Source: a virus. Taken from it: 64,000 nt of DNA. Numbering within the stretch: the stretch's first letter is position 1; every line of letters starts with the position of its first letter. The DNA is taken from positions 1-64,000 of the IMG/VR virus record IMGVR_UViG_3300036766_001793; one strand, written 5' to 3'. The notes beneath the pieces were generated by a model. The model was given only the letters and a program-made list of their open reading frames with translations. It ran no database searches and had not been told where the DNA came from. Shown here piece by piece: positions 1-64,000 of this stretch. The position numbers were made by a program, and so were the translations under genes.

Positions 1-95
1 GGGCTGGCCCGCCCCCGGGCGGGGGGCCCCCCCCCCCACGACGGTGAGGAGCCAGAGCAGCAACTCTAGTGGCGACGGGCTCTCGATGCGTGATT

Positions 96-479
96 TCATC
101 CTTTTTCACCTTCCAGAAGTTTCAGCTTCGCGGCGAGCGCTCTCTCGAGCGCGGAGGGGGCCGGTGTGCACGGCCACTGCCCGGCGAAGTTCTGGTCGCG
201 GAACCGGCGGTACTCGTCAGCCACGTCGATCAGTAGCACGGCGACCTCGGGATCGAAGAGGGCGATGTGACGGACGTCCCTGTTCGGCCTTCCGTCGCCA
301 CTCCTGAATGCCCAAAAGAGCATCACGTGGCCTTCCTGGTCCGTCACTGACGCCGGGAAGAGCTGCCGTTGCTCGCCTGCCGCCGGCTGTGAGGCCTCCT
401 GGTCGTTGGCGGCCCACGGACCCTGAGTCGCCCCCATGGCGACGCGGCGAGCGGCAGCGAGGGCGCTCGGACCGCTCAT
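96..479 (-). CDS. Ead/Ea22-like phage protein
   Basis: ATQGPW...DVRHIALFDPEVAVLLID resembles the Ea22/Ead pattern ATPGPW...FIAAANPATVLALLD; ATG at 479 overlaps the upstream stop. Confidence 0.55.
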   Translation of the reverse strand: MSGPSALAAARRVAMGATQGPWAANDQEASQPAAGEQRQLFPASVTDQEGHVMLFWAFRSGDGRPNRDVRHIALFDPEVAVLLIDVADEYRRFRDQNFAGQWPCTPAPSALERALAAKLKLLEGEKG

Positions 480-724
480 ACAGGGTCCTCCCCGAGCTGG
501 AGGCGCCTCAGCCGCTCCGGGCCGATGCCCCCATGGTAGCACACCTGCCGGTCGAGCTCCCGGCCCAGGCAGTCCACGTCCGCTTCGACCGCCTGGCCGT
601 TGCAGGCCGCGCCCGCGGGGGAGCGGGCCAGCCAGACGTGGCAGCACGGCGTGGAGGACCTGGAGGCTAGCAGGCCCTCGCGGAGGACCGCCTCCAGGCG
701 CGGGGCCCAATGGTAGAGCCTCAC
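476..724 (-). CDS. small ART-fold (Tpt1/KptA-like) protein
   Basis: RLYH...VLREGL...HVWLA...GIGPERL matches the LYH/EGL/VxL/IPPE pattern of KptA-like ADP-ribosyltransferase folds; GTGA-coupled start. Confidence 0.45.
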   Translation of the reverse strand: MRLYHWAPRLEAVLREGLLASRSSTPCCHVWLARSPAGAACNGQAVEADVDCLGRELDRQVCYHGGIGPERLRRLQLGEDPV

Positions 725-1014
725 GGGGCCGCCATCCCGCGCTGGCGGAGACAGTCCTTGTCGGTGCGGGTGCCACTCGGAGACATGACGACGCCCCATC
801 CGTGACCAGTGTCCCAGTAGACGCCGACGTCCCCGAAGTAGGGCGGCCCGGCGGACGGGTACTCCCGACCGTTGTGGTCGATGACGAAATAGCACTCGCT
901 TGGCTGATAGTGATGGTCGGACCAGTTTGTTACGGCATGGACAACGGCATAGCCGGCCAACACTACCGCGACGAGCCAGAGGAGAAACAAGACGAGGTTG
1001 CCCACCGCCTTCAT
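721..1014 (-). CDS. membrane-anchored hypothetical protein
   Basis: N-terminal hydrophobic helix LVLFLLWLVAVVLAGYAVV; ATGA coupling. Confidence 0.6.
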   Translation of the reverse strand: MKAVGNLVLFLLWLVAVVLAGYAVVHAVTNWSDHHYQPSECYFVIDHNGREYPSAGPPYFGDVGVYWDTGHGWGVVMSPSGTRTDKDCLRQRGMAAP

Positions 1015-1277
1015 GACGTTTCCTCCGCGCGGTACTCCAGCGCTTCCTTGGCGAGAGCGATGCAACACGCCCTGTCGTCGCCGTTAAAGGAGCCTCCCAA
1101 CGTATTGAGCACCATCCGCAGCCCCTCCCGCAGATGCTCGCGCTGCCACACGAGGCCCCGCACCGTGTCCTCCACGGTGAGGTACGGGCACCCCGCGTGC
1201 GGCCACGCCCTCTCCGGGTGGCGCTCGCATCGTATATCGTCGTGATTCATGTCCACTGTGATGCTGGCGTAGTTCAT
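1011..1277 (-). CDS. hypothetical protein
   Basis: MNYASITVDM..., RBS GGAGGGAG, coupled to both neighbours. Confidence 0.55.
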   Translation of the reverse strand: MNYASITVDMNHDDIRCERHPERAWPHAGCPYLTVEDTVRGLVWQREHLREGLRMVLNTLGGSFNGDDRACCIALAKEALEYRAEETS

Positions 1278-1642
1278 CCCGTCTCTCCCTCCGATGTCCC
1301 CTCGAGCTGGCCCTCCGCCAGCGCGCAGAAGGCCTCGCACAGAGCGCGGGCCACTCTCTTCGCCAGCACCGCGCGCCTGATGACCCTCGGCCCGTCGACG
1401 ATGACCCTGGCGGTGTTCAGGTCGAACCAGGTCCCGCGCCCGGCCATCCACTCCGCCGGGCCGCGCGGGGCGAAGCAGGCGTCGAGCGAGGTCGAGAAGG
1501 GCTCGGGCTCGAGGCTCGGCCCCGCGACGTCCGGGTGCCTCCATAAGAGGCGCCCACGGGCATTTGAGCCGGGGGCCCAGCCGCAGATCCTGGCCACGCG
1601 CTCGTCGAGCTCGGCGTCGGCGAGCTCGCTGAAGTCGGTCAC
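1274..1642 (-). CDS. phage ABA-sandwich-like protein
   Basis: ELDERVARICGW...FSTSLDA...ARALCEAFCAL pattern. Confidence 0.5.
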   Translation of the reverse strand: MTDFSELADAELDERVARICGWAPGSNARGRLLWRHPDVAGPSLEPEPFSTSLDACFAPRGPAEWMAGRGTWFDLNTARVIVDGPRVIRRAVLAKRVARALCEAFCALAEGQLEGTSEGETG

Positions 1643-1758
1643 CACTGCACCCTGAGCCCGAAGCAGGGCAGCGGGAAGACGTAGACCGTCCTGGCGTCCC
1701 TCTGGACGAACACCCCGACCCACAGGTCGTACCAGCGAAAAATCGGGGTGACGGTCAC
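1639..1758 (-). CDS. 39-aa hydrophobic phage protein (not in ORF track)
   Basis: VTVTPIFRWYDLWVGVFVQRDARTVYVFPLPCFGLRVQW; GTGA overlaps at both ends. Confidence 0.55.
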   Translation of the reverse strand: MTVTPIFRWYDLWVGVFVQRDARTVYVFPLPCFGLRVQW

Positions 1759-1952
1759 GGCCTGGCCCACTTTTGTTCACAGTTGCACACGCCCTCATGT
1801 GCGCCGCCGAGACAGCCATACCCAGCTAGGTGCCCACCGTGGTCGCCCTGCGCACAGGCGTCGCAGAAGTCGCTTTGGCGACGTCGCACAAACCTCTCGT
1901 GGGCCCTGTCCTCACGATAGGACGGCGAGAAGACGAACTTCAGAAAGCTCAC
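1755..1952 (-). CDS. small Cys-rich hypothetical protein
   Basis: CDAC...C...CNC; coupled ORF. Confidence 0.5.
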   Translation of the reverse strand: MSFLKFVFSPSYREDRAHERFVRRRQSDFCDACAQGDHGGHLAGYGCLGGAHEGVCNCEQKWARP

Positions 1953-2146
1953 GGCTTGGCCCCCAGCGACGCCGCGAGGCTCTCGAGCGACGCCGAGATC
2001 CTGAGCATGCGCTCGGCGTTACACGGCTGGCACCACCACCGGCTCCACCGAGTGCCAGCGGGCCGGCCGCAGCCCTCGACGCACAGCCGCCCGGTGCGGT
2101 GCGCCGGGCCGTTGCCCTCGTGGTCCGGGTCTGAGGCGGGGCTCAT
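1949..2146 (-). CDS. small zinc-finger protein
   Basis: CVEGC...WCQPC. Confidence 0.5.
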   Translation of the reverse strand: MSPASDPDHEGNGPAHRTGRLCVEGCGRPAGTRWSRWWCQPCNAERMLRISASLESLAASLGAKP

Positions 2147-3033
2147 GGCTGGGCCTCCAGCGCGTTGTGCGCCTGGCACGCTTGGCACGCGCAACCGTAC
2201 GTCTCCAGGAACCGCGGGTCAGGGCCGTCGTGGCGCCACCCCGTCCCGGCGCACGCGCCGCACCCCCCGTAGGGGAGCGCCCCGTCGCCGCAGTCGCAGC
2301 TCCACTTGTACCCGCCGCCCGCCGCGCGCACCGCCTCCCTGGACCTGGACCGGCCGAGCAGGGCCCGCGCCGCGGCGAGCTCGCGGCGCAGCCCGGCGAC
2401 CGTCTCCTCGAAGCCGCGGTCCTCGGGGCAGGCCGCCGCCTCGCGCTCCTCCCAGCGGGCGAGCCCGGCCCGGGCGTCGGCGAGCTCGGCCCTGGCCCCG
2501 CGCCACATGGCCGCCAGCCTGCTCGGCCTGCCCCACGGGGAGGCCGCCACGGCCTCCTCCCAGCCATCTGGGGACGGGGTCGCGCCACCCGGCAGCCAGA
2601 ACAATGTCCCGTGGCACGAGCGGCAGACGAAGTAGGCGTTCTCCGTGCCCAGGATCCCGTCCTCCGAGCCGCAGCGGGGGCAGGACGGCGGCCCGCCGGT
2701 CTGGGCGATCTGGCACAGGTGCGAGCGGTACGCGTCGCGCTGCCGGCGGTCCCGCAGCGCGGCGTCCTCGGCCGCCTGCCCAGGCCCGTCGCGGGGCCCG
2801 GCGCCTGGGGGGACGGCCGCGGCCGTGTCCCGCGGCGGCCACCCGCGGTCCGAGGCCGGCGCGAACTCCCGGCAGGGCCCGTGTGTCTGGCACGCCCCCT
2901 CCCCCGCCGGCCCGCGGTGGAGCAGGCGCGGGCACCCGCACTCGCAGGGCCCGGCCCAGGAGACCCGCCCCGCCCCGGCGCCGCCGGGCGCGCCGCGGCG
3001 AAGCTCCCGGCCGTCGCGCTCCTCGGGCGTCAT
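2143..3033 (-). CDS. multi-zinc-finger hypothetical protein
   Basis: CECGC, CPRC...CRSC, CDC...CGAC and CACQAC motifs plus a coiled coil; RBS within the 16-bp repeat. Confidence 0.5.
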   Translation of the reverse strand: MTPEERDGRELRRGAPGGAGAGRVSWAGPCECGCPRLLHRGPAGEGACQTHGPCREFAPASDRGWPPRDTAAAVPPGAGPRDGPGQAAEDAALRDRRQRDAYRSHLCQIAQTGGPPSCPRCGSEDGILGTENAYFVCRSCHGTLFWLPGGATPSPDGWEEAVAASPWGRPSRLAAMWRGARAELADARAGLARWEEREAAACPEDRGFEETVAGLRRELAAARALLGRSRSREAVRAAGGGYKWSCDCGDGALPYGGCGACAGTGWRHDGPDPRFLETYGCACQACQAHNALEAQP

Positions 3034-3266
3034 CCCGTCCCTCCGCGATCGAAATCTGCCGGGGCCCGCCGGACGACAGCCCCCCGGTAGGCGATGGCCG
3101 CCGCGACCAGGGCCGCGCCGGTCGCCCAGAAGAAGGCCGCGACGACGAGGCCCCTCCAGTCGAGCGAGCGGGCCTGCCAGGAGAGGACGGCGGCCGCGGC
3201 CGCCACCCACGCCGTGCCGGCCCCCGCCCCTAGCAGCATCATGAAGGTCTCCTGGCTCTCAGTCAC
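3030..3266 (-). CDS. two-TM membrane protein
   Basis: two hydrophobic segments. Confidence 0.55.
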   Translation of the reverse strand: MTESQETFMMLLGAGAGTAWVAAAAAVLSWQARSLDWRGLVVAAFFWATGAALVAAAIAYRGAVVRRAPADFDRGGTG

Positions 3267-3288
3267 GCCCGTCCTCCGCGATCGAAAT
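3040..3288 (-). repeat. 16-bp direct repeat ATTTCGATCGCGGAGG before two consecutive starts
   Basis: exact copies at 3040-3055 and 3273-3288, each containing the GGAGG RBS. Confidence 0.8.
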
Positions 3289-3539
3289 TATGGCCTGGGC
3301 CCGTCACCCGGCGCCGGCGGCAGCCCTCGGCGCGCCCTGCCCGCCGTCCGTCCGCGCCGGCCACTCCGCGATTCAGTGCGCCCATCATACCGCGGCGGCG
3401 GCCCCGGGGGAGGGCCCGGTCTCTCTGCGTGGGCGCCCTGGGCACTTGAGGGCCAGCCGGGGCCCCCTCGGATACATGTTGGGTGCCGGGGGCCCCCCTC
3501 CCACGCAGGATCCATGCGCGGGGTCCCGCATGGCCGGGA

Positions 3540-3570
3540 GGGCGCATGCGGGGCTGCCCCGCATGCGCCC
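3540..3570. terminator. perfect 14-bp hairpin
   Basis: GGGCGCATGCGGGG-CTG-CCCCGCATGCGCCC just downstream of the 3584 stop; no U-tract. Confidence 0.5.
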
Positions 3571-3583
3571 CCCACGCGGCGGG

Positions 3584-4078
3584 CTACAGCACGGCGACGA
3601 TGCGGTTGACGAGCCTGCGGAGCGGCCCCGGCCGGCGGGCGCCCACCAGGCCCCGGCGGGCCGCCTCCGACAGGGGAGGGCCCTTGGGCAGCCGGACGGA
3701 GCGCTCCCTGGCGCCGACCTCCGGCCGGGCCCTGCGGGCCACCTCCCGGAGGCTGGCGAAGTAGGCCGCCCCGACGCGGAGCTCCGACCGGCTCATGGTG
3801 CCGGCGAGGCGCAGGGCCTCGACCGGCTCGGCCCGGGCCGCCAGGCCGAGGAAGTCCTCGGGCGGGCGCCTCGCGTCCGCGTACCTGAGGAGGAGCTTCC
3901 CGGCCCTCAGGTACTGGGCCCTGGTGCCGGCCGACCGGCCGGCGGCCGCCAGGTCGGCGGCGTAGGAGATGGCGCCGAGCGCCGCCTCGCGGGCCGGCGC
4001 CGGCGCCGGGGCGCCCGCCACGTCGGCGACCGTCCCGGTCAGCGCCCGGGCCTGGCTCTGGTTCTGGTTCTGGTTCAT
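3584..4078 (-). CDS. protein with tyrosine-integrase N-terminal (SAM-like) helix pattern, no catalytic domain
   Basis: YAADLAAAGRSAGTRAQYLRAGKLLLRY resembles GxSxxTxxxY core-binding helices; no R-H-x-x-R/Y tetrad. Confidence 0.35.
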   Translation of the reverse strand: MNQNQNQSQARALTGTVADVAGAPAPAPAREAALGAISYAADLAAAGRSAGTRAQYLRAGKLLLRYADARRPPEDFLGLAARAEPVEALRLAGTMSRSELRVGAAYFASLREVARRARPEVGARERSVRLPKGPPLSEAARRGLVGARRPGPLRRLVNRIVAVL

Positions 4079-4116
4079 CCCTGGCTCCCTCTGGTTCCTC
4101 CACCCTCCGCGACATG

Positions 4117-4911
4117 CTACCGGGGCCTGGGGTACGCCGGCTCCAGCGTCGGCCTGAACGACACCGACCTCAGCACGGCGTCGCCCATGTGCGGGTAGGC
4201 GCCCCACAGGAGCCTCTGGAGGCCCGCGAAGCCGCCCGGCGCCCGGCAGCACAGGTCCAGCTCCTCCCTGACCCTCTCCGGGCTCACGGCCTCGGTGCGC
4301 GGGTCCCCGGGGCGGAGGCGGTCGACCCTCCTGAGGGCCCGGGCCAGCTCGTGGTCCGGGGAGAGGCCCCTTGTGATCTGGAACCTCAGAGCCCTGAGCG
4401 CCCGCAGCGGGTCCTCCGCGATCCTGGCGTCGGCCGACCCGACCGCCCTGAGGACCCGCGCCCGCAGGTCCGCCCTGCCGCCGTGCGGGTCGTAGACCGG
4501 GTCCTCGGGGTCGTCCCAGCCGCCGCGGACGGTGGCCCGCAGCATCTCCAGCGGGTCGCGGGTGGCAAGCAGGGTGGTCGGCTCCACCAGGACGGCGATC
4601 GCGTTGCAGGTGAAGTCGCGCCTGGCCAGGTCGTCGGTGATCGTCCCGGGCCGCACCTCGTCGGGCCTGCGCCCGTCGCTGTACGCGCCGTCCGCCCGCG
4701 CCAGGACGAAGTCCGCCGCGGCCAAGCCCAGCCGGGCCCGCACGGTCAGGTACTCCTCCCGCTCCAGGAAGACCTCGCCACCGAGGCCCAGGATCGCGCC
4801 GCGCATCTCCGCGAACGAGCCCGCCTCCACGGTGAAGTCCAGGTCCTTGGACCGGACCCCGAGATACGCGTCGCGGACCGCGCCGCCGACCAGCCAGAAT
4901 CTCGTGTCCAT
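4117..4911 (-). CDS. class II tRNA nucleotidyltransferase (CCA-adding)/poly(A) polymerase family
   Basis: LVGGAVRD...KDLDF, DDLARRDFTCNAIA, EDPLRALRALRF, VSPERVREEL. Confidence 0.92.
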   Translation of the reverse strand: MDTRFWLVGGAVRDAYLGVRSKDLDFTVEAGSFAEMRGAILGLGGEVFLEREEYLTVRARLGLAAADFVLARADGAYSDGRRPDEVRPGTITDDLARRDFTCNAIAVLVEPTTLLATRDPLEMLRATVRGGWDDPEDPVYDPHGGRADLRARVLRAVGSADARIAEDPLRALRALRFQITRGLSPDHELARALRRVDRLRPGDPRTEAVSPERVREELDLCCRAPGGFAGLQRLLWGAYPHMGDAVLRSVSFRPTLEPAYPRPR

Positions 4912-4917
4912 GCCTCT

Positions 4918-4946
4918 ATTGTACCGCGATTCAGTACCGACGTCAA
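4918..4946 (-). promoter_or_regulatory. sigma70-type promoter, probably leaderless
   Basis: TTGACG-17 bp-TACAAT, then 6 nt to ATG at 4911. Confidence 0.8.
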
Positions 4947-4974
4947 GCATGTGGGAGGCCGGGGCCCCCGCGAC

Positions 4975-5457
4975 TTACCTGCCGTCGCGCGCCCGGTCCG
5001 CCCTGGTCTTCGCCAGGTGACACGGCCGGCAGAGGGTGCGCAGGTTCGCCTGGTGGTGGGAGCAGCTGACGGCGCCGTGGGCGCCGAAGGCCCGGGCGAC
5101 GTGGTCCACCTCGTGCGCCTGCCAGCGGAACCGAGGGCCGAGGGCGCCTAGGCGGGCCGCATTAAGCTCCTTCTCGCCGGCACCGCACCCCAGGCAGCGG
5201 TACCCGTCGCGGGCCCTGGCGGCCCTCCTGGCCTCGGTCCACCTGTGGTTGCGCAACCAGTCGAGGCGGCACGCCGGCGAGCACCACCTGGTCCGCCTGC
5301 CGGCCAGGGTGCGCCCGCACCAGACGCAGGTCCCGGGCCCGGCGTGACGGGACAGCGGGCAGCGTTCCGGCCCGGCCGCGGAGGCCGGCCTCGGCCCTCC
5401 CCCGGCTACCCGAGTTCCCCGTTGTCGTGGACGACGTCCCGGTCGCTGGCGGCGCAC
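4975..5457 (-). CDS. HNH endonuclease (start uncertain)
   Basis: CVWC...CSPAC; RDGYRCLGCG...EVDH...NLRTLCRPCH. Confidence 0.85.
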   Translation of the reverse strand: MRRQRPGRRPRQRGTRVAGGGPRPASAAGPERCPLSRHAGPGTCVWCGRTLAGRRTRWCSPACRLDWLRNHRWTEARRAARARDGYRCLGCGAGEKELNAARLGALGPRFRWQAHEVDHVARAFGAHGAVSCSHHQANLRTLCRPCHLAKTRADRARDGR

Positions 5458-5898
5458 TCGAGGCAGAGCCTCCCGTACCGCGAGCAGTCGTCGGCGAAGC
5501 AGACGTCCCTGAGGGCTCGGCGCTTGGAGCAGCCGTCGCAGGGCTCGGTCGTTCTCCTCCGCTCTGGACCGCTCTGGCCCGGCAGGCCGAAGACGGCAGG
5601 CCAGAGGCGGCTGGCCGCGCGCGTCATTCGTCGGCTCACGGGTTCGCCATCACGTGGTGGGCTATGGAGTCGACGGCCCCGGCGTGCTCGGGGCCCGCCT
5701 TGGCGTACCACCAGGACTCCCCGCACGTGCAGACGCTGCGGACGTGGGTGCCGGTGTCGCGGACGTGGTGGATCTGGTGCTTGTGCGCCATCGCTAGCCT
5801 GCTCGCTCGCCGCGGAACTCGCGGGTGGCCGGGAACATGCAGTTCATGCAATCACACCGGCACCGGCTGGAGCGCCCTCGCCCTTCATGGCAACACAT
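5406..5898 (-). CDS. three small Cys/His-rich ORFs (5406-5639, 5636-5791, 5794-5898)
   Basis: adjacent ORFs directly downstream of the cassette promoter at 5928. Confidence 0.45.
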
Positions 5899-5995
5899 GG
5901 GTTCACCTCGTACGTCTTGATGATCCCATTGTACCATTCCTCGACCTCCCCGCCGGCGGGGGAGCGGCATGGACGAGGTTACGATCTGGGCCGCA

Positions 5996-6451
5996 TCATG
6001 CCGGGCGGGAGAGCCGGTAGCTGGGGCCGGGCCTGCGCCCGGTCGCCGGCGGGAGCCCCCGGAGCAGGCCCTCGACGAACCTCCACTCGGATGCCGCCGG
6101 GCAGTCGCCGGACCGGCAGACCCCTCCGGGCCGCGCCCCGCCGCAGTCGACGCAGCGCCTGAGCTCCTCCCGCCCGACCCTGCGGCCGGCGGCCAGCTCG
6201 AGGACGCCGTGCACCACCCTGTCCATCTCCGCCCGCCCGTGGGCCCGTATGAACTCGTCCACGTTCTTCCGCCATCTCCGCGCTTGGTCCGCTCCGGCCC
6301 CCGAGGCCTCGGCGAGCGGGCCGCCCTCGTAGAACTTCCCGCCCCTCGGGCCCGTCTGGACGGCCGCGCCGCGCGGAGGACGCTCGCCCGGCCGGAGGTA
6401 CTCCCTGCCGACCGAACCGGAGAGGTCCAGCGCCAGCTCGAGCCTGCGCAT
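5996..6451 (-). CDS. GPRGG-module protein with C-terminal CxxC
   Basis: MRRLELALDLSG...YLRPGERPPRGAAVQTGPRGGKFY; RBS GAAGGAG. Confidence 0.65.
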   Translation of the reverse strand: MRRLELALDLSGSVGREYLRPGERPPRGAAVQTGPRGGKFYEGGPLAEASGAGADQARRWRKNVDEFIRAHGRAEMDRVVHGVLELAAGRRVGREELRRCVDCGGARPGGVCRSGDCPAASEWRFVEGLLRGLPPATGRRPGPSYRLSRPA

Positions 6452-6516
6452 GGCTCCTTCTCTGCGGCCCGCCCTCGAAGACGGGCCGACGCTGCGGCCG
6501 GGCGCCCCACCCACCG

Positions 6517-7206
6517 TCAGGCCCCGTCGCCGGCCAGGCCCGGGACCACGACGGCGCCGTCGGGCCTCTTCTCTACGGCCCCGAGCGCGTCGCCGCCCTC
6601 CTCGAACACCAGGCGGACGAGGTCCTCCTCGGAGATCCAGGCCTCGCCCCTCGCCCCCCACCCGGGGCCCCAGGAGTTCCGCATCCTGTACCCGAGCCCC
6701 GGGCAGAACCCGCGGACGAGCCACTCGTGCCCGCCGACCACGGCGCCCTCGGGGCGGAGCCGGCGGTCCGGGCCGGGGTCGAACATCCGCTCGTACCAGT
6801 TGGTCCCGACCATCACCGGGCCGGTCGTCAGGACCCACGCGCGCAGCTCGGCCGGCGTCTGGGCCCAGAGGTAGCGCTCGATCCGCCCCTGGGCGACCAG
6901 CACCTTGGCCAGCGCCCGGTCGTGCGTCCCCTCGGTGCCCGGCGCCAGCCCGTCGACCTTCTTGCACTCGGCGTACAGGTCGAGCCCGGTCTGGTCCGAC
7001 ACCCGGTCCATTATGGGGAGCGCGCCCATCCAGTTGGCGCCGGCGAACCCGACGCACGCCCCCAGGGCCCCCTGGTCGAGCCTGGCGGCCTGGGAGCGCC
7101 ACATGCGGCGCCTGGGCAGGGCGATAGTGGCGGAGGCGAGATGCAGCGCCATGGGGAAAGCCTGATCGCGGTGGTCCGGCACGTGGACCCGTCCGAAGGA
7201 TGGCAT
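6517..7206 (-). CDS. papain-like (C1) cysteine peptidase
   Basis: DQGALGACVGFA (catalytic Cys), GGHEW (His), RNSWGPGWG (Asn). Confidence 0.9.
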   Translation of the reverse strand: MPSFGRVHVPDHRDQAFPMALHLASATIALPRRRMWRSQAARLDQGALGACVGFAGANWMGALPIMDRVSDQTGLDLYAECKKVDGLAPGTEGTHDRALAKVLVAQGRIERYLWAQTPAELRAWVLTTGPVMVGTNWYERMFDPGPDRRLRPEGAVVGGHEWLVRGFCPGLGYRMRNSWGPGWGARGEAWISEEDLVRLVFEEGGDALGAVEKRPDGAVVVPGLAGDGA

Positions 7207-7258
7207 TTGGGCGTCCCTCCGTCGATAACCATACCACCCAGGCTGGGCCGGAGGGGAC

Positions 7259-8473
7259 CTAGCGCAACGGGCCCATAAAGTCCTTTGATCTGAGGCCTCG
7301 GCGCAGTTCCATGATGTTCAGCCCGAAGTTATGGGCGGCCTCGACGCCCAGGGTGCCGAGCAGCGAGCGTTTGATCTTGGGCAAGCGCCCGAAGACGGTC
7401 TCGAGGTCCGCCGACCATTTGGTCCTGATCGCCTCGCGGTCCCACTCCTCGATCTCTGAGAAGTTCGCCGGCGCGTAAGCGAGCATCCTCTCGCTTGGGT
7501 CTTGCCGGGCGACCACGCCGAAAGAGTTGTCGATCGCCCAGACCTTGTCGTTGTCGTCGTCCACGACGAAGTTTCCGGCGTGCCTGTCGCCGTTCCCGGT
7601 GAGCATGTCCAGAAGGAAGATCCTCATGATGGAGTCCTTTTGTCCCGGGGTCAGCTTCGACAGGCTCTCGGCCCAGCCTAGCTGGCGGGCGGGCCCGCCG
7701 AACCCGGAGTCGTCCACCCACCTCATCGCGAAGGAGGAGTGCCCCGGAGCGACCTGCTCGCCCTCTTCCCGGGCCACCTCGTACACATCCGGCACCTGGT
7801 CCCACTCCAGGATGCGGTCCAGCTCTGCCCTGAAGAGCTCTGCTTTGGCCCAGGGGTTGGCCTGGCGGGTTTTGATGATCAGGCGCGTGTCGGAGAGGCC
7901 GCGGCGCGGCTCGAGGGACCCAGGCTCGACCTCCGCCACCGAGCAGATTTCGCTGTTTATCCCGCCTCGAACACCCATGTCCTCCAGAGACTTCCGGCTC
8001 GTCACCATCCCTTGGTCGAGCGTCCCGCCGGAGGTCAGCCCACCTCGAGTGCCGCCTGCACCGGGCCCGTGCTCAGTCTCCGGGCCGCCCCCTCCATCCC
8101 GTGCCTCTCCGCCAGGAGCCTCGCCGTCCCCTCCGGCCCCGGGCTCCCGCTGTACCTCCCGTCCTCGAACAGGTGGCCGGTCTCCAGGTACCTCCCGTCC
8201 TTCAGCTCGTAGATCCGTATCGCCTTCACCAGGCTCCCCTCCTTCCTGCTCTCTTGCGGCCCGCCTGGCCCTCCTGCGCTGGGCCTCCCAGCCCCCGTGC
8301 CCCGCGCCGGCCCGCCAGAGGAAGAACTGGCCCCCCCTCGGGCCCCACTGGACCCGCTCGCCGTGGGGTGGGGCCTCGCCGGTCTTGAGGTACACCCGGT
8401 CGCCTGGCCGGTATCCGGCCTCCAGCTGGGATGTCAGGGAGATCACGCCGTCGAGGGCGCGCAGCGCATCCAT
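7259..8473 (-). CDS. GPRGG-module protein with C-terminal PI3/4-kinase/HipA-like kinase domain
   Basis: N-terminal YLKTGEAPPHGERVQWGPRGG; C-terminal LIIK...E...LLDMLTGNGDRHAGNF...WAIDNS; leaderless TACGAT at 8481-8486. Confidence 0.75.
   Translation of the reverse strand: MDALRALDGVISLTSQLEAGYRPGDRVYLKTGEAPPHGERVQWGPRGGQFFLWRAGAGHGGWEAQRRRARRAAREQEGGEPGEGDTDLRAEGREVPGDRPPVRGREVQREPGAGGDGEAPGGEARDGGGGPETEHGPGAGGTRGGLTSGGTLDQGMVTSRKSLEDMGVRGGINSEICSVAEVEPGSLEPRRGLSDTRLIIKTRQANPWAKAELFRAELDRILEWDQVPDVYEVAREEGEQVAPGHSSFAMRWVDDSGFGGPARQLGWAESLSKLTPGQKDSIMRIFLLDMLTGNGDRHAGNFVVDDDNDKVWAIDNSFGVVARQDPSERMLAYAPANFSEIEEWDREAIRTKWSADLETVFGRLPKIKRSLLGTLGVEAAHNFGLNIMELRRGLRSKDFMGPLR
8035..8229 (-). CDS. 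nested small ORF in alternative frame
   Basis: MKAIRIYELKDGRYLETGHLFEDGRY..., AAGGAGG RBS before the GTG, protein-like composition. Confidence 0.5.
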   Translation of the reverse strand: MKAIRIYELKDGRYLETGHLFEDGRYSGSPGPEGTARLLAERHGMEGAARRLSTGPVQAALEVG

Positions 8474-8517
8474 CCCTGGCATCGTACCCAGCGGTTGCCA
8501 GACCCAGGGACCTGTGG

Positions 8518-8770
8518 CTAGGCCGCCCGCCGCCCGGCGCAGACCGGGCCGATGCCGGCCTCGATGCTCTCGAGCGTGGTAAGCTGGCGCCCGCACACCC
8601 AGCAGTTCCCGCTCTCCATCGCGTAGAGCCTGCCGTAGCGCTCGAGGACCGCGTCGTCGAAGGTGAGGACGGTGGCGACCGCGGGCGGGTCCACCTGAAC
8701 CCGGCGTCGCGGATGAGCCCGATGCACACGTAGCTCTCGGGGCCGGTGAGGAGGGCTGAGTCAGGCCCGC
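8518..8770 (-). pseudogene. DUF6011-like zinc-finger gene, apparently truncated or frameshifted
   Basis: CWVCGRQLTTLESIEAGIGPVC; upstream part (YVCIGLIRDAGFRWT) is in another frame with no good start. Confidence 0.5.
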
Positions 8771-9246
8771 CTAGCTCCAAGCCCTGAGGGCCCTTTGCGC
8801 GGCATCCGCCCACAGCGTGCGCCGCCCGTGCCCGTACTCGGGCTGGCCGGTGAACGGGTCGGCCGACCGGCCGTGGAGGACCGGCTCGATGCCGTACCTG
8901 GCGAGCTCCGGCCCCAGGTGGTACGTGTCGAACCACTCGTCCGCGACGCTGGTCCGCCGGCCCGTCATGCGGGAGTGGAGGCCGGCCAGGCGGAGGGCGT
9001 CGCCGTAGCCCAGGCCCCAGTTGAGCATGAGCCTCGAGCCGCCCTCATCCGTGTCGGCCGGGGAGTAGATGTACCACGTGTTCGCGCTCACCACCTCGCC
9101 CTCCCGGTGCGCGTGAGCTCCTTCCTGGAGCGCGTGTCGACGATGATGAAGAGCGGGCCGGCCCAGATGAGGCGCTGCCACCCTGGCTTGTCGGACCAGA
9201 AGCCGACCCGGTGGGCGCTCGTGTTGCGGTAGAAGCGGACGGACAT
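8771..9246 (-). CDS. two coupled hypothetical ORFs (9088-9246, 8771-9091)
   Basis: first ATG follows cassette promoter 9277; GTGA coupling. Confidence 0.55.
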
Positions 9247-9339
9247 TTTCAGGTTCCCTCGTGTCTTGATGATCCTATTGTACCGCCGCCGGAGGGGGCG
9301 CGTCGGCGGGGGATGCGCATGGGCCTGGTTGCGATCCGG

Positions 9340-10449
9340 TTACTGTCGCAGGGTCTCCACGAAGGCGCGGTAGGCCTCCGGGCGCTCGCCCTTCAGGCTC
9401 GCCAAGCCCGAGACGACCCCCCAGCACCGGCCGCACTTCGCCCTGGCCGAGGGAGACCCGCACATGTCGCAGAGAGCCCCCGGGTCTGGCGCGCCCTGCG
9501 GGTCGGCCGCCGGCTCCCTCCTGGGCGCTGGGGCAGTTCTCCTCGCCGGCTCCCTTCGGGGCGCGGCTGGTGCCTGGGCGACCCTGGTGCCGTACCTCGG
9601 CAGTGTCGGGAACATCGACGCGTCGAGCTTCTGCGGGCGAACGTCCCTGGTCATGCTGTGCCGCCCATCCTGTCGATCAGCGGCGGCAGCCGGCGGTCGA
9701 GCTGCCTGAGCCACTCGTCCGCCGCGGCCAGGTCGCGGTTGAGCAGGAGCCACTCGGCGAGCTCCCTGAGGTACTCCAGGGCCTCCCCGCCGGCCCACCC
9801 GAGCCTGTGCTCGCGCGCCTCCCGCTCGAGCTTGGCCTGGCCCTTGGCCAGGCGCTCCGCCCGCTTGGCCGCGACGGCGTCCGGGTCGTGCGCCCGGCAG
9901 TAGCCGTGGGCCAATCCGTCCTCCTTGCCGTCCCGGTCCTGGGCGTGGGCCGTGGACGCCAACCGCCCGCAGTTGCCGTAGCGCGGCCAGCCCCCCGAGT
10001 AGGAGCTGGTGACGGCCTCGCACAGGGCCGTCCCGCAGTCCTCCTCCCCGCACTCCCTGCACCGGCGCCAGAGGCGGCCGGACCAGATGGTGTCGATCGA
10101 GGAGACCTTGTCCTCTTGCTCGCCCCTGGTGAGCCAGAAGTGTGCTTTCCCGGTCTTGGGGCAGACAGACTCGCCCCGCTTGCTAACCACGGGCGTAGCC
10201 CACCGGGGGATCGCCGGGGCAGCAGGTGCACCGGGAGGAGCAGCCGACGGCGAAGTCGCGGCAGTCGCGCCCAACAGTGTGGTCCGGGTGGACGCAGATC
10301 CCGTGTTCGCGGAGCCTGAGGTCGAGCCACTTGTCGGCTTCGAGCAGGGTCATGCCCTCGACCCCGGGGGACAGCCTCGCCCGCGCCTGGCCAACGTACT
10401 GCGTCGGCAGCCGGCCGCAGAGCTCGTAGAGGATCTCGTACTTGGTCAT
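9340..10449 (-). CDS. three Cys-rich hypothetical ORFs (10183-10449, 9651-10190, 9340-9654)
   Basis: operon after promoter 10494; last TAA lies in the repeat. Confidence 0.55.
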
Positions 10450-10561
10450 CGTCGTCTCCTGTCCCGCGAGTCCCGGGCAAAGGTGGTGGTGCCATTGTAC
10501 CGCCCCCGGCCTGGGTAGGGCAGCCGGGAGGGCACATGGGTTCTGGTCCGCCGGCCGGTGG

Positions 10562-10726
10562 CTAGCCGCGCGGCCTGTCCTTGAGTGCGATGCGGACGGA
10601 CCGGACCCGCCGGTCGAACTCGGCCACGAGCTCGACGGGATCACGGAGCTCCCAGCCCTGCTCGCGCATCTTCTTAGCGACGGCTTCTTCGATCGACGGT
10701 GGTTTCTTGACGGTAGTTCGGCTCAT
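10562..10726 (-). CDS. hypothetical protein
   Basis: MSRTTVKKPP..., after promoter 10758. Confidence 0.6.
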   Translation of the reverse strand: MSRTTVKKPPSIEEAVAKKMREQGWELRDPVELVAEFDRRVRSVRIALKDRPRG

Positions 10727-10832
10727 CTTGGGTGCTCCCGTGTGTCTTGATGTACTAATTATACACCCTGCCCCTGCGTGGGATCGATAGGGGCGGGGTG
10801 TACGCACGGTTACCGGTTAGTGTTGTCCTGGG

Positions 10833-11027
10833 TCAGTCGTCGCACTCGCTTCGGCCCTCGAAGATGGCCTCGTAGAACCAAGTCTCCACCTCCAACCAAT
10901 CTCCTGTCCCGCCTCGGGCTAAATAGGCCTGGGCCATGCCGATGGCCAGGTCCCCAATGTCCCCCTCGTCTGACCGGCCGTCAGCCACATACTCATCGTA
11001 GATGGCTTGAAGAATGTCCATGTTCAT
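10833..11027 (-). CDS. acidic hypothetical protein
   Basis: after promoter 11058; D/E rich. Confidence 0.6.
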   Translation of the reverse strand: MNMDILQAIYDEYVADGRSDEGDIGDLAIGMAQAYLARGGTGDWLEVETWFYEAIFEGRSECDD

Positions 11028-11165
11028 GGCTTGCTCCCGTATGTTCTTGATGATCCAATCATATCACTCCTCGCCGACCGCGTCGGCCGGGAGGGCACAA
11101 GGATTCGCGGCCGGGCAAAGAGCAACCGCCCGGCCCGGCGGCACGTCGGAACGGCTTCGACGCGG

Positions 11166-11563
11166 TCAGGCGCGCAACACGAACGGCGGGTCTGCCGCCC
11201 AGGCCACCCCGAGGCAGGCCCTGCAGGTGGTGTAGGCCTCTCCGCCCGGCCAGTAGACCGAGGCGAAGCGGTAGTAGATGTTGGGGTTGCAGTCGATCGT
11301 GCCGACCACCGTGTGCCCGTCCTTCCGCGCCACGTTGGCGATGGAGTGCCAGACCCCGCGGGTGCGCACCCGCCCGGTCGGGCCCACCGTCTGGCGGTCG
11401 TTGACGTAGGCCGTCCTGTACTCGTGCTCGCGCGTGGCCATCAGCCCTGGGCCTCATAGTCCTCGAGGTCGACGCAGGTGCCGCACGCCGGGCACTCCCC
11501 GTACGTCTCGTCCTGGTCGCACTCGAACTCCGTGTTGCAGTATGGGCAGGTGACGTCTAGCAT
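11166..11563 (-). CDS. zinc-ribbon peptide (11441-11563) and hypothetical protein (11166-11441)
   Basis: CPYC...CPAC; TGATG coupling; after promoter 11594. Confidence 0.55.
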
Positions 11564-11649
11564 CGCGAGCTGGCTCCGTGATTTGGTGATCCCATTGTAG
11601 CGCCCCACCGAGACAGCGTCAGCAGGGGAACGGCCGGGATTTCGGCCGC

Positions 11650-11850
11650 TCACGACCGGCACCGGCCTGTCGCGAGGGCACGGCCGACCCCGAAGGCCTC
11701 GCCGTGGAGCCCGTGGCCCTTGAAGACGCTGATAGGCATGCCCTTGCGGACCCGCATGGCCTCCCGACCCTGGCCGCTCCCGCACCCGCCCGGGCAGATG
11801 TCGCCCGCGGTCTTCGGGGTCTTGCACCTGCGGCACTTCACGATGGTCAT
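11650..11850 (-). CDS. small Cys-containing hypothetical protein
   Basis: MTIVKCRRC..., after promoter 11879. Confidence 0.5.
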   Translation of the reverse strand: MTIVKCRRCKTPKTAGDICPGGCGSGQGREAMRVRKGMPISVFKGHGLHGEAFGVGRALATGRCRS

Positions 11851-12038
11851 CCCGCACCTCTTGTGTGTTGTTGATCCCATTGTACCGCTTCGCCGCCCCG
11901 CCGGCGGCCGGGAGGGCGCTAGGATTTCAGACCCTAGCACCCTGCTGGCGCTAAGCCAGCTCGACCTCCATCACCTCGATGTACCCGATTGGATCGTCTT
12001 TCCCGTCCAGCGCGACGAACTTCCGGAGCTTGTGACGT

Positions 12039-12209
12039 TCAGCGACCGAGCGCGACGGCCAGCCGGCGCATGTGCTTGCAGGTGCGGAACTCCAGCGGCA
12101 CGTGCTGGTACGCCCAGGCGGGGCAGGTGCAGTACGGGCCGAAGCGGCCGAGTCTGAGGTCGTAGGTCTTGCCGGGGACGGTCTCTGAGGGGACGGTCGC
12201 GAGCCTCAT
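12039..12209 (-). CDS. SWIM zinc-finger protein
   Basis: YCTCPAW...TCKH; after promoter 12238. Confidence 0.75.
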   Translation of the reverse strand: MRLATVPSETVPGKTYDLRLGRFGPYCTCPAWAYQHVPLEFRTCKHMRRLAVALGR

Positions 12210-12303
12210 GGTGGGTCTCCGCGTTTGTGATGTATCTATTGTACCGCCCTGCCAGGCCCGCCGTCGGCGGGGGAGCTGCCTGGATCCGGTTGCGATCCGG
12301 TTA

Positions 12304-12664
12304 CTACTCGAACGATCGGGCCCAGCAGCCGAGGCAGGACATCCCCTGGTGCAGTGGCTTGTCGCCCCCGCAGGTCCAGCACCGGCCGACCCAGTGCCAC
12401 CCGCCGCAGTCGCACTCCTCCGCGCCTGGCGGGCCCTGGAGGCAGGAGCAGAACTCCGGCCGGCACGAGTCGTCGCACGATTCGCAGCACTTGCTACGCG
12501 GCTCGTCCTGCACGGAGCGCCTCCTTCGCGGCTCTCAGCCGCCTCTTGGTGATCCTGACTGGCCTCTCCGGCCGGGCGACCGTCAGCAGCCCACGGCCGG
12601 CCATCCCCATCCTTCGACGCTTGGCCTCGAGCCTGCGGTCGCGGTTGGTCTGTTCGTACTCCAT
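12304..12664 (-). CDS. basic peptide (12494-12664) and Cys-rich peptide (12304-12513)
   Basis: after promoter 12671. Confidence 0.45.
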
Positions 12665-12920
12665 GATCATATTCTACCGCCCTATGGAGCCCCCGTCGGC
12701 AGGGAGGACACATGAGTTTGGCCGGGTTCCAATTTGCCGGTTATCCGATGGCCCGAGCTGAGTGGGCTAACCCAGCTCAGCCGCACGCAGGCCGCCACGA
12801 TCACTCGCTGCATCACCGGTCCCGCGAGTCCCGAGATGACTCGCGGCAGAATCACGTACTGGGCATCGCCGCGCACGCTCCGTGCGAAGCAGTGTCGGCA
12901 CGTGCTCCGCTGCGTGAGGG

Positions 12921-13109
12921 TCAGATAGCCCCCGCGACCAGCCGTTGGAACCGCGTCTCCCTCACCGGCCGACCGCCCACTTGCAAACGAAACACGTGCC
13001 CTCGACCAGGCACGTCCCGCATTCGCGGCACCAGGCCAGCGACCCCGACGGGAGGACAGAACTGGCGGAGCCGGCGCTCGATGCGGCGGCGGGACGGAAG
13101 GATGCTCAT
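12921..13109 (-). CDS. hypothetical protein
   Basis: after promoter 13137. Confidence 0.5.
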   Translation of the reverse strand: MSILPSRRRIERRLRQFCPPVGVAGLVPRMRDVPGRGHVFRLQVGGRPVRETRFQRLVAGAI

Positions 13110-13492
13110 GGGTCGCCTCGTGTGTTTGATGGTTCCATCTTACCGCCCAGGCCGGCCGGCCGTCGGCCGGGGGGACGCGTGGACGGGGTTGCGATCGGGT
13201 TGCTGCGCGATGTCCGCTTGTCCTTCGTCCATCTCACGTTCGCCGTCCATTCCGGATGCTCGCGGGCGATGTGCCGCTTGAGCCAGGCGCGGAGGCTGGT
13301 GTAATAGGAGGCGAGGTTGGTGTCCGACAGCGGGCGGCCCTCAGCGGCGGCCAGGACCCTGATATAGGCCACACCACCCTTCAGCGGGTCGCGCTCGTTG
13401 GCGGCGGTCCGCCGCTCGAAGCACACCCGGCAGACCTTGTGGTCGAGAGTCAACATGTCGTACCAGCCGACCGGGTTGATGAACTGGTTCAT
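13106..13492 (-). CDS. hypothetical protein reading through the next repeat
   Basis: MNQFINPVGWYDM...CRVC; the repeat TAA position reads CAA. Confidence 0.5.
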   Translation of the reverse strand: MNQFINPVGWYDMLTLDHKVCRVCFERRTAANERDPLKGGVAYIRVLAAAEGRPLSDTNLASYYTSLRAWLKRHIAREHPEWTANVRWTKDKRTSRSNPIATPSTRPPGRRPAGLGGKMEPSNTRGDP

Positions 13493-13707
13493 GCCTTGCC
13501 GGACCTGCCGGCCATGGCCTCGAGGACCTCGATGGTCCTGCCGAGGTCGGCGACCTCGCACAGCCGGCCGCAGTAGGTCATCCGCAGGCCGCTCGTCGAC
13601 CTGGCGGGGTCGAACCTGGTGGAGCATCGCGCGCACGCCTTCAGCCTGGCCGGGTCGTACCGCCAGCCGTCGGTCCTGGGTGGTGGGCTCGTCGTCGTCG
13701 TAGCCAT
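13489..13707 (-). CDS. small zinc-finger protein, paralogue of 48476-48715
   Basis: CARC...STSGLRMTYCGRLCE...TIE. Confidence 0.7.
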   Translation of the reverse strand: MATTTTSPPPRTDGWRYDPARLKACARCSTRFDPARSTSGLRMTYCGRLCEVADLGRTIEVLEAMAGRSGKA

Positions 13708-13801
13708 TGGGCTCGCCTCGCGTGTGTCTTGGTGATCCCATCGTACGGCATGGGCGGCCGCGCGTCGGCGGGAGAACTGCGTGAGGCGAGTTGCGATCCG
13801 G

Positions 13802-14220
13802 TTACGCCGACGGGCCGATGACAGTCGCCTGGCACTGCGTGCAGGACCATCCGCCGCGAGGCAGCCCGCCGTACGGGCGGTGCCACCACATCTCCCGGCC
13901 GCAGCCCGGGCAAGGCGGCCCGTCCTCGGCGTCCGTGCCGACGACGCGCCACATCCGCTCGCCCACCTGCACCAGCCTGGTCTCCAGGGCGGTCCGGCTC
14001 ACGGCTCGCAGGCCTCGTCCGCGCTCAGCCAGACCAGCCCCCTGCCAGGCTCGTCAGGGTCATCGTCGCAGGTCCAGTAGGCCTCCTCGGAGTCGTAGAG
14101 GCCGACGAGGTTGAAGGCCAGGACGAGGCACCTCCCGCCCTTGAGGTTGACGAACGTGGCGACCTCGCCCCCGCCGACGTTGGCGGTGTGGACGCTCTGG
14201 ACGTATGGGAGGGCTTCCAT
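13802..14220 (-). CDS. two coupled hypothetical ORFs (13999-14220, 13802-14002 zinc ribbon)
   Basis: after promoter 14249. Confidence 0.55.
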
Positions 14221-14307
14221 GGCTTTACCTCGCGCTCGTGATGAATCCATTGTACTGCCTCCCGGCCCCAGCGTCGGCTGGGGAGCGGCATGGGACTGGT
14301 TGCAGGA

Positions 14308-14382
14308 TGGTGGCGTCGGGAGTCGAACCGCCTCCTCGCCGGGCGCATCGCCGGCGCGTGCTACCGTTACACCATTCCGCGC
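14308..14382 (-). pseudogene. degenerate tRNA-like element
   Basis: TGGTGTAACGGTAGCAC D-arm, CGCCGG/CCGGCG stem, GGTTCGACTCC T-loop and 3' ACCA, but the acceptor does not pair. Confidence 0.55.
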
Positions 14383-14390
14383 GTGAAGTC

Positions 14391-14747
14391 CTACCCAAGC
14401 TCGGCCTGCTGTACGCCGATGAAGACGTCCACATCCGTGCTCTTCCCAACGATGGAGCGGTTCGGCCTGGCCTCGGAGTCGGGCAGGTAGACTCCCAGCC
14501 ATCCGGAGTCAGACCACTCGAAGTCGCTCTCGCCCAGCTCCTCATCCGCGAAGGCGTTGACGTATTCGATCACGTTCCGCTTCAGCGTCGCAATCTCGCG
14601 CTTGCCAAACTCGGCGAAGGCGAGGCTGAACTGCGGGAAAAGCACGCCTTCTTCCTGGAAAAATTCGACCAGGGGGTCGAAGCTGTCCTCCTCCACCGCA
14701 TGGATGATGTCATCGCTCGTGCAGAAGCTGGCTACGTAGACTTTCAT
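14391..14747 (-). CDS. acidic hypothetical protein (lower GC)
   Basis: after promoter 14779. Confidence 0.65.
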   Translation of the reverse strand: MKVYVASFCTSDDIIHAVEEDSFDPLVEFFQEEGVLFPQFSLAFAEFGKREIATLKRNVIEYVNAFADEELGESDFEWSDSGWLGVYLPDSEARPNRSIVGKSTDVDVFIGVQQAELG

Positions 14748-14901
14748 GGCTTTTCTCCTCGTGTGTCTTGATAACTCTATTATACCCCTCCCCGCCGAAC
14801 GTGTCAGCCGGGGAGATGGCTAGAGTTCCGACTGACCGGAACTAGCGACGCGGGTCGCCGAAGATGGCCACGCTCGTTCGACCGCGTCGGCGGGGAGGGC
14901 G

Positions 14902-15502
14902 CTAGGGTTTGAGGTGGCGCTCGCTGAGCTGGCGGAGGACCTCCTGGGCGATCCCCAGGTCATCCAGCGCCTCGAGTGGCTCGAGCTCGAAGTAGGCGAC
15001 GATCTCGTGCGGCGCCGCGTCGTCCAGGTCGGCCCCGGCGAGGTAGACGTCCACGCACGCGCGCCCCCTCCTGTCCGGCAGGGCGTTCAGCCCGACCCCC
15101 CTGAGGGCAAAGGCCACCGCGGCGGCCCGCTGGTCAGCCGGCCCCATCGGGCCGGCCCTCCCCGACCGTGACGAAGACTTCGATCCCCATCGGGTTCGGC
15201 GTGTCCACGACGAACGCCGGGGAGCACCCGCAGCCGCACCCGGCGGTCCGGCTCCACGGGGCTTTGGTCCCGGCCGGGAGGCCGAGCCGCTCGAGGACCT
15301 CCGGGAGGACGTGCTTGCGGTAGGCGACGTGCGGCTCGCTGCCGCGGGCGACGAAGCTCTGGAGGATGGTCTGCCTCTCGGTCCAGATGTAGATCCGCGT
15401 CTTGGCGAACCGGCCGTACCCGTAGCCGTTGTACCGGCCGCTCCCGTTAGCGCGGTTGGAGGCGCCCTCGCGGGCCTCGAACTGGGTGATGGCGAGTTCC
15501 AT
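14902..15502 (-). CDS. two hypothetical ORFs (15134-15502, 14902-15147)
   Basis: WSRTAGCGCGCSPAF motif; after promoter 15533. Confidence 0.6.
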
Positions 15503-15573
15503 GGCTTGCACCTCTTTTGTGTTGGTGATCCCATTGTACCGCGCGGGGGAGGCGGCCGTCGGCGGGGAAGGCG

Positions 15574-16268
15574 CTAGAAGCGCGGGCGGGCCGGGAAGAG
15601 GAAGTTGAGGGCCTTCTCGAGCATCCGCTCCGTCGCGGCGTCGGACGAGTCGCGGATCCCGGACCAGTCCCCGTGCGTGCCCGCGCCGGCGCCGTATCCG
15701 TCCGCCTCGGCCTCGAGGTCCAGCCCGAGGTCCCACGCCTCGCGGATGAGGAACAGCGGGAAGCCGGCGGAGAAGCTGGAGTAGAAGCCGGACCCCGGGA
15801 GGTCGAGCACGACGTCCTCGCCGTCCGCCATTCTCACGGGGACCCTCGTCGGGCCAAAGCCAGTGTGGTATTCCTCGCCCTCGAAGCCGCTCCAACTCCC
15901 GGACCGGTCGCCGTTCAGCCTGAGGCCCCTGAAGCGGTTCATGGCCTGGCCTCCGCGCCGCGGCGCGCCTTCAGACGGGCAGCGTACTGGTCCATCGTGA
16001 GGTTCCGCGGCAGCGGCCGGCGGCCGCGGTCGAAGCGGTCGACGTAGGTGCTCGGGATGTCCTCGGGCCGGACCTCGGGGTGCCGGTCGAGGAAGTCAGA
16101 GGCCTCGACGTCCTCCTCCAGGTAGATCGCCCCACGCCCGCCCGTCGCCTCTGAGGCCTGGCCAGCCCAGTACCCGTACCCCGTCGCGCTCTCGAGCGCG
16201 TCCGGGTACTCCGCGAGCTCGACCCTGAGCCATCCGTGGCCGGGGTCCGATACGAACCTGAGCGCCAT
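15574..16268 (-). CDS. two coupled ORFs (15939-16268 with DPGHGWL...YLEED motif; 15574-15942)
   Basis: after promoter 16297. Confidence 0.65.
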
Positions 16269-16590
16269 ATGTCACCTCGTGTGTGTTGGTGATCCCATTG
16301 TATCGCGCCGCGGCGCGGCCGTCGGCGGGGGAAGCGCTAGGATCGTCGAGCCTCTCTGCTTCGCGAACCGCTCCGCGACCTCCCTGTCGGCGGTGGTGAA
16401 CAGGCCGCCCCTGCGGTCCGCCCTGACCTCGTATGTGAATCTGTCCTGGGCTATCTCTAGGCCCTCCGTTCCTGTTTGGTTCATTTCCTGATCGGCTCGG
16501 TCGCCCCGCAGGCCCGGCAGTGGACGTGTGTCTCGGTCGAGAGGGTGCGCGACGACCCGCATTTCTGGCACTTGTCGAGGCCCTGTGCCA

Positions 16591-16815
16591 TCAGTCTGCC
16601 CTGAGGAAGCGGAGGGCTGCGTCGAGCTGCTCGAAGACGAGGTCGAAGAGGATGTCCCGCGCGTTCTCGAAGTCGGCGCCGAAGTCGGCCCCGACCTCCT
16701 GGGCCACCAGGCCGGCGATCAGCTCCTTGAAGTCGTCGCCCTCGCTCAGCCCGTCGATGGCGTCCGCCGCGATCAGCCTGGCGGTCTCGGTCGCCTCGTC
16801 TCTATAAGCTACCAT
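16591..16815 (-). CDS. acidic helical hypothetical protein
   Basis: after promoter 16849. Confidence 0.6.
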   Translation of the reverse strand: MVAYRDEATETARLIAADAIDGLSEGDDFKELIAGLVAQEVGADFGADFENARDILFDLVFEQLDAALRFLRAD

Positions 16816-16895
16816 GGTTTGGTACCGTCCGTGTGTCTTGATGATCCCATCGTACCGCCCCCGGCCGGCTCGGCGCAGCCGGGAGGGAGCAGGGA

Positions 16896-18549
16896 TCAGG
16901 GCTGGTCCCTGCGGCTCCGCTCGAAGGCCGACTCGAACCCGTGCGCCATCTCGATGAGGTCGTCGACCAGCTCGTCGAACGCTGCCGGGTCGTGCCTGGC
17001 CGGGAAGTGCCCGACTATGCCGTACTCGCTCGGCCTGCGCTTCGCGACGATGGACCAGTCCTCCTTGCCGGCGGACCAGCGGTTGAGGAGGCCGTAGTCG
17101 TGCTGCGCGGACCGCTGGATGCGGACCTGGTACACCGTGCCGCCGGCCTCGAAGACGAGGTTGCGCTCGACCACCGAGGCGAACTGCCCCGACGGCGTGG
17201 GGGCGGTGACGTAGTCGTCGATGGGCGGCCCGTCGGTCTCCCCGCGAACGTAGGTGGGCGTCGTCGTCTCCACGCTAGCCCCTCCCGATGCGGCGGCGGA
17301 ACGCGGGCGTCCCGCCCTGGTAGCCCACGGCGCCGTTCCGCCCGGGCTCGACCGGGGCGGCGAGGTCGGACAGCAGCTGCGTCTGGGTCTCCAGCTGGCC
17401 GGCGATCTGCCCCAGGACGCCGAGGATGCTCTCGAGGGTCGCGGCCTGCTCGAGCAGCAGGTCGCTGCTCTGCTTGCCGAGCTCGAACTTCACCATCGCC
17501 ATGACGCGGCGGGTCGTCTCCGGGTCGCCCGGGTCGCCCTCGACGGCCTCCGGGCCGGCCGGCTCCTGGGCGGGCTCCTCGGCGCGCGGCTCTGGCGGCC
17601 TGGGCCTGGGCGGGAACGGCGTGTCCTGGAGCCCCAGGCAGTAGCGCGCCTGGTCCTCAGTGTAGGCCGCGTCGAAGGGCCGGTTCCGGCCCTGGCCGGT
17701 GGCGCGGCCCCTGACGGCGTAGGCGATGGTGGCCACCGCGGCGCTGGTCCGCCCGAGGTCCCGGTAGATCTGCGCCTTGAAGACCTCGTTCAGCTTCCGG
17801 TCGAAGAAGACCGTGCAGGCCCTCTTCAGGTCCTCGAGCTCCCATCTCCGGCGGGCATTCAGTGGCTTAGCCATGTGTCGTCTCCTGTTCCTTCTGCTCT
17901 CCGGCATTAGCTTCCGTGGTCCAGAGGAGGAACCACGCGTTGGCGACCTCGAGGGCGCCGAAGAGCTCGGCCGCCTCGGCGGGCGTGTGCGCCTGGAAGC
18001 TCGGTTCGCCGGCAAGCCCCGCCCCGAGCTCGGCGTCCGTGCAGGCACAGTCCTCGTGCGGCGGGCGCTCGAAGCCCTCGTCTTCCTCGTCCCTGGGCGG
18101 GCAGTCCTCGCAGTCCTCCGGCCGGAGCAGGCCGCAGACCGAGCATGGCTCCGGCTGCGCGAAGCAGCTCCCGCACCAGGGGTCACCGCACAGGCACGGG
18201 CCGCTCACGATGACAGCCCCGCGCAGCACTTCGCCGCGCAGCCCGCCTTCTTGGGGGCCAGCTCCCTGAGCCACCGGCACTCGCGGCCGTTCAGCTGGTT
18301 CCCGCTCACTTTGCATACGGGCCGCGGCGGGTGGCCCTGCGGGCCGATCTCGATGCTCGCCACCCGGTCGCGGTGGCCCACGCCGAGGCCCAGCCCGGAA
18401 CCGACCCACAGGAAAACCTCGGCGATGCGGTAGGAGGACGAGAGGTAGTTATCGACCGCGACTTTCAGGCGGCCTGTGTAGTGGTAGAGCCTTCGGCGCT
18501 CGTCGAACTCCTCGACGCGCTCCAGGCTGAAGGGCGGGGTGACAGGCAT
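16896..18549 (-). CDS. four-gene operon (18205-18549, 17867-18208 Cys-rich, 17275-17874 possible HTH plus coiled coil, 16896-17273)
   Basis: adjacent ORFs with RBSs after promoter 18581. Confidence 0.6.
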
Positions 18550-18620
18550 GTCGGGCCTCCTCGTTTGCTTTGGTGATCCAATTGTACCGCGTCCCTGCGC
18601 CGGCGTCGGCCGGGGGGACG

Positions 18621-19266
18621 CTAGGATTCCTGGCCCAGCGCCGCGGCCAGGGCCGCCTCCAGGGCCGCCCGCTCCCCGGCGGTGGCTCCGCCGGGAGCGT
18701 CGCCGTACCTGACGGCCGGGCGCCGCTGATCCGGCGGGCGCTTGACGACGCGGGCGGCTGGCGGCTCGGCGGACAGGCGCGCCCTGACGGTCGCCGGCAG
18801 CCTGATGGCAGACCCCCTCCGGGGCCGCGGCTGGCGGACCGGCTTCCCGCGCACTGCCCGGCCGAAGCCGTAGCCGGCGGCGAGGGCGCACGCCGAGAGG
18901 ACCGCCAGGGTGGCGACGAACCCGGTCACTGCGTAGATGATTTCCATCTCAGTCGGCCTCGGCGTGGATCATCACCGCGCCGCTATTTATTAGGCCCTGG
19001 TAGAGGTCCAGGGTCCGGCCCGCGGCCGCCATGCGGCCCGCGAAGCGGCGGGCGTCCCGGTCGCGGAGGGACTCCCAGTTCCCCGCCTCTAGGAAGGCGT
19101 AGAAGCCGATGCTGACGTCGCCCACGATGCGGACCGCGAGGCGCGGCCCGTCCCCCAGCACTTCCGCCACCCTGCGGCCGCCCCCGAGGTAGGTCTCCCT
19201 GACGGTCACCCCGCCGGCGTGCTCCATGAGCCGGGTCCTCGAGTCCTGGTCCGTCGTCTCTGGCAT
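18621..19266 (-). CDS. hypothetical protein (18949-19266) and membrane-anchored protein (18621-18947)
   Basis: after promoter 19298. Confidence 0.55.
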
Positions 19267-19581
19267 CTCGCGCCCCCTCTTGTGTCTTGGTGATCCCATT
19301 GTACCGCCCCCGGCCGGCTCGGCGCGGCCGGGAGGACGCAGGGGTTCAGGAGATCTCACCGCCTTGGCGGCGCACCCCGGCCACGTCTCGTTGACCTGAG
19401 CCGCATCGGCCTCGGCCAGCGGGCGGGTGGCGTAGGTGACGGCCGGCTGCTCGGTGGGCTCCTCGTCGTCCGCGACATAGTAGCCGGCGAAGCCGCCGGG
19501 CCCGTAGACCTCGACGGCGAACCAGTCCTCGGCGGGCCTGCACTCCTCGCACGCCTCAGGGTCGTGGGACCGCTGGAAGCG

Positions 19582-19872
19582 CTAGTCCTCGAGGGCCTCG
19601 GCCATCAGCTCGGCCGCCCGCGGGCCGAAGCCGCCGACGTGCCACGAGACGAGGGCCTCGCGGCGCATGCCGCGGTTCTTATAGTCGTAGACGGTGGCGA
19701 CGGTCCCGTCCCCGAAGCGGACGACCCACTCCGCGAGGGTCTTGTCCCCTGCCGGCAATGGCTCGCCGAGCATGCCGGCCAGCTCCTCGAAGGTGGTCGG
19801 TTTCGGGAGGTAGCCCTGGAGGCTGGAGCCGAGCGAGCGGCGCCAGTCGTTGACGGTCTTGTAGGTGAGCAT
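19582..19872 (-). CDS. hypothetical phage protein
   Basis: SSLQGY...GDKTLAEW...ATVYDYK...WHVGG; after promoter 19904. Confidence 0.65.
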   Translation of the reverse strand: MLTYKTVNDWRRSLGSSLQGYLPKPTTFEELAGMLGEPLPAGDKTLAEWVVRFGDGTVATVYDYKNRGMRREALVSWHVGGFGPRAAELMAEALED

Positions 19873-19951
19873 TGGTTCAGCCTCCGTGTGCGTTGGTGAT
19901 CCAATTATGCCTCCCCGCGGGACCGGCGTCGGCAGGGAGGGCGCATGAGTT

Positions 19952-20182
19952 TTAGAGGGCCAGTTCCCGCGGCCCGCCGTGGGCGGGGCAGGCTAGGGCG
20001 GACGAGTAGCCATGGCTCCACAGGCCGCCGAGCCACTCCCCGTAGCGCCGCTGGCCAGGCTCCTGGTCGCCGTATGCAGGCTCGTCGCAGAACCCTGCGG
20101 GAGAGCCGCCCGCCCAGGATGGGACGCCGCACCTGCCGACGCCATCGGTGAGTTCTTCGTGGTGTCGGCTATGCCGCGCCAT
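19952..20182 (-). CDS. small Cys-containing hypothetical protein
   Basis: TGATG coupling to upstream gene. Confidence 0.5.
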   Translation of the reverse strand: MARHSRHHEELTDGVGRCGVPSWAGGSPAGFCDEPAYGDQEPGQRRYGEWLGGLWSHGYSSALACPAHGGPRELAL

Positions 20183-20616
20183 CAGTCCGACCCCCGGTTG
20201 TTCTCGTCCTCTTCGTCCTCGCTGTAGCGGCATTCCTCGCCGCAGTCGCCGCCGCCGCATTCGGGGCACTCCGGGTCGGAGTTGGGATCCTCGTCGAAGT
20301 AGACGTGCAGAGCGACCACGCGCCCCTCGCCGTTCTTCTCGACGTAGACTGGGTACCTCCCATCGCCGTAGCCGGAGGAGGCGGCCACGGCCATCCCTCC
20401 GCCGAGCTCGCCGTGGCCGGCACCCGAGCAGCTGGCCTGGCTCGCGCCCTCGTAGGAGTAGCCGAACGGCGGCTTCGTGGCCCCCTCTGAGTCCAGGTCC
20501 ATGAAGAGCCCATCCGTGTTGACGAACTCCTTCAGGTAGCAGGGGTCGCCGACCATCACCTGCCCGCTGTCAACCATGACGTGGCCGGCCAGGGCGGTCT
20601 CGGTTCCGTGTCTCAT
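20182..20616 (-). CDS. DUF4241-like protein
   Basis: VDSGQVMVGDPCY...SGYGDGRYPVY. Confidence 0.6.
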   Translation of the reverse strand: MRHGTETALAGHVMVDSGQVMVGDPCYLKEFVNTDGLFMDLDSEGATKPPFGYSYEGASQASCSGAGHGELGGGMAVAASSGYGDGRYPVYVEKNGEGRVVALHVYFDEDPNSDPECPECGGGDCGEECRYSEDEEDENNRGSD

Positions 20617-20686
20617 TTCGTTCACCTCGTTTGCGTTGGTGATCCCATTGTATCGCGTCTCCGCGGCCTAGTCGATATGGAGGGGG

Positions 20687-21539
20687 CTAGGGTTTCAGCG
20701 ACCTCGGGGCCTGGCGGAACCTGCTGACCAGCTCGAGGACAGAGGTCCCGGCCGGCGTGAGGGCCAGCCCGGTCCCGCCGCACTCCTGGCACTCGTGCTC
20801 CTCAGGGCAGTCGGGGTACTCGGTGAGGGAGCCCAGCGGGGTCTCGGCCAGCGCGGCCTCGTTCGTGACCTGCCAGTCCTGCCAGAGCGGGCAGTGTTGC
20901 ACCCCGCAGGCCTCGCAGTGCCCGCAGCGGTCCGCGAGGCGGACGGAGTGGTAGGTCTCCCCCTCGTGCCAGGGCATGATGATCGGCTCAGGGCGCGGCA
21001 TGGTGGCCCGCCTCGGCCTTGTAGGCCGCGAGCCCTTGGCAGGCCTCGATCTCGCCGGCCGTCAGCGGCTTGAGCTCCATGATGCGAGCCATGCGCTCGT
21101 GGAACCCCTCGTCGTCCTTGGCGCCCATGACTGCCTCCTCGAAGCGGAAGTAGTCCACCGGGCTGTCGTCGCAGTCGTCGTGGTCCAGCGCCCCGCCGAA
21201 GACGTCCACCAGCCTGCGGCACGCGGCGACCCAGAACGGGGTCGACCGCGGGAGGAGCTGCCAGCCGAACCCGTGCTCGCCCGTCGCGTGGATGTGCACG
21301 AGGTGGCCCTGCGGGGCGGCTGGGTCGACGGGGCTGTCGAAGGCGATGGCCCCCATCCCGAAGTGGACGCCCACGGCCTTGAGGGAGACCCTCGGCCGCG
21401 GGACGTAGAAGCCGGACCCGGTCCGGCTCTCGCCGACGAGCTCCCGGTCGACGGGGTTGCCGGCGAGGATGGACAGGGCGTTCGCCACGTCCTGTGGCTC
21501 GGCCGAGCGGTAGAGGAAAAGCTTGCAGTCGACTCCCAT
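20687..21539 (-). CDS. hypothetical protein (20988-21539) and zinc-finger protein (20687-21001)
   Basis: after promoter 21570; CQECGGTG. Confidence 0.6.
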
Positions 21540-21656
21540 TGGGTCGCCTCCGTGTGTTTTGATGTTCTGATTGTACAGCGTCTCCGTGGCCCCGTCGGCC
21601 GGGAGGGCGCAGGAAAATGTGGCGGCCGCCGTAGCGGCCGCCCGCCGTAACGCCCG

Positions 21657-22670
21657 TTACACCGCCAGGAGGTCGAACACCCGCTGGCGGTGGCCGGCGC
21701 CGAACCCCTCGGCGCTGTACGCGGCCCGCTTCTCGAGGCTCCCGCCGGCCGCGAGGTCCTGCCCCTTGCGGGGCTCGTGCCAGTCGATCCACTCGGTGGC
21801 CCAGTTGAAGAGGCCCCAGCGGTTGTCCGCGCCGCCGGCGAACTGGACGCTCTTGGAGCCGCCGTTGAGCAGCCTCCACAGCTCGAGGCGCTCCTGCTGC
21901 TTGCGGGCGGTGACGATGTCCCCCTCGTCGGCTTTCGGGGCGGGGGCGACGATCTCCATCACTCGCTCGGCGAGCTCCTGCGTGGCGGCGGCCTGGGCGA
22001 GGCGCTCGAAGGCCGCGTTCATCTCGGCCTGGCGCCGGCTGGCGAGGCCCAGGGCCTCGCCGCTCTTGGCGAGGCGCTCGTGCATCGTCCGGGTGTGGCG
22101 GATCTGGATCTCGGTGTTCCTCTCGCCGAGCGCCACGGCGAGCGTGTTGGCGCAGACGACGCGGGCCGTCACCAGCTTGACCGAGAGGCTCTTCGTGCCG
22201 TCGTGGCCGTTGAGGAGCAGCACGTACGGCGAGACGGGGTCCTTGCCGCCGACGAGGAAGTCGTCTCCGAGCCGGGCGAGGATGAAGACGCGCGAGCCCC
22301 CGTAGAGGGCGCCGGCGGTCTCGTAGGACATGCGCCCGTCCTGGAGCCAGGCGTCCATGCCGTCGAACGCGTCGCGGTTCTGGAGGACGTTGAAGGACTT
22401 GCCGACCTCGCCGACGCAGGCGCCGTCGCTGTCCCGCATGACCGCGAAGCGGGGCGGGGAGACCTTGGCGAGCTTGCCGCCCGGGCCGTGGAAGTAGGCC
22501 TGCCGCAGGACCATCGTGTGGTCGAGGCCGGCGAACCGGATGACCTCGTCGGAGCTGTCCATGCCCTCGGGGATCATGGTGCCGAGGCCGTGCCAGGGGA
22601 CCCCGCGGCCCTCGTGCCAGGCCATCAGCGGCCTGGCCGTCTCGCGGTCCGTGTCGATCATGTGTGCCAT
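21657..22670 (-). CDS. DUF932/DUF945 (phage/plasmid TIGR03299-like) protein
   Basis: PWHGLG...LQNRDAF...YETAGALYGGSRVF...LNGHDG...RVVCANTL...RHT...WGLFNWATEWIDW. Confidence 0.9.
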   Translation of the reverse strand: MAHMIDTDRETARPLMAWHEGRGVPWHGLGTMIPEGMDSSDEVIRFAGLDHTMVLRQAYFHGPGGKLAKVSPPRFAVMRDSDGACVGEVGKSFNVLQNRDAFDGMDAWLQDGRMSYETAGALYGGSRVFILARLGDDFLVGGKDPVSPYVLLLNGHDGTKSLSVKLVTARVVCANTLAVALGERNTEIQIRHTRTMHERLAKSGEALGLASRRQAEMNAAFERLAQAAATQELAERVMEIVAPAPKADEGDIVTARKQQERLELWRLLNGGSKSVQFAGGADNRWGLFNWATEWIDWHEPRKGQDLAAGGSLEKRAAYSAEGFGAGHRQRVFDLLAV

Positions 22671-22754
22671 CCTGTTGGTTCTCCTTGTGGCTTGATGTAC
22701 TGATTGTACCGCCTCCGCCGGCCCGTGGATGCAGGGCCGACGCAGGGATCCTGG

Positions 22755-23087
22755 CTACGAGCGGCGCGTCTTGAGGATGGCCTTGAGGTCCCGCAGGTCC
22801 GCGAGCATCGTCTTGCGGGTGTACGACGGGACGGCCCGCTGCACCGAGGCGAGCATGCGGTCCCCGATGATGTCGAGGAGGTCGCGGCGGTCGAGGCCGT
22901 AGCTGTCCCTTTTGGCGTAGAAGTCGCGGCCGACGTTGGCGGGGTCGACGACGACCTCGGCGTCGCACCAGGGCCGCCAGTGGTCGTGGGGGGTCGAGTT
23001 CTCCCAGGCCCCGTCGCTGATCTGGCCGGACAGCTCCTCGTCGAAGAGGATCTTCTGGGCCTGGTTACGGACGGCGAGTGTGTTCAT
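22755..23087 (-). CDS. hypothetical phage protein
   Basis: ELSGQISDGAWEN...HW; after promoter 23117. Confidence 0.7.
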   Translation of the reverse strand: MNTLAVRNQAQKILFDEELSGQISDGAWENSTPHDHWRPWCDAEVVVDPANVGRDFYAKRDSYGLDRRDLLDIIGDRMLASVQRAVPSYTRKTMLADLRDLKAILKTRRS

Positions 23088-23194
23088 CTGTGGTCTCCGT
23101 TTGCCTTGATGTACTGATTGTACTGCCTCCGCGGCCCCGCGGATGCAGGGGGGCCGCGAGAATTGCCGCGGCCGGCCGCCGCGCCGCCGATGGC

Positions 23195-23391
23195 GTAACG
23201 GCTGTTACGCAGTTGGGTGCCTGGCGGCGAGCTCGCCCCCGTGGTGCCCCCGCCGGCCTCCTTGGATGTGTAGCGACTGCTACATAAGGTCATGGTGCTC
23301 TGATTGTAACAATCGTTACGCCCAGGGCGTAGCGGCGGTTACGCCCGGCGGGGGAGCGAGACCACAGGGGCCTCGAGGTAGTCGCGGCTAC
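23195..23391. promoter_or_regulatory. cluster of five palindromic operators GTARY-N4-GYTAC
   Basis: 23195-23208, 23270-23283, 23306-23319, 23329-23342, 23378-23391; a sixth copy at 21647-21660. Confidence 0.75.
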
Positions 23392-23658
23392 GGTGTGCGA
23401 GCAGGCCGTCGCGGCGCTCGTGGAGGGCGTTCATCGGCCGACCGCCCTCCGGTGGTTGAGCCTGCAGCAGACCAGGCAGACGGCCCCGAGCATCGCATCG
23501 ACTGGGTTCATGCTGCGCCCGCATTGGAAGCATCTCTGGCGCGCCCCCGCCCCCGCTTGGGCTTCCGCCTTATCGGTATTGTCATTCAAGTCCTGTGTGC
23601 CTCCTTGCTTATGTGTTCATGATACTGAATCCGCAGGACGGCGGATGCAGGGAGGGCA

Positions 23659-23919
23659 CTAGGATGCGTCGCCGGCGAGGAAGCTTACGATCGCCCGGCG
23701 GGTGAGCTTGATGCCCAGGGCCTTGCACGTGTTGCGGAAGGCCAGGCCGTCGTGGCTGAACGAGCCCCTTACGACGGCGGCGCGCATGCGCGCGAGGACG
23801 ACCGGCACGTCGGCAGACCCGTAGGCAAACATTTCCGGGTGGGCCTCCACGGCGACCTGCAGCTCGCGGGCGTAGGCCTCCATGAAGCGATCGAGGTTCT
23901 TCACCATGTCGGTGGGCAT
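23659..23919 (-). CDS. hypothetical protein, first gene of the leftward arm
   Basis: after promoter 23949. Confidence 0.65.
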   Translation of the reverse strand: MPTDMVKNLDRFMEAYARELQVAVEAHPEMFAYGSADVPVVLARMRAAVVRGSFSHDGLAFRNTCKALGIKLTRRAIVSFLAGDAS

Positions 23920-24084
23920 GTCCTGGCTCCTTGTGTCTTGGTGGTACTAATATAACAAGCCGGACGGATGGGCACAGCCGGGGGGAAGCTAGAAGATCCC
24001 GCGGGGATCCCTGCGCCCTCCCAGCCCCGGCCGCCCCTGCGACTCCGTATAATAGGTACACCAAGATACATGGGAGGCCACAAG

Positions 24085-24360
24085 ATGCTCAAGCCAATGA
24101 AGGCGACCCTCGGCGGTGCCATCCACCCCAGCGGCCCGGTGAAGGGCTACGAACACATCGCGTACGTCTGGATCGACCTGGGCGACGGCACGACCCTCGC
24201 GCTCTTCTTCAACCGGGAGACGCGCCTGCTCGTGGCCGAGGTGTCCTGCCTGGAGGGGGGCGGGCACGAGTTCGTCCGCACGTCCGCCCCGCGGCTCTCC
24301 GAGGCCTTCCGCCGCGGGCTCGAGGAGCCGGCCGGCGACCTCTGCGGGGCGGCCCTGTGA
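24085..24360 (+). CDS. hypothetical protein, first gene of the rightward arm
   Basis: GGAGG RBS after TATAAT at 24048. Confidence 0.65.
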   Translation: MLKPMKATLGGAIHPSGPVKGYEHIAYVWIDLGDGTTLALFFNRETRLLVAEVSCLEGGGHEFVRTSAPRLSEAFRRGLEEPAGDLCGAAL

Positions 24361-24449
24361 GGGCGGGGGCCTTCCGCCGCCGCTCGGACCACTCGCACGC
24401 CGAGGTGATCGGGGGCCGCAACGAGGGGCGGGCCGGCCCGGAGGAGGCC

Positions 24450-25478
24450 GTGAAGTGCCTAGTGTGCGCCCTGGACCGCCCGCGGGGGGCCTTCGACGAG
24501 CGCACGGGCTCGGCCGTGTGCGCGGGCTGCCGCGACGCGGCGCGTCCCCCCGCGCGCCCGAGGGAGGTCTGGTCCGCTAGCTTCCTGCCGGACGGGTGCG
24601 GCTGGCTCGCGGTCGCCGGGCTCTTCGAGCGCCGGGAGGACGCCCAGGCGCGCTGCGACGCGGCCAATGCGGGGGAGGGCGGCAGGCACCTGTACCGGGC
24701 GGTGCGGCTCGAGGTGGCCCCTGCCCTGCTCTAGCGCCCTCCCGGCTGCGCCGGCTCCCCGGGATTCAGTACAATGGGATCATCAAGCGCGAGGGGGCGA
24801 CCCAGATGAGCATCGGAGATCCTGCGGAGGCGACCGCGCGGGCCCAGTCCCAGGGCTGGCCCGACGACGCCCTGTACCTGATGCGCCTCGCCCGGCGGCT
24901 CAGGGGCCTGTCGGGGTGCGGCTCGGCCGACTGCGGGGGCGGCCCGGGCCGCTGGGCGGACGACGCCGGGCGGCTGGACGGCGTCGCGGGGCGGCTGGCC
25001 GAGGCGGAGCGGGCCGACCGCCTGCTGCTGGGGGACTGCCTGGGGCTGCTCGGGGACCTGCTCGGGCCGTGCAGCCGGGGCTGCGGGTGCCTGGCCCACG
25101 GCCTGCGGGCGCGCCTCGGGCTGCCGGACGGACGGGCCGACCGGTGACCCTCCCGACCGTTATGTAAGCGTTTATGACGCATTTCGGCAGCTGCCCCCCT
25201 GCCGGGGGACCTTTCGGACATAAGAGCTGGCGAACGTGAGGGAAAACATGGCGGACGGCGATGGAATCGCGCGCCTGGCGGCCTCGCTGAGGCTCTTCCG
25301 GGAGCTCGAGGGGCCCGGGGCGAGGGCCGCGCGGCTCGGGGCCGGGCACGCCTGGTGGCTCCCGTCCGGGCGCCCGCCGGCGTGGTCCTGGGTTCACCCG
25401 GACGGGTCGGCCTGCCCCGGTCCCCCCTCCCCCCGGTCCGCGGGGCGCCCCGCCGCGCGCCGCCCGGCCGCCCCCTGA
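24450..25478 (+). CDS. three hypothetical ORFs (24450-24734, 24806-25147, 25248-25478)
   Basis: RBSs; CxxC motifs. Confidence 0.5.
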
Positions 25479-25635
25479 TCTCTATACCGCGCGCGCGAGG
25501 GAGGGCCGGGACCCGCCCCATGGCCCGGTGGGCTTGCCTCACAGAGGTGGTTGGCCTCTTTCCCTTCCCGGGGGCAAGCCCCCGGACCCCCCACCCGGAC
25601 GGTGCCGGTATCATTGGGTTGCAGGAGGGTGCTCC

Positions 25636-26379
25636 ATGGGCAATGAATCCGCGATATATTCGGACGGCGCCGTGCCGGGCTGGCTGGTGGCGGCCGCCGA
25701 CGCGGAGGTAGCCAGGCGCTACGCCGACCTCTCCCGCTGCGCCGAGGTCCTGGCCGCCCAGCGCGACCTCTACCTCCAGGCCCTCGCCGCGGTCGAGGAG
25801 GCCCTCACGTCGGAGGGAGGGTACCGCCCGCTCGACGGCTGGTGGGGCACCCTGTTAGCTGAGCCGTCCTCGATCCCTAGCCCCAGGGGGCCTATGCCCC
25901 CTGGAACCCCCGGGGTCCATGCGCCCTCCCGGCCGCGCCGGCCGGGGGGAGGTTTCAGTATCATTGGATCACGAGGAGGAGGCCGACACATGAACGACGG
26001 ACCAGAGGGCAACGCCTGGGCGTGGACGTGGGCGGAGCTGGAGGCGTACGCCCGCGAGGGGCGCATAGACAACGGCCCGCTGGTGGCGCGGCTGCGCGAG
26101 CTGGGCTGGCGACCGAGCGTGCGCCACGAGCGCCTCTACGGCGGCCACGGCGGCCAGGCGCTCGCCCGCGGCGGCAGGACCCTGGCGTTCGCCTCGCGGT
26201 TCGTCGGCGGGGACGAGATCGGGACGACCATCACCGTGGGCTCGGCCGCGCGCTGCCGCCCGGACGAGGCGTACGTGCGCAAGGCCGGCGCGCGGCTGGC
26301 CCTCCAGCGGCTGCTCGCGGCCTGCGAGGCCCTGCCGCTGGCGCCCGGCCCCCTGGCGGCGTGCGAGGCCCTGCCGTGA
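25636..26379 (+). CDS. two cassette genes in one open frame (starts 25636 and 25990)
   Basis: each start has its own promoter repeat and RBS; no stop between them. Confidence 0.55.
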   Translation: MGNESAIYSDGAVPGWLVAAADAEVARRYADLSRCAEVLAAQRDLYLQALAAVEEALTSEGGYRPLDGWWGTLLAEPSSIPSPRGPMPPGTPGVHAPSRPRRPGGGFSIIGSRGGGRHMNDGPEGNAWAWTWAELEAYAREGRIDNGPLVARLRELGWRPSVRHERLYGGHGGQALARGGRTLAFASRFVGGDEIGTTITVGSAARCRPDEAYVRKAGARLALQRLLAACEALPLAPGPLAACEALP

Positions 26380-26985
26380 GCGGCTGGGTGGACGCGGAGC
26401 GCGACCGGCTGGCGGGGGCTCTGTTCGGGCGCGGCGCCCTGGGCCTCCCCGCCGACAAGCTCCTGGCCATCTTCAACTTCGAGGCCAGGCTGATGGGGGC
26501 GGCGGCCGAGCGCGGCTGCGCCTGCAACGGCGAGCTGCCCGAGCACCACGAGGCGGGCTGCTTCGCCGGGGCGGCGGGGGCGAGGCCGTGAACGAACTCC
26601 CTGACTGGCTGAACCTCGCCATCGGCGGGGGCGTCGCGGTCGCCGCCGGCGTGGCCTTCGCGGTCCTGTTCGGCGCGCTGTGGGCGAGGCGTTGACGGCC
26701 GCGGCCATCCCCCAGGGGGCCTGCCCCCTGGAACCCCCCGAGGGGCCGGCGCGGCGGCGGGCGCAAAGGGGACGGCGCGGAAATGGCGGTCCGCCCCTCG
26801 ACCTGGACTTCGTCGAGGCCTACTGGCGCCGCTCCGTCAACGACCGCAGGGCGGTCCTCCCCCGGGAGCACCTCCTCGAGATCATCGACCGCCTGCGCGC
26901 GCTGGAGCTCGAGGCAACCCCGGCCTACTCCTGGGTCCTGGACGGTGAACGACGATGGGCCCCTCGGCTTGAGGCGGAGGGCACG

Positions 26986-27531
26986 ATGGACCTCGCCCGG
27001 GGGGCAGGCACACAGCGCCTGGGCGACTGGATGCAGACCTACACCGGGCTGCAGTTCTGGCCGCTCGACCCACGGCCGGGCGAGGTCCGCGCCGAGGACG
27101 TCGCCCGCGCGCTGTCGATGCAGTGCCGCTTCAACGGCCACTCCGAGGCCTTCTACAGCGTCGCCCAGCACTCGGTCCACGTGTCCCGGCTCGTCCCGCC
27201 CGAGGACGCGCTGTGGGGGCTGATGCACGACGCGGCGGAGGCGTACGTCGGGGACATGATCCGGCCGATCAAGACGCCGGAGTTCAGGGCGATGGAGGAC
27301 GGCGTGCTGAGGGCGGTCGCCTCCAGGTTCGGGCTGCCGTGGCCCGCGCCGCCGTCGGTCCGGGAGGCCGACGGGGCCGCCCTGGCGACCGAGGCGCGCG
27401 ACCTGATGAAGGCCCCGCCGGCGCCGTGGGAGCCGCTGCCGCCGCCTGACCCGAGGCCGATCCTGGCGCTGGGGCCGAGGGAGGCGGAGCTGGAGTTCCT
27501 CGGCCGCCTCCGGCATCTCGCGGGCGGCTGA
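26986..27531 (+). CDS. HD-domain 5'-deoxynucleotidase (YfbR/YfdR-like)
   Basis: QTYTGLQF...ALSMQCRFNGH...YSVAQHS...LMHDAAEAYVGD..RPIK. Confidence 0.92.
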   Translation: MDLARGAGTQRLGDWMQTYTGLQFWPLDPRPGEVRAEDVARALSMQCRFNGHSEAFYSVAQHSVHVSRLVPPEDALWGLMHDAAEAYVGDMIRPIKTPEFRAMEDGVLRAVASRFGLPWPAPPSVREADGAALATEARDLMKAPPAPWEPLPPPDPRPILALGPREAELEFLGRLRHLAGG

Positions 27532-27607
27532 TCCCCTGCGCCCTCCCGGCTGTGCCGGGCCTTCGGGATTCAGTACAATGGAACCACCACACGCAAGGAG
27601 GCCACCG

Positions 27608-27793
27608 ATGGCCAAGCGCACCTACAGAGTGACCGTCCAGATAGAGATCCACGGGGCCCTCCTCTCCGACGAGGACTTCGAGGAGACGACGAAGTACATC
27701 GACGACCCGGAAGGCCTGGCATCCGACCTGGAGGCCTTCTTCGACAACGCCATGATCACGGCGACCTCCGTGAGGGTGGAGGCCGGTCCGTGA
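27608..27793 (+). CDS. small acidic hypothetical protein
   Basis: AAGGAGG RBS after promoter 27574. Confidence 0.65.
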   Translation: MAKRTYRVTVQIEIHGALLSDEDFEETTKYIDDPEGLASDLEAFFDNAMITATSVRVEAGP

Positions 27794-28171
27794 CCCGCCG
27801 TTTCACCTGGCGCATCCTTCCCGTCACCGTAAAAAGCATACGGGAAGAAATGCAACAGGACTACAGCCACGCACTATTCTCAATTCAACGCATGCGGTGG
27901 CTCGCCGAAGAGCTGTCCAAGCTCCCGGCCGAGGGAACCACCACACAATCAGGACCCAGGCAGTGACGACGGTGTGGCACGCGACGGGGGCCGGCCTCAC
28001 CGCCCTCTGCGGCGCGACGAGCTTCCACCTCATCAACCGCCGCTACGCCGGGCTGGAGCTGGACTACGGGCGGTGGTGCCGGCGCTGCCTCAGGCTCGCC
28101 GGGGAACGAGGGCGCATCCCCCCAGCTGCCGCGGCCCCGCGCCGGGGTGGCACACGTCAGGAGCCTGAGAA

Positions 28172-28420
28172 ATGACGGTATGCCAGCATGCACTATGCCG
28201 TGGGTACGACGTCTCGGTGCAATTCGAGAGCCACGTCGCTAAGTGCGCCGTCGGGTGTGGCGAGAGCTTCTCCGGCGGGCACAAGCAGACACTAGATTGG
28301 GCGAGCCGGCACGTCGAAGGATGGTACTGGCACATAGTCACGGTGCAGGAGACGACCACCATCCACGGCGTGAAGGCCTGGCCGGGGTTTTCCCGTGGCT
28401 GCGGGCGCGCAAAGCCTTGA
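28172..28420 (+). CDS. hypothetical protein
   Basis: AGGAG RBS; Cys/His motifs. Confidence 0.45.
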   Translation: MTVCQHALCRGYDVSVQFESHVAKCAVGCGESFSGGHKQTLDWASRHVEGWYWHIVTVQETTTIHGVKAWPGFSRGCGRAKP

Positions 28421-28448
28421 CCGCCTGCTTTGACTGGCTGACCCAGCT

Positions 28449-28694
28449 ATGATAAACAATGGGGAAATTGACATGGGCTCAGGCGTCGCGATCCGTTGGG
28501 ACGAGGACGGACGGGGGTTCCTGTGGAGGCACCCTGGATGCCGGTCCTGGGCGAGCCTGAGCTTCGCGCCAGGGCTGTGCACCGGCCACCGGCTCGTCTG
28601 CGCCGACCCGCTGACCGTCGAGGGCTCGCTGCTGTGCCCGATGGGGTGCGGCGCCCATGGGTTCATCCGCAACGGGAGCTGGGTGCCGGCGTGA
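28449..28694 (+). CDS. DUF6527-like small protein
   Basis: PLTVEGSLLCPMGCGAHGFIRNGSW. Confidence 0.5.
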   Translation: MINNGEIDMGSGVAIRWDEDGRGFLWRHPGCRSWASLSFAPGLCTGHRLVCADPLTVEGSLLCPMGCGAHGFIRNGSWVPA

Positions 28695-28779
28695 GGGTTC
28701 CTGCGATCCCCCAGCTGCGCCTGTCGCCGAGATTCAGTACAATTGACACACTACACGCAAGAAGGACAATGGAAACCAC

Positions 28780-30620
28780 ATGAACATAACAGTCAGTAAT
28801 ACACAGGGTCGGCTGGCTGAGGTCTCACAAAGGGAGGACGGCGTGTTTGCTTGGGCTCCCACCGGGTTCCCGGTGCCGCTCGACTCGTGCCAAGAGTACG
28901 GGCTGGCCGCGCTGTCATGCTACGACGAGGCCGCCCAGACGAGGGCCGTCCGCCGGGAGAACGGCGAGGTGATGCGCCGGCACCGCGAGCTGCATGGTTC
29001 CGTAGGGCGCTCACGCGAGGAGGCGGCCGAGGTCAGGGCGGCCTTCTGGCGGGTGGCCGCGGGTCGGGGGTTCACCGCATGAGCAGCACAGTCAACATCG
29101 CCGAGGCCATCCAGGAGGTCAGGGCGGTCCTCGCGACGGGCTCCACCCGGGCGCCCTGGAAAGAGGGCGGCCGACTCAAGCCGCAGCGACAAAGGGAACA
29201 GGAAGCCCGGTCGGGCGCCCCCGCACCTGCGATCCCGTTCTACATAGCGCCATCCGGAAAGATACACAAGGTCCTCTCCGGGGTCTGCTGCGCCCGGCCG
29301 GGCGCCGAGTCCCTGTGCCACAAGGAGATCGGCCCGGACTGGCTGCCGCTCTTCGAGCCGTGCGGCCCGCCGTGCCTGTGCAAGAGGTGCTTCAGTTGAC
29401 GGAGTCAAGGGGAGAGGACACATGACGGAGGATGATGCCACCGTCGCCGCGCTCCTCACCGGGATCACCTGCAGCGCCCTCACGGTGGCTGTCCTGTGGC
29501 TTCTCGGGGTGGTGGACCTGCTGCCGGCGGCGGAGTGGGGACTCAGGATATTCTAGCGCCGCCCCAGCTGTCGACCAGGGCTGAATTCAGTACAATGGAC
29601 ACAACAGACCAAGGAGAATGCCGCTGTGCGAAAACGCAAGATCACCATGGGCAGGGCCCTGGGGGCTGCAACGAGTGGCTAATGGAGCTCTTGGACGAGA
29701 GCTGCGACCCAGGGGCCATGGAAATCCGCCGGCACGTGGCATCCTGCAAGGGCGGCGTGCCGGCCCTGGCGCTACGGAGCACGCTCGACGCCTCTATTCG
29801 GCACCTTGAATCTCTCGTGCTCTCTGGCGCGCCGCACCGAAATGCCGCCGATCTTCGGCACGACCTCGGCGTCTACCGAGGGGCCCTCGGCCGCCCGGTG
29901 CGGGGAGGACGATGATGACGCTCTACGTTGATATCGAGGGCACCCTGCTCCACCCTGGCACCGGCCAGCCGTGGCCCCCTCGCCGATATTAGGACCGACT
30001 CCATCGTCCACCGCTGCGACGGGTGCGAGCACGAGCACGAGAGCCTCAGGGCGGTCGTCCTTCGAGCAGACTACGTGGGCCCTGTTGCCTCCTCCAATGA
30101 GAACACGGCCCAGTGAAAGGGGTACATGAGTGGCGACAATAAAGCTGGAGACCAGTGTGACGCTGGAGATGAGCCTGCAGGAGGCCTGCTTCCTGTACCG
30201 GCTCCTGCGGGAATCCAGGCCAGAGTGGGTGGGTAACGACCTCCTGTCGGGACTGTCCAGCGTCATCGACGAGGTGCGCCGGTGGACGACCTTGGAGGCC
30301 TTCCCGTGATCGCCGCCGCCTTCGCGGCCCTGGTGCTGGTCCACATCTGCCTCGTGGCCGCGGCGCTCCTCGGGCTGCTCGAGAGCTGGTGCCCGCTGCC
30401 GGCTGAGGGGCCTGCCCTGCACATCGCCGGAAGGCCCAACGGGCCCAGGCTCTCGCTGTGGCAGTCCACGCGGCGCCTTCTGGGCCTGCCCCACCGCGGC
30501 TACCCGCTCTGGTGCGGCTATTGCGGGACGGAGGTGCGCGGCCGCTGGCTCTGGGGGTACAGATTCGACTGCTCCCGCGGGAGGCCGTACTTCGGGGTCC
30601 GCGCTGGGCCGGGGGGTTAG
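28780..30620 (+). CDS. run of small hypothetical ORFs (28780-29082, 29079-29399, 29422-29556, about 29682-29915, about 29912-30116, about 30282-30620)
   Basis: adjacent ORFs after promoters 28738 and 29591; the run converges on the minus-strand block at 30617. Confidence 0.5.
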
Positions 30621-31147
30621 CGGGGCTGATCCTGGATGATTCTCTTCCTCCAGCCCATCTCGTGGCAGCACAGGTCGCCCTGGCCCCTTCTGCACGGGCA
30701 GGCAACCGTCCACTCGTCCCCATCGCATTGGTCACACCTGTGGTCTTGGCTTGTGGCTAGGAGGGCCAGTTCCGCTACAGCCAGGGCCGAGGCAGCCGCG
30801 AGGGCCGAAGCCGGCGTCGCCCCTTGCGCATCGAAGGGCTGGCCCTCGCGGGACCAGACAGTGCAGAAGAACCTGCCCTTGCCCAGGGTGCCGAGGCTCC
30901 AGTCGGATCCCCGGGAGTCCAGGAGCGGCACCACGTGGGCGCACAGCGCGTCCATGCTCATGGTGAACCTCTCCTCCTCCGGCCACGGGGCCCAGGAGTA
31001 GTCCCCTTCCCCCGGCCAGTCCGCCCTGTGGTGCATCACCGAGTCGAAGCGCTCCCCTGTGTCGAAATACGTCCCTTGGACGGTCCTGGTCTTCCATCCG
31101 AGGGCCTCTGCCAGGATCCTGTCTGCCGGGTCGAGGGCCTCACCCAC
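30617..31147 (-). CDS. phage ABA-sandwich-like protein with C-terminal Cys cluster
   Basis: ILAEALGW...FTMSMDA...VPLLDSRG...ATPASALAAASAL. Confidence 0.5.
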   Translation of the reverse strand: MGEALDPADRILAEALGWKTRTVQGTYFDTGERFDSVMHHRADWPGEGDYSWAPWPEEERFTMSMDALCAHVVPLLDSRGSDWSLGTLGKGRFFCTVWSREGQPFDAQGATPASALAAASALAVAELALLATSQDHRCDQCDGDEWTVACPCRRGQGDLCCHEMGWRKRIIQDQPR

Positions 31148-32862
31148 GGTGCAGCGCCTGCCGGAGCGCGTCTATGGCGTCCGGCTCCATCCAGCCGCCG
31201 ATCTCGAGCCCGTTCCTGAGGGCTATGGTGACCTTGGTCCTGGCCCTGTCGAGGGAGCTCTGCTCGACGTAGACCACCTCGCCGGGGTCGATCCACATGA
31301 GCCCGAACAGCGCCGGCCCGTCCTCGGCGACGTCTTGGAACACCTTTATCTCTACCATTCCCGTCCTACCCTCCAACTGGCTCCGGGGCGGCCCGGAAGA
31401 TCGCTTTGAACTCGTCGTTTGTCATCACCCTGATTCGCTCGCCGCCGCCGCCCTTTCTGGGCCAGACGACGACCCAGTCCCCGTGATCTACCCACTCGAT
31501 GTCCTTGTCTGTGCTGACGAAGAAGTCATTATGCCCGATGGACCGGTGAGTCCCCCACCCGAAGTAGGCGATTGCAGAGAGGTGCCCCTTGAGCCAGTCG
31601 TAGATCTTTCTGGTCGACTTGTGGTCGTCTAGGCCGCTTGCCCGGTCTTCGTTCTGCATCGCCTCCACCGCGACCGCCCTGGCGGCGTATCTCATTCGTG
31701 CGCCTCCCGGCCGAGGAGGCAATGCTTGCACCTGAAACTCGAGTGCCCCGGGCCCCTGGCCTCGAACTGGTGCATCGGCAGGTCGGGGTCCTCCGCCTCG
31801 CCGAAGTCCGCTGCAGTCAGTGTCCCCCAGTCCGTGGTCCTGTCAGCGTCATCGGCCCGCTCCCTCCGCCAAGCCTCCCACTCCCCCTGATCCCCGAAGG
31901 ATGTGAGCGGGTTAGGGCAGCCTGGCTGCGGGCACCACCGCCCGTTCCACTGCGACTCGCCGTGCCAGAGGGCCCTGCAATGCACGAACGCCTCGTTCTT
32001 CTGGGAGGACCCGTGCATGGAGATGACGTTGCTGATGACGTTCGAGAGGTGCGCCCACTCACGGTCTGAGTCGAGGGCCACGGACAGGCTCTCGAGGAGG
32101 GCGGCGTTCATCCGCCTCTGGTCGTCCGGGGTGAGGGTCATGAGCATCGGATCACCTCTGGGCCTTCTTGGCCGTCGCGTGGAGCTCCGCGACGGCCTGG
32201 GCCAGCCCGTCCAGCGCGTCGAGCGTGAGGACGGACGCCAGCAGCGCGAGGTGCGCCCCGGCCGAGAGCTGCCCCTCTATGTCGGCCAGGGCCGCCTTGA
32301 GGGCGTCTGAGCGGGCGCTCACCTCAGCGGCCTTCTACAGGTGCACGGGTCGCACGTCGGGCATACGTCGCGGCCGTGCTCGCACTCTATCCCGACGGCG
32401 CAGGTGGCTGCCCTCCTGAACTTGCAGCTGGGCCGGTGTGCGGCCCTTACGGCGCACGTCTCGCACCCCTGGCCGGCCAGGGTGAGGTGGCCGCATCCTT
32501 GGCACCCTTCCACCCGCAGCGTCGCTGGTGCGTCCGTGCTCATGGTCTTTACCTCGCCGGCCAGTTCGGCTTGGCCTCGGCGGCGCGGCTGGTCCAGCCT
32601 GTGTTCGTCACCCTTGGATTATACCGGCTGTGGGCTTCCCCTTGGAGGTCCTGCGTGGCGGCAGCTCGCCCCTGTCCTGGAGGCCTCGGACGAGCACGTG
32701 GTACTGGCGCCTGGTCAGGACCTGGCCGCCCACCGAGTACGCCGACGGCTGGCCGTTCCTGTAGCGCTCGACGACCTCGGCGGAGGGGAGGACCGGCCTC
32801 CGGCCCCGCCCGGCCCTGTGGCCCTCCAGCACCGCCCTGACCTCTGAGTCGATGTTAATCAT
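31140..32862 (-). CDS. run of small hypothetical ORFs (31140-31376, 31366-31695, 31692-32147, 32319-32543, 32608-32862)
   Basis: adjacent ORFs; TATGAT-GGAGG upstream of the first. Confidence 0.5.
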
Positions 32863-32891
32863 AGTGCCTCCATCATACCATGTGTGTGCGC

Positions 32892-35800
32892 CTAGGATAC
32901 ACAACCGGCGGGCACGAGGTTCTCCGGGCACACCGTGACCCCGTTCACCCTCACCTCGTAGTGGAGGTGAGGCCCGGTCGAGAACCCGGTGTTGTCCGAC
33001 ACCGCTATCTGCTGCCCGGCAGAGACGTGGTCCCCGACGGCCGGGAAGGCAGACGAGGTCGGCATGGACTGGTCAAGGTGGCCGTACCTCATGCTCGTCT
33101 GCCCGTCGTCGCAGTCGACGCTCATCATCACTCCGTAACCGCACGGCAGGAAGCCGAGGATGGTCCCGTCCCAGTCCCTGTAGGCACAGAGCGGGGGGTT
33201 CGGACCGTACCTCTGGTCCCAGTCGCGATAGGAGACGACACCGCCGCACGTGGCGTAGACGGCGGTGCCGCCCGGGACGCCGACGTCTATGGCCTGCAGG
33301 TTCTCGACCGCCTGGTGCCAGGCGCAACCCGCCGTCATCGTGAACCCGGCCTCGCACGGGCAGCCCGTCGACGCGGCCGGGGCGCCTCCCCCCGACCCGG
33401 GGGGTGGCCTCGCGCCGGGTGTGCCCCGCGGCGCCGGGATCTCCGCGGCGGGGGTGGTCGCCCCGAGGCACCACTCCTCCGCACTCTCCCACACCTCCGG
33501 TATCCGGCCGCCGGACTTCCGCGGGGCGTGGGAGTGGAGGGCCCCAGCGACGTCGACTATCTCCGTGATGGCCGGCCGGCTGATCGGTATTCCTGAGGGG
33601 GCGACCCCGGCGGTGTCCCTCATCCTGGCCGGGTCCGCCACGGGCAGGATCAGCGTGAACTTGGTCCTGAGGTCGCCGTCGGACTGGGACCGCCTGACCT
33701 CGATGAAGAGCGGCAGCTGCCCGTCGTCCCCGGGCAGCGGGGTGCCGGATAGCACTAGCTGCCCGTCCGGGAGGGGTGTCCCGTGCGGCTCAGAGAGGGG
33801 CCTGATCCCGTTCAGCTCCAGCCACCCGTCGGCGAGGCGCCTCGTTCCCCTCGCTCCCGCGCAGTCGGGGGTCGCGACCTCCGCCCACTGCGGGAAGTGC
33901 GAGTCACCGAGGTGGCCGGTCTTCCAGTTCTCGGTCGAGACGTAGATCCTCGGCGAGCCGCCTGGCGCCGGAAGGCCGGCAGGCGGCTCTTGGGAGGGCC
34001 CGGCTTCCGGGGACCCGCCGCCGTCGAGATCGTAGGGGAAGCCAGCCCGGAACGACCCCCAGCCGGTCTGGTAGTTCCCGCCTGGGAGCTCGCCCCACGG
34101 GTAGAACACCTCCTTCCCGTTCGGGTCCACCCCGCCGGCGTCCGAGGCCAGGAGCAGGTCGTAGGCCGCCTGGACCTGCTCGGGGATGGGCCTCGCGAGC
34201 CCGTCGCCGACGGTCAGCGGACGGTAGGGGGGGCAGGGGGCATAGGCGACGAACCCCCACGGGTAGGTGCACGCCTCCATCTGGAAGATGCCGGTGCCCG
34301 GGCCCCCGCCGGATTGCTGGACGTTCAGGCCGCCGGACTCGTGCTGGACGGTCCACAGCGCCTTGTTGACGAGGCCCGCCGGGAACACGGCTGCCACCGC
34401 CGCGCGGTGCTGCTCGACCTCCGGCGGGAAGGAGAGGGACGACCCTCCGCCGCCCGGCGCGGGGACCGTCCCGGGGGCTGACCCGAAGTGGGCGCCAGCG
34501 ACTATCGGGGGGAACGGGTCCGGGTCGTAGACGGGGACGACGGCGCCCTCGAGGGGGTTCAGCCCGTCGTACTCCCAGTATCCGGATGGGTCAGCCCCCT
34601 CTGGGCCATGGGCCGAGAGAGCGTCCAGGTCGTCGTAAACCACCAGACCGCTCCTGGGCGTCCAGTTCGTCCTCTGCTGGGGGAACGTCACGGTGACGGC
34701 CCCGTCGGTCACGGCGAGGTCCACGGTGGCCCCAGGGGACTGTCCGTTGCGCACGTCCACGACGAGCTCCGCCCTGCCTATCCCCCTTCCGCTCTCGTCC
34801 CACGGCCGGCACCATTGCCACGCGGCCGCCAGCGAGGTGGACCCGGCGGGGACCCTCGGGGCGGCGAAGGTCGCCGGACCAGAGTACCCGTTGACGAACG
34901 GCTCGAAGCACCCGTCAGCCGAGAGGAGCTCGCCCCACCCGGCGGTGGCCGGCGGGAGGACCGCGAAGGTCGGGCAATGCTGGCTCAGCCTCGGGACCCG
35001 CGGGCCGTGGCGGCTCCTCACATACTGTCCCTGGACGTGCTGGAACAGGGCCAGGGCCTTGCTCCTCGCCATGCGGCCCTTCCACGCCTCGTCGGTGATG
35101 TCTATCATCACGAAGTCCAGGTTCAGCCTGTTCCTCGCGTGGGCGACCGCTCTCGCGGCGAGCGACGGGGACTCGAACGCATCCCGCCCGAGCTCGAAGA
35201 GGCCTCCGATCACGAGCCCACCCGCCCTCAGCGTCTGCGCGCCGGCGAGCTGGGACCCGACCGCCTGGCCTGGGAGCTGGTCCGCAAGAAGCTGGGCCTG
35301 GTGGACCTGCCAGTCCTCGCCCTGCAGCGACGGGCTCCACCCGGGCGCCCGGGAGAACGAGCTGAGTTTGAGGACTACCCCGCGGAGCCCGTGGCCATTC
35401 ACCTGCTGGGAGAGTTGACCCAGGCTCGGCCTCGGAGCCCTCGAGACAACGTACTTTCCGGACGGGACCCGGTCGCAGAGGTTGACCTGGGCCCGCGGCT
35501 GACCGCCGGTCTGCTGGGTCGCGGCCGGCGCGTCGTACAGCACCGACCTCCCGCAGCCCCTCGGAGGGACTCCGAATGGCGGCGGCTGCGCCGGCGCGGC
35601 CTCGACGGAGAACTCCCTCTCTGCCGGGTTGCACGCCCCGTCGAAGACCCTGAGCCACCTCTGGCCGACGGACGGCTCGGCCACCCTCTCGGCGACCTGC
35701 TGCCCGGACGTCGCCGTGCCGCCCGCCAGAAGGGCCCCTCCGCCGTCGGAGGCGTCCCTCCACTCCCACCTGATCTCCCCGGGGTCGAGGGAGAGGTCGT

Positions 35801-38192
35801 CGGTCGCCGTGAAGGAGAGGTCGTACCCGGAGCCGTCAGAGTCACCGACGCCGACCTGGAACCAGTTGGGCGGCCACGAGTCGTCCCGCCTGACGAGGAC
35901 CTGGGCCTCGTTCGAGAAGGCCTGGCCGTCGCTGGCCCGGAGGTACAGGTGGTTGTCGCCGTCCGTGAGGCCAGGGGCGTTGTACGCCACCTGGAAGGAC
36001 CGCTGCGCGCCGGTCTGGGCCGAGCCGGAGGCGACCGACGTCCCTCCGCCCCCGGGGCCCGTCCTGAGGTCCCACTGGATCGAGGCCTGCTCCTGGTCCG
36101 CGGCGGTCAGCCTGAGGGTCCAGCTGGGGTTGCCGGGGCCCGTCCTGGAGCACGCCCCGTACCCGACCGGCCCGGCGGACAGAGTCGGCGGCGTATTCGG
36201 CTGCGGGATCTGGGCCTGGATGGCCAGCTCGTGCGGGTTGAGGGCCCCGTCCCAGAACCTGAGATAGGCGACCGCCGGCGGGGCCGGCACGAAGTCGCCC
36301 GCGAGGGCGGCCCCGGAGGTGGCCGTCCCGGAGGCGAGCAGGGCCCCGGCGCCGGCCGCCTGGGTCCTGAGCTCCCAGTGGAGCTCTCCGGGGGCGGTCG
36401 ACAGGTTGTCGTACAGGGTGGCGGAGAGCCGCCAGCCGGCCCCGCCAGGGGCGACGGCCCCGGAGGACGCCCCGGGGGCGGCGACCTGGTCGGCCAGGAC
36501 GGTGAACGGGAGGGCGTTGCTCTGCTGGAGGGTGCTCGGGTTGTACGCTATGAGGTACACCACCCTGTCCCCGTCCGGGAACGTGTAGGCGGTGGAGGGG
36601 TTCGTCCAGAGGACCGGGTACCTGTCGTCGGTGTCGGTCCCGAAGGTCCCGGGCTCGCCCCCGGGGCCGTAGCCGCCGTTCTGGACGAGCTGCCCGCTGG
36701 AGAGGCCTGCCCCGGTCCTGACCTGCCAGAGGAACTCCTGGGCGGGGGACGCGGCCAGGGTCGCCCGGAGCCTCGCCGCCATGGAGTTCGGGCCGATCCT
36801 GGTCGCCTGGAACGGGGCGGCCTCGGCGTACTCGACCCTCGGCTCCCCGCCGTAGGACAGGGTCACGAAGCCGGCCGTCGCCGGGTCCAGGTACACCTGG
36901 AACCTGGTCTCCTGCGGGTTGCCGGCCCCGTCGTACCACCTGATCCACCTGTCGGCGGGGACCCCGACCACGACCGACGGGTCGGACTGGACGGCGAAGC
37001 TCTCGGCCTGGCCGGCCGTCGCCCTCCCTGATGCCAGGGTGGCCCCGCTTCCATCTCCGCCGGTGCGGATCTCCCACCGCAGCTCGCCTGCGCCCGAGGA
37101 CAGGTCGTCCTGCAGGGCCGTGGTGAGCGACCAGGATCTGTCCGCCTGCACGCTCGGGTTGGCGAACCCGGAGGTCCCCCCGGCGGCCTGGTCGTCCCTC
37201 TTGAGGGCGAACGGGTAGTCCTGGGACACCAGGCCTGGGCCGGCGTTCGGGGAGTTGTCGACCGTGAAGTAGAGGGTCTGGTTCCCGTTCTGCAGCCCGG
37301 GGGCGTCCCTGGCTATCAGGACGGCCTGCCCCACGTCGCTGCCCAGGAAGGCCAGGCCCGCCACGAGCGTCCCGGACCTGCCCGGCCCGGTCCTGACCTG
37401 CCCGGCGAGGCTCCTCCCCGGGATGTTCGGATCGTCGGCTGTGAAGAAGAGGAACCACGGGGTGTTGAGCGGCCCGGTCCTCGTCCACGTGGGGCCGTAG
37501 TACGCCGCCGGCCCGCCGGTGACGGCCGGCGGCTGGGACGGCGGTGGGGCCGGCCCGAGGAGGACGATGGAGGTCGACTGCGCCTGGACGATGGGGGACC
37601 CTGAGCTGGCCGTCCTGTCAGGCGTGAACCCGCCCGAGGCGAGCTGCGCCCACGAGATGTCGCGCCCCATGCCGGCGATGGGGGCCGCGTCGTCGTCGTG
37701 GGAGATGATGCCCGAGGCCCTGGGGCCGACGATCGGCGGGAGGCCGGCCGCCCTCCTGGCCAGGTAGCTGTTGATGAGCGCGCACCCGGCGTAGGGGGTC
37801 GTGACCCCGGGTGAGGTCATGACGGTCCCAGAGGTCTGCCTGGCCCCGGCGACCTGCCCGACCTGCCCGACTCCGCCGCGGAAGGCGTGCGCCTCCAGGG
37901 TGCTCCACGAGACGGCCTGGGAGAACCCGCAGGAGAACGTCGGGCTGGACCCGAGGGCTGCCGTGGCCTCCATGTGCCAGATCTCCGACTTTTGCGAGGG
38001 GCCGTAGTCGCTGTCTATCCTGGAGAAGCCGGCGGGCGCGACGAAGTCGGCCGCGAGGGGGCTGGCCCACTGGACGAAGAGGACTATGTCGTCCCCGGGT
38101 TGGAGTCCGACCCCGCCCTGCCTGGAGAGGGCCGGCGCCGCGTTTGGGTAAGCCCCGGAGGGCGCCCACTTCGCGACGTAGCTCCAGCCCAC
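32892..38192 (-). CDS. 1766-aa virion protein: six Ig-like repeats, lysozyme/SLT-like domain and M23 peptidase
   Basis: repeats W(E/D/Q)xRT...G..LASG.A; KALWTVQHESGG...GIFQ; AID...YGHL...STGPHLHYEV. Confidence 0.85.
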   Translation of the reverse strand: MGWSYVAKWAPSGAYPNAAPALSRQGGVGLQPGDDIVLFVQWASPLAADFVAPAGFSRIDSDYGPSQKSEIWHMEATAALGSSPTFSCGFSQAVSWSTLEAHAFRGGVGQVGQVAGARQTSGTVMTSPGVTTPYAGCALINSYLARRAAGLPPIVGPRASGIISHDDDAAPIAGMGRDISWAQLASGGFTPDRTASSGSPIVQAQSTSIVLLGPAPPPSQPPAVTGGPAAYYGPTWTRTGPLNTPWFLFFTADDPNIPGRSLAGQVRTGPGRSGTLVAGLAFLGSDVGQAVLIARDAPGLQNGNQTLYFTVDNSPNAGPGLVSQDYPFALKRDDQAAGGTSGFANPSVQADRSWSLTTALQDDLSSGAGELRWEIRTGGDGSGATLASGRATAGQAESFAVQSDPSVVVGVPADRWIRWYDGAGNPQETRFQVYLDPATAGFVTLSYGGEPRVEYAEAAPFQATRIGPNSMAARLRATLAASPAQEFLWQVRTGAGLSSGQLVQNGGYGPGGEPGTFGTDTDDRYPVLWTNPSTAYTFPDGDRVVYLIAYNPSTLQQSNALPFTVLADQVAAPGASSGAVAPGGAGWRLSATLYDNLSTAPGELHWELRTQAAGAGALLASGTATSGAALAGDFVPAPPAVAYLRFWDGALNPHELAIQAQIPQPNTPPTLSAGPVGYGACSRTGPGNPSWTLRLTAADQEQASIQWDLRTGPGGGGTSVASGSAQTGAQRSFQVAYNAPGLTDGDNHLYLRASDGQAFSNEAQVLVRRDDSWPPNWFQVGVGDSDGSGYDLSFTATDDLSLDPGEIRWEWRDASDGGGALLAGGTATSGQQVAERVAEPSVGQRWLRVFDGACNPAEREFSVEAAPAQPPPFGVPPRGCGRSVLYDAPAATQQTGGQPRAQVNLCDRVPSGKYVVSRAPRPSLGQLSQQVNGHGLRGVVLKLSSFSRAPGWSPSLQGEDWQVHQAQLLADQLPGQAVGSQLAGAQTLRAGGLVIGGLFELGRDAFESPSLAARAVAHARNRLNLDFVMIDITDEAWKGRMARSKALALFQHVQGQYVRSRHGPRVPRLSQHCPTFAVLPPATAGWGELLSADGCFEPFVNGYSGPATFAAPRVPAGSTSLAAAWQWCRPWDESGRGIGRAELVVDVRNGQSPGATVDLAVTDGAVTVTFPQQRTNWTPRSGLVVYDDLDALSAHGPEGADPSGYWEYDGLNPLEGAVVPVYDPDPFPPIVAGAHFGSAPGTVPAPGGGGSSLSFPPEVEQHRAAVAAVFPAGLVNKALWTVQHESGGLNVQQSGGGPGTGIFQMEACTYPWGFVAYAPCPPYRPLTVGDGLARPIPEQVQAAYDLLLASDAGGVDPNGKEVFYPWGELPGGNYQTGWGSFRAGFPYDLDGGGSPEAGPSQEPPAGLPAPGGSPRIYVSTENWKTGHLGDSHFPQWAEVATPDCAGARGTRRLADGWLELNGIRPLSEPHGTPLPDGQLVLSGTPLPGDDGQLPLFIEVRRSQSDGDLRTKFTLILPVADPARMRDTAGVAPSGIPISRPAITEIVDVAGALHSHAPRKSGGRIPEVWESAEEWCLGATTPAAEIPAPRGTPGARPPPGSGGGAPAASTGCPCEAGFTMTAGCAWHQAVENLQAIDVGVPGGTAVYATCGGVVSYRDWDQRYGPNPPLCAYRDWDGTILGFLPCGYGVMMSVDCDDGQTSMRYGHLDQSMPTSSAFPAVGDHVSAGQQIAVSDNTGFSTGPHLHYEVRVNGVTVCPENLVPAGCVS

Positions 38193-38193
38193 C

Positions 38194-39089
38194 CTATCCC
38201 CCCGCCCCGATGTCCCTCAGGTGCTGCCTGGCGGGGGCGTCGTGGTCCGCGTCGGGGTCTACCAGGCAGAAGCCCTGGGCGGTCGGGCCGTACGGGTGGA
38301 CGCCGCCCTCGATGAGATCCCTGAGCGGCGCGAAGGCAGGCTCGGCCTCAGCCCTCGCGAGCAGCCTGGCGACCCTCCACTGGAGCCCCTGCGCCAGCGC
38401 CCAGGGAGGGCAGTCCGTCCCCGCCCTCGCGTCCCACTCCGGGTCTAGCTGCACCTTCCCGGCTGTCCTGGGGTGGGCCCACCAGACGCCTGAGAGCGGG
38501 ATCCCGGCCGCGACCGAGTGCCGGTCGACCAGCCTCTGGCACTCCCGGTCCGAGAGCTGCCTGCCCGACGGCGCCGGGGGCGCGACCATCCCGGCCGCCT
38601 CCCACACCTGGGCCGGCGCCCCCCACTCGGCCAGGCGCTCGGCCAGCCTGCGCTCGTCCAGGGCCCTGGCCTCGACGACCCTCGCCGGGGTCGCGACCCC
38701 GGACCGGTGCATCTGCGCGACCAGCGCGGCCCTGCTCAAGCGTCCGCCATCCCGGAGGACGGGGATGCAGGGTGCCCCGCCCGGGTCACCCTCCTCCACA
38801 GCTCCTCGATCTCGCGGCCCATGGTCGTCTCGGTCGCCACCTCGAACCTCAGGACCCCGTCGTACTCGAGCACCCTGGCGACCCAGCCCGGCCCCTCAGA
38901 CTGGAGCGTCCTGAACCGGCCGCCGACAGAGGACTCCGAGCAGAGGACCTCGCCCTCACCGGTGGCGCACCCGCAGCCTGCCGAGGCGCACAGGCACAGG
39001 CACTCGCACGCGTCCGCGAGGAGGGCCTTGATGTAGGCCTCCCTGGCCTCCCCGCGCTGGAGGTGCACGGTCCACCCGAATACCTTCAT
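38194..39089 (-). CDS. two hypothetical ORFs (38736-39089, 38194-38799)
   Basis: leaderless TAAAAT-6nt-ATG at 39089. Confidence 0.5.
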
Positions 39090-39093
39090 GGTC

Positions 39094-39816
39094 TCATTTT
39101 AGCGCGTCCGGCCCCTCGAGGTCCCTGGCCCTGATCTTGGTGAGGACCGGCCTCCCGCGGCGGTCGCGGAGCCCTGGCAGGGTCCTGGCCACCAGCCCCT
39201 CGGCCATCTTGCGCGCGGCCGTGAGCTCTGAGTAGACCCCCAGCCTGACGGCCTCCTCCATCTCCCCGAGGGTCCCGGTGCCGACCACCGGCACGCACTC
39301 GAGGCCAAGCTTGTCGGCCACGTCCTGGGCGTCCCCCATGGACAGCCACCAGCCGTCGATGACCACGTCGAAGACGATGAACGACGGCTGGCCGTAGTCG
39401 CCCCCGCCCTTCTGGATCCCGGCCCCGTAGCCCTCCCCGTAGATGGTCGCCCTCGGGAGGGCAGACCTCCCGAGGGTCGCCAGCAGGTTCATTTCCGAGA
39501 AGGCCTTGAGCAGCGCCGGTGGCATTTGCGCCCGGTCGGTCCGGCCGCCGACGCGCACCGAGCCGGCCGCGGGGTCCCACCCGATCCTGACGTTCGTCCC
39601 GTCGACCTTCTCGGTCCACAGCCACTCGCAGTCCCTGAGCCACTCCAGCTCTGGGGTGGACCACTGGCCGAGCAGCATCTCTCCGCCCGGCCCCCTTTTG
39701 TAGAGCGATTGGATCTTCGGGTACTCCGCCATGAACCAGTCCGGCGGCTCCGCCGGCATCGTCCTCCAGGTAGGCTCGCGAAGCCCCGCCAGGACAGTCT
39801 CCGTCAGCCCTGTCAT
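39094..39816 (-). CDS. RNA ligase (Rnl2-like nucleotidyltransferase domain)
   Basis: YPKIQ...WTEKVDGTN (motif I KxDG), IYGEGYG.GIQK, FIVFDV, AEGLV, TKIR. Confidence 0.88.
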   Translation of the reverse strand: MTGLTETVLAGLREPTWRTMPAEPPDWFMAEYPKIQSLYKRGPGGEMLLGQWSTPELEWLRDCEWLWTEKVDGTNVRIGWDPAAGSVRVGGRTDRAQMPPALLKAFSEMNLLATLGRSALPRATIYGEGYGAGIQKGGGDYGQPSFIVFDVVIDGWWLSMGDAQDVADKLGLECVPVVGTGTLGEMEEAVRLGVYSELTAARKMAEGLVARTLPGLRDRRGRPVLTKIRARDLEGPDALK

Positions 39817-39980
39817 TTCTTCAGGCCCGCCGCGAGCCTGTCGATGTTCGTCGTCCCGTGGAGGTTCGGCCCCGCCTTGACAGAGCGGACCACCGTCACC
39901 TCCACCACCAGGGCGTAGTACCGCTCCCCGCCGCCCTGGATCGCCCTCCAGATCGTCCCGTCGTTGGTCGCCAGCAGCAT
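39813..39980 (-). CDS. 55-aa ORF nested out of frame upstream of the ligase (not in track)
   Basis: MLLATNDGTIWRAIQGGGERYYALVVEV...; its TGA overlaps the ligase ATG. Confidence 0.45.
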   Translation of the reverse strand: MLLATNDGTIWRAIQGGGERYYALVVEVTVVRSVKAGPNLHGTTNIDRLAAGLKK

Positions 39981-40189
39981 CGTCAGTCCCCTCGAGCCTC
40001 GCCCTGAGGCCTTGTATCGTTCCTTCGTAGTGCTCGCGTTGCCGCGCGAGCCCGGTCCGCTTGGCGTTCACGGCGTGGTTCGCTCTCCCCTCTGCCATCA
40101 GTGCCCTGCGGCGCCAGTACCTCAGCGCCTCTGCCGAGTCCGGCCGCGGGGCTTTCAGGACTTTGAGGAGCGCCCGAGTGTAGTCCCCG

Positions 40190-41968
40190 TCACCAGACAT
40201 CGCCGCTCTCGGCCTCGTAGTCCTCGAGGGCCCTCGCCGCCTCTGTGTCCGCTGCCGCGATGGCGTCGGCGCTGATCCTGCCGTAGTTCGTTCTGAGGAG
40301 ACTGGTGCGCCTCAAGGCCCTCAGGGCGACCACCGCGAGCCTGAGCTCTTCCCCCGTCATGGCGGATGGGTCCGGCCCGGAAATCTGTGGCACGAGAGCG
40401 ACTATGCCGCAGAGGCGGCACCGCAGCAATCTCGACCCGCCCACGGTCACGTGGGCGGAGGCCAGAAAGGAGTGCGCGCATCCGGCGGGCAGATCCCTGG
40501 CCGTCGCGTTGCTGAGCTCCGCGCTCACCTGGCTGTCCTTATACTCCACCGAGCGCCTCCCTCCGGACCATCTCTTCGTACTCCCGCTCGGACGCCTCGT
40601 GGCAGCTGCACAGGCACCCGTCTGCCAGGCACTGCTCCGCGGGGTCGTCAGAGAAGCACCCCATGCAGTAGGCGCCGGGCCAGCCGCTCCACCAGTGGTG
40701 GGCCCCGTCGGAGAGCCCGTGGGGGCTCGGGCAGTCGTGGGCCCCGCGGCGGCAGGACCAGCACTCGGTCAAGGTTGCTCCTTCCGGCGCGCGTCCAGGA
40801 GTGTCTTCGTCTCCTTCGCCAGCTCCCACACCTGTCTCCTGTCCGCGTCGCACGCCTCCTCGGTCACCCCCAGCCTCCCGGACCTCCACTCGTCGAACCA
40901 GCTCTGAGCCAGGGTCGTGAGCAGGCGCGCCTTCTCCTGGGCGACCTCCAGCGGGCTCAGCGACCCCTGCGAATCCGCTTGCTCGGCGTCCTTCGCCGCG
41001 CTCGTCGCCACCTCTTTGCCTAAACCTAGCCACCTGCAAAGTCTCATCGAAGGGCCTCCTCCAGCGTCGCGCGGGCCTCTGAGAGTTTGCGGCTGACCTG
41101 GGCGGAGGCGCTACCTTCCGCCGCCGAGATGGCCGCCCACGCCGCCACCGCCGCAGCCCTGAGCTCGCGGCAGCCCTGGGTCTGGCAAGCGGCCCTGGGG
41201 CCCCGCGCCGTGCGCTTCCAGCACTCCCGGGAGTGCCCGGAGTCCAAGGGGCCCCAGCAGATGAGGCAGCGCCCGTAGGAGCTTGGCGCCGCCGACCCGG
41301 CGCCCTCCGACTGTTCCATGGTCAGCCCTCCGTCAGCCCGAGGCCCAGTATCGCCTCGAGCAGCCTCTCCGCCTGGGGGTTCCCGCGGAGCATCCCCAGG
41401 GCCTCCGTGGCCCCCCTGGCGGCCGCCGCGAGCTCCGCCAGGGCGTCCACCTCGTTGTCGTGCCACTCCATCGCCTGCTCGAAGACGGGGCCCAGGTCGT
41501 CGCCGTCCCTGATGGCCTCGTCCATCCTCTCTATCGCCGACTTCAGGACGGACACCCGCACGCTCGAGCGGATGACCTCCTGCGAGAGGGACTCGACCCT
41601 CGCCCGCCAGTGCCGGCTGACCCGGCACCTGGCGCAGAGGCGGCTCTCCTGTCCGCTCCTGGCGTCCGTCGCCCTCCCGCACTCCGGGCATGCCTCGACC
41701 TCGGTCACCCTTCGCCTGTTGGGCCTGCGGCGGCTCCGGCGCCACTGGCGCCTCCTGAGGTCGTCCTCGCTGAGCCCGAGGCCCGGCGGGATGATCGGCG
41801 GGACCGCCAGGCCGTCGACGACCCTCGGGCGCCCCCTGAGGGATAGGCACGCAGTCCCAGCAGCCTCGCCTCCAGGACGTCCATCTGCCTCAGGTACTCC
41901 TCGTCGGCCGGGCTCGCCCTCACCATCTCCCACAGGAAGCCTCCCTCCCCCGGGCAGAAGCTCTTCAT
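40190..41968 (-). CDS. run of small hypothetical, mostly zinc-finger ORFs
   Basis: 40190-40549, 40539-40772, 40769-41047, 41044-41319, 41322 to about 41708, 41705-41968. Confidence 0.45.
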
Positions 41969-41987
41969 GCCCTGATGGTACCGGGCC

Positions 41988-44918
41988 CTAGGGGAATACC
42001 CTGAACCTCGTGAGGGTGTTGAGGTTGGCCGTGGTGAGCCACATCCCGGCCCCGTCGGAGTAGGCGATGTGGTAGGCGAAGCTGAGGCCAACGTAGTCCG
42101 CCGCGACCTTCGTGACCGACGCGCCGACGTGCTGGCCCTCGGCCGGGTCCCAGTGGTGCCCCTGCACCTGCACCGTCGTCCCGAGGATGGGGACCGGCTG
42201 CCCGTTCGGGTCGGTAGATCCGCCGTCCCAGAGGCCGACCTCGATCGTGACCCTCGACGGCTTCACGCCGAGCTTGTGTTCGATGTTCATCTGGCCGTCT
42301 CCGTTGACCGGAAACCACGACGTCGCGTAGCTGTCGTTCAGGCCCGCCATCCCCTGGGCGGCCATCCTGGCCATCCTGAGAAGCTGCTGGCCTATGCTGG
42401 AGTAGGACTGCCTCGCGAGGGTGTAGGTGGTGATCGTCTCAGGCCACTGGAAGGTCCAGCCATCGATAACGAACTCCTTGGCCTGGGAGGCCTGCCCGGG
42501 GTCGACTATTCCAGCATGCGGGATATAGAGGCCACAGAGAGTGCCTGGGCTCACGACGCCGCCCCACGGGAGGTTAGGCAAGTCAGCCACCGTAACCGAC
42601 CCGCGGTTAAGACCGCCCCTCGTGTTCTCGAGTCCGTCGTGCCCCGAAACCAGGCTGGCATACGCCGAGTCCCTGAGCGAGCGGGCGGTGGTGGCGTCGT
42701 TGCCGTCCTCCTTGGTGGAGTACTCCCACTCCCCGGCCCGACCCTGGTCGCGATTGGGGCTCTCCCTCCTGACCCTGAACCGCCCGTTGGTCGGGTCCCA
42801 CTCCTCCTCCATCTCCTTCACGACGATGGCAGTGCCAGTGAGGTTGTCCTGCTCGTTCTGCTTGCTATTGTCGGAAGCTGCCTCGCCCTTGCCCTGCACC
42901 CTCGACCTAGAGAAGATGTCGAAGCCCTGCTTGTCGAAGCTGTGCTCGATGATGTAGTTCACGTCGCTGCCGTCCGTCACGGCGCTGCCCGGGAAGGGCC
43001 CGTAAGAGAAGAACTTGTTAGAGCTGAGGCTGCCTCGCCTGAAGTACGCTGCCACTTGCCCGTTGTTGCCGACCGTGTCGCATATGATCTGGAATTCCCC
43101 GCCGAACCCGGACCCCTTGGGGAAGTTGTTCTGGTAAAGCCAGAGGGCGTCCACGCTCTTCTCCTCGCCGTCGAGCGGCCCGATGTTTGCCCCGGAGGAG
43201 CTCACGAACCATGGGTCAGACATCGAGAGCTCCCTGATCGCGTCGAGAATGCTGCTCTGCTTTGTCCCCCTCCAGTCGGCCTGGATGCGCCGGCTGTTTG
43301 GGGCCTGGTCGATGATTACCCCCCACAAGCCGGTGCCGGCGCTCGCTATGACATTGAGGGCCAGGTCAGAGATGATGGACATGCGCCGTTCCCCGAAGAC
43401 GCCACTGGGCCCCTTGGACCAGTTGCCGACGTACACCGGATCCCACGGCTTACCGACGAGAGATACGTCGAGGCCGCGGTGGGGCGGCATGGTGAACCAC
43501 TTCCCCTTGTCGACGTAGTTGTCGGCCAGGGCGCCGAGCCAGTCCCTGGCCGTGACCTTCCAAACGCGCCCCATCTGCTCGTCCTCGACGAGCTTCGCCT
43601 CGTCCAGCCTTCCTATGAAGTATTGGCGCGTGTTCAGCCCGGGGACGCTCTCCTGGTCGTCGAGTTCCACCACCCTCAGCTTGATGAACGGGTACCACCG
43701 GTTGAGCGACCCGGGGGCTGGCGCGGCCCCAGACTTGGACAGCTCGAACTTGACCACCGCCGCGGGGTACTGGTTAGTAGTCCCGTAGGCCGCCCCACCG
43801 TGGAGGGCGAGGGCCCGCCCCTTGTCGAAGCCGGACGGCGCGTTGGTCGTCGACACCTTGCTCATGCTCCCGGCGGTGTCCACCTTGACGAGCTTCATCG
43901 GGCTCGTGTGGAGGGCGTAGAGGTAGCCGCTCGACGGGTCGGCGTCGATGGAGAAGATGCCCCTGTCGATGGCCGGCAGCTGGAGCTCGGCCACCTTCGC
44001 CGGCAGGGTGCCCCCGATGTCGAACTTGACCAGGGTCGCCGGGCCAGGCCCGTTCGGGGAGAAGTTGCACGCCACGTACCCGGTCCCGTCGGTGAGGAGG
44101 TCTATGGAGTAGGCGTACTTGAGGGCGTCGAACGGCGCGGTGCCGACGAACGACGGGGAGCCGGCGCCCGCGCTGAGGCCGAACTTGGTGATGGCTATGG
44201 CCCCGCCCTCGCGATTGCCGACCGCGTAGATGGTCTGCCCGAGGCCCCTCATCGCCGTGATCTCGCCCCAGCCGGCGTTCAGGAGGATGGCCCCCGTCTC
44301 CGTTATCCCGGCCCCGTTGACGTCGAACTGGACGAGCCGGGTGTCGGTGGCCACATAGAGCCGGTCGCCGGCCGACGAGGCGATGGAGGGCCCTCCCCCG
44401 CCGGCGAGGGCGCTGACGGTCGCGTGGGCCACCCTGGCCATATCAGACGCCCTAATCTTGACGACCCTGGCCGGGTTTGAGGCGGTGACGGCGTAGACGT
44501 ACTGGCCGTTGCCATCCACAGTGATGGACCTGAACCCCTGCTCCGCCGGGTCGGTAAGCTGCACGGCCGCCACCCTGGTCGGCGGGCCGGCCTGGTTGAG
44601 CCTGACCTTCACCACGGTGCCAGGAGGGCCAAGGCCGGTGGACGTCGTGACATAGGCGAGGCCGGAGTTCTCGTCCACGGCCATCCAGAAGGCGCCGTTC
44701 TCCCCCGGGCCGAGGGTCAGCGCATCGGCCCCCGAGTCGAAGCCTGGCGGGTTGTAGGGGGCCTTCGCGTCCGCGTCCACGTCGGCCGTCACGGTCATCT
44801 CCAGCATCCCCGGCGACGAGTACCCACCGCGCGTGACCTGGAGGCTGATGACGCCCCTGAGGGTGCCGAACACGGTGTTGGTCTCGGCGTCGGCGACCTG
44901 GACCACGGGGATGCCCAT
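41988..44918 (-). CDS. tail tip/hub protein with internal beta-propeller-like repeats
   Basis: position after TMP and Dit-like gene; (Y/A)YV.T...P..VVK repeats; FIGRLD...VTARDWLGAL hub-like segment. Confidence 0.75.
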   Translation of the reverse strand: MGIPVVQVADAETNTVFGTLRGVISLQVTRGGYSSPGMLEMTVTADVDADAKAPYNPPGFDSGADALTLGPGENGAFWMAVDENSGLAYVTTSTGLGPPGTVVKVRLNQAGPPTRVAAVQLTDPAEQGFRSITVDGNGQYVYAVTASNPARVVKIRASDMARVAHATVSALAGGGGPSIASSAGDRLYVATDTRLVQFDVNGAGITETGAILLNAGWGEITAMRGLGQTIYAVGNREGGAIAITKFGLSAGAGSPSFVGTAPFDALKYAYSIDLLTDGTGYVACNFSPNGPGPATLVKFDIGGTLPAKVAELQLPAIDRGIFSIDADPSSGYLYALHTSPMKLVKVDTAGSMSKVSTTNAPSGFDKGRALALHGGAAYGTTNQYPAAVVKFELSKSGAAPAPGSLNRWYPFIKLRVVELDDQESVPGLNTRQYFIGRLDEAKLVEDEQMGRVWKVTARDWLGALADNYVDKGKWFTMPPHRGLDVSLVGKPWDPVYVGNWSKGPSGVFGERRMSIISDLALNVIASAGTGLWGVIIDQAPNSRRIQADWRGTKQSSILDAIRELSMSDPWFVSSSGANIGPLDGEEKSVDALWLYQNNFPKGSGFGGEFQIICDTVGNNGQVAAYFRRGSLSSNKFFSYGPFPGSAVTDGSDVNYIIEHSFDKQGFDIFSRSRVQGKGEAASDNSKQNEQDNLTGTAIVVKEMEEEWDPTNGRFRVRRESPNRDQGRAGEWEYSTKEDGNDATTARSLRDSAYASLVSGHDGLENTRGGLNRGSVTVADLPNLPWGGVVSPGTLCGLYIPHAGIVDPGQASQAKEFVIDGWTFQWPETITTYTLARQSYSSIGQQLLRMARMAAQGMAGLNDSYATSWFPVNGDGQMNIEHKLGVKPSRVTIEVGLWDGGSTDPNGQPVPILGTTVQVQGHHWDPAEGQHVGASVTKVAADYVGLSFAYHIAYSDGAGMWLTTANLNTLTRFRVFP

Positions 44919-45451
44919 CAGGGGTGCATCCCGACCGGCCAGTAGGTCACCTGAAAGGCCATCTTCCACTCCCACCTGAGGGTGCCACCGACCCGGCTCG
45001 AGTCGAGCCTGATGATGATCCCCTGGAACCACTTTATGCCGCCCTGCCCGGGCCCCATGTCGATGAGGAGCCTGGCCCCGCCGTGCATCCTCAGCAGGCC
45101 GTTCGGCCCGCCGCCGCCGGAGGTCACCGTAGCCCAGTGGGTCCTGACTATCTCCTGAAGATCGGAGATCGACGGCACGAGCGGGTCGAGGTTGTTGTCG
45201 GGGACTATCCCAGAGAGGCTGATCATCTCCTGGGCAGTGCCCAGGTCGAGTGCCCACGCGATCGGCCTGTTCTCCGCCACCGACCTGGCGGTCTGCCGGC
45301 CGGTCGGGAAGGACACGACGACCGGCATCCTCGTGATGTTCATCTGGACCGTCTCGACGAGCAGCTTCAGGGCAGGACCGCCCTGGTACGGGGAGTCGTC
45401 GCTGCCGAGCAGCTGGAGGGTCACCGTGGGGATGATGTCTGGCGCTGCCAT
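44918..45451 (-). CDS. distal tail (Dit-like) protein
   Basis: directly after TMP; DLG...ISLSG motif. Confidence 0.55.
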   Translation of the reverse strand: MAAPDIIPTVTLQLLGSDDSPYQGGPALKLLVETVQMNITRMPVVVSFPTGRQTARSVAENRPIAWALDLGTAQEMISLSGIVPDNNLDPLVPSISDLQEIVRTHWATVTSGGGGPNGLLRMHGGARLLIDMGPGQGGIKWFQGIIIRLDSSRVGGTLRWEWKMAFQVTYWPVGMHP

Positions 45452-46726
45452 CTAGATGAACAGTCCCCCTAGCCTTTTGAGCCCGCCCACCGCCGTGCCG
45501 AACGGGGTTCTGCCGCCGCCGAGCGCCTGGATGACCCTGGCCGTCTGCGGGATTGACCGCCCGGCAAGCACGTACCCGGTCCTCTTCTCTATCTGCTCCA
45601 CGGCCTGGTTGACCGAGGCCCCGTAGTCCCCCCCGCCGGCGAAGCTGTTGTTCTGGGTGAAGTTGATGGTGTTATTCGAGTTAACCATGGACACCCCACC
45701 ACCTAAGACGCCCTGCTGCTGGGCTTGCTGCTTGTTCTTCATCCAGGCCATGCCACCCTCGGCAAAAGCGCCGATGCCAGCCCCAATAGCAGTACCCCAT
45801 CCCGGCATAATCATAGACCCTATAGCGCCACCTTCAATAGCGCCCTTACCAGCAGCTGCCAAGACATTCGTCTTCTTCTGACCTACTCCGACCATTGGAA
45901 GCGCAGTCTGAAGTATGCCCTCCGCCGCCTGACCTCCGAAATAGCCAATCATAGCTTTCTGGCCAATAGTACCCATGAGACCGCCCTTCCCAGCTGTTGG
46001 GATGCCGATCATGGCCTCCTCGGCTTTGGCAGCCTTGCCGCCTATCCCGAACATTCTAAATCCTAGCCCCACCAAACCCTCTCCGGCTCTCACAACACGC
46101 CCGAGAAGAGGGAAGTTCCTAGCAAAGAGATAGCCTAAGGCTAGGGTTCCAGCGGTGGCCGCGGCGGCCGTCGGGTTGGTCACCGCCTCCTTCACGGTCG
46201 CCTTGACCGCGTCCGCTATCAGGGACCCGACCTTACCGAAGTCAAGGTCCTTGATGGCCCTCAGCATCTCTATGAGCCACCTAGCCATGGCAGCTATGTT
46301 CTTCGCCACCTCCTCCATGATCTTGGTCATCTTCTCCAGGTACCCTGACGAGATGAGCCACATGATCAGCTTGGAGATGCCGACCATGAGGAGGTTGAAC
46401 AGTGGGATGAACGGGATCAGGAGGATGTCGATCGCGGCGCCGAACATCTTCCCCATGGCGCCCATGTAGGTGTTGGCTACGGCGCTGTTCTTGAGGATCC
46501 CGCCGAGGGCCTTCTCTATCCCGAAGAGGAGGGCGAGGGGCTTGAAGATGCCCTGCCCACCGGCCCCCGGGGGGACTCCCCCCTGGCCGGCGCCCGCGCC
46601 GGCGGACGCGCCGCCGAGCGCCGCCCCGGCCGGGCCGCCGACGCCCTGGGACGCGAGGAGGCGCCTCAGGTCTGAGGTGTCCACCTTCATCGTGAAGACG
46701 AGGTCCTGGGCGCTGGGCTGGGTCAT
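45452..46726 (-). CDS. tape measure protein (short, 424 aa)
   Basis: follows the frameshifted chaperone; A/G-rich helical, hydrophobic segments, GAIGSMIMPGWGTAIGAGIGA. Confidence 0.8.
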   Translation of the reverse strand: MTQPSAQDLVFTMKVDTSDLRRLLASQGVGGPAGAALGGASAGAGAGQGGVPPGAGGQGIFKPLALLFGIEKALGGILKNSAVANTYMGAMGKMFGAAIDILLIPFIPLFNLLMVGISKLIMWLISSGYLEKMTKIMEEVAKNIAAMARWLIEMLRAIKDLDFGKVGSLIADAVKATVKEAVTNPTAAAATAGTLALGYLFARNFPLLGRVVRAGEGLVGLGFRMFGIGGKAAKAEEAMIGIPTAGKGGLMGTIGQKAMIGYFGGQAAEGILQTALPMVGVGQKKTNVLAAAGKGAIEGGAIGSMIMPGWGTAIGAGIGAFAEGGMAWMKNKQQAQQQGVLGGGVSMVNSNNTINFTQNNSFAGGGDYGASVNQAVEQIEKRTGYVLAGRSIPQTARVIQALGGGRTPFGTAVGGLKRLGGLFI

Positions 46727-47360
46727 CTGCTGTAGGCCTCAGATTTCATTTTGACGCGTTCGTTCGCCACCACGAACCACCTGAGCACCGTCTGCTCGTC
46801 GGGAGCGCCCTCGATGGCCGGCCACGGGATCCCGCCCTCCAGGAGGACCGCCTCCACGTGGGCCCTCCACAGGTCCTCGTCGGCCATCTGCGCGTCTCTG
46901 TCCCCTAGGAGGAGCTCCCGGTACCTTTTCCCATCTCTGCAACCCCGGCGGAGCTGAACGGGTCTGGGATGATGGCGTCGAACTGGGCTCCGACCGCCTC
47001 CGGGAAGCGCTCGATGACGCTCTCGGACATGGCGAACGGGCAGGCCGTGACCATCTCCACGAGGGCCTTCTTCTTGTAGACGTCGAGGTGGAACACGGCC
47101 TTGACTATGGACGCCCCGGTCTGGGGGTTGGTGTCGGAGGCGTACTCGGTCGCGGCCGACACCGCCCGGCTCTTGCCGGTCCAAGTGAGCGGCCTCCAGC
47201 GGACCTCGAAGGATACCTCGTCGTTCACCGCGATGGTGAGCGGCTCGCCCTCCTCCGCCCCGGCCTCGAGGATGGCGGCCAGGATCTCCTGGCCGCTCCT
47301 GTCGATGCGTGGGAGGCCCTGCGCTGCGGGCCTCGCCGCGCGGCTTCTCTGTGCGGTCAT
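46723..47360 (-). CDS. tail assembly chaperone G (46905-47360) and G-T extension via -1 frameshift to 46723
   Basis: slippery GGGAAAA at 46926-46932; the -1 frame reads KRYRELLLGD... and overlaps the TMP start. Confidence 0.85.
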
Positions 47361-47386
47361 GTGCGTACCTCTCTGGTGGGGCCCTT

Positions 47387-48454
47387 CTACGGGACCTGGA
47401 TGCTGACCGTGTCCACGTCCACCTGCCAGGACGACGGGAACAGGCCCGTCGGGGGCCCGGGGACGCTGATCTTGCCGCCGGTGACGATGGCCCCCGGCTT
47501 GCCGGTTTGCGAGAAGACCCCGCCGGCCGTGATGACGAGGCTCCCCGCGCCCTCCCCGGGGGTGAGGTCGAACTGGGCCCTGATGGTGCCGCCGACGCTC
47601 GGGCCGGCCGTCCCGCCTATGCCGCCGCCGCTGGCCCCCTCGTTCATGAGGGCCCTGAACAGGACAAGGTCGGTCCCCTTGTCGACCACGTCCACCTCGA
47701 GCTCCATCGTGTACCGGCGCTTCCCCTCCACCAGGTCGGTGAGGACCTGGGTCATGGCCCCATTGGGGTTGCCTGACGCCCTGCAGAGGTAGTACCTCGG
47801 CTCGAGCTGGTTGTCAATCGAGAGGGAGATCCTCCTGACGCGGCAGAGCTGCTGGTCGAAGACCGTGATGGTGGCACCGGCGAAGACGAACCTGCCACCG
47901 AAGCCCGGGCCCGGGTCTGCGGCCTCGGAGGGCGACCCGAATTTGGAGACCCCGCTGAGGTTGTGGGAGGTGTCCTTGAAGATCATCTCGTCGATCGAGA
48001 GGCGGAGCTCCTCCCCCTCGGCCGCCGACAGGGTCATCCTGTTGATCTTCCCGCCGTGGTAGTCGCGGATGAAGGTGTACTGCCCGTCCGTGTCCCTCAT
48101 CGCGATCTGCATCATGAGGGACGGGATCCTGCCGTCGTGGGCCGTTATCCCCTCGCTGACGGTCCCCGCCGAGAACCTGCCGAACGCCAGCTCGAGCAGC
48201 TCGCCGAGCGCATCGGAGTCCCTGATCTTGATGTCCGGGATCGATCCCGTGAGCTTCCACCGCCCGCGGAGCATGTCGCCGCGGTTGCGGTCTGTGCCGA
48301 CGCCGAAGAACGGGTACCACTCCTGCTCCGGGTCAGGGGCGCTTACGGTCTCGTGCAGCCCGAACCTCTTGTTCGGGATTTGGGCCCCTGTCCCGCCGAA
48401 GACGGATTCCTTTATCCAGGTGACAAGACAGTTTTCCGTACGATAGATTGCCAC
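47387..48454 (-). CDS. major tail (tube) protein
   Basis: WIKESVFG N-terminus, YHGGKINRMTLS, ISLSIDNQLE; synteny before chaperone and TMP. Confidence 0.8.
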   Translation of the reverse strand: MAIYRTENCLVTWIKESVFGGTGAQIPNKRFGLHETVSAPDPEQEWYPFFGVGTDRNRGDMLRGRWKLTGSIPDIKIRDSDALGELLELAFGRFSAGTVSEGITAHDGRIPSLMMQIAMRDTDGQYTFIRDYHGGKINRMTLSAAEGEELRLSIDEMIFKDTSHNLSGVSKFGSPSEAADPGPGFGGRFVFAGATITVFDQQLCRVRRISLSIDNQLEPRYYLCRASGNPNGAMTQVLTDLVEGKRRYTMELEVDVVDKGTDLVLFRALMNEGASGGGIGGTAGPSVGGTIRAQFDLTPGEGAGSLVITAGGVFSQTGKPGAIVTGGKISVPGPPTGLFPSSWQVDVDTVSIQVP

Positions 48455-48475
48455 AGCGCCCCCTCGGATCACATC

Positions 48476-48715
48476 CTAGCCGGGGGACAGCCCCGCGGGA
48501 GCCCGTGGCGGCCTCGTCGCGGCCAGCAGCGACTCGATGGTCGTCCCGGTGCCGGCGATCTCGCACAGGGTCCCGCAGTAGGTCATCTTGAGGGACCCGG
48601 AGGTGGACTTGCGCCAGTCGTACGCAGTCCCGCACCTGAGGCAGGCCCTGATGTGGCCACCCGCCGGGCGCTCGGCGTTCCCGGCGGTCTGGCAGTCTCT
48701 GGTTGCGGTGACCAT
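48476..48715 (-). CDS. small zinc-finger protein, paralogue of 13489-13707
   Basis: CLRC...STSGSLKMTYCGTLCE...TIE. Confidence 0.7.
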   Translation of the reverse strand: MVTATRDCQTAGNAERPAGGHIRACLRCGTAYDWRKSTSGSLKMTYCGTLCEIAGTGTTIESLLAATRPPRAPAGLSPG

Positions 48716-48788
48716 GGCCTCACCCCTCAGCGTCCTTGCTCCGATTATGCCCGCTGGCGTCCGTGCCGAGGGCCCGCTTACAGGATAC

Positions 48789-49352
48789 CTAGACGCCCCC
48801 CGGGAACTGGCCGGGGTCCGTCGAAGGAGATTCTTCTCCACCCACCCGGCGCTTGAAGACGGGGACGGCCCCGGCGGTCAGCCTGATCCTCATGATCCCG
48901 CTGAAGTTCTTGGGCCCGAGGTAGTCCGGCTGGAACCCGTCGAAGTAGAGGCTGTGGTAGGGCTGGAGGGCCAGGATCCACCGGTAGACGATCCGCCTGC
49001 ACTCGGCCATGAGGTTCCACATGCGCTGCCTGGAGTGCACGGACCGGACCGTTATGCCGATGGACACCTCGACGTCCACGAACTCGTGCCGGTGGCCCGT
49101 GAACCGGTCCTCGTAGTTCTCCACCTCCACCACCAGGGCGTCGCCCCGGGCGAGGTCGGCCTGCATGGCCTCGTCCTTGACGAGGAACCTCGGCGTCGGG
49201 GCGGCCTCCGTGGCGAGCCACTCCCGCTGGAGCAGGTCCCTGACGAGCTCGTCAGGGACCACCTCGTTGCCGGCCGCCTGGAGGGACAGGGTCGGGATCG
49301 GGTAGGAGTTGTCCCTGATCTGGGTGTCCGGGGCTCCGTCCACGTCTGGCAT
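48789..49352 (-). CDS. neck/tail-completion protein
   Basis: synteny and size. Confidence 0.55.
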   Translation of the reverse strand: MPDVDGAPDTQIRDNSYPIPTLSLQAAGNEVVPDELVRDLLQREWLATEAAPTPRFLVKDEAMQADLARGDALVVEVENYEDRFTGHRHEFVDVEVSIGITVRSVHSRQRMWNLMAECRRIVYRWILALQPYHSLYFDGFQPDYLGPKNFSGIMRIRLTAGAVPVFKRRVGGEESPSTDPGQFPGGV

Positions 49353-49361
49353 CGTCCTACC

Positions 49362-50465
49362 TCACGCGATGAGCGGCATGCGGAGCTCGTCCGCCCGCTC
49401 GATGCTCTGCTCGATGTACTGCCGGGCCTTGTCCGGCTTCGGGACCGCGTCGGGGTTGTTCACGAGGACGGCCGTCCAGTCCTGCATCAGGACGATGTCG
49501 GCCGCGGTCCTCTTGACGACGATGTCCGCGACCTGCTCCCGCTTCTCGCTCACGTCGAAGTCCTCACCGTACACGTAGTCCATCTCCACTGAGCCCGGGA
49601 GCCTGAGGTACCTGCTGGAGATGCTGGCCCACGGGAGGCCGCGGCCGAGGGCGATCCTGGTGAAGTAAATCATCGAGTTGTCGGACAGGTAGAAGTCCCT
49701 CTGCCGGCCCTCGAAGAGCTCGGTCGCCGTGGTCCCGCCGGTCCACACCGACACCCGGGAGACGAACCAGACCGGGTGCATCCTCAGGAGCATCCCGTAC
49801 GGGTTGAGGGTCGCCCTCTCGTTGTAGACGGTCCTCATCCTCCAGGCGCGCCTGGTGTACACGTCGAGCCAGTCCTCGTTGGCCCGGATCCTCTTGCGGA
49901 CGAAGGACTGGAGCGGGTCGTTCACCTCGGTGAACTCCGGTAGGCCCATGAACTGGGCGACCTCCTGGTGGCTCGCGTAGGTGTTGTAGAGCGACGGGAG
50001 CGCCCTGGCTATCGTGAGGGACGTGGGGCCCCCGTTGACGAGCCTCACCCAGTAGAGGGTGGGGGTCGACGGCGGCTCGGCCCCGTACTCCGGGAACTCC
50101 GCGCCCGCCACCTTCAGTGTCCAGAGCCACTGCGAGGTCCCCCAGTAGGCCACCCCCGGCCTCTTGAAGGAGAACCCGGCGGGGACGAGGGCGTGCCCGC
50201 CCTGCCCGATCTGGTCGACCCTCTCCTGGAGGGGGAGCCTCTTCCACTCGCCGGTCGCCCCGTCGTAGGTCTCGACCCGCATCTGCGGGTTCCCGTCCGG
50301 GGCCAGGTCGACCTGCAGGTAGAGCCCGCTGATCCAGTCCTGGTGCCCCACGTAGAGGGCGTCGCCCTGGGCCAGGGTGGCCGGGGCGCTCCCGTCGCCC
50401 AGGGACTGCGTGACGTCGGCCAGGGCGGCCCCGTCCCACTTCCATAGGGCATCTGCGCGTCTCAT
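49362..50465 (-). CDS. head-tail adaptor-like protein with N-terminal extra domain
   Basis: YASHQEVAQFMG...WLDVYTRRAW...VEMDYVYG pattern of connector proteins. Confidence 0.6.
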   Translation of the reverse strand: MRRADALWKWDGAALADVTQSLGDGSAPATLAQGDALYVGHQDWISGLYLQVDLAPDGNPQMRVETYDGATGEWKRLPLQERVDQIGQGGHALVPAGFSFKRPGVAYWGTSQWLWTLKVAGAEFPEYGAEPPSTPTLYWVRLVNGGPTSLTIARALPSLYNTYASHQEVAQFMGLPEFTEVNDPLQSFVRKRIRANEDWLDVYTRRAWRMRTVYNERATLNPYGMLLRMHPVWFVSRVSVWTGGTTATELFEGRQRDFYLSDNSMIYFTRIALGRGLPWASISSRYLRLPGSVEMDYVYGEDFDVSEKREQVADIVVKRTAADIVLMQDWTAVLVNNPDAVPKPDKARQYIEQSIERADELRMPLIA

Positions 50466-50469
50466 CTCG

Positions 50470-50967
50470 TTAGTGAACCTCTCCGTACACGCCGAATGTG
50501 AATGCCGCGCCGCCCGCGTCGGTGAGAGTCGCCCGCAATCGGATCAGGTCTCCGGCCCATGCGCCTGGAGTCGCCCCGGCGCCCACATCATTCGTCACGT
50601 TGGCGTAAGTCGCAGCCGTGCCCGCCGAGCACGCGAGCGCCTGGTAGGGGACACTTGTAGTCCCGAGAATCTGGACGAAATGAATGACATTGAACCATGA
50701 GCCCCCCTCGTCCATCGATGAGTCGACATAGAGATCGAGCTTGTCCCCGGCGGCGGCCGCCGCCGCGGTGATCACCAAATAGATGTGCAGCTGCTGCCAG
50801 CCTCCCAGTGGGAGCTTGATCGTATTGATGATGGTGTTCGTGCCGAGGCCCACTGGCATCAAGGCGGTCTCATACAGGACGAAATCACGTCCTATGAGCA
50901 CGCGTAAAGATTCGCGCGAGGTCTGGTCATCTTCCCCATAGATCACTTGATCGAGTGTCGTTTTCAT
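50470..50967 (-). CDS. putative structural protein, tandem paralogue B
   Basis: LYET..MP.GLGTN.II...LDLYVDS...HF.Q...FGVYG..H shared with the upstream gene. Confidence 0.7.
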   Translation of the reverse strand: MKTTLDQVIYGEDDQTSRESLRVLIGRDFVLYETALMPVGLGTNTIINTIKLPLGGWQQLHIYLVITAAAAAAGDKLDLYVDSSMDEGGSWFNVIHFVQILGTTSVPYQALACSAGTAATYANVTNDVGAGATPGAWAGDLIRLRATLTDAGGAAFTFGVYGEVH

Positions 50968-51465
50968 CTAGTGAATGCTCCCATACACGCCAAATGAAAA
51001 CTGGGCGAGCGTGCTGTCATTCACGAAGGTGGCCCGCAGTCTGAGGGCGTTTCCACACCAGTTAGCAGGTGGTACTCCGGCCGCGATGTTGCCGCTGACG
51101 TTCGCGTAGCTCCCGGATCCCATCTGCGATACCACCAGGTTCTTGAGTGGCACCACCATGTTGCCCTTTAGCTGGTTGAAGTGGACGAGATTGTACCAGT
51201 GGACGTCATCTATCATGCTATCGACGTAAAGATCGAGCGTGTCCGCCACCGTGCTGGCCGCCGCGGTGACACGCAGATAGAGGTGGAGCTGCTCCCAAGA
51301 TTTCTCCGGAATACGAATGACATGAATGATCGAGTTCGTGCCGAGGCCTGCCGGCATCGGTTCCGTCTCGTACAGGGCGAATTTCATGCCGAGCAATTTC
51401 CGAGTGGCACCTCTTTCCATGTCATCGATTTCTCGATAGATGGCCTGGTCCACGTTTCTAGTCAC
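50968..51465 (-). CDS. putative structural protein, tandem paralogue A
   Basis: same motifs as paralogue B; GTG start chosen by alignment with B. Confidence 0.7.
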   Translation of the reverse strand: MTRNVDQAIYREIDDMERGATRKLLGMKFALYETEPMPAGLGTNSIIHVIRIPEKSWEQLHLYLRVTAAASTVADTLDLYVDSMIDDVHWYNLVHFNQLKGNMVVPLKNLVVSQMGSGSYANVSGNIAAGVPPANWCGNALRLRATFVNDSTLAQFSFGVYGSIH

Positions 51466-51541
51466 GATGCCTAAAACCTCCAAAAACGAAAGAGGGACCG
51501 GAAATCGAATCCAATCCCCCTTTTCCTTTCGGCTCGCCGGT

Positions 51542-52546
51542 TTAGATCGGTACCGCCACGATGTCGGCGGCGGTGTCTGTGACCTTGTTGCGCCACACGT
51601 CGCCGGTCGAGGGCTTGTACCCCTTGGCGACGGTCACGTTCCCCACGGCGTCGGCGAAGATGTTCCCCGTCACGTGGTTGCCAGTGGCAGGGTCCACCGT
51701 GTAGGCGAGGTTGACGGTGACTGGGTGGGCGGAGACGTGGTAGGCGGTCATGAACCGGTTGTCCGCCACCACGCACCGACTGCCATTGAAGGCGACGTCG
51801 TTCGTGTTGCCGTCGAAGACGCACCTGCGGATGGTGTTCCTGAGCGGCGCCGCTATGGACACGTTCGTGGCCACGATGGCGGATACCAGCTGGGCGAACT
51901 CGCAGTCCTCCACGAGGTAGTGGTGGTTGCCGCCGTAGTCCTCGATGCCGATGCCGCCGGCGGAGCCGAAGGCTACGTTCCCGATGAACTTGCAGCCTCC
52001 CACGATGAAGTGGCTGGAGTCCGGGTGCGCCGCGTCCTCGGCCCTCCAGGCCTTGATAGCGGAGTAGCCGGTCTGCGGCACGAAGAGGATGTTGCGGAAC
52101 TCCCAGCCCTGCTCGTGGATGATGACGAGCGGGGCGTTCCCGGCGACCGCGGCCTGCTTCCAGCGCGCGCCGTCGTCGTGGCGCGGGCGGCCGCCGGCGT
52201 AGCCGATGACCTTCACGCCCTGCACCCCGAGGGGCGCCGAGATCTGCTCGGCGACGACGCCCTTGACGTAGACGGTGCCGTTGTCGGCGACCGCCGCGAA
52301 GGCGGCGGCCATGGTCTGGAGGGCCGTCTCCGGGCTGACCCCTGAGTGCAGGTCGCTCCCGGAGACGGTGTCCACCCAGAGGACGTTCGGCTGCGAGAAG
52401 AGCCGGGCGAAGTTGAAGGCCAGGCCGTCGCGGACGCCCATCCTCGTCACGTAGAAGAAGGCCTCGGGGATGCCCTGGTCCTGGACCCCGTAAACCTCGA
52501 TAGGCTTGATGCCAGCCACGCTGTCGTAGTCTATGCTCGAGACCAT
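51542..52546 (-). CDS. right-handed beta-helix (pectin-lyase-like) virion protein
   Basis: WVDTVSGSD.HSG.SPETALQT.AAA start and repeated (I/V)xxCxF strands. Confidence 0.7.
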   Translation of the reverse strand: MVSSIDYDSVAGIKPIEVYGVQDQGIPEAFFYVTRMGVRDGLAFNFARLFSQPNVLWVDTVSGSDLHSGVSPETALQTMAAAFAAVADNGTVYVKGVVAEQISAPLGVQGVKVIGYAGGRPRHDDGARWKQAAVAGNAPLVIIHEQGWEFRNILFVPQTGYSAIKAWRAEDAAHPDSSHFIVGGCKFIGNVAFGSAGGIGIEDYGGNHHYLVEDCEFAQLVSAIVATNVSIAAPLRNTIRRCVFDGNTNDVAFNGSRCVVADNRFMTAYHVSAHPVTVNLAYTVDPATGNHVTGNIFADAVGNVTVAKGYKPSTGDVWRNKVTDTAADIVAVPI

Positions 52547-52629
52547 GTCCCCTCATCCCCCCGGTTGGCTGGCCCGCTGGCCCTTCTCGGCCGCGAGCGC
52601 TTTTGCGTCTGTCTGACGGTCAGTACCTG

Positions 52630-53100
52630 CTAGATGCCGTCGTCGTATGACCCGTACGTGTGCGCCCTGGCGTTCTGGTCGTAGACGGGGATGTCCACCC
52701 CGACCCTGACGGAGATGGACCCCGGGGCGGCGGCGTTGTCGCCCGGGAACACCCCCACGACCGTGACCGGGGTCCCGGCCGGGATCCTGCGGTTGGCGGC
52801 TGTGACGCTCACGGCGGTCGGCACCTGGAGGACGAAGCCGTCCGGGTCTATCTGCGTGCAGACCTTCACCGCGCCGGAGACCGTCCCCTTGTAGAGGTCG
52901 ACCGTGTTGGACGTGCCCGCGGGGGCGGCCCCGACGGTGACCTCGATGTCCATGACGTCGACGTCCACCTCCCACGGCCCGAGGACGTGGATGTAGGTGC
53001 CGCTCCCGGCGAGGGCGTCTACCAAGTTGGCCTGGCCGAACCTGAGGGCCTCGACGCCCTTGCCGACCTCGGACCTCACCCTGTTCCTGGGGGTGCTCAT
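52630..53100 (-). CDS. putative capsid decoration/structural protein
   Basis: beta-rich, first gene of the neck-tail operon. Confidence 0.5.
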   Translation of the reverse strand: MSTPRNRVRSEVGKGVEALRFGQANLVDALAGSGTYIHVLGPWEVDVDVMDIEVTVGAAPAGTSNTVDLYKGTVSGAVKVCTQIDPDGFVLQVPTAVSVTAANRRIPAGTPVTVVGVFPGDNAAAPGSISVRVGVDIPVYDQNARAHTYGSYDDGI

Positions 53101-53417
53101 CTCTGCATTCTCCTACGCCATTGCCTCTTTCGCCGCCTGCCGGCGGCCGGGCTATGGGACTCCCGTAGGTTACACCTTGCGGCGCCCGAGGGCGGGAAAA
53201 AGCCCGCGGGCCGAAGAAAAGTCACCGTTCCGCGGAGGGGCGGCCCGGCGGAAGCCCGCGGCAGCGGCAGACCAGGTAGCGCCCGCCCTCCCCGCCCGCC
53301 CAGTGGGCGTGGCCGAACGGCTCGTACCCGTGCCTGAACCGCGGGTCCCGGCAGCTGGAGCAGTGGCGCGGCTCGCCGCGCTGGCCAGGGTGGTGCCAGA
53401 AGGAGCCCTCCACCGCC

Positions 53418-53696
53418 TCACTCGGCATCGGCCAGCTCCGCCAAGACCTCAGCGTGGCAGGTCTCCGGGGCGCACCAGCACCCGAGCACCAGGCCCTTCA
53501 GCTCGTGCAGGCTGGCCACCAGATCAGGCTGCTGGACCACCCACGCCCGGTACTTCCCGATGACCTCCTCGCGCGTCCCGTCCCTGCCGATGGAGAATGG
53601 GTTGCCCCACCTCGAGGGCCTCCCAACGTACACGTCGTAGAGCCTGGCCCTCTTGACATTCACGACCTCAGTCAACCCATTGGCCCCTCTCAGCAT
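53418..53696 (-). CDS. DUF4326 protein
   Basis: DVYVGRPSRWGNPF...LKGLVLGCWCAP..CHAEVL. Confidence 0.9.
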   Translation of the reverse strand: MLRGANGLTEVVNVKRARLYDVYVGRPSRWGNPFSIGRDGTREEVIGKYRAWVVQQPDLVASLHELKGLVLGCWCAPETCHAEVLAELADAE

Positions 53697-54028
53697 GTGA
53701 TGCACCAGCCCCTCGCGGTCGCCCGCCCGCACCGTGGGCAGGCCCGGTTCGTGACGGACTCCCACGCCGTCGGCTTGTACCGCGGTGGCCCGGGCCTCCT
53801 CGTGGCTCCCGCATCGGCCTCCCCAGCGCCCCGCATCACCTGCCCCTCGGTCATCCCCAGCTCGGCGCCCATCCTGACCACGGACTCCCTAGTGACGTAC
53901 GCAGCCCGATCCACCCTGACGACGGTCAGCTTGTCGTCCCTCATCCATTTCTGGACGGTCCTCCCGGAGGTGAACAGGCGCCTGCAGACCTCGGCGGTGG
54001 TCATCATCTCGTCGGCGGCCTGCGTCAT
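53690..54028 (-). CDS. excisionase/MerR-like HTH protein with C-terminal zinc ribbon
   Basis: MTTAEVCRRLFTSGRTVQKWMRDDKL; CPRC...CITC. Confidence 0.7.
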   Translation of the reverse strand: MTQAADEMMTTAEVCRRLFTSGRTVQKWMRDDKLTVVRVDRAAYVTRESVVRMGAELGMTEGQVMRGAGEADAGATRRPGPPRYKPTAWESVTNRACPRCGRATARGWCITC

Positions 54029-54462
54029 GGCCCGCCGCCGGCGCCGCCGCCCCTGTTGAAGAGGACCACCTCGCCGACCACGTCCAGGCCCCTCTCCAGG
54101 CATGCGGCCCTCAGCTCGGAGAGCGTTCGCCCGGTCGTCCTGACGTCGTCGAGGAGGACGACCCTGGTGCCGGCTGGCGGCCGCGGGCTCCACTCCACGC
54201 CGTGGCCCTTCGGGTTCCACAGGTATCCGGTCCCGACGGTGGCTAGCATGATGGCGCCGCCGGTGCCGGTGGCCACCGGGAGGGCAGGGCCGAACGCGGA
54301 GATCTTCCGGTGCAGGAACTTCCTGAATGTCTCCGGGTGCTCCAGCATCGCGGCCCTGCAGTCCACGTACGTGCCGGCCCGCAGGCCGGAGCTGAGCCTG
54401 AAGTCCCCCTCGAGTGTGTGCCTCCTCAGGATCTCCAGTATGTCGCTGTCCGTCACGTCCAC
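54025..54462 (-). CDS. orotate phosphoribosyltransferase-like (type I PRTase)
   Basis: GDFRLSSG...YVDCR; PRPP loop VVLLDDVRTTGRT. Confidence 0.85.
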   Translation of the reverse strand: MDVTDSDILEILRRHTLEGDFRLSSGLRAGTYVDCRAAMLEHPETFRKFLHRKISAFGPALPVATGTGGAIMLATVGTGYLWNPKGHGVEWSPRPPAGTRVVLLDDVRTTGRTLSELRAACLERGLDVVGEVVLFNRGGGAGGGP

Positions 54463-54809
54463 ATTACCACCGTCACTTCCTTCCCCGCCCGCCTGGCCCT
54501 CGCTATGGAGTCCGCGGTGCCGCGGCTCTCCCCGTCCCAGAAGGCTACAAGCCTGTCGCTAGCGTCCACTATCAGCTGGTTCCTGGCGTTGGCGCGGCGT
54601 GCGAACTCGCCCCGGCTCGCCGCGCCCTCGGCGTCGACCCGGTAGATCTCGGTCGCCATCCCCAGCCTCCCGGCCTCCTTCTCCGCCACCGAGTCCACCC
54701 CGAGGGCGCCCCCGCTGACGACCACCGTGCCCGGCTGGAGGCCGCGCACGTACCTCGCCACCTGGGCGAGGTCCCCGAATCCGCGGGAGCCGACGATGCC
54801 TACCTTCAT
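54453..54809 (-). CDS. SLOG-superfamily (YspA/DUF2493/DprA-like) protein
   Basis: IVGSR...VSGGALGVD...RNQLIV...AFWDGESRGT. Confidence 0.88.
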   Translation of the reverse strand: MKVGIVGSRGFGDLAQVARYVRGLQPGTVVVSGGALGVDSVAEKEAGRLGMATEIYRVDAEGAASRGEFARRANARNQLIVDASDRLVAFWDGESRGTADSIARARRAGKEVTVVMWT

Positions 54810-54843
54810 GTGCCCTGATAGTACCGGGGCCGCGGGCAAGCGA

Positions 54844-54869
54844 AAGGGGGCCTGTAGCCAGGCCCCCTT
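54844..54869 (-). terminator. hairpin after holin
   Basis: AAGGGGGCCTG-TAGC-CAGGCCCCCTT. Confidence 0.7.
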
Positions 54870-54894
54870 GGGGGTGGTCGCCGATCAGTGGACG

Positions 54895-55284
54895 TTAGCC
54901 GGTCTGGCCCGAGACGCCGCTAGATGCGCCGTCCCCCGGGCCTCGCTGGAGGATCTGGCCGGCGAGGCCGGGGATGCTCGTCCCGGCCATGGCGGCGATG
55001 TTGTTGACCACCCCGGCGGCGGATGCGCCGACCGCCAGGGCGTAGACCGCGGCGCTCGCCGTCGGGCTCAGCACGAACGCCGCGCCCCACGCGGCGCCCA
55101 TCCAGAGGCTCTTCTTCGCGATGTCGAACACGCGGCTCCAGTCGAAGGCGTTGCTCTTGAGCGCCAGGAGCACCCCCGTGACGAACTCGAGCGCCAGGAG
55201 GGTGACGAGCCACTGGACCATGGTCGGGTCGTAGGCGGCGAAGATGTCGCCCCACGCCCTGACGGAAGAATCTGCGATGCCCAC
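54895..55284 (-). CDS. holin
   Basis: three hydrophobic segments, LEFVTGVLLALK; two genes after the endolysin. Confidence 0.7.
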   Translation of the reverse strand: MGIADSSVRAWGDIFAAYDPTMVQWLVTLLALEFVTGVLLALKSNAFDWSRVFDIAKKSLWMGAAWGAAFVLSPTASAAVYALAVGASAAGVVNNIAAMAGTSIPGLAGQILQRGPGDGASSGVSGQTG

Positions 55285-55296
55285 TTTGGGCTCCTT

Positions 55297-55527
55297 CTAC
55301 TCCCTGCGGGAGTCGTTGCTGTTGGTCTCGCTGACCGCGGCCTCGAGGGCCTCGATGAGCCTGCTTATCGTTGCGCCGGTCCCGTAGAGCGGGCCCCCGA
55401 CCGCGATCCTCGTGCCCCTCTCGGCATCACCTCCTTTGATGAACGGGACTATCGAGACCCGCCCTCCCTCGGAGGTCCCCACGAAGAGCCCGCCGCCCTC
55501 CAGCAGGACTTCCGCGGGGAGGCGCAT
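55297..55527 (-). CDS. hypothetical protein in the lysis cassette
   Basis: ORF between amidase and holin. Confidence 0.55.
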   Translation of the reverse strand: MRLPAEVLLEGGGLFVGTSEGGRVSIVPFIKGGDAERGTRIAVGGPLYGTGATISRLIEALEAAVSETNSNDSRRE

Positions 55528-55529
55528 CG

Positions 55530-56369
55530 CTACATCAGGTCCGCGGCGCCGGGGTCCGTGGCGACGAGCTGCATGACGCGGCCCCTCTTAACCACGGCCG
55601 CGTTGAGGCTGTCGTCCGCGAGCGCGAGGCCCTCGCCCGGGATGCGCCCGAGCTTGACCAGCTTGTCGTAGACCAGCTTCATGTAGTCGTAGTCGCCCCA
55701 GGCGACCCCGGTGATCTTCTTCTCCTGCGGTGACATCCCGGTGTTCCCCTCCCTGAGGGCCGCGAGCCCCCTGGCGTACCTGTCGCTCGCGCAGGCCGTC
55801 GGGTCGTACCCGTACCTCGCGGCGACCTGCTTGTGCTGGAGGAGGTTGTCCCCCTCCACGAGCCTGAACGGCCGGCCAAGGCGCCTGCTGTTCCATCCCT
55901 CCAACGCCCCGACGTACTCCGTCCAGGTGGCGACCTGGAGGTCGTTCATAGGTTCCCCGAAGTTCTGGGTCCCGTCCGGCAGGTAGCCGCCTCCCTCCAT
56001 CTCCATGGAGAGGAACCGCTCGTTGGCCTCGCTCCCGCCGCTCGTCCAGGTGCTCGAGGTGAGCGGGTACATCTGGATGAGGGTCGCGTAGCCGGCCGTC
56101 ACGGTGTCGAACTTCCTGAGGACCACCTGGACCGAGGCGGCCGCGTAGGGGGTGAACCTGTAGACCCCGTAGGCGGGGTCGTAGTAGGTAGACGTGTCCA
56201 TGAACCTGTTGGGCACGCCGTCCTGGAACTCAGACTCCTGCCCCACGATGGAATGCAGAGCGAACGAGTCCCCGGCGTTCCTGCGGCTGTTCTGCTTTCC
56301 CGGGATGCCTGGGATCTGCACGACCATCGGGCCGTGGACAGTCCCCGCCTCGTCGATCTCTATGGTCAT
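55530..56369 (-). CDS. endolysin, N-acetylmuramoyl-L-alanine amidase (Amidase_2-like)
   Basis: ALHS, ANERFLSMEMEG, HKQV...TAC zinc ligands; upstream of the holin. Confidence 0.75.
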   Translation of the reverse strand: MTIEIDEAGTVHGPMVVQIPGIPGKQNSRRNAGDSFALHSIVGQESEFQDGVPNRFMDTSTYYDPAYGVYRFTPYAAASVQVVLRKFDTVTAGYATLIQMYPLTSSTWTSGGSEANERFLSMEMEGGGYLPDGTQNFGEPMNDLQVATWTEYVGALEGWNSRRLGRPFRLVEGDNLLQHKQVAARYGYDPTACASDRYARGLAALREGNTGMSPQEKKITGVAWGDYDYMKLVYDKLVKLGRIPGEGLALADDSLNAAVVKRGRVMQLVATDPGAADLM

Positions 56370-56443
56370 CCCCAACCCCCTGGGCTGATACTAACAGTGC
56401 GCCGGCCAGCCCTCCCGGCGAAACCCTCGCGGCCGCCCGCCGG

Positions 56444-56665
56444 TCAGACGGCCTTCTGGCCATGGTACACAGCTGAGGCGATGTGGAGTGCGGCGGCGGC
56501 CGACAGCAGGGCGGTGGCGGCGACCTTCGCGGCGAGGCGCCTGGCCCTCAGGACATCGGAGACGACCACGTAGACGGCGACCCCGGCAGCCGCCATGTGG
56601 AGGGCCGCCCAGGCGGCCTGGAACTGCCTGCCGGGCGGCATGCTCACCCTGGGGAGATGGCCCAC
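56444..56665 (-). CDS. small two-TM membrane protein
   Basis: two hydrophobic helices; upstream of the endolysin. Confidence 0.45.
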   Translation of the reverse strand: MGHLPRVSMPPGRQFQAAWAALHMAAAGVAVYVVVSDVLRARRLAAKVAATALLSAAAALHIASAVYHGQKAV

Positions 56666-56726
56666 CTGGCGCCCCCTGCTCCTGGCCTATAGGCCACACT
56701 CTAGGCCTGGCCGCCCGGACGACAAA

Positions 56727-56743
56727 GCCCCGCCTAGCGGGGC
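56727..56743 (-). terminator. intrinsic terminator
   Basis: GCCCCGC-TAG-GCGGGGC followed by TTTG on the minus strand. Confidence 0.6.
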
Positions 56744-56788
56744 CCTGCCGAGCTGGAGAGGTACTGCCAGCGGGGTGATCTTACGCCG

Positions 56789-57642
56789 CTAGATGGCCGG
56801 TGGGGCCCCGACGACCGCCACGTACCGCTCCCTGGTCCCGTGGATCTCCTGGACGACGAGGGGCCCGGGCTCGCTGGGGAGGAAGGCCGCCTGCCCCACG
56901 TAGGGCATCCTGTAGGGGTAGTTCGCTTCCCGGCGGAGCACCTCGCCGGTGGTCGTCTGGTAGACTAGCTCCGTCATCGCTGGGGCGCCTCCGCGGATGT
57001 GGGTTGCTGTCCATCGTACCGCGCGCCGCCCCCCGGCGCCACCCGGCCCCTGATCGCCTCCAGCTCCGCCGGGACGGTCCCGGTGTAGATCCGCGGGTAC
57101 TGCCAGGCCGGGTCGTGGACGTTCCACGGGGACGGGGAGACCGCCTCCTTCGCCACGGCGTAGCACAGGTAGGCGGCGACCGCCAGCTTGGCCTTAGTCC
57201 TGCCGGACACGCCTAGTGGCCGGCGGTCGGCCAGGGCTCGAAGGCCTCCGGCGCCGGGGCGTAGCCGACGTTGTGCCCGGACGCGCCGCAGGCGCAGCGC
57301 CGCGTCACGAAGCGCCCGCGCGCCTCGTAGTCCCGGGCGGTCGCGGGGTCCCCGTTGGCGGCAGAGTAGGCGTAGCGGTGCTTGTGGAGGGTGCGCGATA
57401 GCATGCTGGCTCCTAGAGGGTTGGTGAGCCTATGTTACCGCATTCAGTACCATCTGTATGCTGCCGGAACCGCTTCCTGCGCGGATCATGCGCTCCACCA
57501 CGTCGTCGTCCAGCTCGGCCTCCACCCAGCCCTTCGCGGTCACCCCGACGACGGTGCCGACCCTCTCGCCGTTCAGGTTCACCGGGCAGCCCGGGACGAG
57601 CGGCACGGAGCCATAGACGCTCATGTCGAACCTGGCCCGCAT
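56789..57642 (-). CDS. four small hypothetical ORFs (57430-57642, 57213-57404, 56974-57210, 56789-56977)
   Basis: RBSs and coupling. Confidence 0.5.
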
Positions 57643-57704
57643 GGGAGGCCTCCTGAATGGACGGTCGGCGGCGGGGCCCTGGTCGCCCCGCCGCCGCCGC
57701 GCCC

Positions 57705-58202
57705 TTATCTTACCGGGCGGCGCGCCCCTCTGATCCAGTCCTCGAGCCTTCTGGCCTCGTCGGACTTGGCGGCCTGGAACTCTGCCCTGGTCATGAGCGG
57801 CCTGGCGTCCTGGTCGAGCTCCTGGACCCCGTAGTCCCGCACGAGCCTGCGGACGCGGTCCCACCTAGCGCCCTCGGGCCTGGCGGCGCTCGGCTCGATC
57901 GCCCTGTACCCGAGCCCCCTGAGGAACCCGTAGGCGAGCCCGGCGGCCCTGGCCTCAGGTCGGACCTCGGCCCGGCGGTGGGCGCGGAGCCCGGCGCGCC
58001 AGCGCCAGTGCCTGTAGTCGACCCTGGGCCTCTTCCTGGTCCCGTAGGGCTTCCCGTCCACGACGGTCGGCTCCGGCCTCGCGTCGGCCTCCGTGGGCCT
58101 CCTGGAGCGGCCCTGGCCCTCCATCCGCCGGATGGTGCGCGCCTCGTCCCCGAGCGAGATGATCTTCACCTTGAGGTAGACCCTCTGGTCCCTGACTTCC
58201 AC
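57705..58202 (-). CDS. basic phage hypothetical protein
   Basis: YLKVKIISLGDEARTIRRME...HRRAEVRPEARAAGLAYGFLRG. Confidence 0.65.
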   Translation of the reverse strand: MEVRDQRVYLKVKIISLGDEARTIRRMEGQGRSRRPTEADARPEPTVVDGKPYGTRKRPRVDYRHWRWRAGLRAHRRAEVRPEARAAGLAYGFLRGLGYRAIEPSAARPEGARWDRVRRLVRDYGVQELDQDARPLMTRAEFQAAKSDEARRLEDWIRGARRPVR

Positions 58203-58503
58203 TTCTGCTGTCTCCTTGCTTGGCCGGTCGTCGACGACTGTTGTTCAGCAAGGGGACGGGGGCGGCCTACCGGTGTATTCAGCCGAACGCCGAGGCGGCC
58301 AGGCACATCGGGGTGTGGCGGCCCCTGAGGGACCGCGCCCACTCCGCCTTGTCCCTACTGCCCCGCGGCGCCGGGACGAACCTTGGGCGCCTCGGCAGCG
58401 GGCGGCCGGTAAAGGACTCTTCGGTCACGATGTGCGCGATCTCGCCGTCCGTCAGGCCCATCTCTTTCAGATCCTTCAGCATGCCTGCCCCCATCATATC
58501 GTG

Positions 58504-64000: not shown

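Follow-up and report, generated by a model that had tools for sequence, protein, structure and literature searches.

A total of 31 full copies of one intergenic module of about 85 bases, composed of a promoter and a leader, were identified in an uncultured, high-GC phage, where they head 31 units holding about 64 small, mostly orphan genes. The modules are probably promoters used by host polymerase with its main sigma factor, each fused to a standard 5' leader, and their array clearly exemplifies the repeated promoter cassettes of early genes that other phages are already known to carry. The phage record comprises 165,484 bp and is classed as linear and 87% complete, with about 13% of the genome missing; all coordinates refer to this record, whose first 64,000 nucleotides are the window.

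Copies were counted with an nhmmer profile that was built from the copies and run over the 165,484-bp record. The profile recovered the 31 full copies, with E-values from 2e-19 to 2e-8, as well as one truncated copy, and the core 22-mer, with at most 3 mismatches, was matched 10 times versus 0.00 expected in shuffles, which bears out the repeated module reported in a preliminary description of this DNA. That description gave about 34 copies between 3384 and 29600. The number found is 31 clear copies, rising to about 36 only if degenerate copies in three gaps (3267-3583, 7207-7258 and 25479-25635) are counted; no good copy was present in 3384-5900. The full copies and the truncated one all lie inside 5898-29624, and the other ~135 kb of the record contained no full copy and nothing at E<0.01. 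The copies and related elements are listed below with strand and, in brackets, nhmmer E-value or other source.

4912-4974, minus: leaderless promoter, canonical TTGACG-17-TACAAT, 6 nt before ATG (sequence)
5898-5978, minus: module, last of the leftward arm, heading a 5-gene unit (1.4e-14)
9243-9330, minus: module, heading a 7-gene unit (1.2e-15)
10468-10547, minus: module (4e-10)
10722-10795, minus: module, TATAAT variant (2.4e-8)
11022-11110, minus: module (3.8e-17)
11577-11648, minus: module (4.6e-14)
11843-11931, minus: module, best score (1.5e-19)
12198-12291, minus: module (6e-13)
12634-12723, minus: module (5e-12)
13102-13185, minus: module (2.4e-12)
13711-13788, minus: module (2.5e-10)
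14223-14301, minus: module (3e-14)
14750-14830, minus: module, near-consensus CTGACA-17-TATAAT (1e-13; hexamer matches 11/12)
14879-14914, minus: truncated copy, upstream half only, with stop codon, C-box and GCCGACG; model positions 9-44, without -10 box or leader (2.9e-4)
15501-15585, minus: module (4e-17)
16265-16349, minus: module (4e-18)
16815-16905, minus: module, spacer twin of 19266-19354 (1.3e-17; spacer 16/16 identical)
18551-18632, minus: module (3e-19)
19266-19354, minus: module, spacer twin of 16815-16905 (1.5e-18)
19869-19958, minus: module (2.4e-16)
20610-20702, minus: module (1.1e-14)
21538-21622, minus: module (8e-17)
21621-21642: terminator-like hairpin and T-run, just upstream of module 21538-21622
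22672-22755, minus: module, TGCATCC sub-type, heading a DUF932 gene (8e-14)
23079-23169, minus: module, TGCATCC sub-type, heading the conserved 110-aa gene 22755-23087 (2e-15)
23587-23668, minus: module (1.6e-9)
23919-23998, minus: first module of the leftward arm, back to back with 24001-24092 (5e-10; sequence)
23995-24009, no strand: palindrome GATCCC-GCG-GGGATC, midway between two divergent -10 boxes (direct sequence reading)
24001-24092, plus: first module of the rightward arm (1.2e-15; sequence)
24725-24811, plus: module (1.6e-16)
25907-25976, plus: module, short leader (2.8e-10)
27527-27624, plus: module (1.9e-14)
28694-28787, plus: module (2.2e-11)
29545-29624, plus: module, last of the rightward arm (2.7e-9)

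Each copy is oriented toward the gene behind it. Since all copies at 5.9-24.0 kb are on the minus strand (n=25, leftward) and all those at 24.0-29.6 kb on the plus strand (n=6, rightward), the array forms a divergent pair of arms, a layout that the preliminary description did not mention. Both arms must be transcribed from the back-to-back pair at 23919-24092, because nothing reads into it. The two arms diverging from 24.0 kb would express the ~64 small genes, and the palindrome between them is a candidate operator. Most units (26/31) contain 1-3 genes, with medians of 717 bp per unit and 91 aa per protein; a Pfam scan of 60 proteins of the array region left about 50 without a match, and no paralogues were found among the cassette genes, repeated DNA being confined to the modules. 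Among the 30 copies having a same-strand upstream ORF, 19 contain the end of that ORF within their upstream edge. As this edge often provides the stop codon of the preceding gene, the packing is stop, promoter, leader and 1-3 small ORFs.

Within the profile copies the order of elements is CCCTCCC, GCCGACG at the -35 position (17-nt spacer), TACAAT, GGGATCA-YCAAGACAC, GAGG and the start codon, with a variable, GC-rich spacer between GCCGACG and the -10 box, matching the anatomy first described. The invariant positions are T-12 (30/31), A-11 (31/31), A-8 (30/31) and T-7 (31/31) in the -10 box, of which positions 3 and 4 vary among the 31 copies, together with C-1 (30/31), A+1 (31/31), C+3 (27/31) and A+4 (30/31) around the start site, the C-A pair lying exactly 7 nt downstream of the TAnnAT box. 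These are the positions required by a -10 box and a start site, and the module is therefore regarded as a promoter. The -35 position agrees with the usual TTGACN at G-A-C only, and the start codon was called 28-33 nt past the -10 box in 23 of the 31 copies. Conservation spans about -65 to +25, which exceeds what sigma contacts alone explain, and is strongest around the -10 box and start site rather than around the ribosome site.

Host RNA polymerase with the main sigma factor would recognise the TAcAAT -10 box, behind which lies a G-rich discriminator (GGGAT), and would most likely start transcription at the invariant A of the C-A pair, 7 nt past the -10 box; both the start site and the use of host polymerase are predicted from the sequence. 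The mRNA would begin with A-Y-C-A-A and continue as a C/A-rich, G-poor leader of 22-27 nt, to be followed by a GAGG(TG) ribosome site that precedes the start codon by 5-9 nt. Upstream, CCCTCCC (about -44 to -38) and GCCGACG (-36 to -30), rigidly spaced, fill the -35 region. No phage RNA polymerase was detected by a PF00562 search with a valid control; a PF00940 search gave no match, but its control gave no signal either.

Leaderless promoters served as an internal control. Before good ORFs of other genes in the phage genome, TAnnAT-N6-ATG/GTG was found 19 times at N6 versus 0-6 times at any other spacing from 0 to 15, so that the same cGGTAcnAT flavour of -10 box appears to drive leaderless genes, with the start 7 nt downstream, and this spacing supports the start-site geometry proposed for the modules. 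The start predicted in the preliminary description, about 7 nt after TACAAT, coincides with both the invariant C-A pair and the geometry of the 19 leaderless promoters. All 19 lack the CCCTCCC / GCCGACG box; the box is therefore specific to the module class, for which reason it would probably set the strength or timing of that class, via sigma region 4 or some other factor. A gene for a PolyA_pol/CCA-type nucleotidyltransferase (4117-4911) is preceded by the promoter at 4912-4974, which has the true TTGACG previously ascribed to it and belongs to a different class than the modules.

Comparison was made with G001, the only usable relative (79% identity in a conserved 472-aa protein); other relatives are closer, at 80-82% identity. 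About 20 analogous units were found in G001, likewise starting from a divergent pair and arranged in the same way (TGnTAnnAT, then six bases, C-A, a leader rich in C and A, and GGAG), with sequence words that differ from those of the module and with GCTCTC plus TGn in place of the module box. Its leaderless promoters show the same N6 peak (11 versus at most 3). Homologues in G001 were present for 40 of 77 genes of the structural region and 41 of 62 of the replication region, but for only 6 of 64 array genes; judged by gene content, turnover in the array region is far faster than elsewhere in the genome. Fast gene turnover is the usual signature of phage early and accessory genes. One class of co-oriented promoter-leader units heading orphan genes in a hypervariable region has the look of a co-regulated early or accessory regulon, which supports the co-regulation that had been proposed. 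The preliminary description had an early or host-takeover regulon in mind; early timing of the module-driven genes would follow by analogy with other phages, and a host-takeover role is speculative.

It is possible, if doubtful, that the CCCTCCC / GCCGACG box is bound by a dedicated factor, which could be a repressor or else an activator, of phage or host origin, that substitutes for the -35 contact, and that the 31 promoters are a switchable temporal class, on the model of the T4 MotA box of middle promoters, not constitutive host-type promoters. In 27 of the 31 copies the C-box begins 28 or 29 nt ahead of the -10 box, and it is conserved independently of the latter, given the hypervariable spacer that parts them; it is missing from leaderless promoters sharing the -10 flavour, is exchanged for another box in G001 and never improves to TTGAC, though one promoter in the region has TTGACG. 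However, the array proteins screened included no candidate DNA-binding protein, C-rich ten-mers of this type are common by chance in this genome, and the -35-position box exists in three sub-types (GCCGACG, GGCTGYGCC and TGCATCC), which would not easily be read by a single sequence-specific protein. Moreover, the -35 box is dispensable at many promoters of high-GC Gram-positive bacteria. It is improbable that the upstream half instead works at the RNA level, terminating the preceding transcript, loading Rho onto it or forming a processing or stabiliser hairpin in it, which would make the module a terminator-promoter composite like the true promoter-early stem-loop (PeSL) cassettes. Such a role would suit the ORFs terminating in the upstream edge, the hairpin with T-run that separately precedes two modules, the 5-9 bp GC stem (C-box with G-rich spacer) possible in about half of the copies and the fold z below -1 in 14 of 31 (mean z -0.6). 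Yet at -16.8 kcal/mol the fold is no more stable than that of GC-matched control windows (-19.2), in-register covariation was none, RNAalifold gave zero consensus pairs in 30 copies, the stem has no U-tract after it and the C-rich tract is only ~25 nt. A conserved module hairpin was rejected on the energy, covariation and RNAalifold results.

Besides being host-type promoters, the modules might also act as joints at which cassettes are gained, lost or swapped by homologous recombination, as proposed for PeSL, the exchange being carried out by the phage's own RecA/UvsX-like recombinase; we consider this conceivable but rather unlikely. A RecA-family gene is present at 147.8-148.9 kb, array gene content is hypervariable, the three shared genes that can be ordered differ in order between the phage and G001, and repeats are confined to modules. 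In the modules at 16815-16905 and 19266-19354, which precede unrelated genes, the 16-nt 'variable' spacer is the same (16/16 against a mean of 7.6, sd 1.8, over all module pairs), a weak hint that one was recently copied; the truncated copy at 14879-14914 and a slight fall of module similarity with distance (rho -0.21, permutation p 0.008) point the same way. On the other hand, pairwise module identity averages ~55%, with at least 20 identical bases in only 5 of 465 pairs, and modules are therefore a poor substrate for homologous exchange. In the comparison with G001, which is too distant for base-level placement, several breakpoints in gene order fall at module-free gene junctions: a ~3.7-kb difference between the homologues of 20988-21539 and 16896-17273 ends at such junctions, and the homologue of 22755-23087 is immediately followed in G001 by an additional gene, with no module between. 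The sequences thus argue only weakly for gene shuffling by the array. The further suggestion of an integron-like array, here taken to mean site-specific recombination sites flanking promoterless mobile cassettes, has practically no chance of being right. Its likeness is a superficial one of layout, many small unrelated genes being divided by a repeated element. As the preliminary description had noted, no recombinase is visible: searches of the 165-kb record for tyrosine and serine recombinases, integrase and resolvase were negative with both controls valid. The repeat has no conserved inverted-repeat structure, every unit has its own promoter and in both arms the repeats run in the direction of transcription, by which this reading is effectively refuted.

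The array has kin in the PeSL cassettes, the SPO1 host-takeover region and the intergenic repeats of actinophages. Early promoters of Bacillus phage SPO1 are ordinary strong sigma-A promoters and are not known to form one 85-bp repeat family. The SPO1 host-takeover module comprises 24 small genes in the terminal redundancy, in many short units transcribed early in infection by host polymerase (PMC10531801); the present array is likewise a tight cluster of small, largely orphan genes close to a genome end, but is known from a linear, incomplete record. PeSL cassettes occupy hyperplastic regions of T4-type phages (Arbiol et al. 2010, PMC2839356; Comeau et al. 2014, PMC4122927), and both systems have a repeated composite regulatory unit between small orphan genes, a fast-evolving region, a host-type early promoter and no dedicated recombinase beyond general recombination genes of the phage. 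A PeSL, however, includes a stable stem-loop that has been shown to stop transcription, along with an AT-rich UP region and a consensus -35 box, and PeSL-mediated indels and mini-circles were demonstrated by experiment (PMC2839356; PMC4122927), whereas the module lacks a conserved stem-loop, has a C-rich upstream box and matches the -35 consensus only in part. Actinobacteriophage repeats, namely the SAS/ESAS of Cluster K mycobacteriophages and Cluster EF, together with the 18-bp and 30-bp repeats of Microbacterium phage clusters EC and EI, lie at a fixed distance of 14-30 nt before start codons (PMC7302621). Like the module they are asymmetric, placed in short intergenic gaps, co-oriented with transcription and lineage-specific; unlike the module, with ~85 bp, 31 copies and a conservation peak at the -10 box and start site, they have 13-30 bp and 5-19 copies, SAS being centred on the ribosome site (PMC7302621). 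The T1-like phage TLS, which has no polymerase of its own and few recognisable sigma-70 promoters, carries about 18 intergenic direct repeats of 21 nt upstream of start codons, whose function its paper explicitly left open (PMC11447400). These are co-oriented as here, but differ in sequence and host group, and the TLS repeat is a separate upstream box.

The phage has no WhiB gene. High GC, leaderless starts and the distribution of DUF932 matches only suggest an affinity of its host to actinobacteria.

A profile search of the whole record recovered 31 full copies of the module (E 2e-19 to 2e-8) plus a single truncated one, all of them within 5898-29624, and the best match elsewhere had E = 0.02. 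With up to 3 mismatches allowed, the 22-base core gave 10 matches against 0.00 expected. The anatomy and the count of about 34 copies given in the preliminary description were essentially right, but its array start near 3.4 kb was not, as no good copy was found in 3.4-5.9 kb, and its account lacked the strand switch: the minus strand carries 25 copies, at 5.9-24.0 kb, and the plus strand six, at 24.0-29.6 kb. The innermost two modules stand back to back at 23919-24092. Midway between the -10 boxes where both array arms start lies the palindrome GATCCC-GCG-GGGATC (23995-24009), a candidate operator for both arms.

Units contain 1-3 genes in 26 of the 31 cases, with a median unit of 717 bp and a median array protein of 91 aa, and the gaps at 3267-3583, 7207-7258 and 25479-25635 are occupied by degenerate copies or other promoter-like sites. 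Two diverged copies were located near the far contig end (record 159.6-159.7 kb and about 161.9 kb), so the array probably runs on across the contig ends; this suggests a genome end inside or adjoining the array. The 165,484-bp record (class linear, completeness 87%, G+C about 70%) encodes, among others, a tail tube protein, an M23-peptidase-domain protein of 1766 aa, which we take to be the tape measure, and a RecA-family protein (147.8-148.9 kb). Among cultured phages, megablast of the array found no nucleotide-level relative and tblastn with the 472-aa conserved protein returned nothing. Neither Rfam families nor tRNAs were found in 1-32 kb. An idea involving Dam and GATC was dropped, GATC being neither avoided nor enriched genome-wide (618 observed versus 477 expected).

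The best conserved stretch of the module, -12 to +5, includes the following positions.

Conserved module positions, base counts over 31 copies (+1 is the seventh base after the -10 box)
-12: T, 30 of 31
-11: A, 31 of 31
-8: A, 30 of 31
-7: T, 31 of 31
-1: C, 30 of 31
+1: A, 31 of 31
+3: C, 27 of 31
+4: A, 30 of 31

This pattern reads as a -10 box plus a predicted start site. Hexamer positions 3 and 4 vary among modules, which agree with the main-sigma -10 definition TAnnnT with its invariant A2 and T6, and an invariant C-A pair occupies the 6th and 7th nucleotides past the box. The leader that follows is rich in C/A and poor in G from +1 to about +12 and then carries a GAGG(TG) ribosome site, which is moderately conserved (G in 16-22 of 31 at +13 to +16); in 23 of the 31 modules the called start codon is reached 28-33 nt past the -10 box.

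On the upstream side, 27 of the 31 modules have CCCnRC starting 28 or 29 nt ahead of the -10 box, so that CCCTCCC (the C-box) falls at about -44 to -38 and GCCGACG occupies -36 to -30. The -35 position is thereby held by CCGACG at 17-nt spacing, agreeing with TTGACN only at G-A-C, and only 3 copies passed a 9-of-12 hexamer scan. Three sub-types of this box occur (GCCGACG, GGCTGYGCC and TGCATCC), and the 16 nt between it and the -10 box are hypervariable, with a mean pairwise identity of 7.6/16. At the extended -10 site, most modules have C-15/G-14 instead of T-15/G-14. Farther upstream, a TGAAATCCTAG-like sequence is present in about half of the copies and a GTAACCGGATCGCAACC block in six. The latter consists of two (G/C)(T/C)AACC words 11 bp apart, its TAA serving as the stop codon of the preceding ORF, and was recorded as an extra block in the following modules.

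Modules with the extra block
9300-9330, minus strand
12260-12291, minus strand
13160-13185, minus strand
13765-13790, minus strand

More generally, the preceding ORF often stops at the TAG or TAA of these two kinds of block, and in 19 of 30 cases it ends 35-63 nt ahead of the -10 box. A role of the module in stopping all three reading frames was rejected, as stops occur in only 1-2 frames of most copies.

Leaderless genes of the same phage served as an internal control for the start site. The whole record was scanned for TAnnAT followed, after N bases (0-15), by an ATG or GTG opening a good ORF. Spacing N = 6 gave 19 cases and every other spacing 0-6, and the sister phage G001 likewise peaks at N6 (11 cases). 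The sites at 4923, 39101, 59413 and 62365 (minus strand) fall within the first 64 kb, and the N6 genes are conserved structural and replication genes. If these are leaderless, as the spacing indicates, transcription must start at the first base of the gene, 7 nt past the -10 box, which is the same distance as that of the C-A pair in the modules. Leaderless promoters and modules also have the flavour cGGTAcnAT in common. No conservation of the -35 region was detected in the leaderless set, with the exception of one gene, whose TTGACG promoter had already been pointed out in the preliminary description and is indeed present.

Leaderless gene with a canonical promoter
4117-4974, minus strand, CCA-adding/poly(A)-polymerase-type nucleotidyltransferase gene with its promoter, the only canonical TTGACG-17-TACAAT of the region

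The N6 peak and the distribution of the upstream box together point to two promoter classes in this phage, namely a predicted -10-only leaderless class across the conserved genome and leadered modules with a private upstream box, which are seen in the array only.

Complementarity between the variable spacer and the C-box is often apparent, and folding was evaluated for the -46 to -2 stretch against GC-matched control windows and shuffles. Mean minimum free energy was -16.8 kcal/mol for modules and -19.2 for controls, the mean z against shuffles was about -0.6, no in-register covariation was observed between module copies, and RNAalifold on 30 copies returned zero consensus pairs. All four results are against a hairpin as a conserved module feature, which was rejected, though about half of the copies could form a stem of 5-9 bp. 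Only two modules have a distinct T-run hairpin ahead of them.

Using the 472-aa conserved protein of unknown function as query, nine related viral contigs were obtained. G001 (172 kb, 79% identity) is colinear with the record across the structural and replication regions and carries about 20 modules in an array of its own, running from a divergent pair and heading 1-3 small genes. These modules keep the geometry of the present ones (TGnTAnnAT, six bases, C-A, then a CA-rich leader and GGAG) but not the words: GCTCTC and an extended -10 box take the place of the C-box and GCCGACG. Homologues in G001 were found for 6 of 64 array genes, against 40 of 77 genes of the structural region and 41 of 62 of the replication region. 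The more remote relatives G002-G005 (60-78% identity for the 472-aa protein) match neither module model, yield no comparable repeat in k-mer counts and have only 2-3 early-region genes in common with the record, and so were uninformative. Searches of viral, metagenome and genome collections with the exact motif gave only single chance matches in unrelated, mostly low-GC contigs, and the exact module is carried by no close relative.

On sequence grounds, the modules are most likely host-polymerase promoters fused to a standard leader, which would drive fast-evolving accessory genes in two divergent arms, probably early. Only the upstream box specific to this class goes beyond what ordinary sigma contacts fully explain; it may serve as a weak -35 contact or be recognized by another factor, and the layout appears to be achieved in G001 with an extended -10 box instead. 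It is also conceivable, though we consider it unlikely, that a dedicated phage or host factor reads the upstream box and makes the 31 promoters a switchable temporal class, and that in the G001 lineage an extended -10 box took the place of this device, with about 20-30 promoters per genome rewritten in concert. Such rewriting would need gene conversion or module-mediated replacement, and the modules would then be set apart from the roughly 19 leaderless, -10-only promoters. Searches of the record found no RNA polymerase beta-subunit gene (control valid) and no WhiB gene; a single-subunit polymerase search gave no match, its positive control being silent as well. Separately, a 232-aa ORF at record 150066-150764 (locus L170:1027-1725, minus strand) gave a sub-threshold match to sigma-70 region 2 (16 bits), has a counterpart in G001 (30% identity) and no PHROG match, and may be a phage sigma-like factor.

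The modules might also act as joints for cassette recombination, as had been proposed. In favour of this, the array region is hypervariable, and the three orderable genes common with G001 differ in order between the two phages. Repeated DNA is confined to the modules (up to 83 bp), with no paralogous genes, and neighbouring modules are slightly more similar to each other (rho -0.21, p 0.008). The modules at 16815-16905 and 19266-19354 have an identical 16-nt spacer with unrelated genes behind, and as a 4.7-sd outlier this pair marks a recent copy. Against recombination at modules, mean module identity is about 55%, at least 20 identical bases occur in only 5 of 465 pairs, and, of the junctions with G001, itself a distant relative, some lie at modules but several differences end at module-free gene junctions. 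The one truncated module, at 14879-14914 (minus strand), speaks for recombination: it is an orphan upstream half (stop codon, C-box and GCCGACG) that looks like a scar of rearrangement, and 50 nt after it comes a full module belonging to another sub-type. The further comparison with an integron-like array fails on every defining feature. Integrons have an IntI-type tyrosine recombinase beside the array, which is absent here: neither PF00589 (tyrosine) nor PF00239 (serine) matched in the record while both controls did, bearing out the earlier remark that no recombinase is visible. Their attC sites are imperfect inverted repeats folding as hairpins, whereas the modules have no consensus structure, and their cassettes are promoterless and read from one common promoter, whereas each unit here has its own -10 box and predicted start site.

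Among known systems, the PeSL cassettes of T4-type phages are the closest, being alike in layout and genomic setting (PMC2839356, PMC4122927). The analogy, already drawn in the preliminary description, holds for the host-type early promoter within the repeat (here recognized by sequence) and for the hyperplastic setting beside orphan genes (6 of 64 genes common with G001 here, more than half elsewhere), but not for the stable terminator stem-loop that defines PeSL and that the module lacks. PeSL cassettes are further marked by indel and replacement breakpoints of close relatives inside the repeat and by excised mini-circles joined at it. Close as well are the host-takeover region of SPO1 (PMC10531801), the intergenic repeats specific to actinobacteriophage lineages (PMC7302621) and, in the T1-like phage TLS, repeats of 21 nt (PMC11447400). 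The SAS/ESAS of Cluster K mycobacteriophages differ in that their 13-bp conserved sequence lies at the ribosome-binding site right before the start codon, not at -12 to +5, and Cluster A stoperators are 13-14 bp asymmetric operators bound by a temperate-phage repressor; neither an integrase nor a repressor was identified here. No new mechanism is revealed. Comparable arrays have been published for T4-type, SPO1, T1-like and actinobacterial phages; the array is well documented and not surprising among known promoter-cassette arrays. It offers a clean, internally controlled view of how a large, uncultured high-GC phage uses its promoters; 31 leadered promoters appear to serve fast-evolving orphan genes and about 19 leaderless ones the conserved genome. 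Start sites become predictable to the base, the accessory gene set is delimited, and the modules should be usable as they stand as strong promoters and leaders in high-GC hosts. The comparison with G001 points to whole promoter families being rewritten lineage by lineage, and provides a tractable system in which to study how regulatory repeats evolve in concert.

Few of the 60 array-region proteins matched a family (DUF932, DUF4241, phage peptidase, dNMP phosphatase and the CCA-type enzyme). The DUF932 protein as query found no related viral contig. Relatives of this protein and of the 110-aa protein described next, at 80-82% identity, are encoded by contigs of 4.7-18 kb. The product of the best-conserved array gene (22755-23087, minus strand) has 110 aa and carries an invariant GQISDGxWEN motif; its homologues were found on 57 viral contigs with a G+C of 28 to 67%. 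Its AlphaFold model is confident (pLDDT 82.6); it has neither a Pfam family nor a PDB fold match and gave no regulator clue. Homologues of this gene, or genes 1-2 kb upstream of them, are headed in quite different phages by TAGAAT-GGATYTATCAA (loci L311, L312, L313, L316, L322 with a G+C of 63%, L331 with 40%, and L335 and L336 with about 43%), with 2-3 copies each in L331 and L335. The sequence resembles the module core TACAAT-GGGATCA-TCAA in words and spacing, a likeness that may reflect either a shared promoter and start-site preference or common descent. Seven unrelated contigs (L367, L373, L376, L382, L391, L400 and L406), which came up only through containing the 17-mer searched for, carry a TTGAAA-like box, TAGAAT, GGATTTATCAA and a hairpin-like start CCTTCGG, a unit that looks like a small-RNA gene.
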